DNA of 64,000 nt from the NCBI GenBank assembly GCA_038231435.1, contig JBBRLJ010000003.1, positions 1 to 64,000 on the forward strand, written 5' to 3'. Made by a program: the position numbers and the translations under genes. The stretch comes from Planctomycetota bacterium. GTDB taxonomy: Bacteria > Planctomycetota > UBA11346. The notes beneath the pieces were generated by a model that saw nothing but the letters and a program-made list of their open reading frames with translations, searched no databases and was not told the origin of the DNA. Of this stretch, positions 1 through 64,000 are shown in pieces (position 1 is the first letter of the stretch; the number at the start of each line of letters is the position of its first letter).

Positions 1-76
1 AGACATCGAGCCCCGACAAAGCCCGAGGGGTAGGCCCGTTAGGGCCGTAGGGGCGAAGCCCCTGACTGTAAACAGC
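1..76 (+). repeat. 3' part of structured element family 1, truncated by the window edge
   Basis: Identical to 169-244 (period 168 nt); contains GACAAAGCCCG and the GTAG-GGGC-GAA-GCCCC tail. Confidence 0.9.
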
Positions 77-78
77 CG

Positions 79-244
79 CCCATCGCTCCGCGATGGGGCG
101 GGCGCCGAGGGGCGGTCGGCGGATACAATCGGCGTAGCCGATCCGCCGACGATGTCGCAGCGCAGCGGAGACATCGAGCCCCGACAAAGCCCGAGGGGTA
201 GGCCCGTTAGGGCCGTAGGGGCGAAGCCCCTGACTGTAAACAGC
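79..244 (+). repeat. Structured element family 1, copy A (core 99-193)
   Basis: Aligns without gaps over the core to 19409-19503, with compensatory stem changes. Confidence 0.85.
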
Positions 245-1552
245 TCACTTGCCGATGCAAAAGCGGGAGAAGATCTCGTCGAGGATCTCGTCCGGGGTGG
301 TGGCGCCGATCAGCTCTCCGAGCAGGCCGGCGGTGGCGCGCAGATCCTCGGCGAGCAATTCGTCGTCAGGGAGCCCGGCCGGGTGTCCGAGCATGCCCTC
401 GAGCACGGCCAGGCATTCCGCGAGCAGGCGTTGCTGGCGGGGCTCTCCGCCCGACACGCCACCCAGGCGCGCAGAAAGCAGGCCGAGCAGCGCAGGGATG
501 CCCTCGCCGGTGACCGCGGACACCGCGAGCGTGGCGCGTGGATCGGGCAGGCCGAGATCGCTCTTGGTGGCGAGCACCAGCGTGCGCTCGGGCGGCATCG
601 GCCACTCCGCCGACGCAGACGCGGGCAATGGAGCGTCGGGCGCCGAGCAGGCGAGCACCAGCGAGGCGCTGCTCATCATTGCGACGGCGGTGGCGATTGC
701 CGCGCGATCCAGTCCGTCGCTCGCATCCATCCAGCCGGCGGTGTCGATCAGCCTGATCAGGCGGCCGTCCACCAGGAACGGTTCGTCGAGGGCGTCGCGG
801 GTGGTGCCGGGCACCGCGCTGATCAGGGCCGGAGCGCCGGTGAGCCGGGCGAAGAGCGCGGACTTCCCCGCGTTGGCGGGGCCGGCCAGGCATACCACCG
901 GGACGCCATCGGTCGCGATCACCGCCAGCCGCCAGCGCGACAACATGCCGGCGAGCGCCCTCAGTTCGGTGCGCATCGCTGCGGGGTCGAACGAGCGAAC
1001 GTCGTGCTCGTCCAAAAAATCCAATCCCGCTTCGACCTGCGCGCGCGCCTGCAGGAGCCGCGCGCGCACGCGCGAGATCTCGTTACCGAAACCGCCGCGC
1101 AGGCGCGCGAGTGCGAGCGCGGCGCCAGCCGCATCTGCCGCGCGCGTCACCGCCAACACCGCCTCGGCCTGATCGAGCGTGAGCCGCGCATTGGCCAATG
1201 CCTGGCGCGTGAACTCGCCCGGGGTCGCCGCCTCGGCGCCGGCGCGGCGCAGCGCGACGAGCGCCATCTCGACCAGGTCGCGGCTGCCCGGGATGGAGAT
1301 CTCGACGAGATCGTGGCCGGTGGCGCTGCGCGGACCCGGCGCGAGCAGCGTGCGGCACGGACAACGGCCGCCAGCGAAGGTCCACACGCGCGGCTCGCAC
1401 GACCACGGCGTTCCCGGCTCGAGACCAGCGGCGCGCGCGATGGCGACGGCGCGTGGTCCGCTCAGTCGCAGCAGCGCGACCGCTCCGCCAGTCGGGGTCG
1501 CGCAGGCGCAGATGGTGCGCTCGATCGCGGGAGCGGCAGCAGCGGAGGACAC
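245..1552 (-). CDS. mnmE: tRNA modification GTPase MnmE/TrmE
   Basis: ATPxG..A..RLSG N-terminus, PGEFTRQA, G1 GPANAGKS, PGTTRD, DTAG, C-terminal FSRFCIGK; follows yidC. Confidence 0.95.
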   Translation of the reverse strand: MSSAAAAPAIERTICACATPTGGAVALLRLSGPRAVAIARAAGLEPGTPWSCEPRVWTFAGGRCPCRTLLAPGPRSATGHDLVEISIPGSRDLVEMALVALRRAGAEAATPGEFTRQALANARLTLDQAEAVLAVTRAADAAGAALALARLRGGFGNEISRVRARLLQARAQVEAGLDFLDEHDVRSFDPAAMRTELRALAGMLSRWRLAVIATDGVPVVCLAGPANAGKSALFARLTGAPALISAVPGTTRDALDEPFLVDGRLIRLIDTAGWMDASDGLDRAAIATAVAMMSSASLVLACSAPDAPLPASASAEWPMPPERTLVLATKSDLGLPDPRATLAVSAVTGEGIPALLGLLSARLGGVSGGEPRQQRLLAECLAVLEGMLGHPAGLPDDELLAEDLRATAGLLGELIGATTPDEILDEIFSRFCIGK

Positions 1553-1564
1553 CGCCGCCGCCGG

Positions 1565-3373
1565 CTATTTCATGCCCAGCTTGCGCTTCACCATCTTGAT
1601 CTCGATGGTCGACAGCACCGCCTGGACGGTGAAGTAGAGGACCAGTCCCGCGGGCATGTTGTAGAAGATGACGCCGAAGATCACCGGCAGCCAGCGCATC
1701 ATCTTGAACATCTGCTCCTGCTGGGGATCGCCGCCACTCGGCGGCTTCTGCATCATGCTCATCCACACCGTCACGCCGATGTAGATCAGCGGCAGCGGAT
1801 TGATGGTGGCGAGCGCGCCGAAGAACGGCCAATGGAAGCCGAGGTACCAGACCTGGTCGGGCAGGGTGAGATCGCGCACCCACAAGAATGATTGTCCACG
1901 CAGATCGGCGAGATGGCTGAACATCTGGTAGAGGCCCATGAAGATCGGGATCTGGATAAAGATCGGCAGGCAGCCGCCGAGCGGATTGACGCCGTGCTTC
2001 TTCCACAACTCCATCTGCTTCATCGCCAGCTTCTGCTTGTCGGCCTTGTACTGCTCTTGCAGGTACTTCAGCTCGGGCTGCAGCTTCTGCATCTTCATCG
2101 TGCTCTCGTACTGCTTGTACGTGAAGCGATGCATGAGCGCCTTGACCAGGAAGGTCAAAAGGATGACGGCGACGCCATAGTAGTGCACCACGTGCGCAAT
2201 CAGATTCAGCATCCAAGCCATCAGCTTGGCCAGGCTCTTGAAGAACGAGTAGTAGGCGTCGGTGAACTCGAGGCGCTTCTCGGCGTCGTCGAGCTTGGCG
2301 AGCTCGGCATGGGTCATCGCGGTGACGCCCAGGGCCCACGAGACATCAAGCTCCGCGCCACTCTTCAGCGTGAACGGATCGAGATTCGCCGACGCGCCGT
2401 AGATGACGTCGATTTCGGCTTGGCTGTAGATGCCGGCGGGCGTCTCGTTGAGGAAGCCCCGATAGCTGGTCTCCTGGAACGAATCCGCCGGCACCTGCGC
2501 ATCGGCCTCGCGCAGGATCACGCCTTCGGGCGTGTACCACGACGCGAAGAACCGGCTCTTCAGGCCGAAATAATCCGGGTGGATGCCCTTGGGAAACTTC
2601 TCGACGATCCCGTCGCGTGGGAAGCCGAAGTGGTCGAGCGATCCGGTGGCCCCGCCTGAATGCACGACCGCCTTCTGGTAGCCGGCCTCGACGATCGGAT
2701 CGTCCTGGTGGATGCCGTCGATCGGGCGCAAGCGCGGCGTCACGGCCGCGGGCTTCTCGCCGAGGTTGCGCACCTTGAGCACGACGTGGACCTGCGGCTT
2801 CTTGGCGTCCATGCGGTAGGACATCGAGTAGCCCAGACCGAGCTCGGGCTTGCTGAAGGTCATGGTGCACGCGTCGGGAGCCTGCTCAGTGATCTGCCAG
2901 GCGCCCTCGGTCGCGGGCTCGGCCGCGAGACCCATGCCCTCGACCAGGTTGTGCATGTCGTATTCGGGGCGGAACCGGTCGAGCACCGCGAGCGGCTCCT
3001 TGCTGTCGATCTTCTCGCCCTCGGTCCGCCACTTGGGCAGCTGCACGGGATGCTCGCTGAGCAGGCGCATGCGCGCCACCGAGGCGCGATAGGTCGAGAG
3101 CTCGACGGTCGCGCTGGCATTGCCGATGGTGACGTGTGGCCACAGCGTGGTTCCCGAGCGTGCGCCCACGGGCTTGTCGAGTTCGGCGGACGGCGCGGAC
3201 GGTGCCTCGGATGCGGGCACGGGTGGGACGGCTTCGGGCTTGGCGGCTGGCTCCGCCACCGCGTCGGCGGCGCGCGCGACCGGGGTCAGCAGCGCGGCCA
3301 GCAACACTGGCAGCACGACCGCTGACAACAGCGACGACGACATCGACGACATCAGCGAGATCACGGAACGCAT
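1565..3373 (-). CDS. yidC: Membrane protein insertase YidC
   Basis: YGVAVILLT, KMQKLQPEL, HGVNPLGGCLPIFIQIPIF, FLWVRDLT, PAGLVLY; start set at ATG 3373. Confidence 0.95.
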   Translation of the reverse strand: MRSVISLMSSMSSSLLSAVVLPVLLAALLTPVARAADAVAEPAAKPEAVPPVPASEAPSAPSAELDKPVGARSGTTLWPHVTIGNASATVELSTYRASVARMRLLSEHPVQLPKWRTEGEKIDSKEPLAVLDRFRPEYDMHNLVEGMGLAAEPATEGAWQITEQAPDACTMTFSKPELGLGYSMSYRMDAKKPQVHVVLKVRNLGEKPAAVTPRLRPIDGIHQDDPIVEAGYQKAVVHSGGATGSLDHFGFPRDGIVEKFPKGIHPDYFGLKSRFFASWYTPEGVILREADAQVPADSFQETSYRGFLNETPAGIYSQAEIDVIYGASANLDPFTLKSGAELDVSWALGVTAMTHAELAKLDDAEKRLEFTDAYYSFFKSLAKLMAWMLNLIAHVVHYYGVAVILLTFLVKALMHRFTYKQYESTMKMQKLQPELKYLQEQYKADKQKLAMKQMELWKKHGVNPLGGCLPIFIQIPIFMGLYQMFSHLADLRGQSFLWVRDLTLPDQVWYLGFHWPFFGALATINPLPLIYIGVTVWMSMMQKPPSGGDPQQEQMFKMMRWLPVIFGVIFYNMPAGLVLYFTVQAVLSTIEIKMVKRKLGMK

Positions 3374-3496
3374 GCGTGCTACCCTTCGCTCGACACGGGC
3401 TTCACCGCGCGAGGCGGAAGCATCTCGCGGCTGCGGTGGAGACAACGGTTTTCGCCACACGGTTGAGGCCCCGGCCGGGCCGGCGACCGGCCCGGA

Positions 3497-3754
3497 TCAC
3501 TCCGCCGGCAGCTTCGCCAGGCGCGCGGTGAGGTCGGCCAGCATGGCGTCGAGGTACTGGTCCTCTTCCGGCGTGCGGTTGCCCGCGGACTTCTCCTTGA
3601 GCACCTGGAGCAGCTGCACGGTGTAGCGCGCGAATGGCGGATTCACCGTGCGTTCCCCGCTGAGCGGATTGGGGATCTCGCCGAACTGCATCAGCGCCTG
3701 GCTGGCGAGCCCGGAGAGGAAGTTGAGGAAGTTCGCAGCAGGGACGTCAGCCAT
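3497..3754 (-). CDS. DUF1844 family small protein
   Basis: F..FLSGLASQALMQFGEIPNP...ARYTVQLLQVLKEKSAGNRTPEE pattern typical of DUF1844. Confidence 0.8.
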   Translation of the reverse strand: MADVPAANFLNFLSGLASQALMQFGEIPNPLSGERTVNPPFARYTVQLLQVLKEKSAGNRTPEEDQYLDAMLADLTARLAKLPAE

Positions 3755-3886
3755 CGCCGCATGATCTCGCTGCAGGCGCGGGCACAAGCCACCGCCCCGG
3801 CCCTGGCGCCTGGTGACAAGCGAGAGGCGTTGGGCCCCCGACCGTTCGCCCTGGAGCAGCTCCGGCATGCGTGCTACGCTCGAGCG

Positions 3887-5539
3887 ATGTCCCTAGGCGC
3901 GGTGTATTGGCAGATGTGGCGGTCGGGGGCGAACACCGTCCGCCACTTCGTGGTCGAGCAGAAGCTGCGCGGCGCGGCGATGGTGTTCGTGGTGGGAGTG
4001 GTGTGGGCGCTGCTGTCGGCGCTGTTCCTCGGCCTGCTGTGGTTCCTCGGCCAGGACGAATACCTGGCGCTCAAGGCGCGCCTGCTCGAGAGCCTGCTGG
4101 CGCTGTTCTTCTTCACGCTGTTCTTCCTGGTGACGATCTCGGATGCGGTGCTGGTGTGGTCGGCGCTGTTCCGCACGCGGGCGGGCGCGTTCCAGGCGGC
4201 GCTGCCGCTGAGCGACGTCCAGCTCTACTGGGCGGCATCGGTCGAGGGCGGCTTCTGGGCAGGATGGGCGGTGATGGTGCTGGTCGCGCCGTTGGTGGGC
4301 TCGCTGGCCACTGAGGCCGCCTCGCCACTGCTGTTCGTGCCAGCCGCCGCTGCGGTGATGGCCGCGCTGATCGCCTGCTGCATGGCCGCCGGGGCGCTCG
4401 GCGCGATGGTGCTGGCGCGCGTCGTGCCGATCATTGAACGTCGGCTACGCTGGATCCTGGTGACGTTGGCGCTGATCGCGATCGCGGCGGGCTGGCGGAT
4501 CGCGCACGGTTATGCCCACGCCCAGCCGACCCAAGTGCTGGGCGACGTCATCGGGCGGCTGCGCTTCGCCGAGAGCCCATGGCTGCCGCCGGCGTGGGGC
4601 CAGCATGCGCTGATCGCGGCGAAAGCATCACGCTGGGGCGAGTGGCTGCACGACATCGCGCTGCTGGCGTCGACGGCAGGCGCGTTGGCGATCGCCGGCG
4701 AGACGGTGGCGCGCCGCCGGCTGCGCTGGGATCTCGACGCGCTCGCTGGGCGCGCGCGCGTGCGCGGCAGGCGCGCGAGCAGGCCATGGCGGCTGCTGCC
4801 CCTGTTGCCGCGCGATCTCGCCCTGCTCGCGGCGAAGGACCTGCGCCTGTTCATCCGCGATCCGACGCAGGTGATGCAGTTCGCGATGTTCTTCGGGCTG
4901 CTCGGATTCTACATGCTGATGCTGCCCAGGCTCGGTACCGCGTTCCAGGAGCACGAATGGTGGCGACCGGTGGTGTCCATCTTGAACCTGACTGCGGTGG
5001 CGATGGCGCTCGCCACCTTCACCGGGCGTTTCGTCTACCCGCTGCTGAGTCTCGAGGGCCGGCGGCTGTGGGTGCTCGCACTCGCCCCCTGGCCACGCAG
5101 CCGGGTCGTCACCGCCAAGCTGGTGTTCGCCCTGATGGTGGCGCTGCCGGTGAGCGTCGGACTGGTGGTGTTGTCAGGAACGCTGCTGCATCTCCCTCCG
5201 CTGGTGGTCGCCTACCAGACCTTGGTGATCGTCGGCCTGGCCGTGGGCCTGGCCGCCGGCGCGCTCGGACTCGGCGCACGCCTGGCGGATTATTCCCAAG
5301 ACAACCCCGCCAAGCTCGTCGCCGGCTACGGCGGCACCGTGAACCTGCTGGCGAGCCTGGTGTTTTCAGGTCTGCTGATCTCCGGAGCCGCCCTGCCCCT
5401 CATCCTGCGCGCCGGCCCCGCCATCTGGGCCCTGGGCGTCGCCTGGACCCTCGCCATTTCCACCCTCTGGACCTGGGCCGCCCTCCGCCTCGCCTGGCGC
5501 TGGTTCGGCGCCCTCGACCGCAACCCCACCCTGCGCTAG
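3887..5539 (+). CDS. Putative ABC-exporter-type multi-pass permease
   Basis: Many TM segments; KDLRLFIRDP, SLEGRRLW and LAP..R...AK motifs. Confidence 0.7.
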   Translation: MSLGAVYWQMWRSGANTVRHFVVEQKLRGAAMVFVVGVVWALLSALFLGLLWFLGQDEYLALKARLLESLLALFFFTLFFLVTISDAVLVWSALFRTRAGAFQAALPLSDVQLYWAASVEGGFWAGWAVMVLVAPLVGSLATEAASPLLFVPAAAAVMAALIACCMAAGALGAMVLARVVPIIERRLRWILVTLALIAIAAGWRIAHGYAHAQPTQVLGDVIGRLRFAESPWLPPAWGQHALIAAKASRWGEWLHDIALLASTAGALAIAGETVARRRLRWDLDALAGRARVRGRRASRPWRLLPLLPRDLALLAAKDLRLFIRDPTQVMQFAMFFGLLGFYMLMLPRLGTAFQEHEWWRPVVSILNLTAVAMALATFTGRFVYPLLSLEGRRLWVLALAPWPRSRVVTAKLVFALMVALPVSVGLVVLSGTLLHLPPLVVAYQTLVIVGLAVGLAAGALGLGARLADYSQDNPAKLVAGYGGTVNLLASLVFSGLLISGAALPLILRAGPAIWALGVAWTLAISTLWTWAALRLAWRWFGALDRNPTLR

Positions 5540-5613
5540 CCAAAATCCCGCAACGGGATGTTGGTAGCGGACAGCGCCCCGAGCCTTGTCTCCACCCCAC
5601 CCTTCTCCCCGGC

Positions 5614-5662
5614 TCCCGGGGGGCAGCGCGGAGCGCGATGTTGGGGGGCCGTAGCCCCCCAA
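5614..5662 (+). repeat. REP-like element family 2
   Basis: TCCCGGGGGGCAGCGCGGAGCGCGATGTTGGGGGGCCGTAGCCCCCCAA; one mismatch to 8096-8144. Confidence 0.85.
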
Positions 5663-5704
5663 CTGACAGCTTCCTCGTGCGCCCTCCCTGCGTACGACCA
5701 GGAC

Positions 5705-8011
5705 ATGGAGCATCCGTCCTTCCGCTGGGCCATGGTCCCGATGGCGTTGGCGATGGCATCGGCGTTGATGATGGCGGTGTCGACGACGCCGACCGCCCAG
5801 GCCGCAGACGCCGTCCTCCAGGTGGACTCCGAGCTGCTGCGCATGAGCGACGCCCAGCGCCAGAAGGCGGTCGCGGACATGTCCGTGCCCACGCGCGTGA
5901 AGATCGCCGGCGGCAAGATGCGGCTGGCGGACGCCATCACGCAGCTGTCGGCGGATGGCAATACCACGACCCTCGACAGCGAGGTCGATCCGACCCGCGA
6001 GGCCGAGCTGCCGCCGCTCACCGGGACCTACTGGGAAGCGGTGGTGGCGATCTGCGACGCCTACGAGCTGGTGCCCAAGCCCGGGGTCCCGCGCGGCGGC
6101 CAGCCAGCGCACGACGAGCGCGGGTTGGCCCTGCAGACCGGCACGCTGGAACTGCGCCAGCGCGATCCCGCGAATCCGGTGATCCTCGCCGCCGACGGCC
6201 CGCTCCTCGGCGAGGTCGAGGAATGCGAGATCAAGCACACCATCGGCGCGAAGAAGGAGACCGCGGCTGAGATCGTGATGTCGCTGCGATTAGAACCCCG
6301 CTTCGTCGCCGACCGGGTCGGCGACACCGGCATCAAGCAGCTGCGCATCGAGGATGCCCAGGGACGCAGCCTGGCGGTCGAGCCGGAGGCCCAGAACGAC
6401 GGCAGCGACGTACCCGAGCTCTTGCGCGTGCGTGCACGCGTGGGCGACGACGCGGGCACCATCATGGTCCTGGGCGAGGCGCGCGTCTCGCTGGTGGAGC
6501 CCTGGCGCCTATCGGCGCCACTGCGACCGGGCTCGAGCGTCGCCATCTCGTGCGCCGGCAAGAATCTCACCCTCCATCTGGTCGATGCGGAGCACCAGGG
6601 TCTCAGCGGCGGCCAGGGACCGATGCTTGAGCTGTTCTTCCCGCGCGACGCCCTGTGGGCCGATCCGCGCATCCGCCTGAGCACTGCCGGCAAGACCCTG
6701 GCGCACCGCGGCAGCGGCGGCAGCCAAACCGGCGCGGGACGCGTCGTCTACAACACCTACCCGGCGCTCGAGGACGCCGCCTACGACGCCACGGTGTCGG
6801 GTTCGGCGCGCCTGTCCGCGGCCCCGCTGCGGCTCGAGGTCAAGCTGCCAATCGATCTGGCAAAGCTCGGCGCGAAGATCGCGGCCAGCGCTTCCGAGAT
6901 CGATCTGTTCAAGCCGTCGCACGTATCCTGGCCCGCGGGGAAGACCTCGCTGAAGGATGCGCTCGCCCGGCTCGAGGTCTCTGGAAACCAGGTGCTGCTG
7001 CAGCTCGGCGCCGACGAGCGCGCGACGCGTGAACTCCCCGCTTTCGACGGCACCTTCTGGCAAGGCGTGCTCGCCGTATGCGCGGCCTTCGACATGGCGA
7101 TCATGCCGCCGACGGCTCCGCCGGTCGGTGCCCAGGCAGACGGAACGGATTCACCCGCCTGCCTGGCCGCCGGGCCGCTCAGCCTCGGAGTCCGCCGCAT
7201 GCCTGCCGGCGCGGCTGGCACCACCGCGACGACCGCAACGCACCAGGCGTGCGGCGCGCTCCTCGTCGAGATCGGCAATGTCAACACCACGGTATCGCGC
7301 AGCCTGCTCGGCGGTGCGCACCAGGCCGAGGTGGTCTGCCATCTCCGCCTCGAGCCGAAGGCCGAGGCGGAACTGGTCGGATCGTGCTCGGTGTCCGCGA
7401 ATTCCTTCGGCCAGGACGATCACGGACGCGTCGTGACCATCGCCGATTCCGCTCCGACCGCAGCCAAGAATCCGGAGCAGGATCGCCGCATGCGCGGGCG
7501 CGTGCTCGGGCAATTGCGCGCGCGCGGCGGCGGCAGCGGCGGCGAGGGCGACGATGCGAGCCCACGCTACGATCTGGTGTTCACCGCGGCCAATCTCGAA
7601 CAGGACGCCACCTCGCTGATCGTCACCGGACAGGTACGGATCGAGGTCCAGCGCCAGGTGCGCGCCGAAGCGACGCTGTCCCCCGGCGTGACCTGCAACA
7701 TCCCCTTCGGCGACGGCACGCTCGCAGCCACGCTCTACGACACCGCTGCGGCCGAGGCCTCGGGACTGCGCCAGCCGGCGCTGGGCCTGTCCGGACAGGG
7801 TAATCTCGAGGAACGCAGCATGAGCCTGATCCCGCCATCGGGGACTCCGCTCACCACCAACGGCCACGGCAGCTGGTCGCACCACGGCCGCCAGGAGATG
7901 CTGTACCTGTATCCGATCACCGAGGAGGGCCCGTACCGGCTGGTGATCAACGACCTCGTCCATCTCGCCGACGTGCGCGTCCCGTTCTCAGCCACCATCC
8001 CGCTGCCTTAA
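5705..8011 (+). CDS. Exported hypothetical protein with an internal tandem duplication
   Basis: Long ORF with GC-rich third positions, signal-peptide-like N-terminus and two similar halves. Confidence 0.75.
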   Translation: MEHPSFRWAMVPMALAMASALMMAVSTTPTAQAADAVLQVDSELLRMSDAQRQKAVADMSVPTRVKIAGGKMRLADAITQLSADGNTTTLDSEVDPTREAELPPLTGTYWEAVVAICDAYELVPKPGVPRGGQPAHDERGLALQTGTLELRQRDPANPVILAADGPLLGEVEECEIKHTIGAKKETAAEIVMSLRLEPRFVADRVGDTGIKQLRIEDAQGRSLAVEPEAQNDGSDVPELLRVRARVGDDAGTIMVLGEARVSLVEPWRLSAPLRPGSSVAISCAGKNLTLHLVDAEHQGLSGGQGPMLELFFPRDALWADPRIRLSTAGKTLAHRGSGGSQTGAGRVVYNTYPALEDAAYDATVSGSARLSAAPLRLEVKLPIDLAKLGAKIAASASEIDLFKPSHVSWPAGKTSLKDALARLEVSGNQVLLQLGADERATRELPAFDGTFWQGVLAVCAAFDMAIMPPTAPPVGAQADGTDSPACLAAGPLSLGVRRMPAGAAGTTATTATHQACGALLVEIGNVNTTVSRSLLGGAHQAEVVCHLRLEPKAEAELVGSCSVSANSFGQDDHGRVVTIADSAPTAAKNPEQDRRMRGRVLGQLRARGGGSGGEGDDASPRYDLVFTAANLEQDATSLIVTGQVRIEVQRQVRAEATLSPGVTCNIPFGDGTLAATLYDTAAAEASGLRQPALGLSGQGNLEERSMSLIPPSGTPLTTNGHGSWSHHGRQEMLYLYPITEEGPYRLVINDLVHLADVRVPFSATIPLP

Positions 8012-8012
8012 G

Positions 8013-8144
8013 ATGGGGGCTACGGCCCCCATCATCGCGCTCCGAAATTCAGAGCAGCGCGCAGCGCCAGGTCCCACACCTCCCAGACCGTTTCTTCCCG
8101 GGGGGCAGCGCGGAGCGCGATATTGGGGGGCCGTAGCCCCCCAA
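8013..8144. repeat. Inverted pair of family 2 elements (partial minus copy 8013-8044, plus copy 8096-8144)
   Basis: The reverse complement of 8013-8044 closely matches the 3' part of 8096-8144. Confidence 0.8.
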
Positions 8145-8201
8145 TTGAAAGGCCCTGGACGGCACTGGTGGCATGCCAAGACTCGCGCGACGAGAGAGAC
8201 C

Positions 8202-9842
8202 ATGCACTCCATCCAGCTGTACAATACGCTCAGCCGCAAGAAGGAGCCCTTGAAGCCGCTCAAGGCGGGTTCGATCGGCATGTACGTCTGCGGCGTGACT
8301 CCGTACGACGATTGCCACATCGGCCACCTGATGGGTCCGGTGGTGTTCGATGCGATCGCGCGCTGGCTACGCGCGCGCGGGCTCGCGGTGCGCTTCGTCA
8401 ACAACATCACCGACATCGACGACAAGATCATCGACCGCGCCAAGCGCGGCGGCGAGCCCTGGGACGCGATCTCGAAGCGCTACACCGAGCAGTACTTCGC
8501 CTTTCTGAAGCGCCTGCGCATCGCCACCATCACCGATCATCCGCGCTGCACCGAGTACATCCCGCAGATGGTCGCCTACATCCAGGACCTGGTCGGGCGC
8601 GACCGCGCCTACGTGGCCGCCGATGGCGTGTACTACGACGTCCAGAAACAGCCCGGGTACGGCAAGCTCTCAGGCCGCAAGCTCGACGAGATGATCGCCG
8701 GCAGCCGCATCGGCCGCGACGTCGAGCTACGGCATCCCGCCGATTTCGCGCTGTGGAAACTCGCCAAGCCGGACGAGCCGAGCTGGCCCAGCCCGTGGGG
8801 CGCCGGGCGCCCGGGCTGGCACATCGAATGCAGCGTCATGTCGCGCGAGACCCTCGGCGAGACCTTCGACATCCACGGCGGCGGCGACGATCTGAAATTT
8901 CCCCACCACGAGAACGAGATCGCCCAAGGCGAGGCGCATGGCGGGGATTACGCGCACTGCTGGATGCACAACGGCCTCATCCAGTACGAGGGAGTCAAGG
9001 TCGGCAAGTCCGATCCGCGCATGAAGGACCCCGCGTTCGCCGGCCGCTTCAAGGCCGCGCACCTGCTCGACACCTACGGCGCCGCCACCATCCGCTTCCT
9101 GCTGCTGCAGGGCCACTACCGGCGGCCGAGCGACTTCGCCGAGAAGGCGCTCACTGCGGCGCGCACCGCGCTGGGCAGGCTGCACGCGCAACTCGGCGAG
9201 TCGATGACGCAGCCCATCGATGGGTCGCTGGACGAAGCCGCCAAGCTGACGCGCATCGCGGAGCTCGCCCTGCCCGCGCCGCTGGCCGCGCACCGCGACG
9301 CATTCTTCACGGCGATGGACGACGACTTCGGCACCGGTGGAGCGATCGCGAGCCTGTTTTCGATCGCCGCCGAGGCGCGCAAGCTCGACGCGGACGAGGC
9401 CCGCGCTGCCACCCTGCTGGTGCGCGATCTCGGCCGACTGATCGGGCTGTTCATGCCCGGCGATGAGAAAGACACCTCGGCGCAATCCGATGCCGGATCC
9501 GCGTCGCTCGACGGCGTAATGGCGCTGATCCTGGATCTGCGCCAGCAGGCACGCGCGAACCGCGCCTTCGCCATCAGCGATCGCATACGCGAAGCGCTGG
9601 CCAAGGCGGGCATCGCCATCAAGGATGCCAAGGACGGCGCCTCGTGGGAGCGAGCCGGTTCGGCCGAGGACGCGCTCGCCCAGGCGATGGCGCTGGTGAT
9701 CGAATTACGCCAGCGCGCGCGGACCGACAAGGATTTCGCGACCAGCGACCATATTCGCGACGCCCTCGCGAAAGCCGGCGTCGCCATCGCTGACGGCAAG
9801 GACGGTGCGACTTGGAGCCACACGAGAGCGCAGACGTTGTGA
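8202..9842 (+). CDS. cysS: Cysteine--tRNA ligase with a duplicated C-terminal domain
   Basis: LYNTLSR, YVCGVTPYD, HIGH, NITDIDDKII, DFALWK, GRPGWHIECS, DIHGGG.DL.FPHHENE. Confidence 0.97.
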   Translation: MHSIQLYNTLSRKKEPLKPLKAGSIGMYVCGVTPYDDCHIGHLMGPVVFDAIARWLRARGLAVRFVNNITDIDDKIIDRAKRGGEPWDAISKRYTEQYFAFLKRLRIATITDHPRCTEYIPQMVAYIQDLVGRDRAYVAADGVYYDVQKQPGYGKLSGRKLDEMIAGSRIGRDVELRHPADFALWKLAKPDEPSWPSPWGAGRPGWHIECSVMSRETLGETFDIHGGGDDLKFPHHENEIAQGEAHGGDYAHCWMHNGLIQYEGVKVGKSDPRMKDPAFAGRFKAAHLLDTYGAATIRFLLLQGHYRRPSDFAEKALTAARTALGRLHAQLGESMTQPIDGSLDEAAKLTRIAELALPAPLAAHRDAFFTAMDDDFGTGGAIASLFSIAAEARKLDADEARAATLLVRDLGRLIGLFMPGDEKDTSAQSDAGSASLDGVMALILDLRQQARANRAFAISDRIREALAKAGIAIKDAKDGASWERAGSAEDALAQAMALVIELRQRARTDKDFATSDHIRDALAKAGVAIADGKDGATWSHTRAQTL

Positions 9843-9945
9843 CCCTGGCGCGGTGACCCGACGGGCCCCAGCGCGGGCGAGTCCGACCTCCAATACCCTC
9901 CGAGTCAGGAAAAGCCGTCACATCGACCGGCATTGCGCATTTTTC

Positions 9946-9957
9946 GATAACGTTATC
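9946..9957. promoter_or_regulatory. Candidate LacI-family operator GATAACGTTATC
   Basis: Perfect 12-bp palindrome with central CG in an AT-rich patch about 40 nt upstream of a carbohydrate-active gene; recurs at 13939-13949. Confidence 0.6.
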
Positions 9958-9997
9958 TTTTTTTGATTCCCGACCACTGTCTACCTGGAGCACGACC

Positions 9998-12688
9998 ATG
10001 CCCTTCCGCGCCGCAGGCTGTCTGGCTCTCGTCGCGTGCATGGGCTTGCAGCCCTTCCTGGGAGCGGCCGAAGGCGCTGGCGCCGCACCGGCTCCTGCCT
10101 GGGAACAGGTCGGCTGGGGTGGCGGGTCGTTCTACTTCGCCGCCGCATGGCACCCCACGGCTGAGAACGTCATCTACCTGGGCAGCGACTGCGCCGGCGC
10201 CTTTCGCAGCGAGGACAAGGCCAAGCTGTGGCGCTTCGCCAATCGCGGGATCTGCGATTACGCGGTGTACTCGCTAGCCGTCAGCCCCGCGTCACCCGAC
10301 CAGGTCTACGCGCTCACCGATGGCGGCCTGTGCAAGAGCGTCGATCGCGCGAAGACTTGGGAATTCATCGCCGACAGCGCGGCGGCGAAGCTCGACATCC
10401 GCTCGGCCAGGAATGGATCGGTGCGGGCGGTGGCGATCGATCCGCGCAATGCGGAGGTCGTCTACGCCGGTTCGCACACCGGCACGCTGCACAAGACCGA
10501 GGACGGCGGCCGCACCTGGCGCGAGCTGACCTACCGCGATGCGCTGCCCAAGCCGAAGGCTTCCCCCTCCTTCCATGGCGCCGGCGCTCTCGCCCTCGCC
10601 TATGGATGCGACGCGGCAGGGATGGAGACCATGGGCCGCGTCAGCAAGACCTACGGTCCCGGCGCGGCGGCGAAGGACTGGTCTGCTTACAAGAAGCTGT
10701 CGGTGCATGTCCTCCTTCCCGGCGCCGCCCCGGTGCTGCAAGCCCAGCTGGTAGTGCAGACGGGCGACGCCTGGCTGTGGCAGGCGGGCACCTGGATCGA
10801 TGGCAAGCCCGGCGAGTGGATCGACGTGAGCCTCGACCTTGCGACCATCAAGGACCTCGCCTCGGTGCGCATGCTCCACGTCGTGCTGCGCTCTCCGCAG
10901 GCAGCCTGGAAGGGCGAGGTGCTGATAGATGCGGTGGCGCTGCACTCCGACGCGGCCGGCACGGTGGGTGCCGACCACGATCCGGATGGCACGTCCACCG
11001 TCCTGGTGGCAGACTGGGAGAAACCAGGCGACAGCGACGGCTGGAGCGCGAACCGTGAGTTCAAGGATTGCCTCCACGTCACTGCCGCCAGCCAGTCGCA
11101 GAAGAAGCAGGGCGGCGACACGCTGTCCTCGGTAGCGGTGGCGGCCAGTGAACCGGCCACCGTGTATGTCTCCAACACCATGCTCGGCGTGTTCCGCAGC
11201 GACGATGCGGGCGCCTCCTGGACCGCCCTGGATGCGCCGAAGAAGGTGCTCGACGTCGTCGTGTCGACCCGTGACGCGGGCGTGGTGTGGGCGGCCTGCG
11301 GCGCCGATGGCATCCACCGCTCGCTCGACCGCGGCAAGACCTGGACGGCGATGAACGAAGGGCTGACCAAGGGCTGCGCGATCCGCGAGATCGCCTTGCA
11401 TCCCGCCAAGCCCGACCTGGTCTACGCCATCGGCAGTGTCGGATGGGGTGGCTCCCTGTTCCGCTCCGACGACGGCGGGAAGTCCTGGTCGCACAACGAA
11501 GCGGTACGTGCCGGCATCCCTGGAAATCCGACCCTGCCCGCGGACGCCGTCGGAGCCGAGCGCCGCGTCGGCCTGAGCACGGTGACCAACCTCGCGGTCA
11601 ACCCGAAGAATCCTGATGAACTCTTCATCTGCGGGAACTGGCGCAACGTCTTCAGCGCCGATGGCGGCAAGACCCTGGAGGAGCGCTCGACCGGCGCCGA
11701 CAACACCTGCGCCACCGACATCCAGTTCCTCAACGGCAAGACCTACGCCACCGCCATGGACGAAGGCCTGATGGTGTCCGAGAACGACGGAGGCGAGTGG
11801 CGCCAGCTCATCCCGCTCACGTACAGCGACAACGTCAGCGGCCATTTCTGGCGCGTACGCGTGGCTAAGTCCGGCGCATCGACGCGCATCGTCACTACCG
11901 CCTCGCCTTGGAAATCCTTCGCCGATCCCACGTGCGCCAACCGCGCTTACGTCAGCGAGGATGACGGCAAGACTTTCGCCATATCGTCCGCCGGCCTGCC
12001 CGACTATGTGCCGAACGTGAATTGCATGTGGGGCCGCAGCTTTCCGCGCGCCCTCGCCGCCGATCCGAATCATCCGGACGTGATCTATCTGGGCATGGAC
12101 GGCGATCCCGAGCCGGCGCGAAAGCTGCCAGGCGGGGGCATATTCCGCTCCGTGGACGGCGGCAAGAGCTGGACGCGCTGCGCCGGACAACCGGGAGGAT
12201 TGCGCATGTACTATGGACTGGTCGTCGATCCCTCGGATTCCAAACGGCTGTTCTACAGCTGCTGCGGCGAGGGCGGCGGTGGCTGGCGCAGCGAGGACGA
12301 GGGTGCCACCTGGGAGCACGTGTTCACCGCCGAACCCTGGTGCTTCAACATCGAGGTCGCGCCCTCGGGCAAGGCGTTGGTGGGCGGCAAGAACCTCCAC
12401 CGCAGCACCGACCACGGAAAGACCTGGACCAAGATCACGAACTTCAGCGGGGACGCGACCATCGTCGGCATCGCCGTCGATCCCGCCGACGAGAAGCGCA
12501 TGTGGATCAGCCGCACCACCTGGAATTCGAGCGACGACGGCGGGATCTTCCGCACCACCGACGACGGCGCGACCTGGCAGGAAATCACCGGCGACATCCC
12601 TTTCCGCAAACCGCAGATCCTGCGCTACAATCCGGAAACGCACTACCTGTGGGCCGCCGGTGCGCCGATCTTCAAGCTGAAGCAGTGA
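9998..12688 (+). CDS. Secreted BNR/Asp-box beta-propeller protein (GH74/VPS10-like) with an inserted CBM-like domain
   Basis: Signal peptide, WEQVGWGGGSF start, about 13 S/T-x-D-x-G-x-T/S-W-type repeats; GGAG RBS. Confidence 0.8.
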   Translation: MPFRAAGCLALVACMGLQPFLGAAEGAGAAPAPAWEQVGWGGGSFYFAAAWHPTAENVIYLGSDCAGAFRSEDKAKLWRFANRGICDYAVYSLAVSPASPDQVYALTDGGLCKSVDRAKTWEFIADSAAAKLDIRSARNGSVRAVAIDPRNAEVVYAGSHTGTLHKTEDGGRTWRELTYRDALPKPKASPSFHGAGALALAYGCDAAGMETMGRVSKTYGPGAAAKDWSAYKKLSVHVLLPGAAPVLQAQLVVQTGDAWLWQAGTWIDGKPGEWIDVSLDLATIKDLASVRMLHVVLRSPQAAWKGEVLIDAVALHSDAAGTVGADHDPDGTSTVLVADWEKPGDSDGWSANREFKDCLHVTAASQSQKKQGGDTLSSVAVAASEPATVYVSNTMLGVFRSDDAGASWTALDAPKKVLDVVVSTRDAGVVWAACGADGIHRSLDRGKTWTAMNEGLTKGCAIREIALHPAKPDLVYAIGSVGWGGSLFRSDDGGKSWSHNEAVRAGIPGNPTLPADAVGAERRVGLSTVTNLAVNPKNPDELFICGNWRNVFSADGGKTLEERSTGADNTCATDIQFLNGKTYATAMDEGLMVSENDGGEWRQLIPLTYSDNVSGHFWRVRVAKSGASTRIVTTASPWKSFADPTCANRAYVSEDDGKTFAISSAGLPDYVPNVNCMWGRSFPRALAADPNHPDVIYLGMDGDPEPARKLPGGGIFRSVDGGKSWTRCAGQPGGLRMYYGLVVDPSDSKRLFYSCCGEGGGGWRSEDEGATWEHVFTAEPWCFNIEVAPSGKALVGGKNLHRSTDHGKTWTKITNFSGDATIVGIAVDPADEKRMWISRTTWNSSDDGGIFRTTDDGATWQEITGDIPFRKPQILRYNPETHYLWAAGAPIFKLKQ

Positions 12689-12690
12689 GC

Positions 12691-13719
12691 ATGACCCGCT
12701 CCCAGATCGCGTCCCAATGGCTACCGCTGTGCATCATCGGATTCGGTCTCGTCATCACCCTAGAGGCGGCTGAAAGCCCCGCCCCCATCGCGCCCCCCGT
12801 AGATGCATCGTGGTTGGCCAAGGTCGAGACCATCGAAAACGGCCTGGTGCGCGTCGGCGCCGATGCGCTGCACGGCGGACGCCTGGTGGAATATTCGCTG
12901 GGCGGGCGCAATGCGCTCTACAGCGATGCCCTCCATCCGGAGTGGGTGTTCCCCGACAACGACCATTGGGTCGGACCCGCGGGCGGACGCTTCGACATCG
13001 GTCCCGAGGAGATCCTGCTCGAACACACCGTGTTGACCGATGGGCCCTGGACGATCGAACGGGTTGACCGCCTGCACCTGCGCATGGTCAGCCCGGTCGA
13101 CACGGTCACTGGCGTGCAGCTGAACCGCGATGTGGTCCTCGACCCGGGCTCAACCAGGCTCAGGTGCACGACCACCACCACCAATCGCTCCGATCGGCTC
13201 CTGCACCGGTCGTACTGGGGCCGCTCGCTCGCTCCCGGCGGCGGCATCTTCATCACCTCGCTGACTCCTGACAGCCGCTTCCTCAACCAATTCATCGAAT
13301 ACACGCTCTATCCGACGTTCCAGATCCTGATGCAGCCCAAGGACCCGGCGGTAACGATACGCGGCGAATACCTGATGCTACGCGGCGCACCGCTCCAGCC
13401 CAAGATCGGCCTGGACACCCAGTCCGGATGGATGGCGTACCTGATGCGCACCGGGATGCTGTTCGTGAAGCGCTTCCCGGTCTACCCCGAACGCCGCTAC
13501 GCGGATCTGGCCGGCCTGACCATCTCGGTGTGGTCGAACCAGGATCGCATGGTCGAACTCGAACCCCTCGGACCTGAGGAACGCCTCGCCCCTGGGCAGA
13601 GCGCCACCTTCACCGAAGACTGGTGGCTGCTCGACCATCCCTTCCCCGCCGATGGCGAGGAGGTCGATCCGGCGCGCATCCGCGCCTTCGCAGACCAGCA
13701 GGCGCCGCCCGCGCCTTGA
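12691..13719 (+). CDS. Hypothetical protein, galactose-mutarotase-like/DUF4380-like
   Basis: IENGLVRV...GGRLVEYSLGGRNALY and ELEPLGP..RLAPGQS...EDW motifs; starts 2 nt after the upstream stop. Confidence 0.6.
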   Translation: MTRSQIASQWLPLCIIGFGLVITLEAAESPAPIAPPVDASWLAKVETIENGLVRVGADALHGGRLVEYSLGGRNALYSDALHPEWVFPDNDHWVGPAGGRFDIGPEEILLEHTVLTDGPWTIERVDRLHLRMVSPVDTVTGVQLNRDVVLDPGSTRLRCTTTTTNRSDRLLHRSYWGRSLAPGGGIFITSLTPDSRFLNQFIEYTLYPTFQILMQPKDPAVTIRGEYLMLRGAPLQPKIGLDTQSGWMAYLMRTGMLFVKRFPVYPERRYADLAGLTISVWSNQDRMVELEPLGPEERLAPGQSATFTEDWWLLDHPFPADGEEVDPARIRAFADQQAPPAP

Positions 13720-13938
13720 CGGCATCGAGCCCGCGGTCCTCCATTGGGGAATCGATGTGCGGAGTGCGGATGACCTGGATGGCTTCCCGCTGACGCGAGA
13801 TGATCAGGTACTTCCAGCCGGTGATGTATTTTTTGCTGAAGACGGACTTGGCGTTCACGGCCGAGTCGCGCAGTGACCAGTCAGTCGCTGAGGGCAACTA
13901 CCTCTGGCGCTACGCGCGGGACTACGGCGCTATGCGCG

Positions 13939-13949
13939 GATAACGTTAT
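13939..13949. promoter_or_regulatory. Second candidate LacI-family operator GATAACGTTAT
   Basis: Matches 11 of 12 positions of the 9946 palindrome. Confidence 0.45.
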
Positions 13950-13963
13950 GCGCGGACTCGGCG

Positions 13964-15061
13964 CTACGCCGCAGGTTCGCGGGACTTCAGGATCGGCGCC
14001 TGGAAACTGGTGGTCGGCGCGCGCGTGGGGGCTTCGGCTTTTGCCGCGGCGGCGGGCGACGTCGCGGCGGGAACGCCAGCAACCACATGCGCCGGCACGC
14101 CCTTCAGATCCCACACCATCCCCAGCCATGATTGGACCACCAGCAGGTACCAGCTGACATCGACTTCGTACCAGCGGAATCCCTGGCGCACGGTGGACTG
14201 GTAGTGGTGGTGGTTGTTGTGCCAGCCCTCGCCGAGTGTCAGCAGGGAGAGCAGAAAATTGTTGCGACTGGTGTCGCTGGTTTCGTAGCGGCGCGAGCCG
14301 AATACGTGCGCCAGGGAATTGATGGTGAACGTCGCGTGCGCAGTGATCACCGTGGAGATGAGGAACCAGACCAGCATCTGCGGGCCGCTGGTCTCCCAGC
14401 CAGTGCCCTTCAGGCTCGGAACGCAATGGTTGAGCACCATGCCCAGGCCCCAGCAAGCAAAGCCCAGAGACGCAGGCGCAAGAATGTCGAAACGATCGAG
14501 CCACAGCAGCTCGGGAAACTTCGCGAGATCCGGAACCAGCTCGAGCTTGCAGCGGAAGTTGGCCCGCGAAGCGAACCAGCCCATATGGCTCCACCAGAAG
14601 CCCTTCTGCTTGGGCGAGTGGGTGTCGTTGACCTCGTCGGAATAGCGATGGTGGTGGCGATGGTGCGCAGCCCACCACAACGGTCCGCGCTGGGCCGAGG
14701 TGTTACCGATGTACGCCCAGACGAACTGCCAGAAGCGGTTGGTCTTGAAGGTTCGGTGCGAGAAGTAGCGGTGGTACCAGCCGGTGATGGCGTGCATGCG
14801 CAACAGGTACAGGAACGCGGCCATGGCCACGGCCGTCCAACTCCACCCGACCAGGATCACGAACAGGCAAGACAGGTGCAGCAGCGCGAACGGGATGATG
14901 CGGACGCGATCGAGCTTCTCGGAGTCCGCCTTGCCGATATCGGCCTCAGCCTGGGTAGCGTAGACGGCGCTGGCATGCTTGGCGTTAGGATCACCGGAGT
15001 GGCTGTCGATCCACAGGCAGGCGGTCCTGGCACAGTGGCTGAACATGCGGCGGAACGTCAT
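13964..15061 (-). CDS. Acyl-CoA/acyl-lipid desaturase (delta-9 type)
   Basis: His boxes HRYFSH, HRHHH and GEGWHNNHH; INSLAH; TM segments. Confidence 0.92.
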   Translation of the reverse strand: MTFRRMFSHCARTACLWIDSHSGDPNAKHASAVYATQAEADIGKADSEKLDRVRIIPFALLHLSCLFVILVGWSWTAVAMAAFLYLLRMHAITGWYHRYFSHRTFKTNRFWQFVWAYIGNTSAQRGPLWWAAHHRHHHRYSDEVNDTHSPKQKGFWWSHMGWFASRANFRCKLELVPDLAKFPELLWLDRFDILAPASLGFACWGLGMVLNHCVPSLKGTGWETSGPQMLVWFLISTVITAHATFTINSLAHVFGSRRYETSDTSRNNFLLSLLTLGEGWHNNHHHYQSTVRQGFRWYEVDVSWYLLVVQSWLGMVWDLKGVPAHVVAGVPAATSPAAAAKAEAPTRAPTTSFQAPILKSREPAA

Positions 15062-15346
15062 GCGCTCTCGTGCGTTCGGCGCGGATCGAGGACCCGGCGC
15101 GGGGTGGAACGGATGAACTCGATGACGAACCGGGCAGGATCCGCGCCATCGTCGAGTAGCGCGCCAGCGGTCAGATCGCCACGCTGCGTCATCCCGGACA
15201 GTGTAGGGGCCGCAGCACGATTTCCACCACTTGTGGCGATCGTATGGGCGATTGCGTGTGATGCCGGAAGCGCTGCAAAGGTCGTGCTCCGAGCGGGATG
15301 CGACCATGGCCCCTTCAGGGTTCAAGGCGCGGAAGTGGGGCGGCGC

Positions 15347-17209
15347 TCAGCGCGAATCAGGAACGATGCCGCGTTTCTCGAGCAGCTGAGCCACCTGCGC
15401 GATCACCACCGCCTCGGGCTCGTTACCGCGGATGCGCAGATCGCAGACCGCAGTGCTGGTGCCATGCGGATCGACCTCGATGACCAGGCTGGTGGCGTCG
15501 CCGATCAGCGCCTGCACCGCGCCGTGATCAGCCAGGCCGATCGCGTTGGTGGTGGAGACCACCAGCATGCCGGCGTTGATGAGCAGATGCGCGACCTCGC
15601 CGAAGCGGCGCACCAGTTCGGAACGCGCCGCATCCACGGTGAGGTCGTGATCGACGCCGAGCAGCACGTTGGTGCCGTCGAGCATGTAGGCCTGGCGGTT
15701 CTCCTCGAACAGCGCCTTCTCGAGCGCGCGCGCGTAGCGCTGCTTGCCGACGCCGGCCTTGCCGACGAACATGATCAGGCCCGCGCGGTGGCCGAAACGC
15801 TTGGCGCGCTCGACCGGCGTCACGCCGCCCTTCACCCAGTTGAAGTCGCGCATGCGCGCTTCTGAGCGGAAATCGTCCTGGGCATCGGCGACGCCCGCGG
15901 TGACGATGCCGCCGCCGGCGACGTCGTAGCCGTCGACGATGACGAAGCGGCCAGTGGCGTCGCAATCGCCGATCAGGTCGTACGGCAGCGGCTGACGGCT
16001 CTCGAGGATCACATCCGCGACGTCGTGACGACCGACGTGGTCCTTGACCAGCTCGGTGTTCAACTCGGACGCGTCGATGACCTTGATGAGCTTATGAATG
16101 CGGATCGGCGCGGCGACGGTGCCGATCTTGATCTTGTAGTCGCGTCCCTGGACGAACGGCTTCTTGCCGAGCCAGATGAGGTTGGCGCGCAGCCGCGTGC
16201 TCACCAACGGCGCATGGCTGGCGTGGCTCATGATCTCGCCGCGGGTGATGTAGATCTCCTCGCTGAGCGTGAAGCCTGTCGACCACCCTGCCTCGACCTC
16301 GGTGCGCGGCGCCGCGTTGAAGGCCTCGATCGATTTGATCGTCGTCGATTTGTTCGACGGACTGAACACCACCTTGTCGCCCACCTTGGCGCGGCCGGCG
16401 TCGATGCGCCCGGCGATGATGCGCCGGTCATCGCCATGCCCGGTGAACTTGTAGACCGCCTGCACCGGCATGCGTAGCGGCAGCGCGTCCTTGGGGGGAG
16501 CCTTGGCAAAGCCATCGAGCGTCTCGAGCAGCGTCGGACCTTTGTACCAGTCCATCGGCTGCGAGCGGATCGCCAAGTTCTCGCCGTTGATGGCGGCGAT
16601 GGGGATGAACTGCTTGGGGCTGACCGCACCGATGGCGGCGAGGAATTCGCGGTATTCGGCCTCGATCTTGTCGAAATGCGCCTGGCTGTGGCCGACCAGG
16701 TCCATCTTGTTGACGCACACGACCACCTGGCGGATGCCGAGCATCGACAGGATGTAGCCATGGCGGCGGCTATTCTCGCGAACGCCTTCCTTGGCATCGA
16801 TGATCAACGCGGCGGCCTCGGCGCGGGCGGCGCCCGAAATCATGTTCTTGAGGAACTCGATGTGTCCGGGAGCGTCGATGATGATGTAGTCGCGGCGCGC
16901 GGTCTTGAAGAAGCAACGCGCGGTGTCGATGGTGATGCCCTGGTCCTGCTCATCCGACAGCGCGTCGAGCAGGAAGGCGTACTCGAACGGCTTGCCGGTG
17001 CGCAGGCATTCCTTCTTCACTGCGTCGAGCTTGCCTTGCGGCAGCGAATCGGTGTCGGCGAGCAGGCGGCCCACCACCGTGCTCTTGCCGTGGTCGACGT
17101 GGCCGACGATGACGATGTTCATCTGCTCGCTGGCGCTGGGCGCCGGCTTCAATGCACCCTTGGTGCTGCCGAGGGGATCCGGGGCGGAATTCTGGACGGT
17201 GGCGGTCAT
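15347..17209 (-). CDS. cysNC: Sulfate adenylyltransferase large subunit fused to an APS-kinase-like domain
   Basis: GHVDHGKST, QGITID, DAPGH, NKMD, TGRFVIVD; C-terminal CysC-like segment; TAATG overlap with cysD. Confidence 0.88.
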   Translation of the reverse strand: MTATVQNSAPDPLGSTKGALKPAPSASEQMNIVIVGHVDHGKSTVVGRLLADTDSLPQGKLDAVKKECLRTGKPFEYAFLLDALSDEQDQGITIDTARCFFKTARRDYIIIDAPGHIEFLKNMISGAARAEAAALIIDAKEGVRENSRRHGYILSMLGIRQVVVCVNKMDLVGHSQAHFDKIEAEYREFLAAIGAVSPKQFIPIAAINGENLAIRSQPMDWYKGPTLLETLDGFAKAPPKDALPLRMPVQAVYKFTGHGDDRRIIAGRIDAGRAKVGDKVVFSPSNKSTTIKSIEAFNAAPRTEVEAGWSTGFTLSEEIYITRGEIMSHASHAPLVSTRLRANLIWLGKKPFVQGRDYKIKIGTVAAPIRIHKLIKVIDASELNTELVKDHVGRHDVADVILESRQPLPYDLIGDCDATGRFVIVDGYDVAGGGIVTAGVADAQDDFRSEARMRDFNWVKGGVTPVERAKRFGHRAGLIMFVGKAGVGKQRYARALEKALFEENRQAYMLDGTNVLLGVDHDLTVDAARSELVRRFGEVAHLLINAGMLVVSTTNAIGLADHGAVQALIGDATSLVIEVDPHGTSTAVCDLRIRGNEPEAVVIAQVAQLLEKRGIVPDSR

Positions 17210-18111
17210 TACATGTACCCGTCGCGGCGGAGTTCTTCGAGCCCGTGCTTGCCGTCCTGCAGGCGGCCCGAGCGTTCGGCGATGTTGCGCAGCTTGCCGC
17301 TCTTGAGCTCGGCGATGATGTCGTCGACGTTCTTGGCGGTGGACTGGATCGGCGTCTGGCACGGGCCGCATCCCAGGGAGCGGTAGCGGGTGCCCGCGCC
17401 CTGGTCGTAGTAGAGCGAGACGGTGGGGATGTTCTCGCGCTTGATGTATTCCCAGATCGTCAGCTCGGTCCAGTCGAGCAGCGGATGGATGCGCACGTGG
17501 GTCCCGGGCGCGTAATCGGTCTTGAACTGGTTCCAGAACTCGGGCGGCTGGTCGCCGACGTCCCAGGCGTTGTTCTTGTCTCGCGGCGAGAAGTAGCGCT
17601 CCTTCGAGCGCGAGCCTTCCTCGTCCGCGCGGGCGCCGACGATGACGCCATGGTACGGTTCGCTGTCGGTATCCGGCTCGTAGCGGCCGGTCTCCCAGTT
17701 CAGGCGCGTGCGCGGACGCGTGCCCTGGAGGGTCGCCTTGAGGGCACCGGCCTTGAGCGCGCCGCAGCATGCCAGGCGGTCGACTTTGTCGGGATGGCCA
17801 TCGGGGAGATGCTTGGTCGCGGGGAACGTACGCCCGGCGGCGATGGTCTCAGTGTCCGAACCGACGACCATGTGCAGGCGGTATTCGCAGGCGAGGCGAT
17901 CACGGTAGGCGATCATCTCGGGCAGCTTGTAGCTGGTGTCGATGTGCACGAGCGGGAACGGCACGTGCCCGAAGAAGGCTTTGCGCGCCAACCACAAGAG
18001 GACGGTGGAGTCCTTCCCGATCGACCACAGCATGCACAGGCGTTCGAAATGGCGGAACGCCTCGCGCAGGATGTAGACGCTCTGTTGTTCGAGCAGCTCG
18101 AGGTGATCCAA
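17209..18111 (-). CDS. cysD: Sulfate adenylyltransferase subunit 2
   Basis: [50 protein letters not shown] start. Confidence 0.95.
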
Positions 18112-18286
18112 GACCCTATCCCCTTCCGTGTTGAGCTCGGCAGTCTCGGCATGATGCCGTCGCTGGCAAGATTCCAGGCAGCTATTCGGCAGGCCTGGAC
18201 ATAATTACCATGGATATAGCAATTCTTCGCGCCATGTCCCGTGACGCTGTGGGTTCCCTTCACGGCCTGTTCGCCAGAGTGCCCCC

Positions 18287-19045
18287 ATGCGGTTGAGCTT
18301 CCTCATCGCGTGTCTGCTGCTTGCCTTGCCGGCACCTCCAAGCGCCGGTGCCGAGTTGCCCGCGCAAGAAGCACCGTGGTCGGGCATGATCGCGGTCTCG
18401 GAAACCATCAACGGACCCAACGAGAGTGGCGGCGACCAGCTGGAGCTCGAGCATTTCGCGCACACGATCGAGGAACGCCTGCGCCAGGCGCGTAGCGAAC
18501 TGGCCGCCGCCCCACCTATCATCGCCCGCGTGGTGCGCGAGGACATCGGCTTCTACGAGACCGAGCTCGAACGCGTGGTCGCGGCCCGCGGTGGCGCACT
18601 TACCATCGGTCGGACGTCCTACCTGATCAAGGGCGATCGCATGCTGCTGCATGCCGACGGCGCGCGGCTGCTGATCGACCGCACCAGCGGCGAGGCGAGC
18701 GGCCTGGTCGATGGCCAGCCGAAGACCGCGAAGCTGCAGGCGATGCCGGCCCAGGAATCGCTCGACCGTTATCCCGCGGGCCCCGAGATGCTGGGCTACG
18801 AGACGCGGCGGCTCAAGCGCACGATCAAGGGCCGCAGCTACGTCATCGATGTCGCTCCAGGCCTGCCCAACCCGTACGCCATCGGGCTGATCGAGAATGG
18901 ACAGGACGACGACCTGGTGCGCCAGCTGTCCGAGCTTCCGGGCCTGCCGATGATGGTGAGCGAGACCAGCGGCGAGGCCACGCGCAGCCTCTGCGTCACC
19001 TGCGTCGATCGTCATGAGGTCGCTGACGCCGTCTTCAAGCCGTGA
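18287..19045 (+). CDS. Exported hypothetical protein
   Basis: Signal-peptide-like N-terminus and coding-like codon bias. Confidence 0.7.
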   Translation: MRLSFLIACLLLALPAPPSAGAELPAQEAPWSGMIAVSETINGPNESGGDQLELEHFAHTIEERLRQARSELAAAPPIIARVVREDIGFYETELERVVAARGGALTIGRTSYLIKGDRMLLHADGARLLIDRTSGEASGLVDGQPKTAKLQAMPAQESLDRYPAGPEMLGYETRRLKRTIKGRSYVIDVAPGLPNPYAIGLIENGQDDDLVRQLSELPGLPMMVSETSGEATRSLCVTCVDRHEVADAVFKP

Positions 19046-19051
19046 TTGCGA

Positions 19052-19299
19052 GGGCTGTGCCCCCGGGCCCCCACGGCCTTTGTCGTCCTTTTTTCTGGCC
19101 ACCGGGTGGCCAGAAAATTTGCGTGATGGGCTCCGCCCATTGTTCACGCAAACCAGGACTCGGCGGCCGCCACTGTTTCGGGGGCTGTGCCCCCGGGCCC
19201 CCACGGCCTTTGTCGTCCTTTTTTCTGGCCACCGGGTGGCCAGAAAATTTGCGTGATGGGCTCCGCCCATTGTTCACGCAAACCAGGACTCGGCGGCCG
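19052..19299 (-). repeat. Two tandem family 1 elements (D1 19052-19169, D2 19182-19299)
   Basis: Identical 118-nt copies, period 130; the reverse complement aligns to 49235-49354. Confidence 0.92.
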
Positions 19300-19388
19300 G
19301 CGGCTGGCGCCGCGGTTTAAAGGATCCGAAGGCTTCTGGCCGCCGAGTGCTCTTTCTCACCTTGTAAAAGTAATTCACCACCGGGGGC

Positions 19389-19542
19389 CCCACCGCTCTG
19401 CGGTGGGGCGGGCGCCGAGTGGTGGTGGGCGGAAACGATGGGTGGGGCCCATCCGCCCACGTTTTCGCCGGCTTCCGGCGAAAACGAGCCACGACAAAGC
19501 CCGTGGGGTAGGCCCGCAGGGCCGTAGGGGCAGAGCCCCTGA
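19389..19542 (+). repeat. Structured element family 1, copy B (core 19409-19503)
   Basis: Colinear with copy A with covarying stems; a partial minus copy follows at 19551-19578. Confidence 0.85.
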
Positions 19543-19774
19543 AAATAACAGTTCACGCAAACCAGGACTCGGCGGCCGGCGGCGTTGCCGCGGCTTTGAC
19601 GAGCGGGCAACCGACAGGCTTCGACGGCTCGGATAACCAAAGCGCGTCGACCGGGTAATGAGTGGCGATGATCTCCTGCAGTCCGACTAGGAAGACGGAC
19701 GGCGGACGGTCTCATCCCCCTTCTGCTTGCGAGCCTTGCGGCCTCGTCGATAGTCCGCGCCCGAGGTAACCCGC

Positions 19775-20605
19775 ATGGCGCTCCACGAAGAACTCGATGC
19801 CCTGGCCGCACAGGTGCGCAAACGTTGCGACTTGAAGCCGAAGGCGGCGTTGCTGCTGGGCACCGGACTGGGCGGAGTCGCCGAGCGCATCAAGGCGGTG
19901 TGCAGGATCCCGTACTCCGACCTCGCTGGCATGCCACGCTCTACCGCCGAGAGCCACAAGGGCGAGGTCGTGCTCGGCCATCTCGCCGACGTGCCGGTGG
20001 TCGCCTTCAGCGGGCGCCTGCACGCCTACGAAGGCCATTCGCCCAACGAGGTGGTGGTGCCCGTGCGCCTCGGCCGCCGGCTCGGGGCCGAATCCCTGAT
20101 CATGGGCTCGGCGGTGGGCGGGCTCAATCCGCAGTACCGCATCGGCGACATCGTGCTGCTCGAGGACCACATCAATTTCATGGGCATCAATCCGCTGGTC
20201 GGCGAGAACGACGACCGCGTCGGCCCGCGCTGGCCGGATATGATCCACACGTACGACCCGCGCCTGCTCGAAGCGGCCGAGAGCGTCGCGCTCGCGGCAC
20301 GCATCAAGGTCCACCGCGGCGTCTACGTCGGTGTGCTGGGCCCCAACCTCGAGACCCGCGCCGAATACCGCATGCTGCGTGCACTCGGCGCAGATGTCGT
20401 CGGCATGAGCACGGTTCCCGAGGCCATCGCCGCGGTGCACTGCGGGCTCAGGACGCTCGCATTCGCCATCGTCACTGACCGCTGCTTGGCCGACGCGCTC
20501 GAGCCGGCCAACGTCCCGGCGATCATTGCCGCCGCCAAGGGCGCCGAACCGGTGCTGACATCGTTGATCACCGGATTGATGCCGAAGCTGGCCGCTGGTG
20601 GGTAG
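19775..20605 (+). CDS. punA: Purine-nucleoside phosphorylase (trimeric PNP family)
   Basis: LLGTGLG, GRLHAYEG, DHINFMG.NPL.G.ND, GPNLETRAE, GADVVGMSTVPE. Confidence 0.9.
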   Translation: MALHEELDALAAQVRKRCDLKPKAALLLGTGLGGVAERIKAVCRIPYSDLAGMPRSTAESHKGEVVLGHLADVPVVAFSGRLHAYEGHSPNEVVVPVRLGRRLGAESLIMGSAVGGLNPQYRIGDIVLLEDHINFMGINPLVGENDDRVGPRWPDMIHTYDPRLLEAAESVALAARIKVHRGVYVGVLGPNLETRAEYRMLRALGADVVGMSTVPEAIAAVHCGLRTLAFAIVTDRCLADALEPANVPAIIAAAKGAEPVLTSLITGLMPKLAAGG

Positions 20606-20612
20606 TCATCGA

Positions 20613-20739
20613 TGTGTGGTGTTTGGTGGGTGGTAGACAATCACTGATCACCCGCCCAGCATCGCGCCGCTCGTCCTCCCCACCTGAACATCGCTCGACC
20701 CGCACACCAGACACCACTCACCAAACACCACACACTAAC
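20613..20739. repeat. Heptamer tandem repeats forming a 22-bp inverted repeat
   Basis: CACCAGA CACCACT CACCAAA CACCACA CACTAAC at 20705-20739; 20613-20634 is the reverse complement of 20713-20734 with one mismatch. Confidence 0.75.
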
Positions 20740-20743
20740 ACCC

Positions 20744-22168
20744 ATGCTCGACATCAGCATCGACTCCAACCCCAAGAAATCCGATCTGACCGTCGTGGTC
20801 ATCGGCTACTGCGCTGCGAAGCTGCCCAAGCTGGTCGAGGCCCAGGCGGCGCGCGTGGCCAAGGGCACCGCCGGTGCCCCCCTGCACCTCGTGGTGCCCG
20901 ATGGCCGGTTCCTGCTGATCAAACCGGACGAGAAGCCGTGGCTGGTCGGCGGCGAGAGCTGGCGGCTGCTCGGACGCGATGTCGCCGAGGCGGTGCGTTC
21001 GGCCAAAGCCGAGTCGGCAACGGTGCTGGTGCAAGGCCGCGGCGCGAACGTCCAGGCGCTGGTGGAAGGTGCCGCGCTCGGCGATTACCGCTGGAACGCC
21101 TGCCGCAGCGGCAAGGAGTCGAAGCGCTCGCGCATCGCCATCCACGTCCCCGGGCACGCCGACGCGGTGAAGGCAGGCCTGGCGGTGGCGCGCGCGCAGA
21201 ACCTCGCGCGCGAACTCGCCGACATGCCGCCCAACCAGCTGAATCCCCAGACCTTCGCGGCGCGGGCGCGCAAGGAGCTGCAGGGTTCCGGCCTCGATGT
21301 GCGCGTAACCAGTGGGCAGAACGCGCTGCGCAAGGCCGGCTTCCCCGGACTCGCGCAGGTCGGCATGGCCGGCTCGGCCGATCCGTGCCTGGTCGAGATC
21401 CACTACAAGCCGAGCAAGAAGCGCCGCAACGGCCACCGCAAGGACACCCGGCTCGCGTTCGTCGGCAAGGGCATCACCTTCGACAGCGGCGGCATCAGCC
21501 TGAAGCCCGGTGACAAGATGTGGGAGATGAAGGCCGACATGAGCGGCGCGGCGGCGGTGCTCGCCACCATGAGCTGGATCGCCGACAACGAGCCGTCGAT
21601 CCCGATCTCTGGCTATCTGTGCCTCGCCGAGAACATGCCCGACCGCACGGCTATGCGTCCAGGAGACATCTACGAAGCGCGTAACGGCAAGTGGATCCAC
21701 GTCGACAACACCGATGCCGAAGGCCGCCTGGTGCTCAGCGACGTGCTCACCTACGCGGCCGAGCGCGGCGCGTCGCACATCGTCGATATCGCTACCCTCA
21801 CCGGCGCCTGCATGGTCGCGCTCGGCGAGAAGATCGCCGGCCTCATGGGCCGCGGCGAATCCTTCCTGCAGACGGTGCGCGCCGCCGGGCAGGAGGCTGG
21901 CGAGGAGTTCTGGCAGCTGCCGCTCTACGGCGAATACCGCTCGATGCTCGACCATCCCCACGCCGACATCAACAACACCGGCGGACGCTTCGGCGGCGCC
22001 ATCACCGCTGGCATCTTCCTCTCCGAGTTCGTTCCCGAGAACGTCCAGTGGGCGCATCTCGACATCGCCGGACCGGCGATCCAGCCGGGCGGCTGGCGCT
22101 ACTACGCGAAGGGCATGACCGGATTCTCAACCCGCACGCTGATCCGGCTGTCCCAAAAGCTCGGGTGA
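20744..22168 (+). CDS. pepA: Leucyl aminopeptidase (M17)
   Basis: VGKGITFDSGG, MKADMSGAA, NTDAEGRL, DIATLTGA, WAHLDIAG. Confidence 0.93.
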   Translation: MLDISIDSNPKKSDLTVVVIGYCAAKLPKLVEAQAARVAKGTAGAPLHLVVPDGRFLLIKPDEKPWLVGGESWRLLGRDVAEAVRSAKAESATVLVQGRGANVQALVEGAALGDYRWNACRSGKESKRSRIAIHVPGHADAVKAGLAVARAQNLARELADMPPNQLNPQTFAARARKELQGSGLDVRVTSGQNALRKAGFPGLAQVGMAGSADPCLVEIHYKPSKKRRNGHRKDTRLAFVGKGITFDSGGISLKPGDKMWEMKADMSGAAAVLATMSWIADNEPSIPISGYLCLAENMPDRTAMRPGDIYEARNGKWIHVDNTDAEGRLVLSDVLTYAAERGASHIVDIATLTGACMVALGEKIAGLMGRGESFLQTVRAAGQEAGEEFWQLPLYGEYRSMLDHPHADINNTGGRFGGAITAGIFLSEFVPENVQWAHLDIAGPAIQPGGWRYYAKGMTGFSTRTLIRLSQKLG

Positions 22169-22220
22169 CGAGTTCCGGTGAAGGGGTTCTGGTGAAGGAG
22201 TCCCGGTTGATGGAGCTCGG

Positions 22221-23174
22221 GTGAAGTCCGCGCTGGCGCAGAAACCGAGGCAGAAACCGGGTAAGCCCCGTTCGGCTCGCCGATGGCATCCGTGGCTCGC
22301 GGCAGCGAGCCTGCTGCCGGCCGCGTGCATCCTGATCTCGCCAACGGCGCCGTGGTGGATCGGACAGATATGCGTGCACTGGACGGCCCACGCCTGCTTC
22401 TTGCTGCTGCCCGCGCTCGCCGTTTTCGGCCGGCGGCCGGTGGCCGGCGCTTCGTTGCTGTTCCTGATCGCCCTCGGCTGTGTGCCGTGGTGCATCGCGG
22501 ATCTCGAGGAACGTGCACCGATCCCCCCGCCCGGCCGTGCGGGGATCAGCGTGGCCAGCGCAAACGTCTACACCCACAACCCCCGGCGAGCCGAAGCCAT
22601 CGCCGCGGCGGAACGGGTCGATGCGGATCTCCTGTGCCTGGTCGAAGTGGAAGAATCCGACGAGAGCGCGGGCCGCAAGGATCCGCGCTGGCCCCACCAG
22701 GTCTGGGCGGGCATGGGCGGCATGGCCCTGCTCAGCGCACGTCCGCTGCTTGCGCACAGGGTGTGGCCTCAGGAATTCAGCGCCTGGATCGAGGCCACCA
22801 TCGACATCGATGGTGCCGAGGTGCGAGTGCTGGCGGTGCACACCACCTCGCCGACCAAGCCGCGCCGCGAGCGCGACCGCGGCGCCGAGCTCAATCGCAT
22901 TGCCGCCTGGGTGCGGAAGGAGACGGGGCCGATCATCGTCCTCGGAGATTTCAATCTCACGGTCGGCGATCCCGCATGGCGCGACCTGCATGCGGGATCC
23001 GCCCTGCGCCGACCGGTCGGCCGCGAGCCCGCCACCTGGCCTTCTCCTGCGGTGGGGCTCGGCATCACCATCGACCACATCCTGGCGCGCGGCCTGGCGC
23101 TCGGCACGCCGCTGCCGATCTGGCTGCCGGGGAGCGACCACCGCGGCTTGATAACTCGCGTTGCCCTACCCTAG
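22221..23174 (+). CDS. Membrane-anchored endonuclease/exonuclease/phosphatase family protein
   Basis: N-terminal TMs, SANV, LVEV, AVH, GDFN, IDHI, GSDH. Confidence 0.85.
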   Translation: MKSALAQKPRQKPGKPRSARRWHPWLAAASLLPAACILISPTAPWWIGQICVHWTAHACFLLLPALAVFGRRPVAGASLLFLIALGCVPWCIADLEERAPIPPPGRAGISVASANVYTHNPRRAEAIAAAERVDADLLCLVEVEESDESAGRKDPRWPHQVWAGMGGMALLSARPLLAHRVWPQEFSAWIEATIDIDGAEVRVLAVHTTSPTKPRRERDRGAELNRIAAWVRKETGPIIVLGDFNLTVGDPAWRDLHAGSALRRPVGREPATWPSPAVGLGITIDHILARGLALGTPLPIWLPGSDHRGLITRVALP

Positions 23175-23205
23175 CCGTTCTCCGCGACTCTAGCCGCGCC
23201 GTGAG

Positions 23206-24516
23206 CTAGGGGGGTGACGTCTCCGCTCCAGCGAGCCACGCCTGGGCATGTACTGGCAGCGGAGGATGCGGCGCCGGTCCATTGTGGAAGCGCAGGCCCT
23301 GGAGAAGCCGCGCGTTCGCGGGCCCGATCGAGATAGCGGTGGCCGCAGGGATGTCCTCCTGCAGCAGCAACATCGTGCCGCTGGCCAGCGTCAGGTGTCG
23401 ATGCGAGGCCGCAAATCTCAGTGTCAGCTGTCCGAGTGGAGCGCCGGGCAGCGGCACCGTCCGCGGCCCGCTCGACGACGCGCGCGAACGGGTGACCTGC
23501 ATGGTGCCAGGGCTGAGGGTCAACAACAGACCGTTGAGCGATCCGTCGGCGATGCCGACGTCGGCACCCTCGGCGTGTTCGTCCCAGGCCAAAGTCCCGT
23601 CGAGCACCCAATCGGGCGACGGTTCGGGATGCGGCGCATGCGCGCCATCCGCGGCCGCCCAATTCGTCCATGCGTACGGGATCGACGAGCTCGCCGCTTC
23701 GCCCGCCTTCAACGTCCGCGAGGTGAGGGAAGCCGTCCCGCTCGACACGCCGACCACGCTGCGATTGTCGACGACCGACAAGGCGACGCGGCAGCCAGCT
23801 TCTGCGCGCACGGTGTCGTCGGGGAGACCGCAGACGAACTGGTTGGCGGCCACGATCCAAGCGCCGCCATTGGTCAGCGAGATGCCCGCTGATTGCGCGA
23901 CCGCGTTGGCCGGGCCGGCCAGCACGGCCAACGAGCCGTCGCTCCACGCCAGCACCAGCTGGCTTCCGCCTGGCACCACCACCTGCCGATGGTCGACGTT
24001 CGAGCCGGCGACCAGGGCGCCGCCGCCGAGGCTGGCCTCGCCCTCGACCTCGAGGACCCGGCACAGTGTCTCGCCGGCGGTTCCCCGCCCATGGCGCGCG
24101 GCGAAGACCAGCGCGGCGATGAAGATGGCGCCAGCGATCAGCAGCAGCGGCGCCAGCCGCAGCTGACGCCGCGATTCGGGCATCGCGACGGGCTCGAGCG
24201 ACGGCCGCGCATTGCCAAGGCGCGAACGGGCGGTGCGGGTGAAGCGGTCGCTGCGACCCTCGAGATCCAATCGGTGCTTCACCGTGTCCTGGAAAGCAGT
24301 GCCCATGCCGGCGCGCAGATCGGTGACCACCCCGAGCTGCTGCCACGCCAGACTGGCGGCGGACGAGCCCTCGCGCGGATCGCGTAGGAAGTCGTAGAAT
24401 TCGCGCAGGTCCGCGTCGCTCAGTTCGCCGAGCGCGAAACCGGTGGCGAGCTCCGAGATGCGCTCATCGCGGGTCTGGCCGCCATCACCGGCGCCGGTTG
24501 TCGGATCAGCGTCCAT
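23206..24516 (-). CDS. Putative transmembrane anti-sigma factor (FecR-like)
   Basis: N-terminal helical segment, one TM and a beta-rich periplasmic part (L.WSDGS...L); TGATG overlap with the ECF sigma gene. Confidence 0.7.
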   Translation of the reverse strand: MDADPTTGAGDGGQTRDERISELATGFALGELSDADLREFYDFLRDPREGSSAASLAWQQLGVVTDLRAGMGTAFQDTVKHRLDLEGRSDRFTRTARSRLGNARPSLEPVAMPESRRQLRLAPLLLIAGAIFIAALVFAARHGRGTAGETLCRVLEVEGEASLGGGALVAGSNVDHRQVVVPGGSQLVLAWSDGSLAVLAGPANAVAQSAGISLTNGGAWIVAANQFVCGLPDDTVRAEAGCRVALSVVDNRSVVGVSSGTASLTSRTLKAGEAASSSIPYAWTNWAAADGAHAPHPEPSPDWVLDGTLAWDEHAEGADVGIADGSLNGLLLTLSPGTMQVTRSRASSSGPRTVPLPGAPLGQLTLRFAASHRHLTLASGTMLLLQEDIPAATAISIGPANARLLQGLRFHNGPAPHPPLPVHAQAWLAGAETSPP

Positions 24517-25070
24517 CAGCCGGCATTCTCCATGCGTCGCTCCGCGCAGTCCTTGAGCTTGCGCTGCAGCCGTGACAGCCGCTGGCGACAAGCGTCGGGA
24601 CGGATGCCGAGCGTTTCCGCAGCGGCGTCGCTCGACAGGCCCTCGGCATGGACCATCTCGAAGAGCCGTCGGTGCTCATCGCCGATCTCGGCGAGGCACG
24701 CGCGCAGCGCGCCCAGCCGATCGGCCTGCTCGCCGTCGTCTGCGGGTTGATGGCGCAACAACTCCTGCCGCACCAGCTCGCGCAGATGGCGGCGGTCGCG
24801 GTCTTGGCGGCGGTGGTACTCCATGAGCTGGCTGCGCGCGATGGTGATCAACCAGGCGCGCGGGCTGGTGCCCGGATGGTACTGCTCACGCTTCGCCCAG
24901 GCGCGCGACAGGGCTTCCTGCGCGAGCTCGTCGGCGAGTTCGGGGTCGGCGGTCTCACGCAGCATGGTGGCGCGGATCAGGTGGTGGCAGCTCTCGACCA
25001 CCTGGGCGAAGGCGTCCTTGTCACCCTGGTCGCGTGCCCGGGTCATCCACTGGTCCAGATCGTCACTCAT
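24516..25070 (-). CDS. ECF sigma-70 family factor
   Basis: GDKDAF, ADELAQEA, AWLITIAR region 2; region 4 HTH AAETLGI...RQRLSR. Confidence 0.9.
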   Translation of the reverse strand: MSDDLDQWMTRARDQGDKDAFAQVVESCHHLIRATMLRETADPELADELAQEALSRAWAKREQYHPGTSPRAWLITIARSQLMEYHRRQDRDRRHLRELVRQELLRHQPADDGEQADRLGALRACLAEIGDEHRRLFEMVHAEGLSSDAAAETLGIRPDACRQRLSRLQRKLKDCAERRMENAG

Positions 25071-25237
25071 GGATCGCTCGGTCGCTCATCTGTCTCGTCT
25101 GTCGCACTGAGCGCTCATGGAAGACCGGGTCTCACGTGCATACTCCCGATGATCGAAGCGGTTGATGACCGGTGCCCAGGCGCGGCTGGCCTTGGTCACA
25201 GCTCCGTAGCGCCTACGTTCTACCACGGAGGCATCAC

Positions 25238-26262
<1,025 letters not shown>

Positions 26263-26266
<4 letters not shown>

Positions 26267-27213
26267 CCGGCGCAGTCTCCGCCATGGTCGACGACATGAC
26301 CTCCGCCAGCGGCTCGCTCCATGGATCAGTCCACCAGCAGGTGCTCGACCGTCTGGGCAAGGTCTTCGTGGCCGCGCGCCAGGCGGTGGAATCGGTCCTC
26401 GCTGGACAGCACCGCTCGGTGCGGCGCGGACTGTCGGTCGAATTCGCCGGACACCGTCCGTACCAGGCGGGCGACGACCTACGCCGGCTCGACTGGATCG
26501 TCTACGCGCGCTCCGACCGCTACGACGTCCGCGTCTACGAGGAAGAGACCCGCCTACGTGCCACCCTGATCGTGGATTCGAGCGGTTCCATGGGTTACTC
26601 GGGCGGAGGCCGCCCGAGCAAGCTCGACTTCGCCAAGCTCCTCGCGGCCTCGCTCGGTTTCCTGATGGTGCGCCAGAGCGACTCCGTCGGCCTCGCGATC
26701 TGCGATACCGAGGTCAGGGCCCACCTGCCGCCCGCGGGCACCATGGGGCACATGCTGACGCTGATCGATCGCCTCGAGCGCACGCCCGCGGGCGGAGAGA
26801 CCTCGCTCGGCGGCGTGCTCTCGGCGCTGGCGCCACGGCTCACCCGGCGCGGGCTGGTCATCCTTATCACCGACGCATTCGATGATCCCGAGAAGCTCGT
26901 GGAGGCGCTGCGTCTGCTGCGCTACCGCAAGCAGGACGTGCGCCTCTTCCAGGTCATCGATCCGCTCGAGGAGAGCTTCCCCTTCCAGGGCATGATCGAA
27001 TTCCTGGGGCTCGAGCACGAACCGCGCCTGCGCCTCGACGGCGATCGCGTACGCGCGTACTATCAGCAGGCTCTGGGCGCCCATCGCGGCAGGCTCGCCG
27101 AGCTCTGCCACGGCATCGGCGTGCAGCTCGAGACCATCCGAACCGATGAGGACCTGGCGCTGGCGCTGGTGCGCGTGCTCACCCAGCGCTCGGTCACGGC
27201 GGTGCGGCAATGA
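26263..27213 (+). CDS. DUF58 domain protein
   Basis: [32 protein letters not shown]. Confidence 0.92.
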
Positions 27214-27238
27214 CCACTTGTCGGGCCGCGGGCGCGGC

Positions 27239-29476
27239 ATGATCGAATTTGCCGTCCCCGCGCTCGGCGGAATTGCCGCGATCGCCGCGCCGGTGCTCAT
27301 CCACATCGCCCACCGCCGCCGCTTCAGCCCGATGTCCTGGGGAGCGATGCGCTTCCTGCAGGAGCTGCTCGCGCGCAAACGACGGCGCATGTCGATCGAC
27401 AACCTGCTGCTGCTCGCGGTGCGGATGCTGGCCATCGCCTGCCTGGCGCTCGCCCTCACGCGCCCGCAGCTGAGCTTCCGCGCCGCCGGGCTCGGCGATC
27501 TGATCTCGCGCCAGGGGCGCACCTCAGCCATCATCATGATCGACGACAGCCTCTCGACCGCCGCGCCGCGCGGAGCCCCGGCATTCGCGGCGATGCAGAA
27601 GCTCGGACACGCCTACCTCGAGACGCTCAAGACCGGCGACGAGGTGAGCATCGTGCAGCTGTCGCGCCTCGGCGATCCGGTGGCGGATCCCATCTACGAT
27701 CTCACCGCCGCCGGCGAGGCGATCGACAAGCTCTCGCCCACCGCGGTCGGCAGCGACATGCCGGCGCTGATCGACGCCGCTCTCGATCGCGTCGGCAGGC
27801 ACCTGAATCCAGACATCGAGCTGGTGCTGCTGAGCGACGGCCGCGCTGAGGGCTTCGGGGTGGACGCCAAGGAGCGCTGGGAGCGCCTGCGCGCGCGGCT
27901 GCGTGGCCCGGACAACGCCGTGGCCGGAACCCGCGCGCGGCCCCATGTCATCCTGCTCAGCCCGCGCAGCGACCAGGGCGAGCGCGGCAATCTGGCGGTG
28001 TCGGCGCTACGCATCGACCGCACCCTGCTCCCTCCTGGCAAACCGGTGGCGGTGCGCGCCACCATCTCCTACGACGGCGCGCGTCCGATCGCGGGAGCGC
28101 TGGTGCGCCTGCTGGTGAATGGTCGCGATGTCGCTGAGCAGAGCCTTGACCTCGCTCCGGGCGAGATCCGCGAGCTGGTGTTCATCCACGCCTTCGCCGA
28201 ACCCGGCAGCTACCTGCTCGAGGCGGTGGTCGAGGGCGCCCGCGATGCGCTGGCCGAGGATGATCGCCGCGCGCTGGCCGTCGAGGTCGAGACGCGCCTG
28301 CCGGTGCTGCTGATCGAGGGCAAGGCGGGACGCTCGCTCGATGGCAGCCTGGGCATGCTCGCGGCCGCGCTCGATCCGCTCGCGAGCCCCGGAGGGACAT
28401 CCGACGGCCGGGCCTCGACCGACCTCTTCGCGATCGAACGCGCCGGCGTGTCCGGCCTGACCGAGCAGGCGCTGTCGGCGGCGCGCGTGGTCGTGCTCGG
28501 CGACGTCCCTGCCCTGGACGCGGGCTCGGTCTCGGCGCTCGAACGCTTCGTGGTCGGCGGGGGTGGGATCCTGGTGGTCGCCGGACCGGCGACGGATCCC
28601 GAGCTCGCCAACCGCTTCTGGGCGCGTAGCGGCGACGGCTTCCTGCCGGCGCGCCTGGGTCCGGCGCGCCTCGCCGATAAGCCCTTGCACCCGTCGACGG
28701 CCGCCATCGGCCATCCCGCGCTCGAGGCCTTCACCTCGGGAGCCAGCGACGCGTGGAAGGAGATCTCGGTGTCGCGCTGGTTCCCGCTCGAATCTCCGCC
28801 GGCCGACTGCGAACGCTTGCTCGCGCTCGACGGCGGCGAGCCGTTACTGGTCGATCGCGCGCGCGGACGCGGACGCGTGGCGCTGCTGGCGACCGGCCTC
28901 GATGGCGCCTGGAGCGATCTGCCGTATCGCAGTGCGTTTGTGCCGATGTCGCGATCGCTGATCGCCTGGCTGGGTGGGAACATCCTGCCCCCGCGCAATC
29001 TCCTGGCCGGTGAACGGCTGTCGTGGTTTCCCGCCCATGCCTCAGCGACGAATGCACCAGGCATCCCCACCCCCATGGCCTTGGCGGCCACCGCCGAGGG
29101 CCCGGACGGGAAGCCGGTGGCGCTGGCGCCGAGCGCGTGGGAGGGCCACCCGGCTTTGGTCAGCGGCATCCTCGTGCAGCCCGGGGCGTATGCGGTGCGC
29201 GAGGCTGGCGGAAAGCACACCACGTGGTTCGAGGTCGGCATCTCTCCTGGCGAATCGCGCCTCGCCCCGCTCTCGCCGGCCGACCTGCAGGAATGCCTCC
29301 ATGACGTTCAGCGCCACGCGGTGTCCGAACCGAAGCAGGTGACCGAGCTCTTCACCAGCGCCGGCAATCGCACCTACGACCTTTGGCGCGTGCTGGTCAT
29401 CGCCAGCGCATCCCTGCTGTTGGTCGAGACCCTCCTGACCCGAGGCCTGGTCGGCCGCGAACGGGCGGCCGCGTGA
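27239..29476 (+). CDS. BatA N-terminal/VWA/CARDB-like membrane protein
   Basis: PVLIHI...WGAMRFL...LLL.VRML...ALTRP, DDSLS, LSDG, WSDLP; C-terminal TM. Confidence 0.88.
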   Translation: MIEFAVPALGGIAAIAAPVLIHIAHRRRFSPMSWGAMRFLQELLARKRRRMSIDNLLLLAVRMLAIACLALALTRPQLSFRAAGLGDLISRQGRTSAIIMIDDSLSTAAPRGAPAFAAMQKLGHAYLETLKTGDEVSIVQLSRLGDPVADPIYDLTAAGEAIDKLSPTAVGSDMPALIDAALDRVGRHLNPDIELVLLSDGRAEGFGVDAKERWERLRARLRGPDNAVAGTRARPHVILLSPRSDQGERGNLAVSALRIDRTLLPPGKPVAVRATISYDGARPIAGALVRLLVNGRDVAEQSLDLAPGEIRELVFIHAFAEPGSYLLEAVVEGARDALAEDDRRALAVEVETRLPVLLIEGKAGRSLDGSLGMLAAALDPLASPGGTSDGRASTDLFAIERAGVSGLTEQALSAARVVVLGDVPALDAGSVSALERFVVGGGGILVVAGPATDPELANRFWARSGDGFLPARLGPARLADKPLHPSTAAIGHPALEAFTSGASDAWKEISVSRWFPLESPPADCERLLALDGGEPLLVDRARGRGRVALLATGLDGAWSDLPYRSAFVPMSRSLIAWLGGNILPPRNLLAGERLSWFPAHASATNAPGIPTPMALAATAEGPDGKPVALAPSAWEGHPALVSGILVQPGAYAVREAGGKHTTWFEVGISPGESRLAPLSPADLQECLHDVQRHAVSEPKQVTELFTSAGNRTYDLWRVLVIASASLLLVETLLTRGLVGRERAAA

Positions 29477-32400
29477 ACGACGCGCAAGGATGGCATGTCG
29501 CCCTGGTCGGGCTGCCCTGGTGGCTGGTGCTCCCTGCCGCTACACTCTTGGCCTGGGTGCTGGTGCGCCTCCAAGCGCGCGAGACCTCGCACCTGCCCCC
29601 GCGTGCCGGCTTGGTCCTGCGCGCGCTGCGCGCGGCAGCCGCGGTGGCGGTGGTGATCCTACTGCTCGAGCCGACGCTCAGTCGCGACATCGCCAAGAGC
29701 GAGCTGCCAGCGGTCGCGGTGATGGTGGACACCTCGGGATCCATGGCTGCCGCCGATGCGCGGATGGCCGCCGTGCACCGCCTCGACGAGGCGATCGCCC
29801 TGGGCCTGGTCCCCGCCGAGTTGCGGCCCGACCTGTCGCGACGCGCGGCGCGCGAACTGATCTCGCTCGACGAGGACTACGACGCCATGACCGCCGCGCT
29901 CGCGGCCCAGGAGGATGCGCGACGGCGCGGCGACTCGTCGGCGCAGGGCGGCAGGATCCAGGCGGGAGTCGCGGCCAAAGGGCGCCCCGTGGATTTGTGC
30001 GCGCAGCATCTCGAACGCACCAGGGCGTTCTCGAAGGATCTCGCCGGCACCCAGGAGTTCTCGGACCACTTCCACGCCCAGGAGGCGCTGCTCGAACGCC
30101 TGATCAAGGCGCTCTCGGTGAATCGCGGCGAGGTCGTCGACACCGCGCTCGCTGCCGATGTCGCGTCGTTCCGCGAGCGGGTGCGCGCGCTCGCGGGCAA
30201 GCTGGAGGCCGCGCAAGCCGCGGCGGACTCCGCCCTGGTCGCGGGGGCCGAGAAGGGATCGCCGGTGGCCGGCGGACTCGCCACACTCGGCGCCATGTCG
30301 CGCTACGAGCGAGCACGCGCGATCGTCGAGCGGTCGATCATGCCAGCGCTGGCCGGCAAGGCCGAGATCACGGTCATGCCCATGCTCGACCACGGCGACG
30401 ATCACCCGGACCTGGGCAAGATGACGCCGTCGGGCAGCACCAACTTCGCCGACGCCCTGTCGTACCTCGCTCGCGAATGGCCGCGGAATGGCGAGGCCCA
30501 CGTCGGCGGCGTCATCCTGGTTTCCGATGGGCGTCAGACCGCTGGCGGCGACGCGCTGCCAGCGGTGCGCTCGCTGGCGGCGCGCGGTGCTCGGGTCGCC
30601 GGCGTGGTGGTCGGCGATCCCGATGCTCCACGCGACGCGGTGGTGGCAGAACTCGGCGGCGCCGCCGAGGTGTTCAAGGGGGAGACCGTGCGACTCGATG
30701 CTCGATTGCGGATCACCGGCTATGACCAGGCCGATTGGGATCTGATCCTGACCCGCGACGGACTCGAGATCGAACGACGCAACGTCCGCGGCACCGGGGC
30801 ATGGCAGACCGAGCGCTTCGAACGCCCCGATCAGGAACCCGGCCTGCACACCTGGCAGGTCAGGCTCGAACGCGCTGGCGCGGCGGCGAGCGCGGTCAGG
30901 GCGGGCGGCGGGCTGACCCGCGAGGTCTGGACGGGGCTGCCGGGCACCTCGGTCCATGAGATGCTCGAGCAGTCGTCGCGCAAACCCGTCGAGTCCTCGC
31001 GCATCGGCGATGCGTCCACCGCCGATCCGCGAGAGAACTACGGAGAGCGGTTGCGAGGTTACATCCTTCCGCCCGCGAGCGGACCCTACGTGTTCTGGAT
31101 CAGCAGCGACGACGGCTCCGACCTGCGCCTGTCACCGAGCCGGGATCCGAGGGAGGCCAAGTCCATCGCCACCGTTCCCGACTGGGTGCCCGAGAACATC
31201 TGGGACAAGTACGAATCCCAGCACTCGCAGCCGGTCTCGCTCGAAGCCGGCAAGGCCTATTACATCGAGGTGCTGCACAAGCAGGGGCTCGGCGGCGCGC
31301 ATCTGGCGATCGGCTGGCAGATGCCGGACAACAAGCTCGAGCGCCCGATTCCACGCACGCGATTAGCTCCCGCGGCCGATGCCGCGAAAGCCGAGGACAA
31401 TGCGAATTCTCGCGACGATCTGCCCGAGGCCAGCATGACGAACAACCAGGCCGACTGCACCGTCGCCGTGGTCGACGACCCGCTGAAGGTGCTGCTCATC
31501 GATTCCGCGCCGCGCTGGGATGCGCGGTATCTGGTGAGCATGTTCGAACGCGACCGGCGCGTGCAGGTGGATCGGCGGTATCGTTCGGTGCTACTGGCGC
31601 GTGGCGGTCACGAGCTGCTGCCGCCGACTCAAGGTCAGCTCGACGCATTCGACATCGTGGTGCTGGGCGACCTGACCGCCGCCGAGATCCCACCAGAGGA
31701 CCAGACACGCCTCGAGAAGTTCGTCTCCAATCGCGGCGGATTCCTGGTGTGCATGAGCGGGCCCCGCGGCATGCCGGCGAGCTTCGGTCTCGGTGGCATC
31801 GCCAACGTGCTGCCAGTGCGGGCCGGAACCACCGCGACGGTGACACCCCAGGCGGTAACCGCGTCGCTTCCCGAGCGTGACGCGGCGCGCGGTGCCGCGC
31901 TCGACTCCGCGATCACCACCGTGCTCGACGATCCCGCCCTCAATCGCAAGCTGTGGCCAGCGCTCCCGGCCCTGCAATGGTCGCTTCCCGGTATCACCAC
32001 CAAGCCAGGTTCGGACGTGCTGCTGGTATCGCAGGGGGCAGTCGCGAATCCGCTGGCGGCGGTCTGCCGCTACGGCGCCGGGCGGGTCTTGTGGATGGGC
32101 ACCGATGAGACCTGGCGCTGGCGCGATCGGCTCGGCGACCGCGTGCATCAGGCCTTCTGGCTGCAGGCGGTGCGCTGGGGGCTCGGCAGCCGGCTGCGCG
32201 GCAAGGATCCACGCCTGCAGGTGGCTGTCGACCGCATGCTCATCGAGCCCGGCGAAACCGTGGAACTGCGCGCTCGCGCGCGTACCTCTGCCGGCTTGGT
32301 CGTCACCGAGCCACCGCAGGCCCACGTGCGCAAGATCGACGACGACGGCAAGCCCGTCCCGGGCAGTGAACAGACCCTGGCGTTACGCGCGCTTCCCGAT

Positions 32401-32778
32401 GCCGAGGGCTTGTTCCACGCGGGTATCGCCAACCTCGGGGAAGGGCGATGGCAGTTGACCGTGAGCAGCGACCATCCCGAGCTGAGCGGATTGACCGAGG
32501 TCCGCGATGTGCTGGTGCGCACGCGCGCCAGCCTCGAGGGCGTCGAACTTGCCGCCGATCCTGCGAACCTGGCGCGCCTCGCGGCGGCCGGCGGTTTCCA
32601 TGCGAGCGGCATGCCCGAGGCAGCGGCGTTGGCCAAGGAGTTGGCCACGAACCTGGTGCCGACGATCACCCGCTCCCGTACCGTATGGCGTCTATGGGAC
32701 GGTTACGGGGTGCTGGTAGCCGTGGTCGGCCTGCTGAGCCTCGAATGGCTGTGGCGCAAGCGTCAGGGACTGCCCTGA
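29473..32778 (+). CDS. Membrane VWA protein with PA14 and glutamine-amidotransferase-like domains
   Basis: DTSGSM/LVSDG, PA14-like Y.F.ISSDDGS.L...YYIEVLHKQG.G, YGAGRV...ETWRWR, C-terminal EWLWRKRQGL; GTGA overlap. Confidence 0.85.
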   Translation: MNDAQGWHVALVGLPWWLVLPAATLLAWVLVRLQARETSHLPPRAGLVLRALRAAAAVAVVILLLEPTLSRDIAKSELPAVAVMVDTSGSMAAADARMAAVHRLDEAIALGLVPAELRPDLSRRAARELISLDEDYDAMTAALAAQEDARRRGDSSAQGGRIQAGVAAKGRPVDLCAQHLERTRAFSKDLAGTQEFSDHFHAQEALLERLIKALSVNRGEVVDTALAADVASFRERVRALAGKLEAAQAAADSALVAGAEKGSPVAGGLATLGAMSRYERARAIVERSIMPALAGKAEITVMPMLDHGDDHPDLGKMTPSGSTNFADALSYLAREWPRNGEAHVGGVILVSDGRQTAGGDALPAVRSLAARGARVAGVVVGDPDAPRDAVVAELGGAAEVFKGETVRLDARLRITGYDQADWDLILTRDGLEIERRNVRGTGAWQTERFERPDQEPGLHTWQVRLERAGAAASAVRAGGGLTREVWTGLPGTSVHEMLEQSSRKPVESSRIGDASTADPRENYGERLRGYILPPASGPYVFWISSDDGSDLRLSPSRDPREAKSIATVPDWVPENIWDKYESQHSQPVSLEAGKAYYIEVLHKQGLGGAHLAIGWQMPDNKLERPIPRTRLAPAADAAKAEDNANSRDDLPEASMTNNQADCTVAVVDDPLKVLLIDSAPRWDARYLVSMFERDRRVQVDRRYRSVLLARGGHELLPPTQGQLDAFDIVVLGDLTAAEIPPEDQTRLEKFVSNRGGFLVCMSGPRGMPASFGLGGIANVLPVRAGTTATVTPQAVTASLPERDAARGAALDSAITTVLDDPALNRKLWPALPALQWSLPGITTKPGSDVLLVSQGAVANPLAAVCRYGAGRVLWMGTDETWRWRDRLGDRVHQAFWLQAVRWGLGSRLRGKDPRLQVAVDRMLIEPGETVELRARARTSAGLVVTEPPQAHVRKIDDDGKPVPGSEQTLALRALPDAEGLFHAGIANLGEGRWQLTVSSDHPELSGLTEVRDVLVRTRASLEGVELAADPANLARLAAAGGFHASGMPEAAALAKELATNLVPTITRSRTVWRLWDGYGVLVAVVGLLSLEWLWRKRQGLP

Positions 32779-33049
32779 TCCAGCGTCTGCAGCCTGCCGC
32801 CTCCATGTGGGCCGCAGTCATTCTCAGACTAGCCGGACAGCCCGCCCGAAAGTCAGCTACGCCGGGGCACGCTGACGCACGGCGCCACCAAGCGTAGCTC
32901 GCCGCTGGCTCATCACGCATGTGAAGGATCGCCGTATTTCGCTGCCGATGCAGGTGTGGATCAGGGTAGAATGCGCCGCTGACACGGCCAGCTGCCACCA
33001 TCGCCACATACTGCTGCAGATCGGTTGCAGACGAACTCCGGAGGTTCCA

Positions 33050-34555
33050 ATGACACGCGCCCACCGCCTTCCCATCACCTGCTCACTGCTGGCAGCCCTC
33101 GGGCTGGCGGCTTCCGCCACGGCTGCTGATCGGGACCACGCTCAGATGTGCTCGATGGGTGCCTGCGATGATTCCGGCAGGCCATCCGCATCGAGCGCAT
33201 CGAGCGCATCGAGCGATTTCCGCGCCGCTCACATGAGTGATGGCAAGGACCGCACAGTCTCGGCCAAGGCGGACGTCACCAGTCCAGGAAATCGGGCGAC
33301 GGGGCGGCACGGTCATGCCGGGCCGGGCTACTCTGAGTCGGGTTACGCCGGAGATGCGGGCCACGCTGGAGATGAGGGCTACGCTGAAAATCGCACGGCC
33401 ATGACCGTTCACCCCCCTCTGACGCAGAGGGCCGCCAACATGCGCGACAACAAGGATGCCACCACCTCTGCCAAGGGTGCCGATGACTGGATCGCCGCCC
33501 GCCATGGCGCGGTCCACGAATCAGCCATGGTTGCCGATCTCGGTGAGTTTCGCGCAGCCAACATGGCTGATCACAAGACCAGCCTGGAGCCGAAGGCCGA
33601 GGCCAGGGGCGAGGAGACTGGGATCGGATCCAGCCGAGAGCGAGCAGCTGCGGGATGGCAGTCCGGCTTGGTACTGAACCCGGAATCCGTTTCGGAAGGT
33701 CCGATCACCGATGCATCCGCCACCGAGGCCCGGATCGCCACTGGTCCGGATTCGTCTGCGCCTGCGGCTCCAGCGACGAGGCACGAACAGGGACTCTGGA
33801 ACAGCGGACACGATGCCGACGTGAGCCAAGCGCCCGCGGCGGTCCAAGCGACCATCGCCCGCGAGGCGGCGGGCCGAGACCTCCATACGCTATCGGCCAA
33901 GGTCGAGAACGGACGGACGATCTACGACGCCCGTATCGCGCGACCTGGCGACGATGAACTCCGCCTGAAGGTCGCCGAGGATGGTTCCATCGTCTGGCGG
34001 AACGATCTGAAGGAGCAGGCCACGGCTCCGCTGATCCAGCCCACGGACACGAGCAGTGGATCGACGTCGACGACGGTGGCTCCCGCGGGGCCGATGAAGG
34101 CCGCGGATGAGCAGCAGGCGATCGGCCACGCCTCTGGCTCGGGGAGCTCCGGTTCCTCGACCGGTGCGGATCCCTCGCACTCGACTCCCGCCGATCAGTC
34201 GCGCCAGGATCCTTCGACCGCGCGCGCGAACGCCGAAGTGGATGAGGCGAAGATGAGTTCACTCGACACCAGCGACACCAGCGGCAATGGAGTCCACGAT
34301 GCCCATGCGGTGCCGGCCGCCACGGACACCGACGGCTGGTTGGGCTTGGGCTCGGGCAACCGCGTGGCCATCGAGGAGGTGCCGAAAGCGGTGAAGGATG
34401 CGATCCTGCGCGAAGCCGACGGCAAGGCGATCTCGCGCATCGACCGGGACAGCGAGCAGGGCAAGACCATCTACAAAGCGCGCATCCGCGTAAACGATGG
34501 CAAGGACTTGAAGCTCAAGTTCGCCGAGGACGGCACGGTCGTCTCGCGGAAGTAG
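33050..34555 (+). CDS. Secreted low-complexity protein with two PepSY-like domains
   Basis: GGAGG RBS, signal peptide, two P.AV...I.REA.G......G.TIY.ARI.....L.LK.AEDG repeats. Confidence 0.75.
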   Translation: MTRAHRLPITCSLLAALGLAASATAADRDHAQMCSMGACDDSGRPSASSASSASSDFRAAHMSDGKDRTVSAKADVTSPGNRATGRHGHAGPGYSESGYAGDAGHAGDEGYAENRTAMTVHPPLTQRAANMRDNKDATTSAKGADDWIAARHGAVHESAMVADLGEFRAANMADHKTSLEPKAEARGEETGIGSSRERAAAGWQSGLVLNPESVSEGPITDASATEARIATGPDSSAPAAPATRHEQGLWNSGHDADVSQAPAAVQATIAREAAGRDLHTLSAKVENGRTIYDARIARPGDDELRLKVAEDGSIVWRNDLKEQATAPLIQPTDTSSGSTSTTVAPAGPMKAADEQQAIGHASGSGSSGSSTGADPSHSTPADQSRQDPSTARANAEVDEAKMSSLDTSDTSGNGVHDAHAVPAATDTDGWLGLGSGNRVAIEEVPKAVKDAILREADGKAISRIDRDSEQGKTIYKARIRVNDGKDLKLKFAEDGTVVSRK

Positions 34556-34562
34556 CTTTCTG

Positions 34563-34645
34563 TTGGGGGGCTACGGCCCCCCAACATCACTGTCGGTTGG
34601 GGGGCTACGGCCCCCCAACATCGGCCTTCGGCCTGCCCCCCGGGA
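34563..34645 (-). repeat. Family 2 elements (partial 34563-34588, full 34597-34645)
   Basis: Reverse complement of the 5614 element with GCGC-GGA-GCGC replaced by GGCC-GAA-GGCC. Confidence 0.85.
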
Positions 34646-34700
34646 GGCGGGGAGAAGCAGGGTTTGGAGCAGGCACCTGGAGCGCTGCTCGGCGCGAAAG

Positions 34701-36203
34701 TCAGGTCAGGCCGAAATCGAAGAATCTGGCGGCGTTGCGGTAGCAGATGTCGGTGACCATGTTGCCGACCAGGTCGAGGTCGTCGGGGAGCAGGCCGGCC
34801 TCCATTTCGCGACCCAGTGTGGCGCAGAGGATGCGCCGGAAGTATTCATGGCGGGTGTAGCTGAGGAACGAGCGTGAATCGGTGAGCATGCCGACGAAGC
34901 GGCTGAGCAGGCCCATGTTCGAGAGTGCGTCGAGCTGGCGCTCCATGCCGTCTTTCTGGTCGAGGAACCACCAGCCGCTGCCGAACTGGATCTTGCCCGC
35001 GATGCCGCCGCCCTGGAAATTGCCGATCATGGTGGCGATCATCTCGTTATCGCGCGGATTGAGATTGTAGATGATGGTCTTCGCCAGCTGGTCGGTGCCA
35101 TCGAGCCGGTCGAGCAGGCGAGACAGCGGCTGGGCGTAGTTCGCGTCGCCGATCGAGTCATAGCCGTGGTCGGGACCGAGCGCGCGGAACATGCGCGAGT
35201 TGTTGTTGCGCATCGCGCCGATGTGGAACTGCTGCACCCAGCCCTTGGCGTGATCCATGAGCGCCCACTCGTGGAGCATCGCGGACTTGAAGCGCGCAGT
35301 CTCGTCGCGCGACGGCTGGTTCCCCGAGCGCGCTTTGGCGAAGATCGTTGCGATCTCCGACTCGGTGTACGGCTCGGCGTAGACCGTGTCCAAGCCGTGG
35401 TCGGACAGACGGCAGCCGTTCGCGTGGAAGAAATCGTGACGCGCGCGCAACGCGGCCATGTAGTCGGCGTGGGTGCGAATCGGGATCTTCGCCACAGCCG
35501 CGAGCCGATCGAGCCATTCGTTGAACATCGGCACCTGGTCCACCGCCATGCCCTTGTCCGGGCGCCAGGTGGGGCGGACCTGCACGCTGAAAGCGCGGTC
35601 GCGTGCGATCGCTTGGTGGTGCTCGAGCGAGTCGATCGGATCATCGGTGGTGCAGACGACGCGTACGTCCATGCGCTCCATGATGCCGCGCGCGCTGAAA
35701 CCCGGTCGGGCGAGCTGCTCGTTGCAGCGTTGCCAGACCGATGTCGCGGTGTCGGGGCCGAGCAGTACATCCGTCACCCCGAAGGGCCGCTTCAGCTCGA
35801 GATGGGTCCAGTGGTAGAGCGGATTGCGCAAGCACTTCGGCACGGTCTCGGCCCAGCTGCTGAACTTGTCGCGATCGCTGGCGTCGCCGGTGATGCGGCG
35901 TTCGGGGATGCCGTTGGCGCGCATCGCTCGCCACTTGTAATGGTCGCCCGCCAGCCAGATGGCGGTGAGATTCTCGAAACGCCGGTCGCTCGCGATCTGG
36001 TCGGGCGGCAGATGGCAATGATAGTCGATGATCGGCTGGCCTTCGGCGTACTCATGGTAGAGGCGTTGCGCACGGCGGTTCGGGAGCAGGAACTGCTGCG
36101 TGATGAACACATGCTTTTTGCCTGACTTCGCCAGGGTGCTCCCTGGGGTGGCTTTCCGTGGCCGTGGGCTGCGTCGGGCGGTTCTCGGTGCTGGGCGGGC
36201 CAT
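34701..36203 (-). CDS. uxaC: Glucuronate isomerase
   Basis: PIIDYHCHL, GDHYKWRAMR, NPLYHWTHLEL, GSGWWFLD, GMLTDSRSFLSYTRHEYFRR; AAGGAG RBS. Confidence 0.96.
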   Translation of the reverse strand: MARPAPRTARRSPRPRKATPGSTLAKSGKKHVFITQQFLLPNRRAQRLYHEYAEGQPIIDYHCHLPPDQIASDRRFENLTAIWLAGDHYKWRAMRANGIPERRITGDASDRDKFSSWAETVPKCLRNPLYHWTHLELKRPFGVTDVLLGPDTATSVWQRCNEQLARPGFSARGIMERMDVRVVCTTDDPIDSLEHHQAIARDRAFSVQVRPTWRPDKGMAVDQVPMFNEWLDRLAAVAKIPIRTHADYMAALRARHDFFHANGCRLSDHGLDTVYAEPYTESEIATIFAKARSGNQPSRDETARFKSAMLHEWALMDHAKGWVQQFHIGAMRNNNSRMFRALGPDHGYDSIGDANYAQPLSRLLDRLDGTDQLAKTIIYNLNPRDNEMIATMIGNFQGGGIAGKIQFGSGWWFLDQKDGMERQLDALSNMGLLSRFVGMLTDSRSFLSYTRHEYFRRILCATLGREMEAGLLPDDLDLVGNMVTDICYRNAARFFDFGLT

Positions 36204-36358
36204 GGCGACTCCTTGCGGGGGATGCAAGGGTCGCTGCGGAACCGGCACAGACAAGGCCGTGCGGCGCGGTGCGGAGCGAGATTGGGTCTTTATTAAGCGA
36301 CCAGGGGCATAGCCTCTTCGCCTTCCCCTGGGGCGGGTCGCCGACGGGATGGAGCGGT

Positions 36359-38275
36359 ATGACCGAGTCTTTCGTGGCGGACGTGGTGGACGCGGTGGCT
36401 TCCGTCCCAGCCGCGGGACGCAGCGCGGTGCTGCCTTCGCCGATGCCAGTGGTCGCGCTGCCGCCAGCGGCCGGCGCGTCGGTCCAGGTGTTGAAAGTAG
36501 CCCCTCCTCTGCGGGCATGGTCCGCGGCGTGGTCATCCCACCTGACGCCCTTGGCTCTGGCCGGATTGATGTGGGCGGCGCTGCTCGGAGTCGGATTGGC
36601 GTTCAGGCCGGTGATGCCGATGGACGAGACGCGCTACCTGACCATCGCCTGGGAGATGTGGACGGGCGGCGACCATCTCGTGCCGCACCTGAATGGACAG
36701 CCGTACGCGCACAAGGGACCGCTGCTGTTCTGGCTGGTCAACGCGGCGTGGATGGTGACGGGCGTCTGCGACTGGTCGGCGCGACTGGTGTCGCCGCTGT
36801 TCGGCCTGGGCTGTCTGCTGCTCACCTCCCGCCTCGGCGCCATGCTGTGGCCCGACCTTCCTCACGTGCGGCGCTACGCTCCGTTGGTGCTCGCGGGCGG
36901 CGCCTTCTGGAGCGTGTTCTCCACCCTCACCTACTTCGACACGCTGGTCACGTTCTTCTCCTTGCTCGGAGCGTGCGGCATCGTCCAGGCATGGCGCGGC
37001 AACGCCTGGCTGGGCTGGCTCCAACTCGCGCCCGCCATTGGGCTCGGATTGCTGACGAAGGGGCCGGTCATCCTCGTGCACCTCGCGCCGATCGCCTTGT
37101 TGGCTCCCTGGTGGACGCGTGGCTCCGCGCAGGGCCAGCTGCGCGGAGCGCGCTGGCTGGCCGGAATCACGGCGTGCCTGGCGGTGGGCATAGCGATGGC
37201 CCTGGCGTGGGCGTTGCCCGCGGCGCGCGCGGGCGGTGCCGAATACGAGCATAGCATCTTCCTCGGACAGACCGCCGATCGAGTGGTGAGTTCGTTCGCC
37301 CATCCCCAGCCGTTCTACTGGTATCTGCTCGTGCTGCCGGTGATGCTGTTCCCTTGGGCGTTCTGGGTGCCGTTATGGCGCACCGCCGTGGTCGCATTGC
37401 GAGGCACGTGGTCGCGAGCGCCCGTGCCCGCACGCGACGCCGGCGTGATCGAGATGATGCGCGAGCCGGGAGTTCGCGCATGCCTGTGCTGGGTCGGATG
37501 CGTGCTGGGGATCCTGAGCCTGGTCAGCGGCAAGCTGCCGCATTACCTCATGCCGATCCTTCCCGCGTGCTCACTGCTGATGGCCCGCGCCCTACCCTTG
37601 TGCCGCATCGATCGGCCGCGCCTGGCTCAGCTACCGGTGGCCCTCACGCTCATGCTCGTCGGCGCGGTCGCCGCTGCTCTTGCGATCATCGATCCGCCCG
37701 CGTTTCCGGACTGGGTACACCGCATTCCGGCGTCCGCTGGCACCTCGCTGTTCGTGGTCGGCGGCGTGCTGCTGGTCTTCCGCTTCTCCGATCCGTTCGC
37801 CTGGGTGATCGCCGCCACGGTGGCGATGGCCGCCGTGGTGATGTCCGCGCACGCCACCACCAGCCGCGGCGTCCGCACCGCATACGATCTCGCGCCCATG
37901 GCCGAGCGCATCGCCGCCTGCGAACACGCGGGGATCAAGGTCTCGTTCCTCGGCCTCTACCATGGCGAGTACACCTACCTCGCACGCCTCGCCAAACCGT
38001 TGCCACGGATCGAATGGCGCGAGGCGCGCCGTTGGGTGTTCGCACACCCCGGGGAAGCTTTCGTCGCCGTCTACCGCGACGAAGCGATGACCGCGCTCGG
38101 CGACCCTTCGTTCATCCAGGATTTCCGCGGCAAGAATCGCGTCGGCCTGTGGTATGCCGACGAGGTACGCGCCAACGCTTTGGCGCACCCGCCTCTGGAT
38201 CTCGGGCCAGGCTACATCTTCGATCGCGACGCCGCCCTCGATACGGGCAGACGGACGGATGCCGAACAACCCTGA
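36359..38275 (+). CDS. ArnT/PMT-like GT-C glycosyltransferase
   Basis: DETRY..IAWEM, LVPHLNG.PY.HKGPL, LTKGP, H.QPFYWY, GKLPHYLMP. Confidence 0.88.
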   Translation: MTESFVADVVDAVASVPAAGRSAVLPSPMPVVALPPAAGASVQVLKVAPPLRAWSAAWSSHLTPLALAGLMWAALLGVGLAFRPVMPMDETRYLTIAWEMWTGGDHLVPHLNGQPYAHKGPLLFWLVNAAWMVTGVCDWSARLVSPLFGLGCLLLTSRLGAMLWPDLPHVRRYAPLVLAGGAFWSVFSTLTYFDTLVTFFSLLGACGIVQAWRGNAWLGWLQLAPAIGLGLLTKGPVILVHLAPIALLAPWWTRGSAQGQLRGARWLAGITACLAVGIAMALAWALPAARAGGAEYEHSIFLGQTADRVVSSFAHPQPFYWYLLVLPVMLFPWAFWVPLWRTAVVALRGTWSRAPVPARDAGVIEMMREPGVRACLCWVGCVLGILSLVSGKLPHYLMPILPACSLLMARALPLCRIDRPRLAQLPVALTLMLVGAVAAALAIIDPPAFPDWVHRIPASAGTSLFVVGGVLLVFRFSDPFAWVIAATVAMAAVVMSAHATTSRGVRTAYDLAPMAERIAACEHAGIKVSFLGLYHGEYTYLARLAKPLPRIEWREARRWVFAHPGEAFVAVYRDEAMTALGDPSFIQDFRGKNRVGLWYADEVRANALAHPPLDLGPGYIFDRDAALDTGRRTDAEQP

Positions 38276-40826
38276 GCTCGTACCGTCGCCGCGCCAACGC
38301 GGTTGGCTCCATTCGCATCTCCTTCCGCTGATCGCGGCGTGTTTTATCGTCTTAGCCGGCTTGTCCGGCTCCTATGACCTCGCCTTCAGCGACTGGGCGC
38401 GTTCGTGGACATCGGACGCCCGCCGGCCTGTCGACGAGCTGGTGGGAATGGTGCGGGTATTCGGCAAAGGAGAGGTGGCCATCGCGCTGGCGCTGATCGT
38501 CGGCGCGCTGGGCTGGCGCAAGCAAGCGCTGCAGATCCTGGTCGCACTCGCCGTGGTCTCGATCCTGGTGACCGCGGTCAAGCACGGAGTGATGCGCGAA
38601 CGGCCCAATCACAGCCATGGCTATTCGTTCCCCAGCGGGGACGCCGCCACCGTCGCCGCGCTGGTGGGTCCATTGATCGGCAGGAGCTGGCGGCTCGCGC
38701 CGATCATGATCGGATTGATGCTGGGAGTCTGCTACGGACGCATCCATCAAGGATACCATTATCCATCCGATGTATTCGCCGGCTGCGCGACCGGCATCTT
38801 CGCCGCAATCATCTCCGCATGGCTCGTCGCCCGGCTCTCGAAGCGAGCGCCCAGGCTTCCGCCAGCGCGCGCATGGCTCGCGTGCGCGCTCGCCTGGATC
38901 GTCGCCACGCTCACCGTCCAGGCCTGGGCTCGCGGCCATCACCAGCCGTCCGCTGGCGGCGACATGGACGCGTTCCTCTGCGTGTTCGGTCCACCACTGG
39001 CGTTGGCTCTGGCCGTGCGTTGGTCCGCCATTGCCCGCCTGCGATCGGGGCTCGGGCTGCGCAGCTGGACGGCGCCGCTGCTGATCGGAGCCGCGACACT
39101 CGTGACCCTGCTGTGGCTGAGCACACGCTCGAGCCTGTGGGACCGCGACGAGCCGCGTTTCGCGCGCGCCAGCGTCGAGATGGCCGCGTCAGGCGACTAC
39201 ATCGTACCCACCTACAATGGCGAGGAGCGCCTGCACAAGCCGGCTGGCATCTACTGGTTGATGTCGAGCTCGCTCCGCGCGTTCGGCGAAACCGAATTGG
39301 CTGCCCGCCTTCCCGCGGTGCTCGCCGCGCTCGCCATCGGTTGGCTGACGTGGTGGATCGGACGGCGCCTCACTAGCACTGCTGTCGGCTCCTGGGCCGC
39401 CGCCATCGTGGTCACATCGCCGCTCCTGGTGGTGTGTGGCAGCGCGGCGACGACCGATGGGGTATTGGTGATGTTCATCACTTCCGCGATGGCGCTGTTC
39501 GCGCATCAAATCACCTCCATGAACGCCGGTAGCGGCAGCAGCCGATCCGGCATGCTCATCCTGTTCGGATCAGCCGTGGGCTGCGCGCTGCTCGTCAAGG
39601 GACCGCTCGGAGCGGTGCCAGGGCTTGCCGTCGTGGCCACCGGGTTCCTCTCATGGGGGAAACCCGTGTTCACCGAACGGTTCACCGTCGGCTTCTGGAT
39701 TCGTTTCGCGGGAGCGATGGCCCTGGCGCTAGATCTGTTCCTGGCCTGGGGCATCCCCGCGTTCGAACGAACGGACGGCAGGTATTTCTCCGAGGGGATC
39801 GGCAGGCACGTGATCGGTCGCAGCTTGAGTCCGATGGAAAGCCATGGGGGCGCCTTCTGGAAATCCATCCCATACTACGTTCCGGTAGTGATCGCCGCGT
39901 TCTTCCCCTGGATAGGGTTGCTGCCGGGCGCGCTTTCGGCGTTGATCGCTGGCCGTTTGGGCCACGAGACCCGAGCCTTCCTGCTCGCATGGATGGTGCC
40001 GACTTTCGTGGTGATGAGCTGCGTCGCGACCAAACTGCCGCACTACATCCTACCGATCTTTCCCGCGCTCGCCCTCACCGTCGCCCTGCTGATGGCCGCG
40101 GCCCGCGACGGCAAGCTTTCACCGCGGGATTGGCGCTGGCTGCGCGTCGGCACTTGGCTGATGGTGACGATGGCAGTGGTGCTGGTCGTCGCTCTGCTCG
40201 CGGCACCTTGGCTGCGACTGATCCCCCTCGAGGCTCTTCCGGCGAAGGTGGCGAAGGGACTCTCCACCTTGCCGCCGCTGCCCAACCTGCTCGCTCCGCT
40301 CGCGGGCATCGCGCTGGTCATCGCGACCATCGCGGTGCTGGCTGGACGCGCGATCGCTCACCGCCGGCTGGACCGCGCCGGCGTGGCGATGGGAATCGGC
40401 ATGGCGCTGTTCGTGCTCGCGGCCGGCCTCGACGCCATGCCGCGTTTCGAGGAGCTCAAGCCCTCGAAGCCCCTGGCCCTGGCCATCCGCGCCGCGACCC
40501 CCGCCACGGTCCCGGTCAGCGTCGTCGACTACGACGAGGCGAGTCTGCACTTCTATCTCGGCCGTGGACCGGTCACGGCGATCGGAGCCGGCGAGGCCAC
40601 GGTGGCGTGGACGATGTCGCCGGGTCCAGGCGTGCTCGTGCTCACCCGCGAGGCGTTCGAGGCGCTCGGCCGGCTCGATGGAGTCACACTATCCAGCGCC
40701 AACGACTCGTTCCAGATCACCGATCGCGCGGCCGGCTCGCGCTCCCTGCGCGTCATCGGAGCCCAGGCGGGGTTGAACATCGCCAATGGCAAGTGGTGCG
40801 ATCTGATCGCGGTGGCGAAGGATTGA
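38259..40826 (+). CDS. PAP2-family phosphatase fused to an ArnT-like GT-C glycosyltransferase
   Basis: K-x6-RP, FPSGD, RIHQGYHYPSDV, then DRDEPRF, P.YNG..R.HKP, KGP, TKLPHYILP. Confidence 0.85.
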   Translation: MPNNPELVPSPRQRGWLHSHLLPLIAACFIVLAGLSGSYDLAFSDWARSWTSDARRPVDELVGMVRVFGKGEVAIALALIVGALGWRKQALQILVALAVVSILVTAVKHGVMRERPNHSHGYSFPSGDAATVAALVGPLIGRSWRLAPIMIGLMLGVCYGRIHQGYHYPSDVFAGCATGIFAAIISAWLVARLSKRAPRLPPARAWLACALAWIVATLTVQAWARGHHQPSAGGDMDAFLCVFGPPLALALAVRWSAIARLRSGLGLRSWTAPLLIGAATLVTLLWLSTRSSLWDRDEPRFARASVEMAASGDYIVPTYNGEERLHKPAGIYWLMSSSLRAFGETELAARLPAVLAALAIGWLTWWIGRRLTSTAVGSWAAAIVVTSPLLVVCGSAATTDGVLVMFITSAMALFAHQITSMNAGSGSSRSGMLILFGSAVGCALLVKGPLGAVPGLAVVATGFLSWGKPVFTERFTVGFWIRFAGAMALALDLFLAWGIPAFERTDGRYFSEGIGRHVIGRSLSPMESHGGAFWKSIPYYVPVVIAAFFPWIGLLPGALSALIAGRLGHETRAFLLAWMVPTFVVMSCVATKLPHYILPIFPALALTVALLMAAARDGKLSPRDWRWLRVGTWLMVTMAVVLVVALLAAPWLRLIPLEALPAKVAKGLSTLPPLPNLLAPLAGIALVIATIAVLAGRAIAHRRLDRAGVAMGIGMALFVLAAGLDAMPRFEELKPSKPLALAIRAATPATVPVSVVDYDEASLHFYLGRGPVTAIGAGEATVAWTMSPGPGVLVLTREAFEALGRLDGVTLSSANDSFQITDRAAGSRSLRVIGAQAGLNIANGKWCDLIAVAKD

Positions 40827-40865
40827 CCAGAGCGTACGCACGCAGCGGCGGAACAGCGACGACGG

Positions 40866-40890
40866 GCGACGGCCCCTGACAGGCCGTCGC
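40866..40890. terminator. Hairpin between convergent genes
   Basis: GCGACGGCC-7 nt-GGCCGTCGC; no clear U tract. Confidence 0.4.
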
Positions 40891-40912
40891 TCAGCTCAGC
40901 ATCTCAGCGCGT

Positions 40913-43900
40913 TCACTTGGCGGCCTTCAGCTGCGGTTCCAGCACCTTCTTCATGAATTCGTATTCCTCGGTGAAGGCCGGATCGTCCTTGAACTCGGTG
41001 GCCGCGACCTCGGCGACGTACAGCGCCTGCTTCGGCCCGCCGTTCAGTGCCGCCCGCCAGGCGATCCAGAAATACTTCGGCTTGTAGTTGACCTCCTCCT
41101 TCCAGATCGCGATCACCTGCTTGTACCAGTCCATCGGCAGGAAGCGCGCGGTGTCGCCCAGCCACTGCGCGGTGTCATCGCGCAGGCGCTTGTCGTTCTT
41201 CTCGACGACGAAGTGCAGGCGCTCGCGCACGATCTTGGGATCCTGGGCGACGAGCGCGGTGATCAGGCGGCCGAGGTGGTACTCGGACTCGATCTGCGGA
41301 TGCTCGATGTCGAGCTTCTTGCACGCGTCCATCGCCTCCTCGAGATGCTTGCCGAGAGCCGCGACTTCGGCCGGATCGAGCGCTGTCTTATCCTTCCCGA
41401 ACAGCTCGGTCAGGCGCGAGAACCAGAACGGCACCGAGATGCGGATCCACGGCAGATCGAGGTTCAGCTGCGCGAGGCCGCCGATGCGCTTGTCATGATC
41501 GTGCTCACCGCTCTTCGGTATCTCGGCGCCTTCGAGCAGGGCCAGGAAGCGGTCTTTCTGGTGGACGGTGCCGTCCTTGGCGGTGACCGATTCCTTGCCC
41601 AGGATGGCGGCGTAGTACTGGCCGGCCGAGGCGTAGCGCATCATCGCCTCGTCAGGCTCGTCGATGTCGCGGAAGGCGATGGTGTTCAGCCACAATTGGA
41701 CACTCTTCGCCAGCTCCTTCAGGGTCGGATCGTTCGGCAGCGCGTCCTGCCCGGCGCTCTTGAGCGTCGCGATGCCGACGGCCGAGAACATCTGGGTCAG
41801 GCGGCGAAGCTGCTGGAACTGGCCGGACTGCTCCCAGGCCTCCTTGCTGAACTCCGCGCTCTCGAGCCACTCACTGATGCGCTCGATGCGCGATGACATC
41901 GCCTTGAGCATGGTGTCCTTGACGGTGCGCAGGGCCAGATCGTCGAGGTGGCCGTTGAGTGCTGTGGCCAGCTCGACTCCGAGCTGCACCGCCGAAAGAC
42001 CGAGCTTGTCCTTCAGCGCCGGCAGCTGCTTGTCCAGGACGTCCAGGGTCTGCGCCCGCGCCTCGTCGAGCTTGCCGGCCTCGATCAGGTGCTGGATGAG
42101 CTCGACGTTCATGTACAGCTTGCTGGTCGGCTCGGCCTCGGGTGTCCGCTCGATCGCCCAGCGGTGGTACTGCGCGGCCAGGTCGTACTGGCCGGTGTAC
42201 GAATAGAGGCCAGAGAGCTCGCGGTAGTTGGCGTTGTCCTGGTCGCCGTCGGCGATCAGCTTGAGCATCTTGCTGATGCCGCGCTGGTAGGTCTGGAAAT
42301 GCCAGTCCTTCTGCACGTCGATCATCACCCGCGCGTATTCCGGCTCGGCGAAGATGCGGTAGCTCAGGCGCCAGGCCGAGCGGGTGTTCTCGCCTGAGAA
42401 GCGCAGCAAGAGGCCCAGCCCATTGGGATCGAAGGTTTCGCTCTCATCGAAATTCTTGTAGGCCTTCTCGAGCGCGTGTTTCAGGTCGGCGTCGACGAAC
42501 TCCATCGCCGGACCGGTCTGGAGGATGTAAACGTGCCACTGGCTGTCCTCCTTCTTGTCGGCCCATGCTAGCGCGGCGTGTTGCGGCAGGCTGATGACAT
42601 GCGCGGTGCGGCCTTGGCGCTCGGCGATCGCCTGGTAGAGCTCCGAGAGGTCGTCACAGTCGCCGCGAACCATGCCGCCAGTGGCGGTCGAGATGGTCTG
42701 GACGGACGTCTGGTGGATATCGCCCTTGTCGCGCTTGTTGCCGATCAGGTATGGGAAGCGGCTGTCTGGGCTGTCGTACACGTAGGTGAAGAGGAACTCG
42801 CCCACCAGATCGAGATGGGCTGGATCGGGCAGCGCCTGGGCGGCCTGGGTCAGGAACCGCTCGGCTTCCTCGGGCGAGCCGTTCTTCGGGGCGAGCAACT
42901 CGCCGCCCTCGCTCTCGATGCCGAGGATGTCGCCGTTTAATCCGACGAGCACGATGTTCGGCGGAATGAAATCGGCGACCACGTTCTTGGTCGCGCCCTT
43001 GCCGCGGCCAGGCACGTTCTTCCGCCATTCGTCCTTGTCCGCGATGAACGCGCCGCCGGCCTTCCAGGTGGCCAGCAGCTGGCCGCTGTGACTCTGATAG
43101 AGCCTGGCTCCGAGCGGGGACTTCGGCGTGGCGGCGGGGTCGGAGCCCGGTGGCAGGTCGATCACGACGTTCATGTCCGGGATCGAATGGTACATCGGCT
43201 GCGGCTGGGGCCGCATGACGGCGCTGCGCGCGGGAGTGGAGAGGATCCAACCGCCATAGCCAAATGCGTTGGTCACCTTGGCCAGCCGCATCGGCTTGCC
43301 TTCGCTCGTTCCTTCGAAGAGATCGGCTGGCTGGAAGCGCTCGGCTTCGGTGATCGCCGACTGCAGGCTCTCGATCTGCGCCTTGTGCTTCTCCGAGAAC
43401 ACGCCACCCAACCAGCCGAAACGCGACACGCGTCGCGCGAACGCGGGACTTACCTCGTCAAGGTCGATGTTGCCCTCGTCATTGCCCATGCGCTTGAGCA
43501 CGTCCTCGACGGTCTTGCGCCCCAGTTCGTCGAGGGGCGTGTTGGGCAGCTCCTTGACCAGGACCTGGACGGCGGCGGCGACCTTGGCCTTGTCCTCGCC
43601 GCGATCGGCTGGCTTGGCCGTGGACTTCTTGAGCACGCCCTCCTCGAGCACCAGCGCCGACGCCGAGCGCAGATGGTAGCCGGCGATGATGCTCTCGGCG
43701 AGCAGCAGGTCGGCAGCCTGGAGACCGGCTTCCTTGGCGTGCGCGATCAACTTTGGCAGCGCCGCGACGGCATCGACGCGGTTGTCCTCGAGCAGCTTGC
43801 GCGTCACTGGCAGGCGGCCGATGTCGGTCTCGAGCACCGGACGGTCGCTGAAGATCACCGGCGCGAATCGGTACGAGGCACCCTTGCCGTCCTCCCAGTA

Positions 43901-44134
43901 GACCTTGTCCTCGCGCTTGACCACGCTGGCCACCGAGGGCAGCTGGTTCAACAGCTGGTCGACACCGATGCCGGCGTCGGTGGCCGCGCCGGGAGTGGCT
44001 GGAGCCACCGGCGATACCGGTCCGGCGGGTTCCGGATTGGGGGCCTGCTCCACGGCGTGGGTCGATAGCGCCGAAAAGGCCGCGAGGAGCGTGGCGAGGA
44101 CAGCCGGCAAGATCTTCCGGGGCACGGTCTTCAT
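40913..44134 (-). CDS. Large exported protein with a transglutaminase-like Cys motif and TPR-like helical C-terminus
   Basis: Signal peptide, RGDCDDL motif, TPR-like YRELSGLYSYTGQYDLAAQYHRWAIE; strong codon bias. Confidence 0.7.
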   Translation of the reverse strand: MKTVPRKILPAVLATLLAAFSALSTHAVEQAPNPEPAGPVSPVAPATPGAATDAGIGVDQLLNQLPSVASVVKREDKVYWEDGKGASYRFAPVIFSDRPVLETDIGRLPVTRKLLEDNRVDAVAALPKLIAHAKEAGLQAADLLLAESIIAGYHLRSASALVLEEGVLKKSTAKPADRGEDKAKVAAAVQVLVKELPNTPLDELGRKTVEDVLKRMGNDEGNIDLDEVSPAFARRVSRFGWLGGVFSEKHKAQIESLQSAITEAERFQPADLFEGTSEGKPMRLAKVTNAFGYGGWILSTPARSAVMRPQPQPMYHSIPDMNVVIDLPPGSDPAATPKSPLGARLYQSHSGQLLATWKAGGAFIADKDEWRKNVPGRGKGATKNVVADFIPPNIVLVGLNGDILGIESEGGELLAPKNGSPEEAERFLTQAAQALPDPAHLDLVGEFLFTYVYDSPDSRFPYLIGNKRDKGDIHQTSVQTISTATGGMVRGDCDDLSELYQAIAERQGRTAHVISLPQHAALAWADKKEDSQWHVYILQTGPAMEFVDADLKHALEKAYKNFDESETFDPNGLGLLLRFSGENTRSAWRLSYRIFAEPEYARVMIDVQKDWHFQTYQRGISKMLKLIADGDQDNANYRELSGLYSYTGQYDLAAQYHRWAIERTPEAEPTSKLYMNVELIQHLIEAGKLDEARAQTLDVLDKQLPALKDKLGLSAVQLGVELATALNGHLDDLALRTVKDTMLKAMSSRIERISEWLESAEFSKEAWEQSGQFQQLRRLTQMFSAVGIATLKSAGQDALPNDPTLKELAKSVQLWLNTIAFRDIDEPDEAMMRYASAGQYYAAILGKESVTAKDGTVHQKDRFLALLEGAEIPKSGEHDHDKRIGGLAQLNLDLPWIRISVPFWFSRLTELFGKDKTALDPAEVAALGKHLEEAMDACKKLDIEHPQIESEYHLGRLITALVAQDPKIVRERLHFVVEKNDKRLRDDTAQWLGDTARFLPMDWYKQVIAIWKEEVNYKPKYFWIAWRAALNGGPKQALYVAEVAATEFKDDPAFTEEYEFMKKVLEPQLKAAK

Positions 44135-44481
44135 GGCTTCTTCTTCGTATTCATGGCTGGAGGTACGAGGCTGTAAGGGTTACCGTCAGGCGTGGATGCG
44201 CTGACGATCGCTGCGGGTTGAGGCGGTCAAGACGCGCGCCTGGCAGCTTCGGCGACCCCGCTGCGACGGCATGGGTCCAACGTCCCCTCCTCTGGGTGGT
44301 TCGGAAGTCAGAAAGGGTGACGTCGCTGCCGGCAGAGGCTTTCATATGTGGCGAATGCCGCTATGAATGTCCTCCCCAAAAAATTCCCGACCAATCCCGA
44401 CAACATCCCGATCCAGGCCCCCGACGGCGATCCAGCTGTTCCAACAGCGCCATCAGCCCCAGATCGCAACCAGAGATCCCC

Positions 44482-46365
<1,884 letters not shown>

Positions 46366-46392
46366 TTCCGTCCGGCGCCGTTCCGGGGTTTC

Positions 46393-46428
46393 GCGATGGG
46401 AGGGCGCTCGAAAGCGCCCTCCCATCGC
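46393..46428 (+). terminator. Strong hairpin downstream of typA
   Basis: Perfect 16-bp stem GCGATGGGAGGGCGCT-CGAA-AGCGCCCTCCCATCGC with only a weak U tail. Confidence 0.6.
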
Positions 46429-46481
46429 TGTTCCGGGTGATGCCCGCTTTCCCGCGAGTCGCGGGCAGCGAAGCTGTAGCC

Positions 46482-47702
46482 ATGGCCACCTCGACGGCAC
46501 ACGTCCCGATGCGGGCGATCACCAAGGGGCCGCGCCACCATTGGTTCGGTTATTACGACAAATGGCAGATCAATCCCTCGGGCAGATACGTGCTCGGAAT
46601 GGCGGTCGATTTCGAGCACCGCTCGCCGCGCGCGGACGATGTCATCGAGATCGGCATGGTCGATCTGCGCGATGGCGACCGCTGGATCCGGTTGGGTGTC
46701 AGCCGTGCGTGGTCCTGGCAGCAGGGCTGCATGCTTCAGTGGCTCCCGGGATCGGCGAGCACGGTGGTGTGGAACGACCGCGTCGACGATCGTTTCGTCT
46801 GCCATGTCGTCGACGTCGCGGGAGAGGCCACTGGCGGCGCCGCCAGCGGTGGGAAGGCGGGGACCCGCCGCACGCTCCCCGCACCGATCTACGCGCTCAG
46901 CCCCGACGGACGCACCGCGGTATCGCCGGACTTCCGCCGCCTGAACGACACCCGCCCCGGCTACGGCTACGCCGGCCTGCCCGATCCGCGCCGCGACCTG
47001 GACGCGCCGACGGACACCGGCATCACCATCATGGACATGGCGACCGGCGCGCACCGACTGCTGATCCCGTTCTCGCGCGTCGCCGCCATGCCCTGCGCCC
47101 GCCACGACGTGGCCGGAAAGCATTGGTTCAACCACCTGCTCTTCAACCCCGACGGATCGCGCTTCATCTTCCTGAATCGTTGGCGGAACGCCCAGACCGG
47201 CGAGGGCTGGCGCACGCGCATGTTCACCGCCGCCGCCGACGGCAGCGACATCCGGCTGGTCGACGACTACGGCGGGGTCTCGCACTTCATCTGGCGCGAC
47301 CCGCGGCACATCCTCTCGTGGGCGTACGCCCGGCCCGAGGGCGATGGCTTCTTCCTCTACGACATCGACAGCGGCGGGGCGGAACTGGTCGACAAGGAGG
47401 CGATGCCGGTTGACGGTCACTGCACCTATCTGCCCGAAACATCGGCAAGCCCGCGATGGATCCTGAACGATTGCTATCCCGGCAAGGATCGGCTGCAGCG
47501 CATCTACATCTACCATGTCCCGAGCCGACGCCGGCTGCCGGTCGCCGATCTGCATGCGCCGCCTGGGTACGATGGCGAGTGGCGCTGCGACACCCATCCG
47601 CGCACCAGCCGCGACGGTGCCACGGTGGTGGTCGATTCCGCCCATGGCGGGAACGGACGGCAGCTGTATCTGCTCGACATCTCCGCGCTGCTCGAGTCCT
47701 GA
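46482..47702 (+). CDS. Beta-propeller protein, oligogalacturonate-lyase/TolB-like
   Basis: HHWFGYYD, AWSWQQG..LQW, NHLLFNPDG.RF.FL.RW, SHFIW, RCDTHPR. Confidence 0.65.
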   Translation: MATSTAHVPMRAITKGPRHHWFGYYDKWQINPSGRYVLGMAVDFEHRSPRADDVIEIGMVDLRDGDRWIRLGVSRAWSWQQGCMLQWLPGSASTVVWNDRVDDRFVCHVVDVAGEATGGAASGGKAGTRRTLPAPIYALSPDGRTAVSPDFRRLNDTRPGYGYAGLPDPRRDLDAPTDTGITIMDMATGAHRLLIPFSRVAAMPCARHDVAGKHWFNHLLFNPDGSRFIFLNRWRNAQTGEGWRTRMFTAAADGSDIRLVDDYGGVSHFIWRDPRHILSWAYARPEGDGFFLYDIDSGGAELVDKEAMPVDGHCTYLPETSASPRWILNDCYPGKDRLQRIYIYHVPSRRRLPVADLHAPPGYDGEWRCDTHPRTSRDGATVVVDSAHGGNGRQLYLLDISALLES

Positions 47703-47736
47703 ACGGCGCCGTCTGGCGCGCCGCGCCGACCCCGCG

Positions 47737-49089
47737 CTAGGGACCTTCGATCTTCACCACCAGGGCGGTGATGTCGTCGGCGAAGCCGTCGAGCGCATGC
47801 GCGCGCACGCCATCGATCATGCGCGTGATCACCGCAGCGGGGGCCTCATCCATCGCCATCAGCAGATCGCCCATGAATCGGCGGCGTCCGTATTCGCTTC
47901 CCGCCGGGTCAGCCGCCTCGAACAGGCCGTCTGTGAACTGCAGGAATGTGTCGCCGCCCTGCAGCTGCAACGTGTGCGGCTCGATGTTGGCGCGGAACAT
48001 TTCCCCTTTCATCAGGCCGATCGCCGGACCGGGCGTGCCCACCTGCATCAGGATCGATCGCCGGCGTGGATTCGCGAGCACGCCGGGGTGGTGGCCGGCG
48101 CAGACGCTGGTCATGACCTTGGTCTCGAGGTCGATGACCGCAGCGAACATGGTGATGAAGTACGAGGTATGCAGATCGTCGTGCACGTCGTCGTTGAAGC
48201 GACCCACGATCTCGGCGCAGGTGCCACCCTCGCGCACGGCGTGGCGGAGCGACTTGATGGTCGAAGCGACGATCATCGCCGCGCTGGTGTCGTGGCCGCT
48301 GACATCGCCCACCGCCAGGAACAGCGCAGACGTGCCTACCGGCACCAACTCGTAGAAGTCTCCGCCGACCAGGGAATGCGGCTCGTAATGCACGGCGATT
48401 GGAAAGCCCGGTATCTCGGGAATGCGCGGCAGCAGCTTCTCGATGACCGCCTTGGCGTGGGTCATGTCGATGACCGGCTCGGTCGAGACCGACGCAGGCG
48501 CGGACGCGGCCGGACGCGGCTCGGCGAGGGCGCTCGCGATCGGTGCGAAACAGCCGCTCGGAGAGACGGCTAGCGCGGCCTCCGTGACAAGGCGCGCCAG
48601 TTCAGCCTCGTCGAGCATCTCGAGCCTCGGCAGATGGGCATGCGCGAGCACCTGCGCCATCGAGCGCACGGTCGCCGCGTCCACCTTGCCGCCAGGAAGC
48701 GGGATGCCCCGGGTCCACCGGCCGTCGAACGGATTGAGCCATTGCCCATCCTTGCGGAAGATGCGCAGCCTGCCGTCCTTGGCGATCCTGCCCTTGAGCA
48801 GATGGGCCCAGCGGAACGCCTCGATCTCGGGCGCGGTGCGCAGCGCGAACTTCATCCACGGACGGTTCTGCAGCAGATGTTCGCGTCCCGGCGAACGGTC
48901 GCCGAAGGCAGCCTTGACCACCGTGCCGGTGAACGGATCGATCCAGTGTCCACGGTCCAAGGTCCACACCGAGAACAAGGGATCCTCGGCTAGCCATTCG
49001 TCCACACGACGTTCCTCGGCAATCGGGGACGCGCCGGACGCGGAGATGGTCGGAGGCGTCGGATGTCGTCGTGGCGGTGGGCGGTTCAT
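47737..49089 (-). CDS. PP2C/SpoIIE-family phosphatase with an unrecognised N-terminal domain
   Basis: VGGDFY, GDVSGH, AGH, FTDGLFEA, DDIT. Confidence 0.88.
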   Translation of the reverse strand: MNRPPPRRHPTPPTISASGASPIAEERRVDEWLAEDPLFSVWTLDRGHWIDPFTGTVVKAAFGDRSPGREHLLQNRPWMKFALRTAPEIEAFRWAHLLKGRIAKDGRLRIFRKDGQWLNPFDGRWTRGIPLPGGKVDAATVRSMAQVLAHAHLPRLEMLDEAELARLVTEAALAVSPSGCFAPIASALAEPRPAASAPASVSTEPVIDMTHAKAVIEKLLPRIPEIPGFPIAVHYEPHSLVGGDFYELVPVGTSALFLAVGDVSGHDTSAAMIVASTIKSLRHAVREGGTCAEIVGRFNDDVHDDLHTSYFITMFAAVIDLETKVMTSVCAGHHPGVLANPRRRSILMQVGTPGPAIGLMKGEMFRANIEPHTLQLQGGDTFLQFTDGLFEAADPAGSEYGRRRFMGDLLMAMDEAPAAVITRMIDGVRAHALDGFADDITALVVKIEGP

Positions 49090-49220
49090 GGGGAGCCGGT
49101 AGCCGGCTATCCTAATGATACCATGGATTCGCAACGATATGCCCCCCATTCAACCCGCAGCGAACCGACCGGCGAGGCAAGGTTCGGGTAAACCCTGGGC
49201 CCGGATGTCCTCGTTCAACC

Positions 49221-49497
49221 ATGGCGAAGCCATCCGGCCGCCGAGCCCCGGTTTGCGTGAACAATGGGCGAAGCCCATCACGCAAACGTCGTGGCCGCCT
49301 GGCGGACAAGACGAAGGGCGACAAAGGCCGTGGGGGACCGGGGGCGGAGCCCCCGTGTATGCCATGGCGAAGCCATGCGGCCGCCGAGCCCTGATTTGCG
49401 TGAACAATGGGCGAAGCCCATCACGCAAACGTCGTGGCCGCCTGGCGGACAAGACGAAGGGCGACAAAGGCCGTGGGGGACCGGGGGCGGAGCCCCC
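49221..49497 (+). repeat. Two tandem family 1 elements (C1 49221-49354, C2 49364-49497)
   Basis: Near-identical copies, period 143; cores 49235-49330 and 49378-49473. Confidence 0.92.
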
Positions 49498-49501
49498 GCA
49501 A

Positions 49502-50371
49502 TCAATGCCGACGTCTGAAAGCCTCAGGAGACTCCCCGACCAGCTGTTTGAACTGCGCCGAGAAGGCGTACGGGTTGGGGTATCCGAGTTCCTCGGCGAC
49601 CGCCTTGATCGGCAGGTCGCGCGTCTGCAGCAACGCCCGCGCGCGATCGATGCGCCTGCGGATGCGGTACTCGCCTGGGGACACGCCCATCAATTCGCGG
49701 AAGACCTTGCGGAAGCGCTCGTAGCTCATGCGCAGCTCCGTGGCGAGCGACTCGAGCGACAGGCGCGGGTCCTCGACCAGGCGGCGGCAGGCGCGATCGA
49801 TCAGAACGCGGTATGGATCGGAGCCATCGCGCGCCTGCTCGCGGGTGACCAGATCGACCAGCAGGTCGAGCAGCTTCACCAGATGCCGCGGCAATTCGCG
49901 CTCGTCGGCGTCGCGAATGCCGGCCACCAGACGGTTCAGATCATCGATCACCGCAAGATCGATTCCCGGCTGCTGCACTGGCCGGCGCGGATCGAGTACG
50001 CCGAGCTCGACCAAGGTGGCCGCCATGCTCGGCGTGACCACCATCCAGCATTCGGCCCAGTTGCAGCCTGCGTCGAACCTGACGGTGTGGCGGGTGCCGA
50101 GGAAGCGGTGGAAGATCGATCCGACGCGCAACGGCCATTCATTGCCCGCGTCGTCGCGGAAGGTGCCGCTGCCGCGCAGGCAGTACACCGCCGAGTATTC
50201 GTTCGGCTGCATCTGGTCCGCGTCGAGGATCCTGCCTGGCTTGACCAGGAATCCGCAGCCGATGCGCCCGGTGTTGCGCGACGGTCCCATGGTACGGTAG
50301 GCGGTGTCGTTGCGTAGCAACGCCATGGGCACCTGCGACTGCGACGATGGCGTGGCGCCGGCGCGGCTCAT
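49502..50371 (-). CDS. AraC family transcriptional regulator
   Basis: Cupin N-terminus; FRKVFRELMGVSPGEY...IKAVAEELGYPNPYAFS.QFK...G.SP..FR. Start could be 50326. Confidence 0.9.
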   Translation of the reverse strand: MSRAGATPSSQSQVPMALLRNDTAYRTMGPSRNTGRIGCGFLVKPGRILDADQMQPNEYSAVYCLRGSGTFRDDAGNEWPLRVGSIFHRFLGTRHTVRFDAGCNWAECWMVVTPSMAATLVELGVLDPRRPVQQPGIDLAVIDDLNRLVAGIRDADERELPRHLVKLLDLLVDLVTREQARDGSDPYRVLIDRACRRLVEDPRLSLESLATELRMSYERFRKVFRELMGVSPGEYRIRRRIDRARALLQTRDLPIKAVAEELGYPNPYAFSAQFKQLVGESPEAFRRRH

Positions 50372-50456
50372 GCCCGCAGGGTATCCTCGAGCCGCCCGGC
50401 CACACCCCGGAAAGCGCCGCCCGTTGGCGCCAGCCCATGGGCGGGTACCGTGCCGC

Positions 50457-51251
50457 ATGAGCCGAGACACACCGGTGGCGAAGCGACGCGCGTCCGCCCG
50501 CTTCTTGTTCGCGCAGATCGGCGAGGCGCGCGCCGGAGCAACGGTCGAGAGCCACAGTCACCCGTTCTGGCAACTCGAATACCTGACCGCCGGGCGCGCC
50601 GTGGTCAGCCTCCGCGGCGGAGACGTCCCTCTCGCGCGCGGCTCGGTGTTGCTCATCCCTCCCGACGCCGAGCACGGTTTCGCGTACGCCGCCGCGGGCA
50701 CGGCGTGGCTGTCGATCAAGTTCTCGGCCGACGGCTTCGACGCTCGCGCCGCGGGCCTGGTGCGTACCGCCGAAGCCGTCCCCCTCGCGGATACCCTGCT
50801 TCAGTGGTGCGCGGATGGGGCGCCGGCCGCACATGCGCGCGAGCCGCTCGACCACCTGCTGAGTGCCATGCTCGAGCTGGGAGCGCGGCCAGCCCCGCGC
50901 AGCGAGCGCCAGCCCACGGTGGCGGAACGCGTGCGCGCGCTCATCGACGGCCACGAAGGCCAGGCCTGGACCGTCGCGGGCGTGGCACGCGCGCTGCGCT
51001 ATTCGCCCGGCCATTGCTCGGCGGCGTTTCGCGCCGAGAGCGGCCTGCCACTGAAGACCTACCTCGATCGTGCCCGCGCCGACCATGCCGCGCGCATGCT
51101 CACCTATTCGGATCTCGGCATCGGCGAGATCGCCGCGCTGATGGGCTTCGCCGATCCCTTCGTGTTCTCGCGCTTCTTCTCGCGCGTGCGGCGGCGTAGC
51201 CCCAGTGCGTTCCGCGCCCGGGCCCGCGGCGAGGCGCCGGCACACCGTTGA
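50457..51251 (+). CDS. AraC family transcriptional regulator
   Basis: HSHPFWQL cupin; IGEIAALMGFADPFVFSRFF...SPSAFR. Confidence 0.9.
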   Translation: MSRDTPVAKRRASARFLFAQIGEARAGATVESHSHPFWQLEYLTAGRAVVSLRGGDVPLARGSVLLIPPDAEHGFAYAAAGTAWLSIKFSADGFDARAAGLVRTAEAVPLADTLLQWCADGAPAAHAREPLDHLLSAMLELGARPAPRSERQPTVAERVRALIDGHEGQAWTVAGVARALRYSPGHCSAAFRAESGLPLKTYLDRARADHAARMLTYSDLGIGEIAALMGFADPFVFSRFFSRVRRRSPSAFRARARGEAPAHR

Positions 51252-51323
51252 AATCGACATGCGCTCCGTCGATCATGCCATGGGCGATCGACGCCGACGC
51301 TCATGCTGGCGGTCGAGGCACCC

Positions 51324-53183
51324 ATGACCGCCAGCTCCGCCAACCGCTCGTCTTCTTCTCCTTCTTCTTCAAAAGCGGCTCTCACCCCGAGCGGGCCAGG
51401 AAGAAGCTTACCCGCCTGGAAGCTTCCCTACGCCCGCCTGCTCGAGCGCTGGTGCCGCGCGCTGCTCGCGCACCAGGTGCACGGCATGGGTCCGGGTCTG
51501 GACGGCGGCCTGCTCTGCCCGGCATGCGCGCGCGTGCATGGCCGCTGCGCCGATGCCGTGCATCCACTGCTGTGCCAGGCGTGGATCAGCGGGGACATGC
51601 GCTATCGCGACGCCGCCATCGCCTTGCTCGACTGGTCACAGGCGGTGAGCGGCGACGACGGCAGCTGGACCAACGAGATCAGCGGGCACGAGTGGAAGGG
51701 CATCACGGTCTTCAGCGTGATCGCGCTGGGCGAGGCGCTCCGCCATCATGGCGATCTGCTCAACAGGCCGACCTGCGCGCGATGGCGCGAGCGCCTGCGT
51801 CGCGGCGCCGACTACGTCCACGCCAACCTGACCATTGCCACCGGCAACATCAATTACCCGGTCGCCGCCGCGGCGGCGTTGGCAGTCTGCAGCGCGGTGC
51901 TTGGCGAGGCGCGCTACGCCAACCGCGCACGCGAACTGGCAGCTTCGTGCATGGAATTCTTCACCGCGCACGACTCCATCCCCTGGGGCGAGGGCTCCAA
52001 ACAGCCGTCGCCACGCGGCCTGCGCGCGGTCGACCTGGGCTACAACGTCGAGGAGACGCTGCCGAACCTGGGATTGTACGCATCGATCCTCGGTGACAGC
52101 GCCGTCCTCGATGTGGTCGAACGTTCATGGCGCGTCCACCTCGAATTCATGCTGCCGGACGGCGGCTGGGATGACAGCTGGGGGACGCGCCTGGCGAAAT
52201 GGACCTGGTGGGGCAGCCGCACCTCCGATGGTTGCGCGGGCGGACTGTTGTTGTTCGCCAATCACGACGCGACATTCGCCGAGGCGGCGGCGCGCAATCT
52301 TGCGCTGCTCGAGCGCTGCACCCACGACGGCCTCCTCTACGGAGGCCCGCACCATCACGCGCGCGGTTTCGCCCCATGCATCCACCACACCTTCTGCCAC
52401 GCGCGCTCGATCGCCGCGGCGCTCGATCTCGGCGTCGATCCTGCAGCGAACCGGATCTCTGCCCCCGCCCAAGGCGTGCGCTCGTACCCTGATCTAGCGA
52501 CCTGGATCGTCCGCCGCGGCCCGTGGCGGGCGACCCTGACCGCGAGCGACACGATGAATCCCGATGTGCTGAGCAGTCATCCGAGCGGAGGATCGTTGTC
52601 GCTGCTGTGGCACGAGCGCACCGGGCCGCTGCTGTGCGCGAGCATGGCGGAGTTCCGCCTGGTCGAGCCGAGCAACATGCAGACCGCGCGGCGCGCGAGC
52701 GACATGGCGACAGCGACGCCACGACTGGAATGCGACATCGACGGCACCGTCTATCGCACGGACCTCGACATCCAGGCCGAGGTGGCGGTCGTCGACGAGC
52801 GCACGCTTGAGGTACGTGCTCGCCTGGTCGATTCCAGGCATGCCGATCCAGCAACGGGCCCGCTGCGTGCCGTCACGACCTACCGATTCTCGGCCGAGGC
52901 TTTAGAGATCGACGTGCGCGCCGATGCGAGCTACGCCGCGCACGTCCGACTGGTGTTGCCCGTGGTCTCGCTCGCCGACGAGCCCCTGCGAGCGATCGCG
53001 GGCGGCATCGAGCTGGTCAAGCCTGGCGCCGTGGTCACCGTTTCTGCCATCAACGCCGACGGCGACGCAGCTCCTCAGCCACTCCCCGCCGGTCGGGTCT
53101 TCAACCAGGTTCCCGGTTTCGAGGCCGTGCCACTGTCCTACGGGGTCGGTCGAGGGCTGCGATTGCGCCTTTCGGTGCGATGA
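51324..53183 (+). CDS. Hypothetical protein, possibly a carbohydrate-active alpha-toroid plus beta-sandwich fold
   Basis: Helical N-half with NINY, DLGYNVEE and PDGGWD.SWG.R..KW motifs; beta-rich C-half. Confidence 0.6.
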   Translation: MTASSANRSSSSPSSSKAALTPSGPGRSLPAWKLPYARLLERWCRALLAHQVHGMGPGLDGGLLCPACARVHGRCADAVHPLLCQAWISGDMRYRDAAIALLDWSQAVSGDDGSWTNEISGHEWKGITVFSVIALGEALRHHGDLLNRPTCARWRERLRRGADYVHANLTIATGNINYPVAAAAALAVCSAVLGEARYANRARELAASCMEFFTAHDSIPWGEGSKQPSPRGLRAVDLGYNVEETLPNLGLYASILGDSAVLDVVERSWRVHLEFMLPDGGWDDSWGTRLAKWTWWGSRTSDGCAGGLLLFANHDATFAEAAARNLALLERCTHDGLLYGGPHHHARGFAPCIHHTFCHARSIAAALDLGVDPAANRISAPAQGVRSYPDLATWIVRRGPWRATLTASDTMNPDVLSSHPSGGSLSLLWHERTGPLLCASMAEFRLVEPSNMQTARRASDMATATPRLECDIDGTVYRTDLDIQAEVAVVDERTLEVRARLVDSRHADPATGPLRAVTTYRFSAEALEIDVRADASYAAHVRLVLPVVSLADEPLRAIAGGIELVKPGAVVTVSAINADGDAAPQPLPAGRVFNQVPGFEAVPLSYGVGRGLRLRLSVR

Positions 53184-53338
53184 TCATGACCATATTTGAC
53201 ATCATAAAGACCAGCTCGGGTATGTAATGCTGGATTCATCGATTAAGATGCCATTCATCTGCCGAAGCATATGACCATATCCACTGTGTGGCGAACGAAC
53301 TTTTCGCGACGCGGTCCGGACGCCGGCCCAGGAGCCAC

Positions 53339-54178
53339 ATGACCAACGCGACCGCTACCTCCGCCAAGCCCCTGACCGACGCCCAGACCAAGCACTTCGC
53401 CGAGCGCGGCTACCTGGTGCTCGACGGCTTCATCCCGCAGCCTCTCAACGACCTGCTCAAGCGCGAGATCGACACCTGGCTCGCCGCCGCCAAGGGCGAC
53501 GACGACCGCTACGCGACGCCGACGGGCGAGGCGCCTAAGCGTCCTCTGCAGATCGAACTGCCGGAGCACGGCAAGCTCGTCAGCCATCCGCCCCTGATGG
53601 ACATCATGGAGCAGCTGATGGGGCCGGGCTTCGGCTACCATCACCTCCACACCGCGCGCCACGACGCCGGCTGCGACGGCGTGAACTGGCACCACGACTA
53701 CGAGCAATACCCGCAGGCCAACCGTTCGCACCTGATGACGCACGTCTTCTACTACCTCAATGGGCTCGACGGCACCGTCGGCGATCTGCTCGCGCTGCCG
53801 GGGACGCAGAACCTGGTGATGGAGCGCAACGCCTACTCGGTGTGCGGTACCGGCACGCTCCCCGGCGAGATGGTGTTCGACAACCTCTCGCCCGGTTCGG
53901 CGGTGATCGTCCACTCGGCATTGCTGCACGCCCGTCGCGCCAAGCCGGGGGGCGAGGGCAAGGCGCGCTACTTCATCGACTGCTCGTACTGCCAAGCTGG
54001 CACCGCCTGGCCGGCGTCATGGAACTACAAACAGCAGTTCGCGCGCGCGCGCGAACTCGGCCTCGATCGCGGCGGCCGATACGCCCATCTCTTCGACGAA
54101 GCAACCTTCTTCGATCCGCAGAAGGGCATGGAGAAATTGCGCGCGATCAACAAGGGCAGCCTGGTGCAACGACTCTAG
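53339..54178 (+). CDS. Phytanoyl-CoA dioxygenase (PhyH) family Fe(II)/2OG enzyme
   Basis: LTDAQ..HF.ERGYLV, WHHD, G.L.ALPGT, PGS..I.HS.LLH; AGGAG RBS. Confidence 0.88.
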   Translation: MTNATATSAKPLTDAQTKHFAERGYLVLDGFIPQPLNDLLKREIDTWLAAAKGDDDRYATPTGEAPKRPLQIELPEHGKLVSHPPLMDIMEQLMGPGFGYHHLHTARHDAGCDGVNWHHDYEQYPQANRSHLMTHVFYYLNGLDGTVGDLLALPGTQNLVMERNAYSVCGTGTLPGEMVFDNLSPGSAVIVHSALLHARRAKPGGEGKARYFIDCSYCQAGTAWPASWNYKQQFARARELGLDRGGRYAHLFDEATFFDPQKGMEKLRAINKGSLVQRL

Positions 54179-54318
54179 GAGCACCACTGGTGCAGGCTCT
54201 AATAGGACTCTAAATACGTTTTAATACAGTGCTTTAGTGACTTCGGCACGATCCGCGCGATGCCGGCGCGGCTGGACGCGCGGCCCTGACGAAGCACTAT
54301 CAGGGCTGGAGAGCCGAC

Positions 54319-55122
54319 ATGCAACTCACGCAGGAGCAACGAACCAGCTTCATCAGCGACGGTTACGTGTGCGTGCCGGGCGCGGTCCCACGCGCGCAGG
54401 TCGACGCGGTGGTGCGCGCCATCAACCACGATATCGGCAAAGGCATTGATCCGGCGATGCTGCCGACGTACCGCGTCCAGAGCTACTGCCCGTCGCTGGT
54501 GTCGACTCCGCTGGTGACTGGGCTGTTCAACGATTCGCCAGCGATGGCACTGTTCCAATCCGCGCTCGGCGCGGGCCGGGTGAAGCCGGTCACTGGTTCG
54601 CAGATCGCCTTGCGCTTCCCCGGCAGCGCCAATCCGCCGATCAACCCGCCTATCAACTCGCCCAAGCTCAACCCGCCGCACGTCGACGGCATCTCCAACG
54701 CCGAAGGCACCAACGGCGTGCCCAAGGGCAGCATTGCCAACTTCACCGCGCTCGCCTGCATCCTGCTGAGCGATCTACCCGAGCCGCTGTCGGGCAATTT
54801 CATGGTCTGGCCTGGTACCCACCGCAGCAACGCCGCGCATCTGCGCGTGCATGGCTCGCGGGCGCTCTTGCACGGCATGCCGAATACCAACTTGCCCGAG
54901 CCGGTGCAGATCACTGGCCGCGCCGGAGACCTGATCATAGCTCATTACCTGCTGGGCCACAGCGTGGCTCCGCACCTCTCGCCGCACATCCGCTACGCCT
55001 GCTTCTTCCGCGTCGAAACCATCGATCACGAGGAGACGCGCGAAGCGTCGCTCACCGACGAATGGCTCGAGTGGCACGGATTGCGCGACCTCCATTGCAG
55101 GGGCTTAGCCCCTACGGCCTGA
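54319..55122 (+). CDS. PhyH family Fe(II)/2OG dioxygenase
   Basis: LTQEQ..SF..DGY, PHVD, GNFMVWPGTH, AGDLII.H..LGH. Confidence 0.88.
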   Translation: MQLTQEQRTSFISDGYVCVPGAVPRAQVDAVVRAINHDIGKGIDPAMLPTYRVQSYCPSLVSTPLVTGLFNDSPAMALFQSALGAGRVKPVTGSQIALRFPGSANPPINPPINSPKLNPPHVDGISNAEGTNGVPKGSIANFTALACILLSDLPEPLSGNFMVWPGTHRSNAAHLRVHGSRALLHGMPNTNLPEPVQITGRAGDLIIAHYLLGHSVAPHLSPHIRYACFFRVETIDHEETREASLTDEWLEWHGLRDLHCRGLAPTA

Positions 55123-55149
55123 CGGCCTACCCCACGGGCTTGGTCGTGG
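55098..55149 (-). repeat. Partial family 1 element (3' tail)
   Basis: Reverse complement CCACGACCAAGCCCGTGGGGTAGGCCGTCAGGCCGTAGGGGCTAAGCCCCTG resembles the tail of copy B; overlaps the PhyH stop codon. Confidence 0.75.
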
Positions 55150-55234
55150 AGCGACGGGGCCCCGGGGTAGGCATGTCAGATGATGGGCGACGTCGTCCGT
55201 GCATTGGGGTCTGCGAGAGAACTCCCGGAATTAC

Positions 55235-56029
55235 TCAGCTGGGACGGACAGTGCTCGGAGCGCTGCCGTGGCGGGCGCGCCAGGCGCGCGTGAGATCCGC
55301 GCGACGCGCGAATCCCGCCTGCTCCGCCGCCTCGGCGACGCTCGCGCCTTCGTCCAGCAGGTGGCGCGCCATGCCCAGGCGCAGCTGCAGGATCATCTGC
55401 TTGGGCGAGGCACGGAAGAACGCCTTGAACACCGCGTGCGCCTGGCTGGGGCCGAGCCCGCTGGCCGCGAGGATGCGGCGCGTCGTCAATCCTGGCGTCA
55501 TCGGCCACAACGCCGCAGTCATGCGATCGAGCGCTGGATTCGGATAACTCATGGTCGCGAGGCGTTCGGCCGCCAGGCCACGGCACAGCCGCCGCCCCAA
55601 CTCCCGGCGATCGTCCGCCGACGAGCTGCGGGTAAGGCGCTCGCACCAGCCATGGTACGGCTGCAGCGGTGCGCGGCCCCAGACCCGCACGCCGTCGCCG
55701 CGCACCTCGAAGTCGGTCACGTCGCTCACCGCGCCGATGTCGATGTACTGCGCCTTCGCCCGCAGCGGCGCGTGGCGGTGGCGCGTCGCCGGAGGGATCG
55801 CCAACGCCTCACCGGCGAGCAGGTCGTGGCTGCCCTGGGGGCCGCCCTCGATGCGCACCGCGCCCGCGAGGCAGACGACCACCGTCGGGATGTGATGGAG
55901 ATGATCGCCGACGTCGCGTGGGCAGGAACGCGCGACCCAGCGGTCGGCGCGCCCGAGGCTCTCGCCCGCAGCTGCCAACCGTGCCATCGCCCGCGCCAGA
56001 TCCGGGTCATGCAACGAAGTGGCCGCCAT
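55235..56029 (-). CDS. AraC family transcriptional regulator
   Basis: HLHHIP cupin; FKAFF..SP......LRL..AR.LL....SVAEAAEQAGF...LTRAW...G.AP. Confidence 0.82.
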   Translation of the reverse strand: MAATSLHDPDLARAMARLAAAGESLGRADRWVARSCPRDVGDHLHHIPTVVVCLAGAVRIEGGPQGSHDLLAGEALAIPPATRHRHAPLRAKAQYIDIGAVSDVTDFEVRGDGVRVWGRAPLQPYHGWCERLTRSSSADDRRELGRRLCRGLAAERLATMSYPNPALDRMTAALWPMTPGLTTRRILAASGLGPSQAHAVFKAFFRASPKQMILQLRLGMARHLLDEGASVAEAAEQAGFARRADLTRAWRARHGSAPSTVRPS

Positions 56030-56151
56030 GCGGGCAGCATAGGACCATAACCTACGGTCTCAATCGCAGTTCGTGTACCCAGGATCGCGAGAGGACCGGC
56101 CTCCGCCCACTCCCGGTGCGTAAGCATTGGGGCAACCAGCCGGAGCTTGCC

Positions 56152-57015
56152 GTGATCACCATCCCGATCTCCCCGGACGAACGCCTCGCCGGAACCATCT
56201 CGGACACCCACCTGTGCGAAGCCGTCGCGGCGATGCGCGAGGATGGCGCGGTGGTGCTCGAGGGCGCGGTGGATCCCGTGCACGTCGCTGGCTTGCGCGA
56301 GCGGATGCTCGCCGACGTCGAGCGCGTGCTGGCGCGCACGGACGTGCCGTACAATTTCAACCGCGGCAACGTGCAGCAGTCTCCACCGCGCGCGGCGCGC
56401 TGGCTGTTCCGTGACGTGCTCTGCAACGAGCAGGCGATCGCCGTGACCCGCGCACTGCTCGGCCCGGGGCCCACCAACAACTTCTACAGCGGCAACACCG
56501 CCTTGCCGCACTCGAGCGAGCGCCAGCCGGTGCACGTCGATGGCGGGCATCTGTGGCCAGCCGATGCCGGATACACCCCGCCGAACGGCATCGTGGTCAA
56601 TCTGCCGCTGGTGGACATGGATGCCGGCAACGGTTCGACCGAACTCTGGCTCGGGTCGCATCGCGACCTCACCATGCATGTGTCCATGGATCTGCCGGTT
56701 CCAGCTGCCGCCATCGCCCAGCGCCGCGCGCACTGCCCGCCGCTGCAACCGCGTGTCGTGGCCGGAAGCCTGCTGCTGCGCGATCTCCGCCTGTGGCACG
56801 CGGGCATGCCGAACCCGAGCGCGTCGCCACGGCCGATGATCGCGATGATCCATTGGGCATCGTGGTGGCGGAATCAGGACGTGCTCGAGTTCCCGACAGA
56901 TGCCGAGCTGATCCTCGCTCATGGGGAATTGCGCACGAACGCCCGCTTCGTCGCGGGCGCGATCGACCACACGCTCCTGGACCATGCCTATGCATTCACT
57001 GGATCCGACGTCTAG
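56152..57015 (+). CDS. PhyH family Fe(II)/2OG dioxygenase
   Basis: RQPVHVD, VVNLPLVD...NGSTELWLGSH, GSLLLRDLRLWHAG.PN; GTG start after GGAG. Confidence 0.88.
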   Translation: MITIPISPDERLAGTISDTHLCEAVAAMREDGAVVLEGAVDPVHVAGLRERMLADVERVLARTDVPYNFNRGNVQQSPPRAARWLFRDVLCNEQAIAVTRALLGPGPTNNFYSGNTALPHSSERQPVHVDGGHLWPADAGYTPPNGIVVNLPLVDMDAGNGSTELWLGSHRDLTMHVSMDLPVPAAAIAQRRAHCPPLQPRVVAGSLLLRDLRLWHAGMPNPSASPRPMIAMIHWASWWRNQDVLEFPTDAELILAHGELRTNARFVAGAIDHTLLDHAYAFTGSDV

Positions 57016-57135
57016 ACGTCCAGTGGATCAGGCGGCTTGGTGCGCCACGGCCTCGCCAAGGAATCCTGGGCACCCGGGCTACCAAGCACCCGGCCGCTTC
57101 TTCCATACCACGCTCCTGCGGGTACGACGAGCAGC

Positions 57136-59436
57136 ATGCCGACACGTCGCCTGGTCATCTCGTGTTGCCTCGCGGTCTCGGCATGGTCGCTCGCCCCGCA
57201 GGCCGGGGCTCAGGACGACATGCGCCTGCGGGCGATCCGTGCGGCATCAGGCGAGGATGCAGGGATCGGCGCCGGCCGCGTGGCTCCGGCGCCGGCGCGC
57301 TCCAGCGGGTTCGCCAACCTGCTGCCGCCCGCGCCCTCGATCACCGGCGTCACCGCCACGCCAGCGGGCGCCGTCGGCCAGTTCACCAAGCTGGAGCTGA
57401 CCGTCGCGATGACCAATGCCGCCGGGACGTACGATCCGGATCCGGCGCACGCCGCGGGCGTCGACCTGAGCGGAACATTCATCGGCTCGGCCGGCGGATC
57501 CGCGCCACAGGTCATTCCCGGATTCTTCGACGGCACCGCGTGGAAGATCCGTTTCGCGCCCGACCAGCCGGGCGCCTGGACCTATCGCATCGATGTCACG
57601 ACCGCCGGAGGGTCCGCCGCCTTCACCACCGGCTCGTTCGCGTGCACGATATCCTCGGGCCATGGGTGGTTGCGCGCGTCGGGCACGCGCCTGGTCTTCA
57701 ACGACGGCACCGGCTTCATCGGCAATGGCCACAACAGTGGTTGGCAGACCGATGCTGAGACTCCGCCGCTCGCGCAGATGGCAGCTGGTGTCGAGAACCT
57801 GCTGAGCTTCTGGCTGGTACAGCCGTGGGCCTCGACCGATCCCGCGAGCGGCGGCAACTACAATCCGACGCGCGCGCCGATCGAGAACGCCTTCCACGGA
57901 CTCGGCAACTACGAGCAGCCGTCGTGCCAGTACATCGATGGCGTCGTGCAGCGCGCCGAGGCGGCCGGCGTCTATCTGCTGCCTTCGATCTGGGCGCATG
58001 ACCAGCTGCATACGCCCACCACCCCAGTGGCCGACGGCTGGCCCTCCTCCTGGGACAACAATCCCTACCAGACGATTTGCGCTCCGGCCGCGTTCTTCAC
58101 CCTGACCAGCGGCAGCGTGGACACGCCGCAGTGGACCTATCAGAAGAATTTCTACCGCTACCTCATCGCGCGCTGGGGCTACAGCACCGCGATCGCGGGC
58201 TGGGTCGCGGTGGTCGAGGCGGAAGGCACGACGGCGGGCGCGGCGAGCATGTCGCAGGCGTCCACGTGGAGCGCCGCCGTGAACAGCTGGTTCGCGGCCA
58301 TCGATCCGTTCCGGGGACCCGCGTCGACCTATCCCATGGGCATCAGCCGCAGCGACGGCTCCGCATCGGCGCTGACCTGGACGACCGGCTGCGGCCTGCG
58401 CGCGTACGATTCGTACCAGTCGAAGAACAGCGACACCGCCATCGGTGCAACGATCGCGACCCAGACCCGCACCATGCGTGGCGGCGGCGCGCCGGTCCTC
58501 CACAGCGAGTTCGGCGGCGATGTCTCGGGCGGCGCGAACCAGCCAGCGCATCTGCATGCAGGCTTGTGGGCGGGGCTCGCGGCCGGGTCCGCCATGACGC
58601 CGCTGTTGTGGACCGACGGCGGATCGTACCCCCTGCTGACCGATGCGACCTCGGGCGCGGCCATGCGCGACGAGTACGCGCGCCTGGCGCAGTTCGGCGC
58701 CACGATCCCCTGGGCCGCCGGTCCAGGCGTGGCCGAATCCGCGCTGACCATCAGCGGCGGAGCGACCTACGCAGCCTGGGGCATGCAGCTGGGCGATCGC
58801 GGCTGGGCCTGGATCCAGAATTCCGCCGGCACCATCTCGCCCCAGACCCTGACCGCGGCGGGGTGCTCGCCCGGCACCTACCGCGTCGCCTGGCACGATC
58901 CGTGGAGCGCCAGCGGCATCCCGATGGCCGTGGTCGCCCCCGTGGTGGTGGGCGGTGGCGGCATCCTGTCGGTCGGTGTTCCCGCCCACGCGCGCCGCGA
59001 CATCGCCTGCCGCTTCTGGCGCAATGCCGCACCCACCGCGAGTGCCCAGGCGGTCGCGATCGCGGGAGCCACCGCGATCACGCTCGCCGGCGCAGATGCG
59101 GATGGGGATGCGCTCGCCTTCGTCATCGCGACGCCTCCCGCCCACGGGACGCTCACCGGGACGCCTCCGTCCGTGACCTATGTGCCCGGCAGCGATTACG
59201 CCGGCAGCGATGTCTTCACCTTCACCACGGGCGACGGCCTGGCCTCGTCGGCGCCCGCCACCGTCACCCTCTCAACGGCGGCCGCGGCGACCTCGGGAAG
59301 CGGCGGCACCGCTCCGGGCATCGGTGGTGGTGGTGGTGGTGGTGGTGGCTGTGGCCTCGGTGGTCTGTTCGGCCTGGTCACGGTCCTGGCGCTCTTCGCG
59401 AGTCGCCGGGGCACGGGGCCCAGACCCCGTTCCTGA
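57136..59436 (+). CDS. Secreted DUF5060/GH5-like TIM-barrel protein with an Ig-like domain and C-terminal sorting tail
   Basis: GFFDG..WKIRFAP...G.W.Y, RYLIARWGYS, HSEFG, DADGD.L...P.HGTL...Y.P...G.D.FTF, poly-Gly-Cys-TM-basic end. Confidence 0.78.
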   Translation: MPTRRLVISCCLAVSAWSLAPQAGAQDDMRLRAIRAASGEDAGIGAGRVAPAPARSSGFANLLPPAPSITGVTATPAGAVGQFTKLELTVAMTNAAGTYDPDPAHAAGVDLSGTFIGSAGGSAPQVIPGFFDGTAWKIRFAPDQPGAWTYRIDVTTAGGSAAFTTGSFACTISSGHGWLRASGTRLVFNDGTGFIGNGHNSGWQTDAETPPLAQMAAGVENLLSFWLVQPWASTDPASGGNYNPTRAPIENAFHGLGNYEQPSCQYIDGVVQRAEAAGVYLLPSIWAHDQLHTPTTPVADGWPSSWDNNPYQTICAPAAFFTLTSGSVDTPQWTYQKNFYRYLIARWGYSTAIAGWVAVVEAEGTTAGAASMSQASTWSAAVNSWFAAIDPFRGPASTYPMGISRSDGSASALTWTTGCGLRAYDSYQSKNSDTAIGATIATQTRTMRGGGAPVLHSEFGGDVSGGANQPAHLHAGLWAGLAAGSAMTPLLWTDGGSYPLLTDATSGAAMRDEYARLAQFGATIPWAAGPGVAESALTISGGATYAAWGMQLGDRGWAWIQNSAGTISPQTLTAAGCSPGTYRVAWHDPWSASGIPMAVVAPVVVGGGGILSVGVPAHARRDIACRFWRNAAPTASAQAVAIAGATAITLAGADADGDALAFVIATPPAHGTLTGTPPSVTYVPGSDYAGSDVFTFTTGDGLASSAPATVTLSTAAAATSGSGGTAPGIGGGGGGGGGCGLGGLFGLVTVLALFASRRGTGPRPRS

Positions 59437-59570
59437 CTCCCTGACCGGCCGAACTCAGCGCGCCGGGCCGGCTTCGGATCAGCGCGCGACTTTCCCCTGT
59501 CGCATGCCGTAGCATATGGAACGGCTTCCGCTTACGCCGTCACAGGCTCGTCCTGGCGGCGTTTCCGCAC

Positions 59571-62500
59571 ATGCCCACTCCGCCAGTCCCCGCACCAGCC
59601 GACCCGAACCTGCCGATGCGCGGTCCGCTGACCACCTCGTTCATGCTCCATTGCGGGGTGTTCCTGGCGATCAACGCCCTGGCTTGGGCCAACGTGCGCA
59701 GCGTCCAACGTCAATCCGACGCCTTCATCGAGCACATCGCCAAGAAGGAGCGGCGCGACGCCGAACAGGCGCGCAAGGAGCAGGCTGACGCCGCCAAGGA
59801 CGCCGCGAAAAGCCAGCTCGCCATGGAGATGGCCGACATCATCGCGGCCGACGTGCGCTCACCGGATCTCGACCGCATCATGGCCATGACCACCGACGGG
59901 ATCTCGGACCTGTTCCAGGACCAGGACGGCGGAGCCGCCGACTACGATCAGGACCGGCTCGCAGCCCTCGATCGCGTCCAGGCCAATGCCGACCAGCTGC
60001 TGCGCGAGGCGCTGGTAGCGCAGGTGCGGCAGTACATCCGCGACCAGGTCGCTCCCGAGATCAAGGAGCGCATCGCGCACGAACTCAAGAACCAGACCGG
60101 TGGCGAGCTCGAGAAGACATTTGCGGGCAAGCTCCGCGAGGACAAGGCCAAGCGCCTGCACGAAGACGCCGGTGCTTTGCGCAAGCAGGCCGAGGAGCTC
60201 GGCCAGGAGCGCCGCGAGCTCGAACAGGCGCGCGGTGAGGCGGAACGTGGCGAGGCCAAACCGGCGGGCGAGCGCGCTGGCAAGGCGCGCGACGCCTTGG
60301 GCAAGACCGAGCAGGCCGTCGCGGCGAGCGCCGCGGCGGCCGCCCACGATGATCCGAGCCTGGCCAAGGACGCGGAAGCGGCCAAGGATTCCACCGCCGA
60401 GCGCGCCGCCGTCGATCAGGCCAGCGCGTCCGCTCCCGGCGAAAAGACCACAGCCGTCGCCGACCTCGCCGCCGCCGGCCAAGCGATCGAGCAGCGCGCC
60501 CAGGCACTGGGGAAACTGGCCCAGCAACTCGACGAGCATGCCAACAACCAACCGGGTTTCGACGGCCTCGAGCGGCGTATCGCCGCTGCCGCCAAGGACC
60601 AGGTCGACACCGCGCTGCGCGACCAGGTGGCGCGCGAGGTCACCGACAAGGCGATCCCCGAGGCAACCGACAAGATCATGCAGGCGGTGGGCAAGGACCT
60701 GGGGCAGCTCGGCATCAAGCAGGAGGAATTCGCCGGACTGCTCAAGCAGGATATCGCCAAGGCGCTCTCCGAGGGTCTCGGCGCACCCGACGCGTCAGCG
60801 GCCTGGTTGCGCACCGAGCAGGCGGTGGGGCTCGACGCCAGCCGTGGCATCGACGCCGCGCGTGACGCGGTATCCACAGCGGCCGAGAAGCTCGCGGCGC
60901 TGGCCCAGCGACAGGATGCGATCAAGGCCGTGGCGGATCACCCGATCAATGCCCAGGCGCCGCAGGAATCCGCTCTCGCCGACGATATCGCCACTGCCGA
61001 ACGCTCGGCGAAGGACGCGCTGACGACGACGCGCGAGGATTCCCTGGCCAGCGAGGCCGAGGTCGATCGCGGCCTCGAGCAGCTGCGCCACCATTCCTCC
61101 AGCGACCTCGCGGCGCATGCGGCGGCGGCGAGCAGGAACGGTAACGTCAGCGACGCCGCGCGCTTCATGGACGACACCGCGCGCACGCTGCGCGAATCGG
61201 CCGCCAAGCTCACGGAAGTCGCCGGCGCGCTCGATCGCGAGATCGCCGCGCGCGACGCGGCGGCGAAGGATCTGGCGGCGAAGATGGGACCGCTCGCGGC
61301 CAAATCCATGACCGGATCCCTGGACACGGGCGCGACGCAGAGCGCCGATGCGCTGGCAGCAGCCGGCAAGCAGGTGGTGTCGGCGAGCGCGAACCGCAGC
61401 GTCGACACCGCCGTCGGCCAATTCCAGGCCGGCAACGTCCTCGGCAACGCCGGGCGGCTCGCCCAGCTCAAGCAGCTGATGGAATCGGTGGCGCAAGCGA
61501 AGAAGAACGCCGCCGAGGGTCGCACCGGCGGCTCGCCCACCCTGTTCGGGGCGCCCGCGGGCGGCATGCGTGGCAAGGGCGTGGCCAAGGCGGCGCTGGT
61601 GCGCTTCAATCGCGACGCGTACGAAGCCTTCGTGAAAGACCTGCGCAGCCGCACCAATCCCGGCAACGCCTATGCGCCGGTCGCCGAAGTCACCGGGATC
61701 GACAGCGTCGCCGAGCCCGAAAGCGGCCCTTTCCCCGCCGTGGTCTACGCTCCCGCCAAGGACCAGGCTAAGGGCCAGGCGACCGACGCCGCCAATAGCC
61801 AAAAGAGCCCCACGAGCCCCAAGCCGCCCGAACGGAAGGTCGAGGAGCCCACCTACAAGCACGTCGCCTTCGGCTGCGCAGCAATGGTCGAGCATCCTAT
61901 CGTCATCGATGGCGATCTCGGCGATTGGGGCGAGCTCACCCATCCGATGGCGATGCAGTACGGCGTGCAGGACGCGAACGCCAGGATCGAGAACGGCACC
62001 AAGGTCTACATGCGCTGGTCGAACGACGGCCTTTATCTAGGATACGTCGTCCATGACGACGGCGGCGTTCAGCAGCCGTCGGCAAAGACGCCGTACATGG
62101 GCGACTGCCTCGAGTTCTTCATCGACATGGAGAACGGCCGCCGCGGAGCGATGGCGCAGAGCCAGTTCTCTCACCAGTTCATCTTCACGCCTTTCGGCTG
62201 CGCCGAGGAGGCGCGCGTCACGTTCTCCGAGATCGGCCGCAGCTTCCGTGGCCTGTCGCAATTCCAGCCGTATCCGGACACCGAGCGCAAGCGCGGCTGG
62301 TCCGCCGCCAAGCAGATCGCCGGTGGCTACAGCGTCGAATGCTTCGTGAAACGCCAGGCCCTGTCCAAGCCGGTGCTGGTGCCCGGCGCCTACCTGGCCA
62401 TCAACTTCTCGGTGAACATCGACGCCCAGGAAGCCCACCAGACGCAATGGTCGGCCTCGAAGGCGATCAACAGCTGGGACAAGCCGGACACCTGGGGCGA

Positions 62501-62933
62501 CGTGCTGCTCCTCGGCGCAGACGCCTCGGTGCGAGCGCTGACCCTCGACGCCAAGCCACTCGAGCGCGTCATCCCCGGGCAGGCGGTGATGGTCGAGATC
62601 ACCGACCCTGACATGGACCTGGATCCCGCGCACGAAGACCGCGTCATGGCCACGGTCGGCGTGAAGGATGCGGTGGACCAGGTGATGATGGTGCTCAAGG
62701 AGACCGGGCCCGACACCGGCGTGTTCCGTGGTTCACTCAACACCCAGCTCTATCTCGACGAAGCCAGGAAGAACACCGTCAGCATCCGACCCGGAGACGT
62801 TCTCGAGATCGGCTACGACGATCCGCGCGCCGCCTATGGCGAGCAGCACCGGCGTGTGGCCGCGGATCTGCCCGTCGCGCACCCGGTCATCACCTTGTCG
62901 CTGCGCCAGACTCCGGCACCCTCACCCCAATAA
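59571..62933 (+). CDS. TolA/TonB-like anchored helical protein with a CBM9/DOMON-like C-terminal domain
   Basis: N-terminal TM with S-x3-H, about 600 aa Ala/Glu/Lys-rich helix, IDGDLGDW...W.NDGLY...GDCLEFFID; upstream of exbB/exbD-type genes. Confidence 0.7.
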   Translation: MPTPPVPAPADPNLPMRGPLTTSFMLHCGVFLAINALAWANVRSVQRQSDAFIEHIAKKERRDAEQARKEQADAAKDAAKSQLAMEMADIIAADVRSPDLDRIMAMTTDGISDLFQDQDGGAADYDQDRLAALDRVQANADQLLREALVAQVRQYIRDQVAPEIKERIAHELKNQTGGELEKTFAGKLREDKAKRLHEDAGALRKQAEELGQERRELEQARGEAERGEAKPAGERAGKARDALGKTEQAVAASAAAAAHDDPSLAKDAEAAKDSTAERAAVDQASASAPGEKTTAVADLAAAGQAIEQRAQALGKLAQQLDEHANNQPGFDGLERRIAAAAKDQVDTALRDQVAREVTDKAIPEATDKIMQAVGKDLGQLGIKQEEFAGLLKQDIAKALSEGLGAPDASAAWLRTEQAVGLDASRGIDAARDAVSTAAEKLAALAQRQDAIKAVADHPINAQAPQESALADDIATAERSAKDALTTTREDSLASEAEVDRGLEQLRHHSSSDLAAHAAAASRNGNVSDAARFMDDTARTLRESAAKLTEVAGALDREIAARDAAAKDLAAKMGPLAAKSMTGSLDTGATQSADALAAAGKQVVSASANRSVDTAVGQFQAGNVLGNAGRLAQLKQLMESVAQAKKNAAEGRTGGSPTLFGAPAGGMRGKGVAKAALVRFNRDAYEAFVKDLRSRTNPGNAYAPVAEVTGIDSVAEPESGPFPAVVYAPAKDQAKGQATDAANSQKSPTSPKPPERKVEEPTYKHVAFGCAAMVEHPIVIDGDLGDWGELTHPMAMQYGVQDANARIENGTKVYMRWSNDGLYLGYVVHDDGGVQQPSAKTPYMGDCLEFFIDMENGRRGAMAQSQFSHQFIFTPFGCAEEARVTFSEIGRSFRGLSQFQPYPDTERKRGWSAAKQIAGGYSVECFVKRQALSKPVLVPGAYLAINFSVNIDAQEAHQTQWSASKAINSWDKPDTWGDVLLLGADASVRALTLDAKPLERVIPGQAVMVEITDPDMDLDPAHEDRVMATVGVKDAVDQVMMVLKETGPDTGVFRGSLNTQLYLDEARKNTVSIRPGDVLEIGYDDPRAAYGEQHRRVAADLPVAHPVITLSLRQTPAPSPQ

Positions 62934-63022
62934 CCAGCACGCGACCTCCGACCATCCGGGCCACTGCCCAGCCAGGCTCTCAGCCAAATCCCAGCCAGAC
63001 TCTCGAAGAAGGATCATTCCAG

Positions 63023-63913
63023 ATGCGAATCACCATGCGATCGATCACGCGCCTCGTCGCCATGCTCGTGCTCACCGCCCTCGTCGGCGGCGCGAGCCGC
63101 GCGGCCGACGCTCCGGCTGCGGCGGTTCCCGCCCCGGTCTCCACTCATACTGCGGACGCCACGGCTGCCACAGCCTCCAGGGCTCCGGCTTCGACCAAGG
63201 CGGCTGAAGTCAGCGAAGGCAAGGGCGACCCCGGATTCAACGTGGTGGGCGAGGTCTTCTCGTGGGGCATGACGCCGCTGTGGATCTGCTCGTTCATTCT
63301 CGTCGCGATGGTGATCGAGCGCACGCGCTCGCTCAAGCCCGAGCGCGTGCTCGATCCGAAGATGGTCGACGAGGTCGCCACCCTGGTCGGCGACCTGAAG
63401 CTGACCGAAGCGCAGAGCCGAGCCGAGAGCTCGGGCACGGTGATCGGCAAGGCCTGGGCCCAGGGCCTGCACGAATTCTCGCTCGGTGGCGTGCCGTTCG
63501 CCGAGGCGCTGACCAACTCAACGGTCCTCGCCTTCAAGCCACTGAAACGCAACCTCCAGGGCATCGCCACCATCGGCGTGATCTGCCCGCTGTTCGGCCT
63601 GCTCGGCACCATCGTGGGCATGATCATCACCTTCACCCACATCTCCGCGGCGGGCGGCGCCAACAAGTCGGCGATCGCCGGCGGCATCGCCTTCGCGCTG
63701 GTCAAGACCGCCGGTGGCCTGGTGGTGGCGATCCCGGCGATCGTCGCTGGGCGTTACTTCCAGGGCCGTCTCGGCGGCTTCGCGGTGCAGGCCGAGGCGG
63801 CGATCAACCGCATCAACTACCGCCACAGCCATGGCCTGTCGCTGTCGCGCAAGGGCGGCTCCGATGCCGCCGAGCCGGCGCCGGTGTCGTTGGCGATGGC
63901 TGGGAGGATCTGA
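63023..63913 (+). CDS. MotA/TolQ/ExbB proton channel family protein
   Basis: IATIGVICPLFGLLGTIVGMI.TF, IAGGIAFALVKTAGGLVVAIPA. Start could be 63035. Confidence 0.93.
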   Translation: MRITMRSITRLVAMLVLTALVGGASRAADAPAAAVPAPVSTHTADATAATASRAPASTKAAEVSEGKGDPGFNVVGEVFSWGMTPLWICSFILVAMVIERTRSLKPERVLDPKMVDEVATLVGDLKLTEAQSRAESSGTVIGKAWAQGLHEFSLGGVPFAEALTNSTVLAFKPLKRNLQGIATIGVICPLFGLLGTIVGMIITFTHISAAGGANKSAIAGGIAFALVKTAGGLVVAIPAIVAGRYFQGRLGGFAVQAEAAINRINYRHSHGLSLSRKGGSDAAEPAPVSLAMAGRI

Positions 63914-63914
63914 C

Positions 63915-64000
63915 GTGCAGAAGAGCCTGACCTCCGAGCTCGAGGAATACGACGATCGCGCGGATCTCATCCCGATGATCGACTGCGTATTCCTGATGCT
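63915..64000 (+). CDS. ExbD/TolR family protein, partial (runs off the window)
   Basis: GTG start after GGAGG; translates to ...DLIPMIDCVFLM, the ExbD TM signature. Confidence 0.85.
   Translation, partial: MQKSLTSELEEYDDRADLIPMIDCVFLM

Follow-up and report, generated by a model that had tools for sequence, protein, structure and literature searches.

The window, by which we mean the whole 64,000-nt stretch analysed, carries copies of a gene-less, strictly intergenic repeat at the ends of mnmE, an AraC-family gene and a further ORF, among other places (Table 1). The repeat is 135–165 nt long and is ordered as an optional 5′ hairpin, a three-way-junction core, a predicted purine-motif triplex and an A-rich tail; in type A copies a GTAG precedes two 4–5 bp hairpins, and type B copies lack this GTAG. 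An earlier note on this DNA had described six complete cores of a 95–96-nt element. All six were found where it had placed them, on the same strands, and its account of the core held, but the length was too short for the actual unit. Three partial copies and the adjacency to stop codons had been missed, as had the triplex and the leader hairpins at the 5′ side.

Table 1 Copies of the element and their parts within the window
Position	Strand	Feature	Remarks
2..76	+	Type A copy, 3′ half (P4 to putative triplex, plus tail)	Partial; cut by contig start
79..98	+	5′ leader hairpin	Optional module, varies between copies
99..193	+	Type A core: P1, GCCGA/GACAAA internal loop, P2, three-way junction	
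	+	P3 of core 99..193	−10-like bulge and C(GTA)G triloop
	+	P4 of core 99..193	GNA/GNA zipper-like loop
195..231	+	Predicted class I purine-motif triplex module	Third strand 195–199, then looped-out hairpin
	+	Remainder of 195..231	Purine strand 217–221, C(GAA)G loop, pyrimidine strand 227–231
231..244	+	A-rich tail	Ends directly at natural mnmE stop codon (245–247, minus strand)
19047..19169	−	Type B copy: core 19074–19169 and imperfect putative triplex	Hairpin end 6 nt from stop of ORF 18287–19045 (+)
19176..19320	−	Type B copy: core 19204–19299, putative triplex 19180–19203, 5′ leader hairpin 19300–19320	Head-to-tail with 19047..19169
19388..19550	+	Type A copy: leader hairpin 19388–19408, core 19409–19503, putative triplex 19505–19540, tail	
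19551..19598	−	Type B 5′ fragment	Partial; cut at P3 bulge, joined there by tail of type A copy 19388..19550
49219..49358	+	Type B copy: leader hairpin 49219–49234, core 49235–49330, putative triplex 49332–49354	
49362..49501	+	Type B copy, 98% identical tandem unit, core 49378–49473	Hairpin end 4 nt from stop of AraC-family gene (minus strand, ends 49502)
55095..55192	−	Decayed, 5′-truncated copy	Partial; triplex module kept

The family proved larger than the six cores had suggested: the source genome holds about 330 copies, grouped into 194 intergenic clusters. The motif GCCGA...GACAAA occurs 222 times in this genome and 6 times in the window, and a profile search returned 326 matches, 249 of them near full length. 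Of 36 genomes from a single Planctomycetota family, 22 carried the element, with its loops fixed and spread over many of the family's genera; of 24 genomes outside the family, none did. Copy number ranged from 0 to over 300 among close relatives, and was 0 even in some family genomes that are 90–96% complete. In line with the earlier statement that no known family was recognised, Rfam 15 gave no match in the window at the gathering score, its ribozyme families included, and at E ≤ 5 gave four matches in 18900–19700, all at chance level (E 0.9–2.9). Plasmid and phage collections held no match; viral contigs gave three pattern matches, none scored by the profile, and none with the core-only pattern. 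No published description was found in the literature searched, most subscription journals lying outside its scope.

With DNA energy parameters, five of the six cores had the proposed P1–P4 fold as their minimum-energy structure and the other (19409–19503) came close to it; z-scores for the six ranged from −3.8 to −7.7 relative to 200 shuffles. An alignment of 56 sequences across genomes, biased because it was preselected on two loop motifs and on P1/P2 pairing, showed two-sided changes at 26 of 35 pairs and a covariation score of 0.465, against 0.136 for shuffled and at most 0.111 for slid sequences. The loop strands GCCGAG and GACAAAG were invariant, as claimed, within this set preselected on both. 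The same covariation pattern was seen in 211 genome copies parsed from the same anchors with no pairing filter (P2 pair 2: G–C 81, T–A 62, C–G 41). Covariation, unfiltered pair counts and folding energy agree in pointing to selection on a single-stranded fold, which the earlier note had proposed. A G·A pair closes P2 in 164/170 copies of the source genome and 187/196 in other genomes; zipper-like P4 loops, a motif type described in an excerpt of PMC11014236, occur in 49/170 and 49/196, respectively. The P3 bulge fits a −10-box profile (A at −11 in 140/140 and at −9 in 92%, T at −12 in 93/140, −10 variable); type B copies of the source genome lack the −12 T, and a search of the element for a −35 box found none. 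Resemblance to a K-turn and to 6S RNA was rejected, strand B having four extra bases and Rfam giving no match.

Judged from its sequence, the 3′ end is an intrastrand triplex of the purine-motif type, with covariation between third strand and hairpin. The third strand mirrored the purine strand in 194 of 219 distinct 3′ ends, against a maximum of 141 in permutation tests that ignore relatedness of copies, with matched triad switches (AGGGG/GGGGT or GGGGA, AGGG/GGGT, GAGGG/GGGAG, GGGGA/AGGGG). The order third strand, purine, pyrimidine would make it class I. Such triad-level covariation is evolutionary evidence for selection on an intrastrand DNA triplex; BoxC/PIT repeats had left this question unanswered. 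An AG terminates the A-rich tail, which is about 11 nt long; junctions have the sequence AG↓C or AG↓T when read along the folded strand (arrow, junction), units being joined at AG↓C, and one 11-nt tail recurs in several unlinked arrays.

GNA accounted for 443 of 794 triloops (56%) and ANA for 60, compared with 5.7% GNA among 12,043 background triloops; GNRA (16/260) and UNCG (2/260) were rare among tetraloops. The excerpts consulted describe GNA loops closed by C–G as exceptionally stable in DNA (PMC3201870) and state that purine-motif triplexes do not form in RNA (PMC4666352). Other genomes showed G–T over A–C (57 versus 8 in 1,960 pairs), an excess that RNA would also give; in the source genome a first parse of 4,440 pairs gave 57 versus 59 and a second put G–T mildly above A–C (27 versus 16). 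Loop classes, triplex geometry and the G–T excess in other genomes settle the functional strand, on which the G–U versus A–C evidence had previously been called mixed, as the strand from GCCGA to GACAAA. The fold reads best as single-stranded DNA on this strand. Among the options offered earlier, a mobile ssDNA element fits best, and an ncRNA or ribozyme fits poorly because GNA triloops dominate, GNRA and UNCG are rare and the 3′ module is probably a purine-motif triplex.

Of 197 outer 3′ ends, 137 had a stop codon or tRNA end no more than 20 nt away, versus 149 of 3,000 random points (5%), and the abutted gene lies on the opposite strand (convergent stop codon or tRNA 3′ end). Only 4/51 of the 5′ ends were near a stop or tRNA end. 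Metagenome contigs showed the same adjacency for 46/99 outer 3′ ends; tRNA ends were abutted four times in the source genome, with further cases in other sequences, metagenome contigs included. A few 3′ ends abut terminators, in a test without power (background 2%), and 33/197 outer 3′ ends face gene starts. No cluster lay inside a gene (0/194), and 47 of 111 element-bearing gaps were convergent, versus 229 of 2,065. TAG and TAA stops were enriched at abutted genes (78/133 versus 1,009/3,749), a bias for which the A-rich tail, by contributing the stop, is another explanation. Promoter adjacency, suggested by eye, was rejected: 3 of 48 start-facing ends begin at a −35/−10 pair (p = 0.07), and 3 do so at control offsets; promoters at such ends lend no support to the deletion ratchet considered below.

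Copies had been gained or lost between orthologous loci: the element followed mnmE in 3/30 and ilvD in 1/30, and the mnmE site was occupied in two genera, by its own sequence type in each. Identity to the nearest unlinked copy had a median of 95% (7/120 identical). Head-to-tail arrays reached 16 units (in genome G006), and tandem pairs showed no age gradient (19 versus 14). Decayed and truncated copies were common, 37 having lost the 5′ part and 13 the 3′ part, and older 3′ hairpin remnants lay upstream of 48/138 copies, versus 4.8%. The hairpin half plus tail was re-duplicated after 20/107 sister-family ends and 10/139 type A ends, one array contained a fold-back copy of the ilvD gene end, and the element was itself the target of an insertion sequence. 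Four DNA sequencing runs of the same strain yielded no empty site or circle junction. MITE-type terminal inverted repeats were absent, the two ends being unrelated, and inspection by eye of the flanks of 33 solitary copies gave no consistent target-site duplication.

We searched for a partner enzyme in assemblies that are incomplete (source genome, 88%). No Y1, Y2, reverse transcriptase (RT), GIY-YIG or DUF559 gene was bracketed by the element in the genomes examined; for Y1 this meant 0 among 31, 104 and 30 loci, in overlapping sets from incomplete assemblies. One copy lay 340 bp upstream of one subclass-2.3 Y1 gene. RAYT/TnpA was rejected as partner: the one intact Y1 of the source genome is subclass-2.3-like and has short inverted ends of its own, and Y1 genes of this type, occurring in 40/47 family genomes, do not track the element. 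Class-3-like genes of the host family carry different repeats. A RAYT-derived single-copy gene lacking the HUH and tyrosine motifs was also present in element-free genomes, and the query used did not find it in g2, g3 and g5, three genera with element-rich genomes among their members. DUF559 was discarded, being found in 6/48 genomes and absent from the source genome. No RT was found in the source genome or in 2/5 element-rich relatives, other RT loci being unlinked; Y2/Rep had no match in the source genome, where the control was also silent, and was present but unlinked in 1/5 relatives; 0/11 GIY-YIG loci carried the element. Clustering of 423 neighbouring proteins and a Pfam scan of 83/187 metagenome neighbours both returned housekeeping genes only, the latter with no mobile-element family.

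The element is best read as REP-like in lifestyle and not a member of a described family, in a comparison that leaves aside class 3 REP structures (PMC6006769). As the excerpts portray REP/BIME/REPIN repeats with RAYTs (PMC3733652, PMC6006769, PMC3479197), it shares their hundreds of intergenic copies, clusters, ssDNA hairpins, placement mostly downstream of genes and in convergent gaps, use as an insertion-sequence target and, in type A but not type B, GTAG before two small hairpins. It differs in being a 135–165-nt multi-branched fold plus putative triplex rather than a 20–40-nt hairpin tagged GTAG/GTRG or CGTC, in its mostly head-to-tail arrays, in a fixed AG end on the folded strand where TnpA-REP cuts C↓T, and in flanking no Y1 gene. 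BoxC/PIT/TM-ECO, in the excerpt of PMC4666352, are likewise G/C-rich purine-motif intrastrand triplexes in extragenic repeats, but of class II, with the TM consensus; ours would be class I (third strand 5′) with five triads, fused to a conserved three-way-junction core and strongly polar to gene ends. With IS91/ISCR/Helitron, in the parts of PMC5714925 compared, the element shares unequal ends, tandem arrays and the lack of terminal inverted repeats or clear target duplication, but has no recognised IS91-type end sequence and no linked Y2 or Rep gene (source-genome search control silent). Ssn/SRM (NTS) repeats with a single-domain GIY-YIG ssDNA nuclease, in the excerpt of PMC11893778, are also oriented, high-copy ssDNA hairpins, but span 20–50 nt and flank the nuclease gene, unlike the element at the 11 loci above. 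The sso of rolling-circle plasmids (PMC5714925, excerpt) offers folded ssDNA, a promoter-like box and GNA-type loops. Unlike these and other ssDNA promoters, the element is chromosomal and multi-copy, with no −35 box found; unlike DDE-mobilised MITEs, it lacks terminal inverted repeats and a consistent target-site duplication. Frpo and the N4 hairpin promoters are likewise folded ssDNA with such a box and loops, and in Helitrons, as in the element, a hairpin precedes the 3′ end by about 10 nt.

We consider it probable (about 0.6) that this is a small, selfish, non-autonomous, one-ended mobile element working as folded ssDNA. Its GNA strand would be released by strand displacement or rolling circle, the triplex and weak A-rich tail defining a single active end. 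A trans-acting ssDNA nuclease or strand-transfer enzyme, of which none was found in the genomes examined, might join this end to the element's own 5′ start, giving circles and arrays, or to the DNA that lies directly downstream. Successive joinings on this one side would delete dispensable DNA up to the point where a coding end halts the process, at times with the last codon and stop rewritten. More tentatively, the conserved core may be a protein-binding signal, most likely a pre-melted −10 box in a hairpin that could let host RNA polymerase prime the second strand, as at a plasmid single-strand origin. A protein binding the core or cutting the tail would be a new ssDNA-processing activity.

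A more radical proposal, which we regard as doubtful, is that the element is an ssDNA replicon reduced to about 135 nt and devoid of genes. It would have its own signal for second-strand priming (the pre-melted −10 box within the three-way-junction fold) and, in the covarying triplex, its own termination signal, would use host enzymes only and would home to gene and tRNA 3′ ends. If true, this would be the DNA equivalent of structured RNA families, a structured DNA of natural origin whose tertiary motifs are conserved; to our knowledge, there are few accounts of natural ssDNA folds in which covariation shows tertiary motifs to be conserved.

The element could also be an enzyme-free parasite whose nascent GNA strand folds, is ejected from the template by triplex and tail, and is copied and re-inserted by template switching with host polymerases, RNA polymerase serving as primase. 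The lack of a partner in any search, the short re-duplications of hairpin half plus tail and the ilvD fold-back copy suit this account, and the excerpt of PMC4666352 reports that purine-motif triplexes arrest polymerases. We think it unlikely, as template switching would account for local arrays more readily than for spread to some 190 unlinked sites, the constant AG terminus hints at an enzyme that cuts there, and an enzyme may be missing from our data because the assemblies are incomplete.

That a cellular RNA 3′-OH (from an mRNA cleaved at its stop codon or trimmed to it, a tRNA or a terminator) primes copying of the element strand, with the product written back into the gene, would fit the polarity (gene-sense strand as primer, GNA strand as template) and the stops, tRNA ends and a few terminators abutted, with TAG/TAA enriched. 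It seems improbable, however, given that no RT was found in the source genome or in 2/5 element-rich relatives, the ends facing gene starts and the tail's own explanation of the stop-codon bias.

Transcription of the GCCGA strand into a structured RNA, whether an ncRNA, a ribozyme or a SINE-like retroelement, would likewise yield covariation and the G–T excess of other genomes, and the element looks like a short retroelement in its A-rich 3′ tail, its 5′ truncation and its internal −10-like box. The triloop classes and triplex type are DNA-like, however, read-through from the abutting gene produces the other strand, a transcript begun at the internal box would start mid-fold, and neither an Rfam match nor a linked RT was found, making this reading a poor prospect. 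A host-maintained signal (for example for replication restart, priming or termination), spread and homogenised by recombination, would agree with fixed loops across many genera and with the doubly occupied mnmE site, but is very improbable for a repeat that varies from 0 to over 300 copies among close relatives, gives no match in genomes 90–96% complete and is commonly decayed or truncated.

A second repeat family of the source genome showed the same strict polarity to stop codons and tRNA ends, and with this shared polarity the origin of repeats behind stop codons becomes testable.

All six cores listed in the earlier note were recovered at their coordinates, and the fold proposed there, computed as single-stranded DNA, is the minimum-energy structure in five and near-minimum in the sixth. 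The family found no match in Rfam. Copies of the loop motif number 6 in the window and 222 across the 5.2-Mb genome; a profile built from 141 seed copies gave 326 genomic matches (249 near full length) in 194 clusters, 83 of them at contig ends. At one core position the contig depths sum to 3,955, which is not a copy number, against ~16 for unique contigs, and because of this the repeat is shown not to be an assembly artefact.

A pattern search was positive in 22/36 genomes of the window's family and 0/24 of other families (control matches, 0–1), a looser pattern in 30/47 genomes (counts 0 to 182, some single matches being chance), and a covariance model in 4/6 family genomes and 0/144 others from a phylum sample. 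In a collection scan, profile-scored loci were titled Planctomycetota or unclassified with one exception, L087, which is apparently identical to contig C44 of the window's genome (G000). Contig L004 (G031 C38) likewise looks like G000 C33; as L004 and L087 belong to two other genome bins, their identity suggests binning carry-over, and both were excluded from later counts. A low-scoring Planctomycetota locus, L112, holds a more distant variant.

From 5′ to 3′, the element comprises a leader hairpin that may be absent, the core, a 3′ module and a tail rich in A. Two-sided changes were seen at 26/35 pairs among 56 sequences pre-selected for pairing, and 211 copies counted without a pairing filter gave the same pattern. 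G·A juxtapositions flank P2 on both sides (at the junction, in 164/170 copies of this genome and 187/196 of other genomes). P4 varies freely in sequence; in roughly one copy in four it carries opposed GNA triplets, a zipper type described from DNA (PMC11014236). Triloops are GNA in 443/794 cases (background 5.7%), nearly always closed by C–G, a combination described as a stable DNA mini-hairpin (PMC3201870). The P3 bulge and the next two paired bases have a −10 box profile (−12 T, 93/140; −11 A, 140/140; −10 variable; −9 A, 92%), positions −8 and −7 being fixed by the search pattern itself, and TAnnnT, partly built into the scan, is present in 171/181 copies of other genomes; no −35 box was found. 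The core is modular, because in four metagenome copies (L313, L331, L348 and L409) it is followed by another 3′ module, one that lacks the triplex hairpin.

The 3′ module consists of a G-run, a loop, a purine run, C(GNA)G and a pyrimidine run in that order, an arrangement that predicts a purine-motif intrastrand triplex of class I; PMC4666352 states that RNA does not form triplexes of this type. In 194/219 distinct ends the first run is a mirror of the purine strand (maximum over 1,000 permutations, 141); this test ignores relatedness, yet matched variants span different genomes and both architectures (types A and B). At least five third-strand/purine-strand variants matched, A·A–T and T·A–T triads among them. 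Generically scanned, triplex-like modules numbered 359 between genes and 6 in genes. The module is common to the element and a second repeat family, whose ~120 genomic ends carry a 5′ cargo that differs from the element's, a triplex end of the same kind and a fixed tail of 9 nt that closes with AG; its polarity towards stop codons resembles the element's (57/116 ends).

No element cluster overlapped a gene called in this analysis, and 47/111 clusters lay in convergent gaps versus 229/2,065 background gaps. With 20 ends at contig ends and 66 internal ends set aside, 133 of the 197 outer 3′ ends were ≤20 nt from a convergent stop and four at a tRNA 3′ end; the same criterion held for 149/3,000 random points, and 4/51 5′ ends were near a stop or tRNA end. 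On metagenome contigs, 46/99 ends with a called gene lay this close to a stop or tRNA end. The abutting stop was TAG or TAA in 78/133 cases versus 1,009/3,749. At mnmE (occupied in 3/30 loci) the natural stop is kept and the element follows directly; at ilvD (1/30) the gene end is duplicated within the array, and its last codon and stop seem to come from the tail. Element copies, four in number, also sit at tRNA ends in a long tRNA gene array of genome G006, which has other GNA-hairpin inserts between tRNAs and an HNH-like ORF alongside. E. coli REPs likewise lie close to stop codons.

Arrays are head-to-tail and contain up to 16 units; the junctions between units read AG|C, and an 11-nt tail recurs there. 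Tandem pairs had no age gradient. Truncation affected 37 copies at the 5′ end versus 13 at the 3′ end, and older 3′ hairpin remnants lay upstream of 48/138 copies versus 4.8%. All 10 detected ends of an ISL3-family insertion sequence fell inside type B copies, where they share one A/T-rich site that separates P3 from P4.

Coordinates of the features (C, contig; L, locus examined)
Feature	Source	Position (strand)
Element cores	window	99-193 (+); 19074-19169 (-); 19204-19299 (-); 19409-19503 (+); 49235-49330 (+); 49378-49473 (+)
Second repeat family	window	5590-5669 (+); 8096-8151 (+); 34549-34669 (-)
Low-copy GNA-hairpin families	G000	C1:330995; C34:49777; C11:62628; C57:8715; C9:90318; C75:1089
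ISL3 ends in type B copies	G000 contig ends	C6; C7; C8; C11; C18; C20; C60; C64; C70; C85
RAYT-derived gene	G000 C25	L272:1498-2337
tRNA gene array	G006	L251:5500-10350

No partner enzyme was found; Y1, Y2, RT, GIY-YIG and DUF559 genes were absent or without linkage to the element, whose neighbours are housekeeping genes. A partner may be missed because the genomes are 61–96% complete and contigs break at element repeats. A single-copy RAYT-derived gene without HUH and catalytic tyrosine motifs, a domesticated Y1 fold that is probably inactive, is present in 27/47 family genomes and 0/33 others; its neighbours are presumably an lpxA-like and a queG-like gene. Short class-3-like Y1 genes of family genomes (L017, L021, L024 and L027) have inverted hairpin repeats of their own on both flanks, and these are not related to the element.

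We favour, with a probability of about 0.6, a non-autonomous ssDNA element whose single active end would be set by triplex and tail and joined by a trans-acting enzyme, joining stopping at coding ends. The core would probably serve second-strand priming, by analogy with single-strand origins, described as acting there (PMC5714925). A further step may delete downstream DNA; its promoter prediction failed (3/48). Copying by the host alone is unlikely, and copying primed by RNA 3′ ends more doubtful still. G–T and A–C pairs numbered 57 versus 59 among 4,440 G000 pairs, but 27 versus 16 in a second parse and 57 versus 8 in other genomes; this fixes the strand and is compatible with RNA too. Action as DNA is favoured because of the loop classes and predicted triplex, and an RNA element is as doubtful as RNA priming. 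Maintenance by the host as a signal is very improbable.

The element lives like a REP, as described in PMC3733652, PMC6006769 and PMC3479197, and ends in a predicted triplex like that of BoxC/PIT repeats (PMC4666352). It did not pass membership tests of REP–RAYT, BoxC, MITE or Ssn (PMC11893778). Our literature search found no description of it; this analysis tested the covariation of its triplex, its DNA-type motifs, its −10 profile and its polarity. A chance pattern match in a Streptomyces record (L104) ends in the same module, with two G-runs followed by C(GCA)G and a C-run; many repeats outside this phylum may carry triplex-like ends of this sort. Two more low-copy, complex GNA-hairpin families with G-run modules occur in G000.
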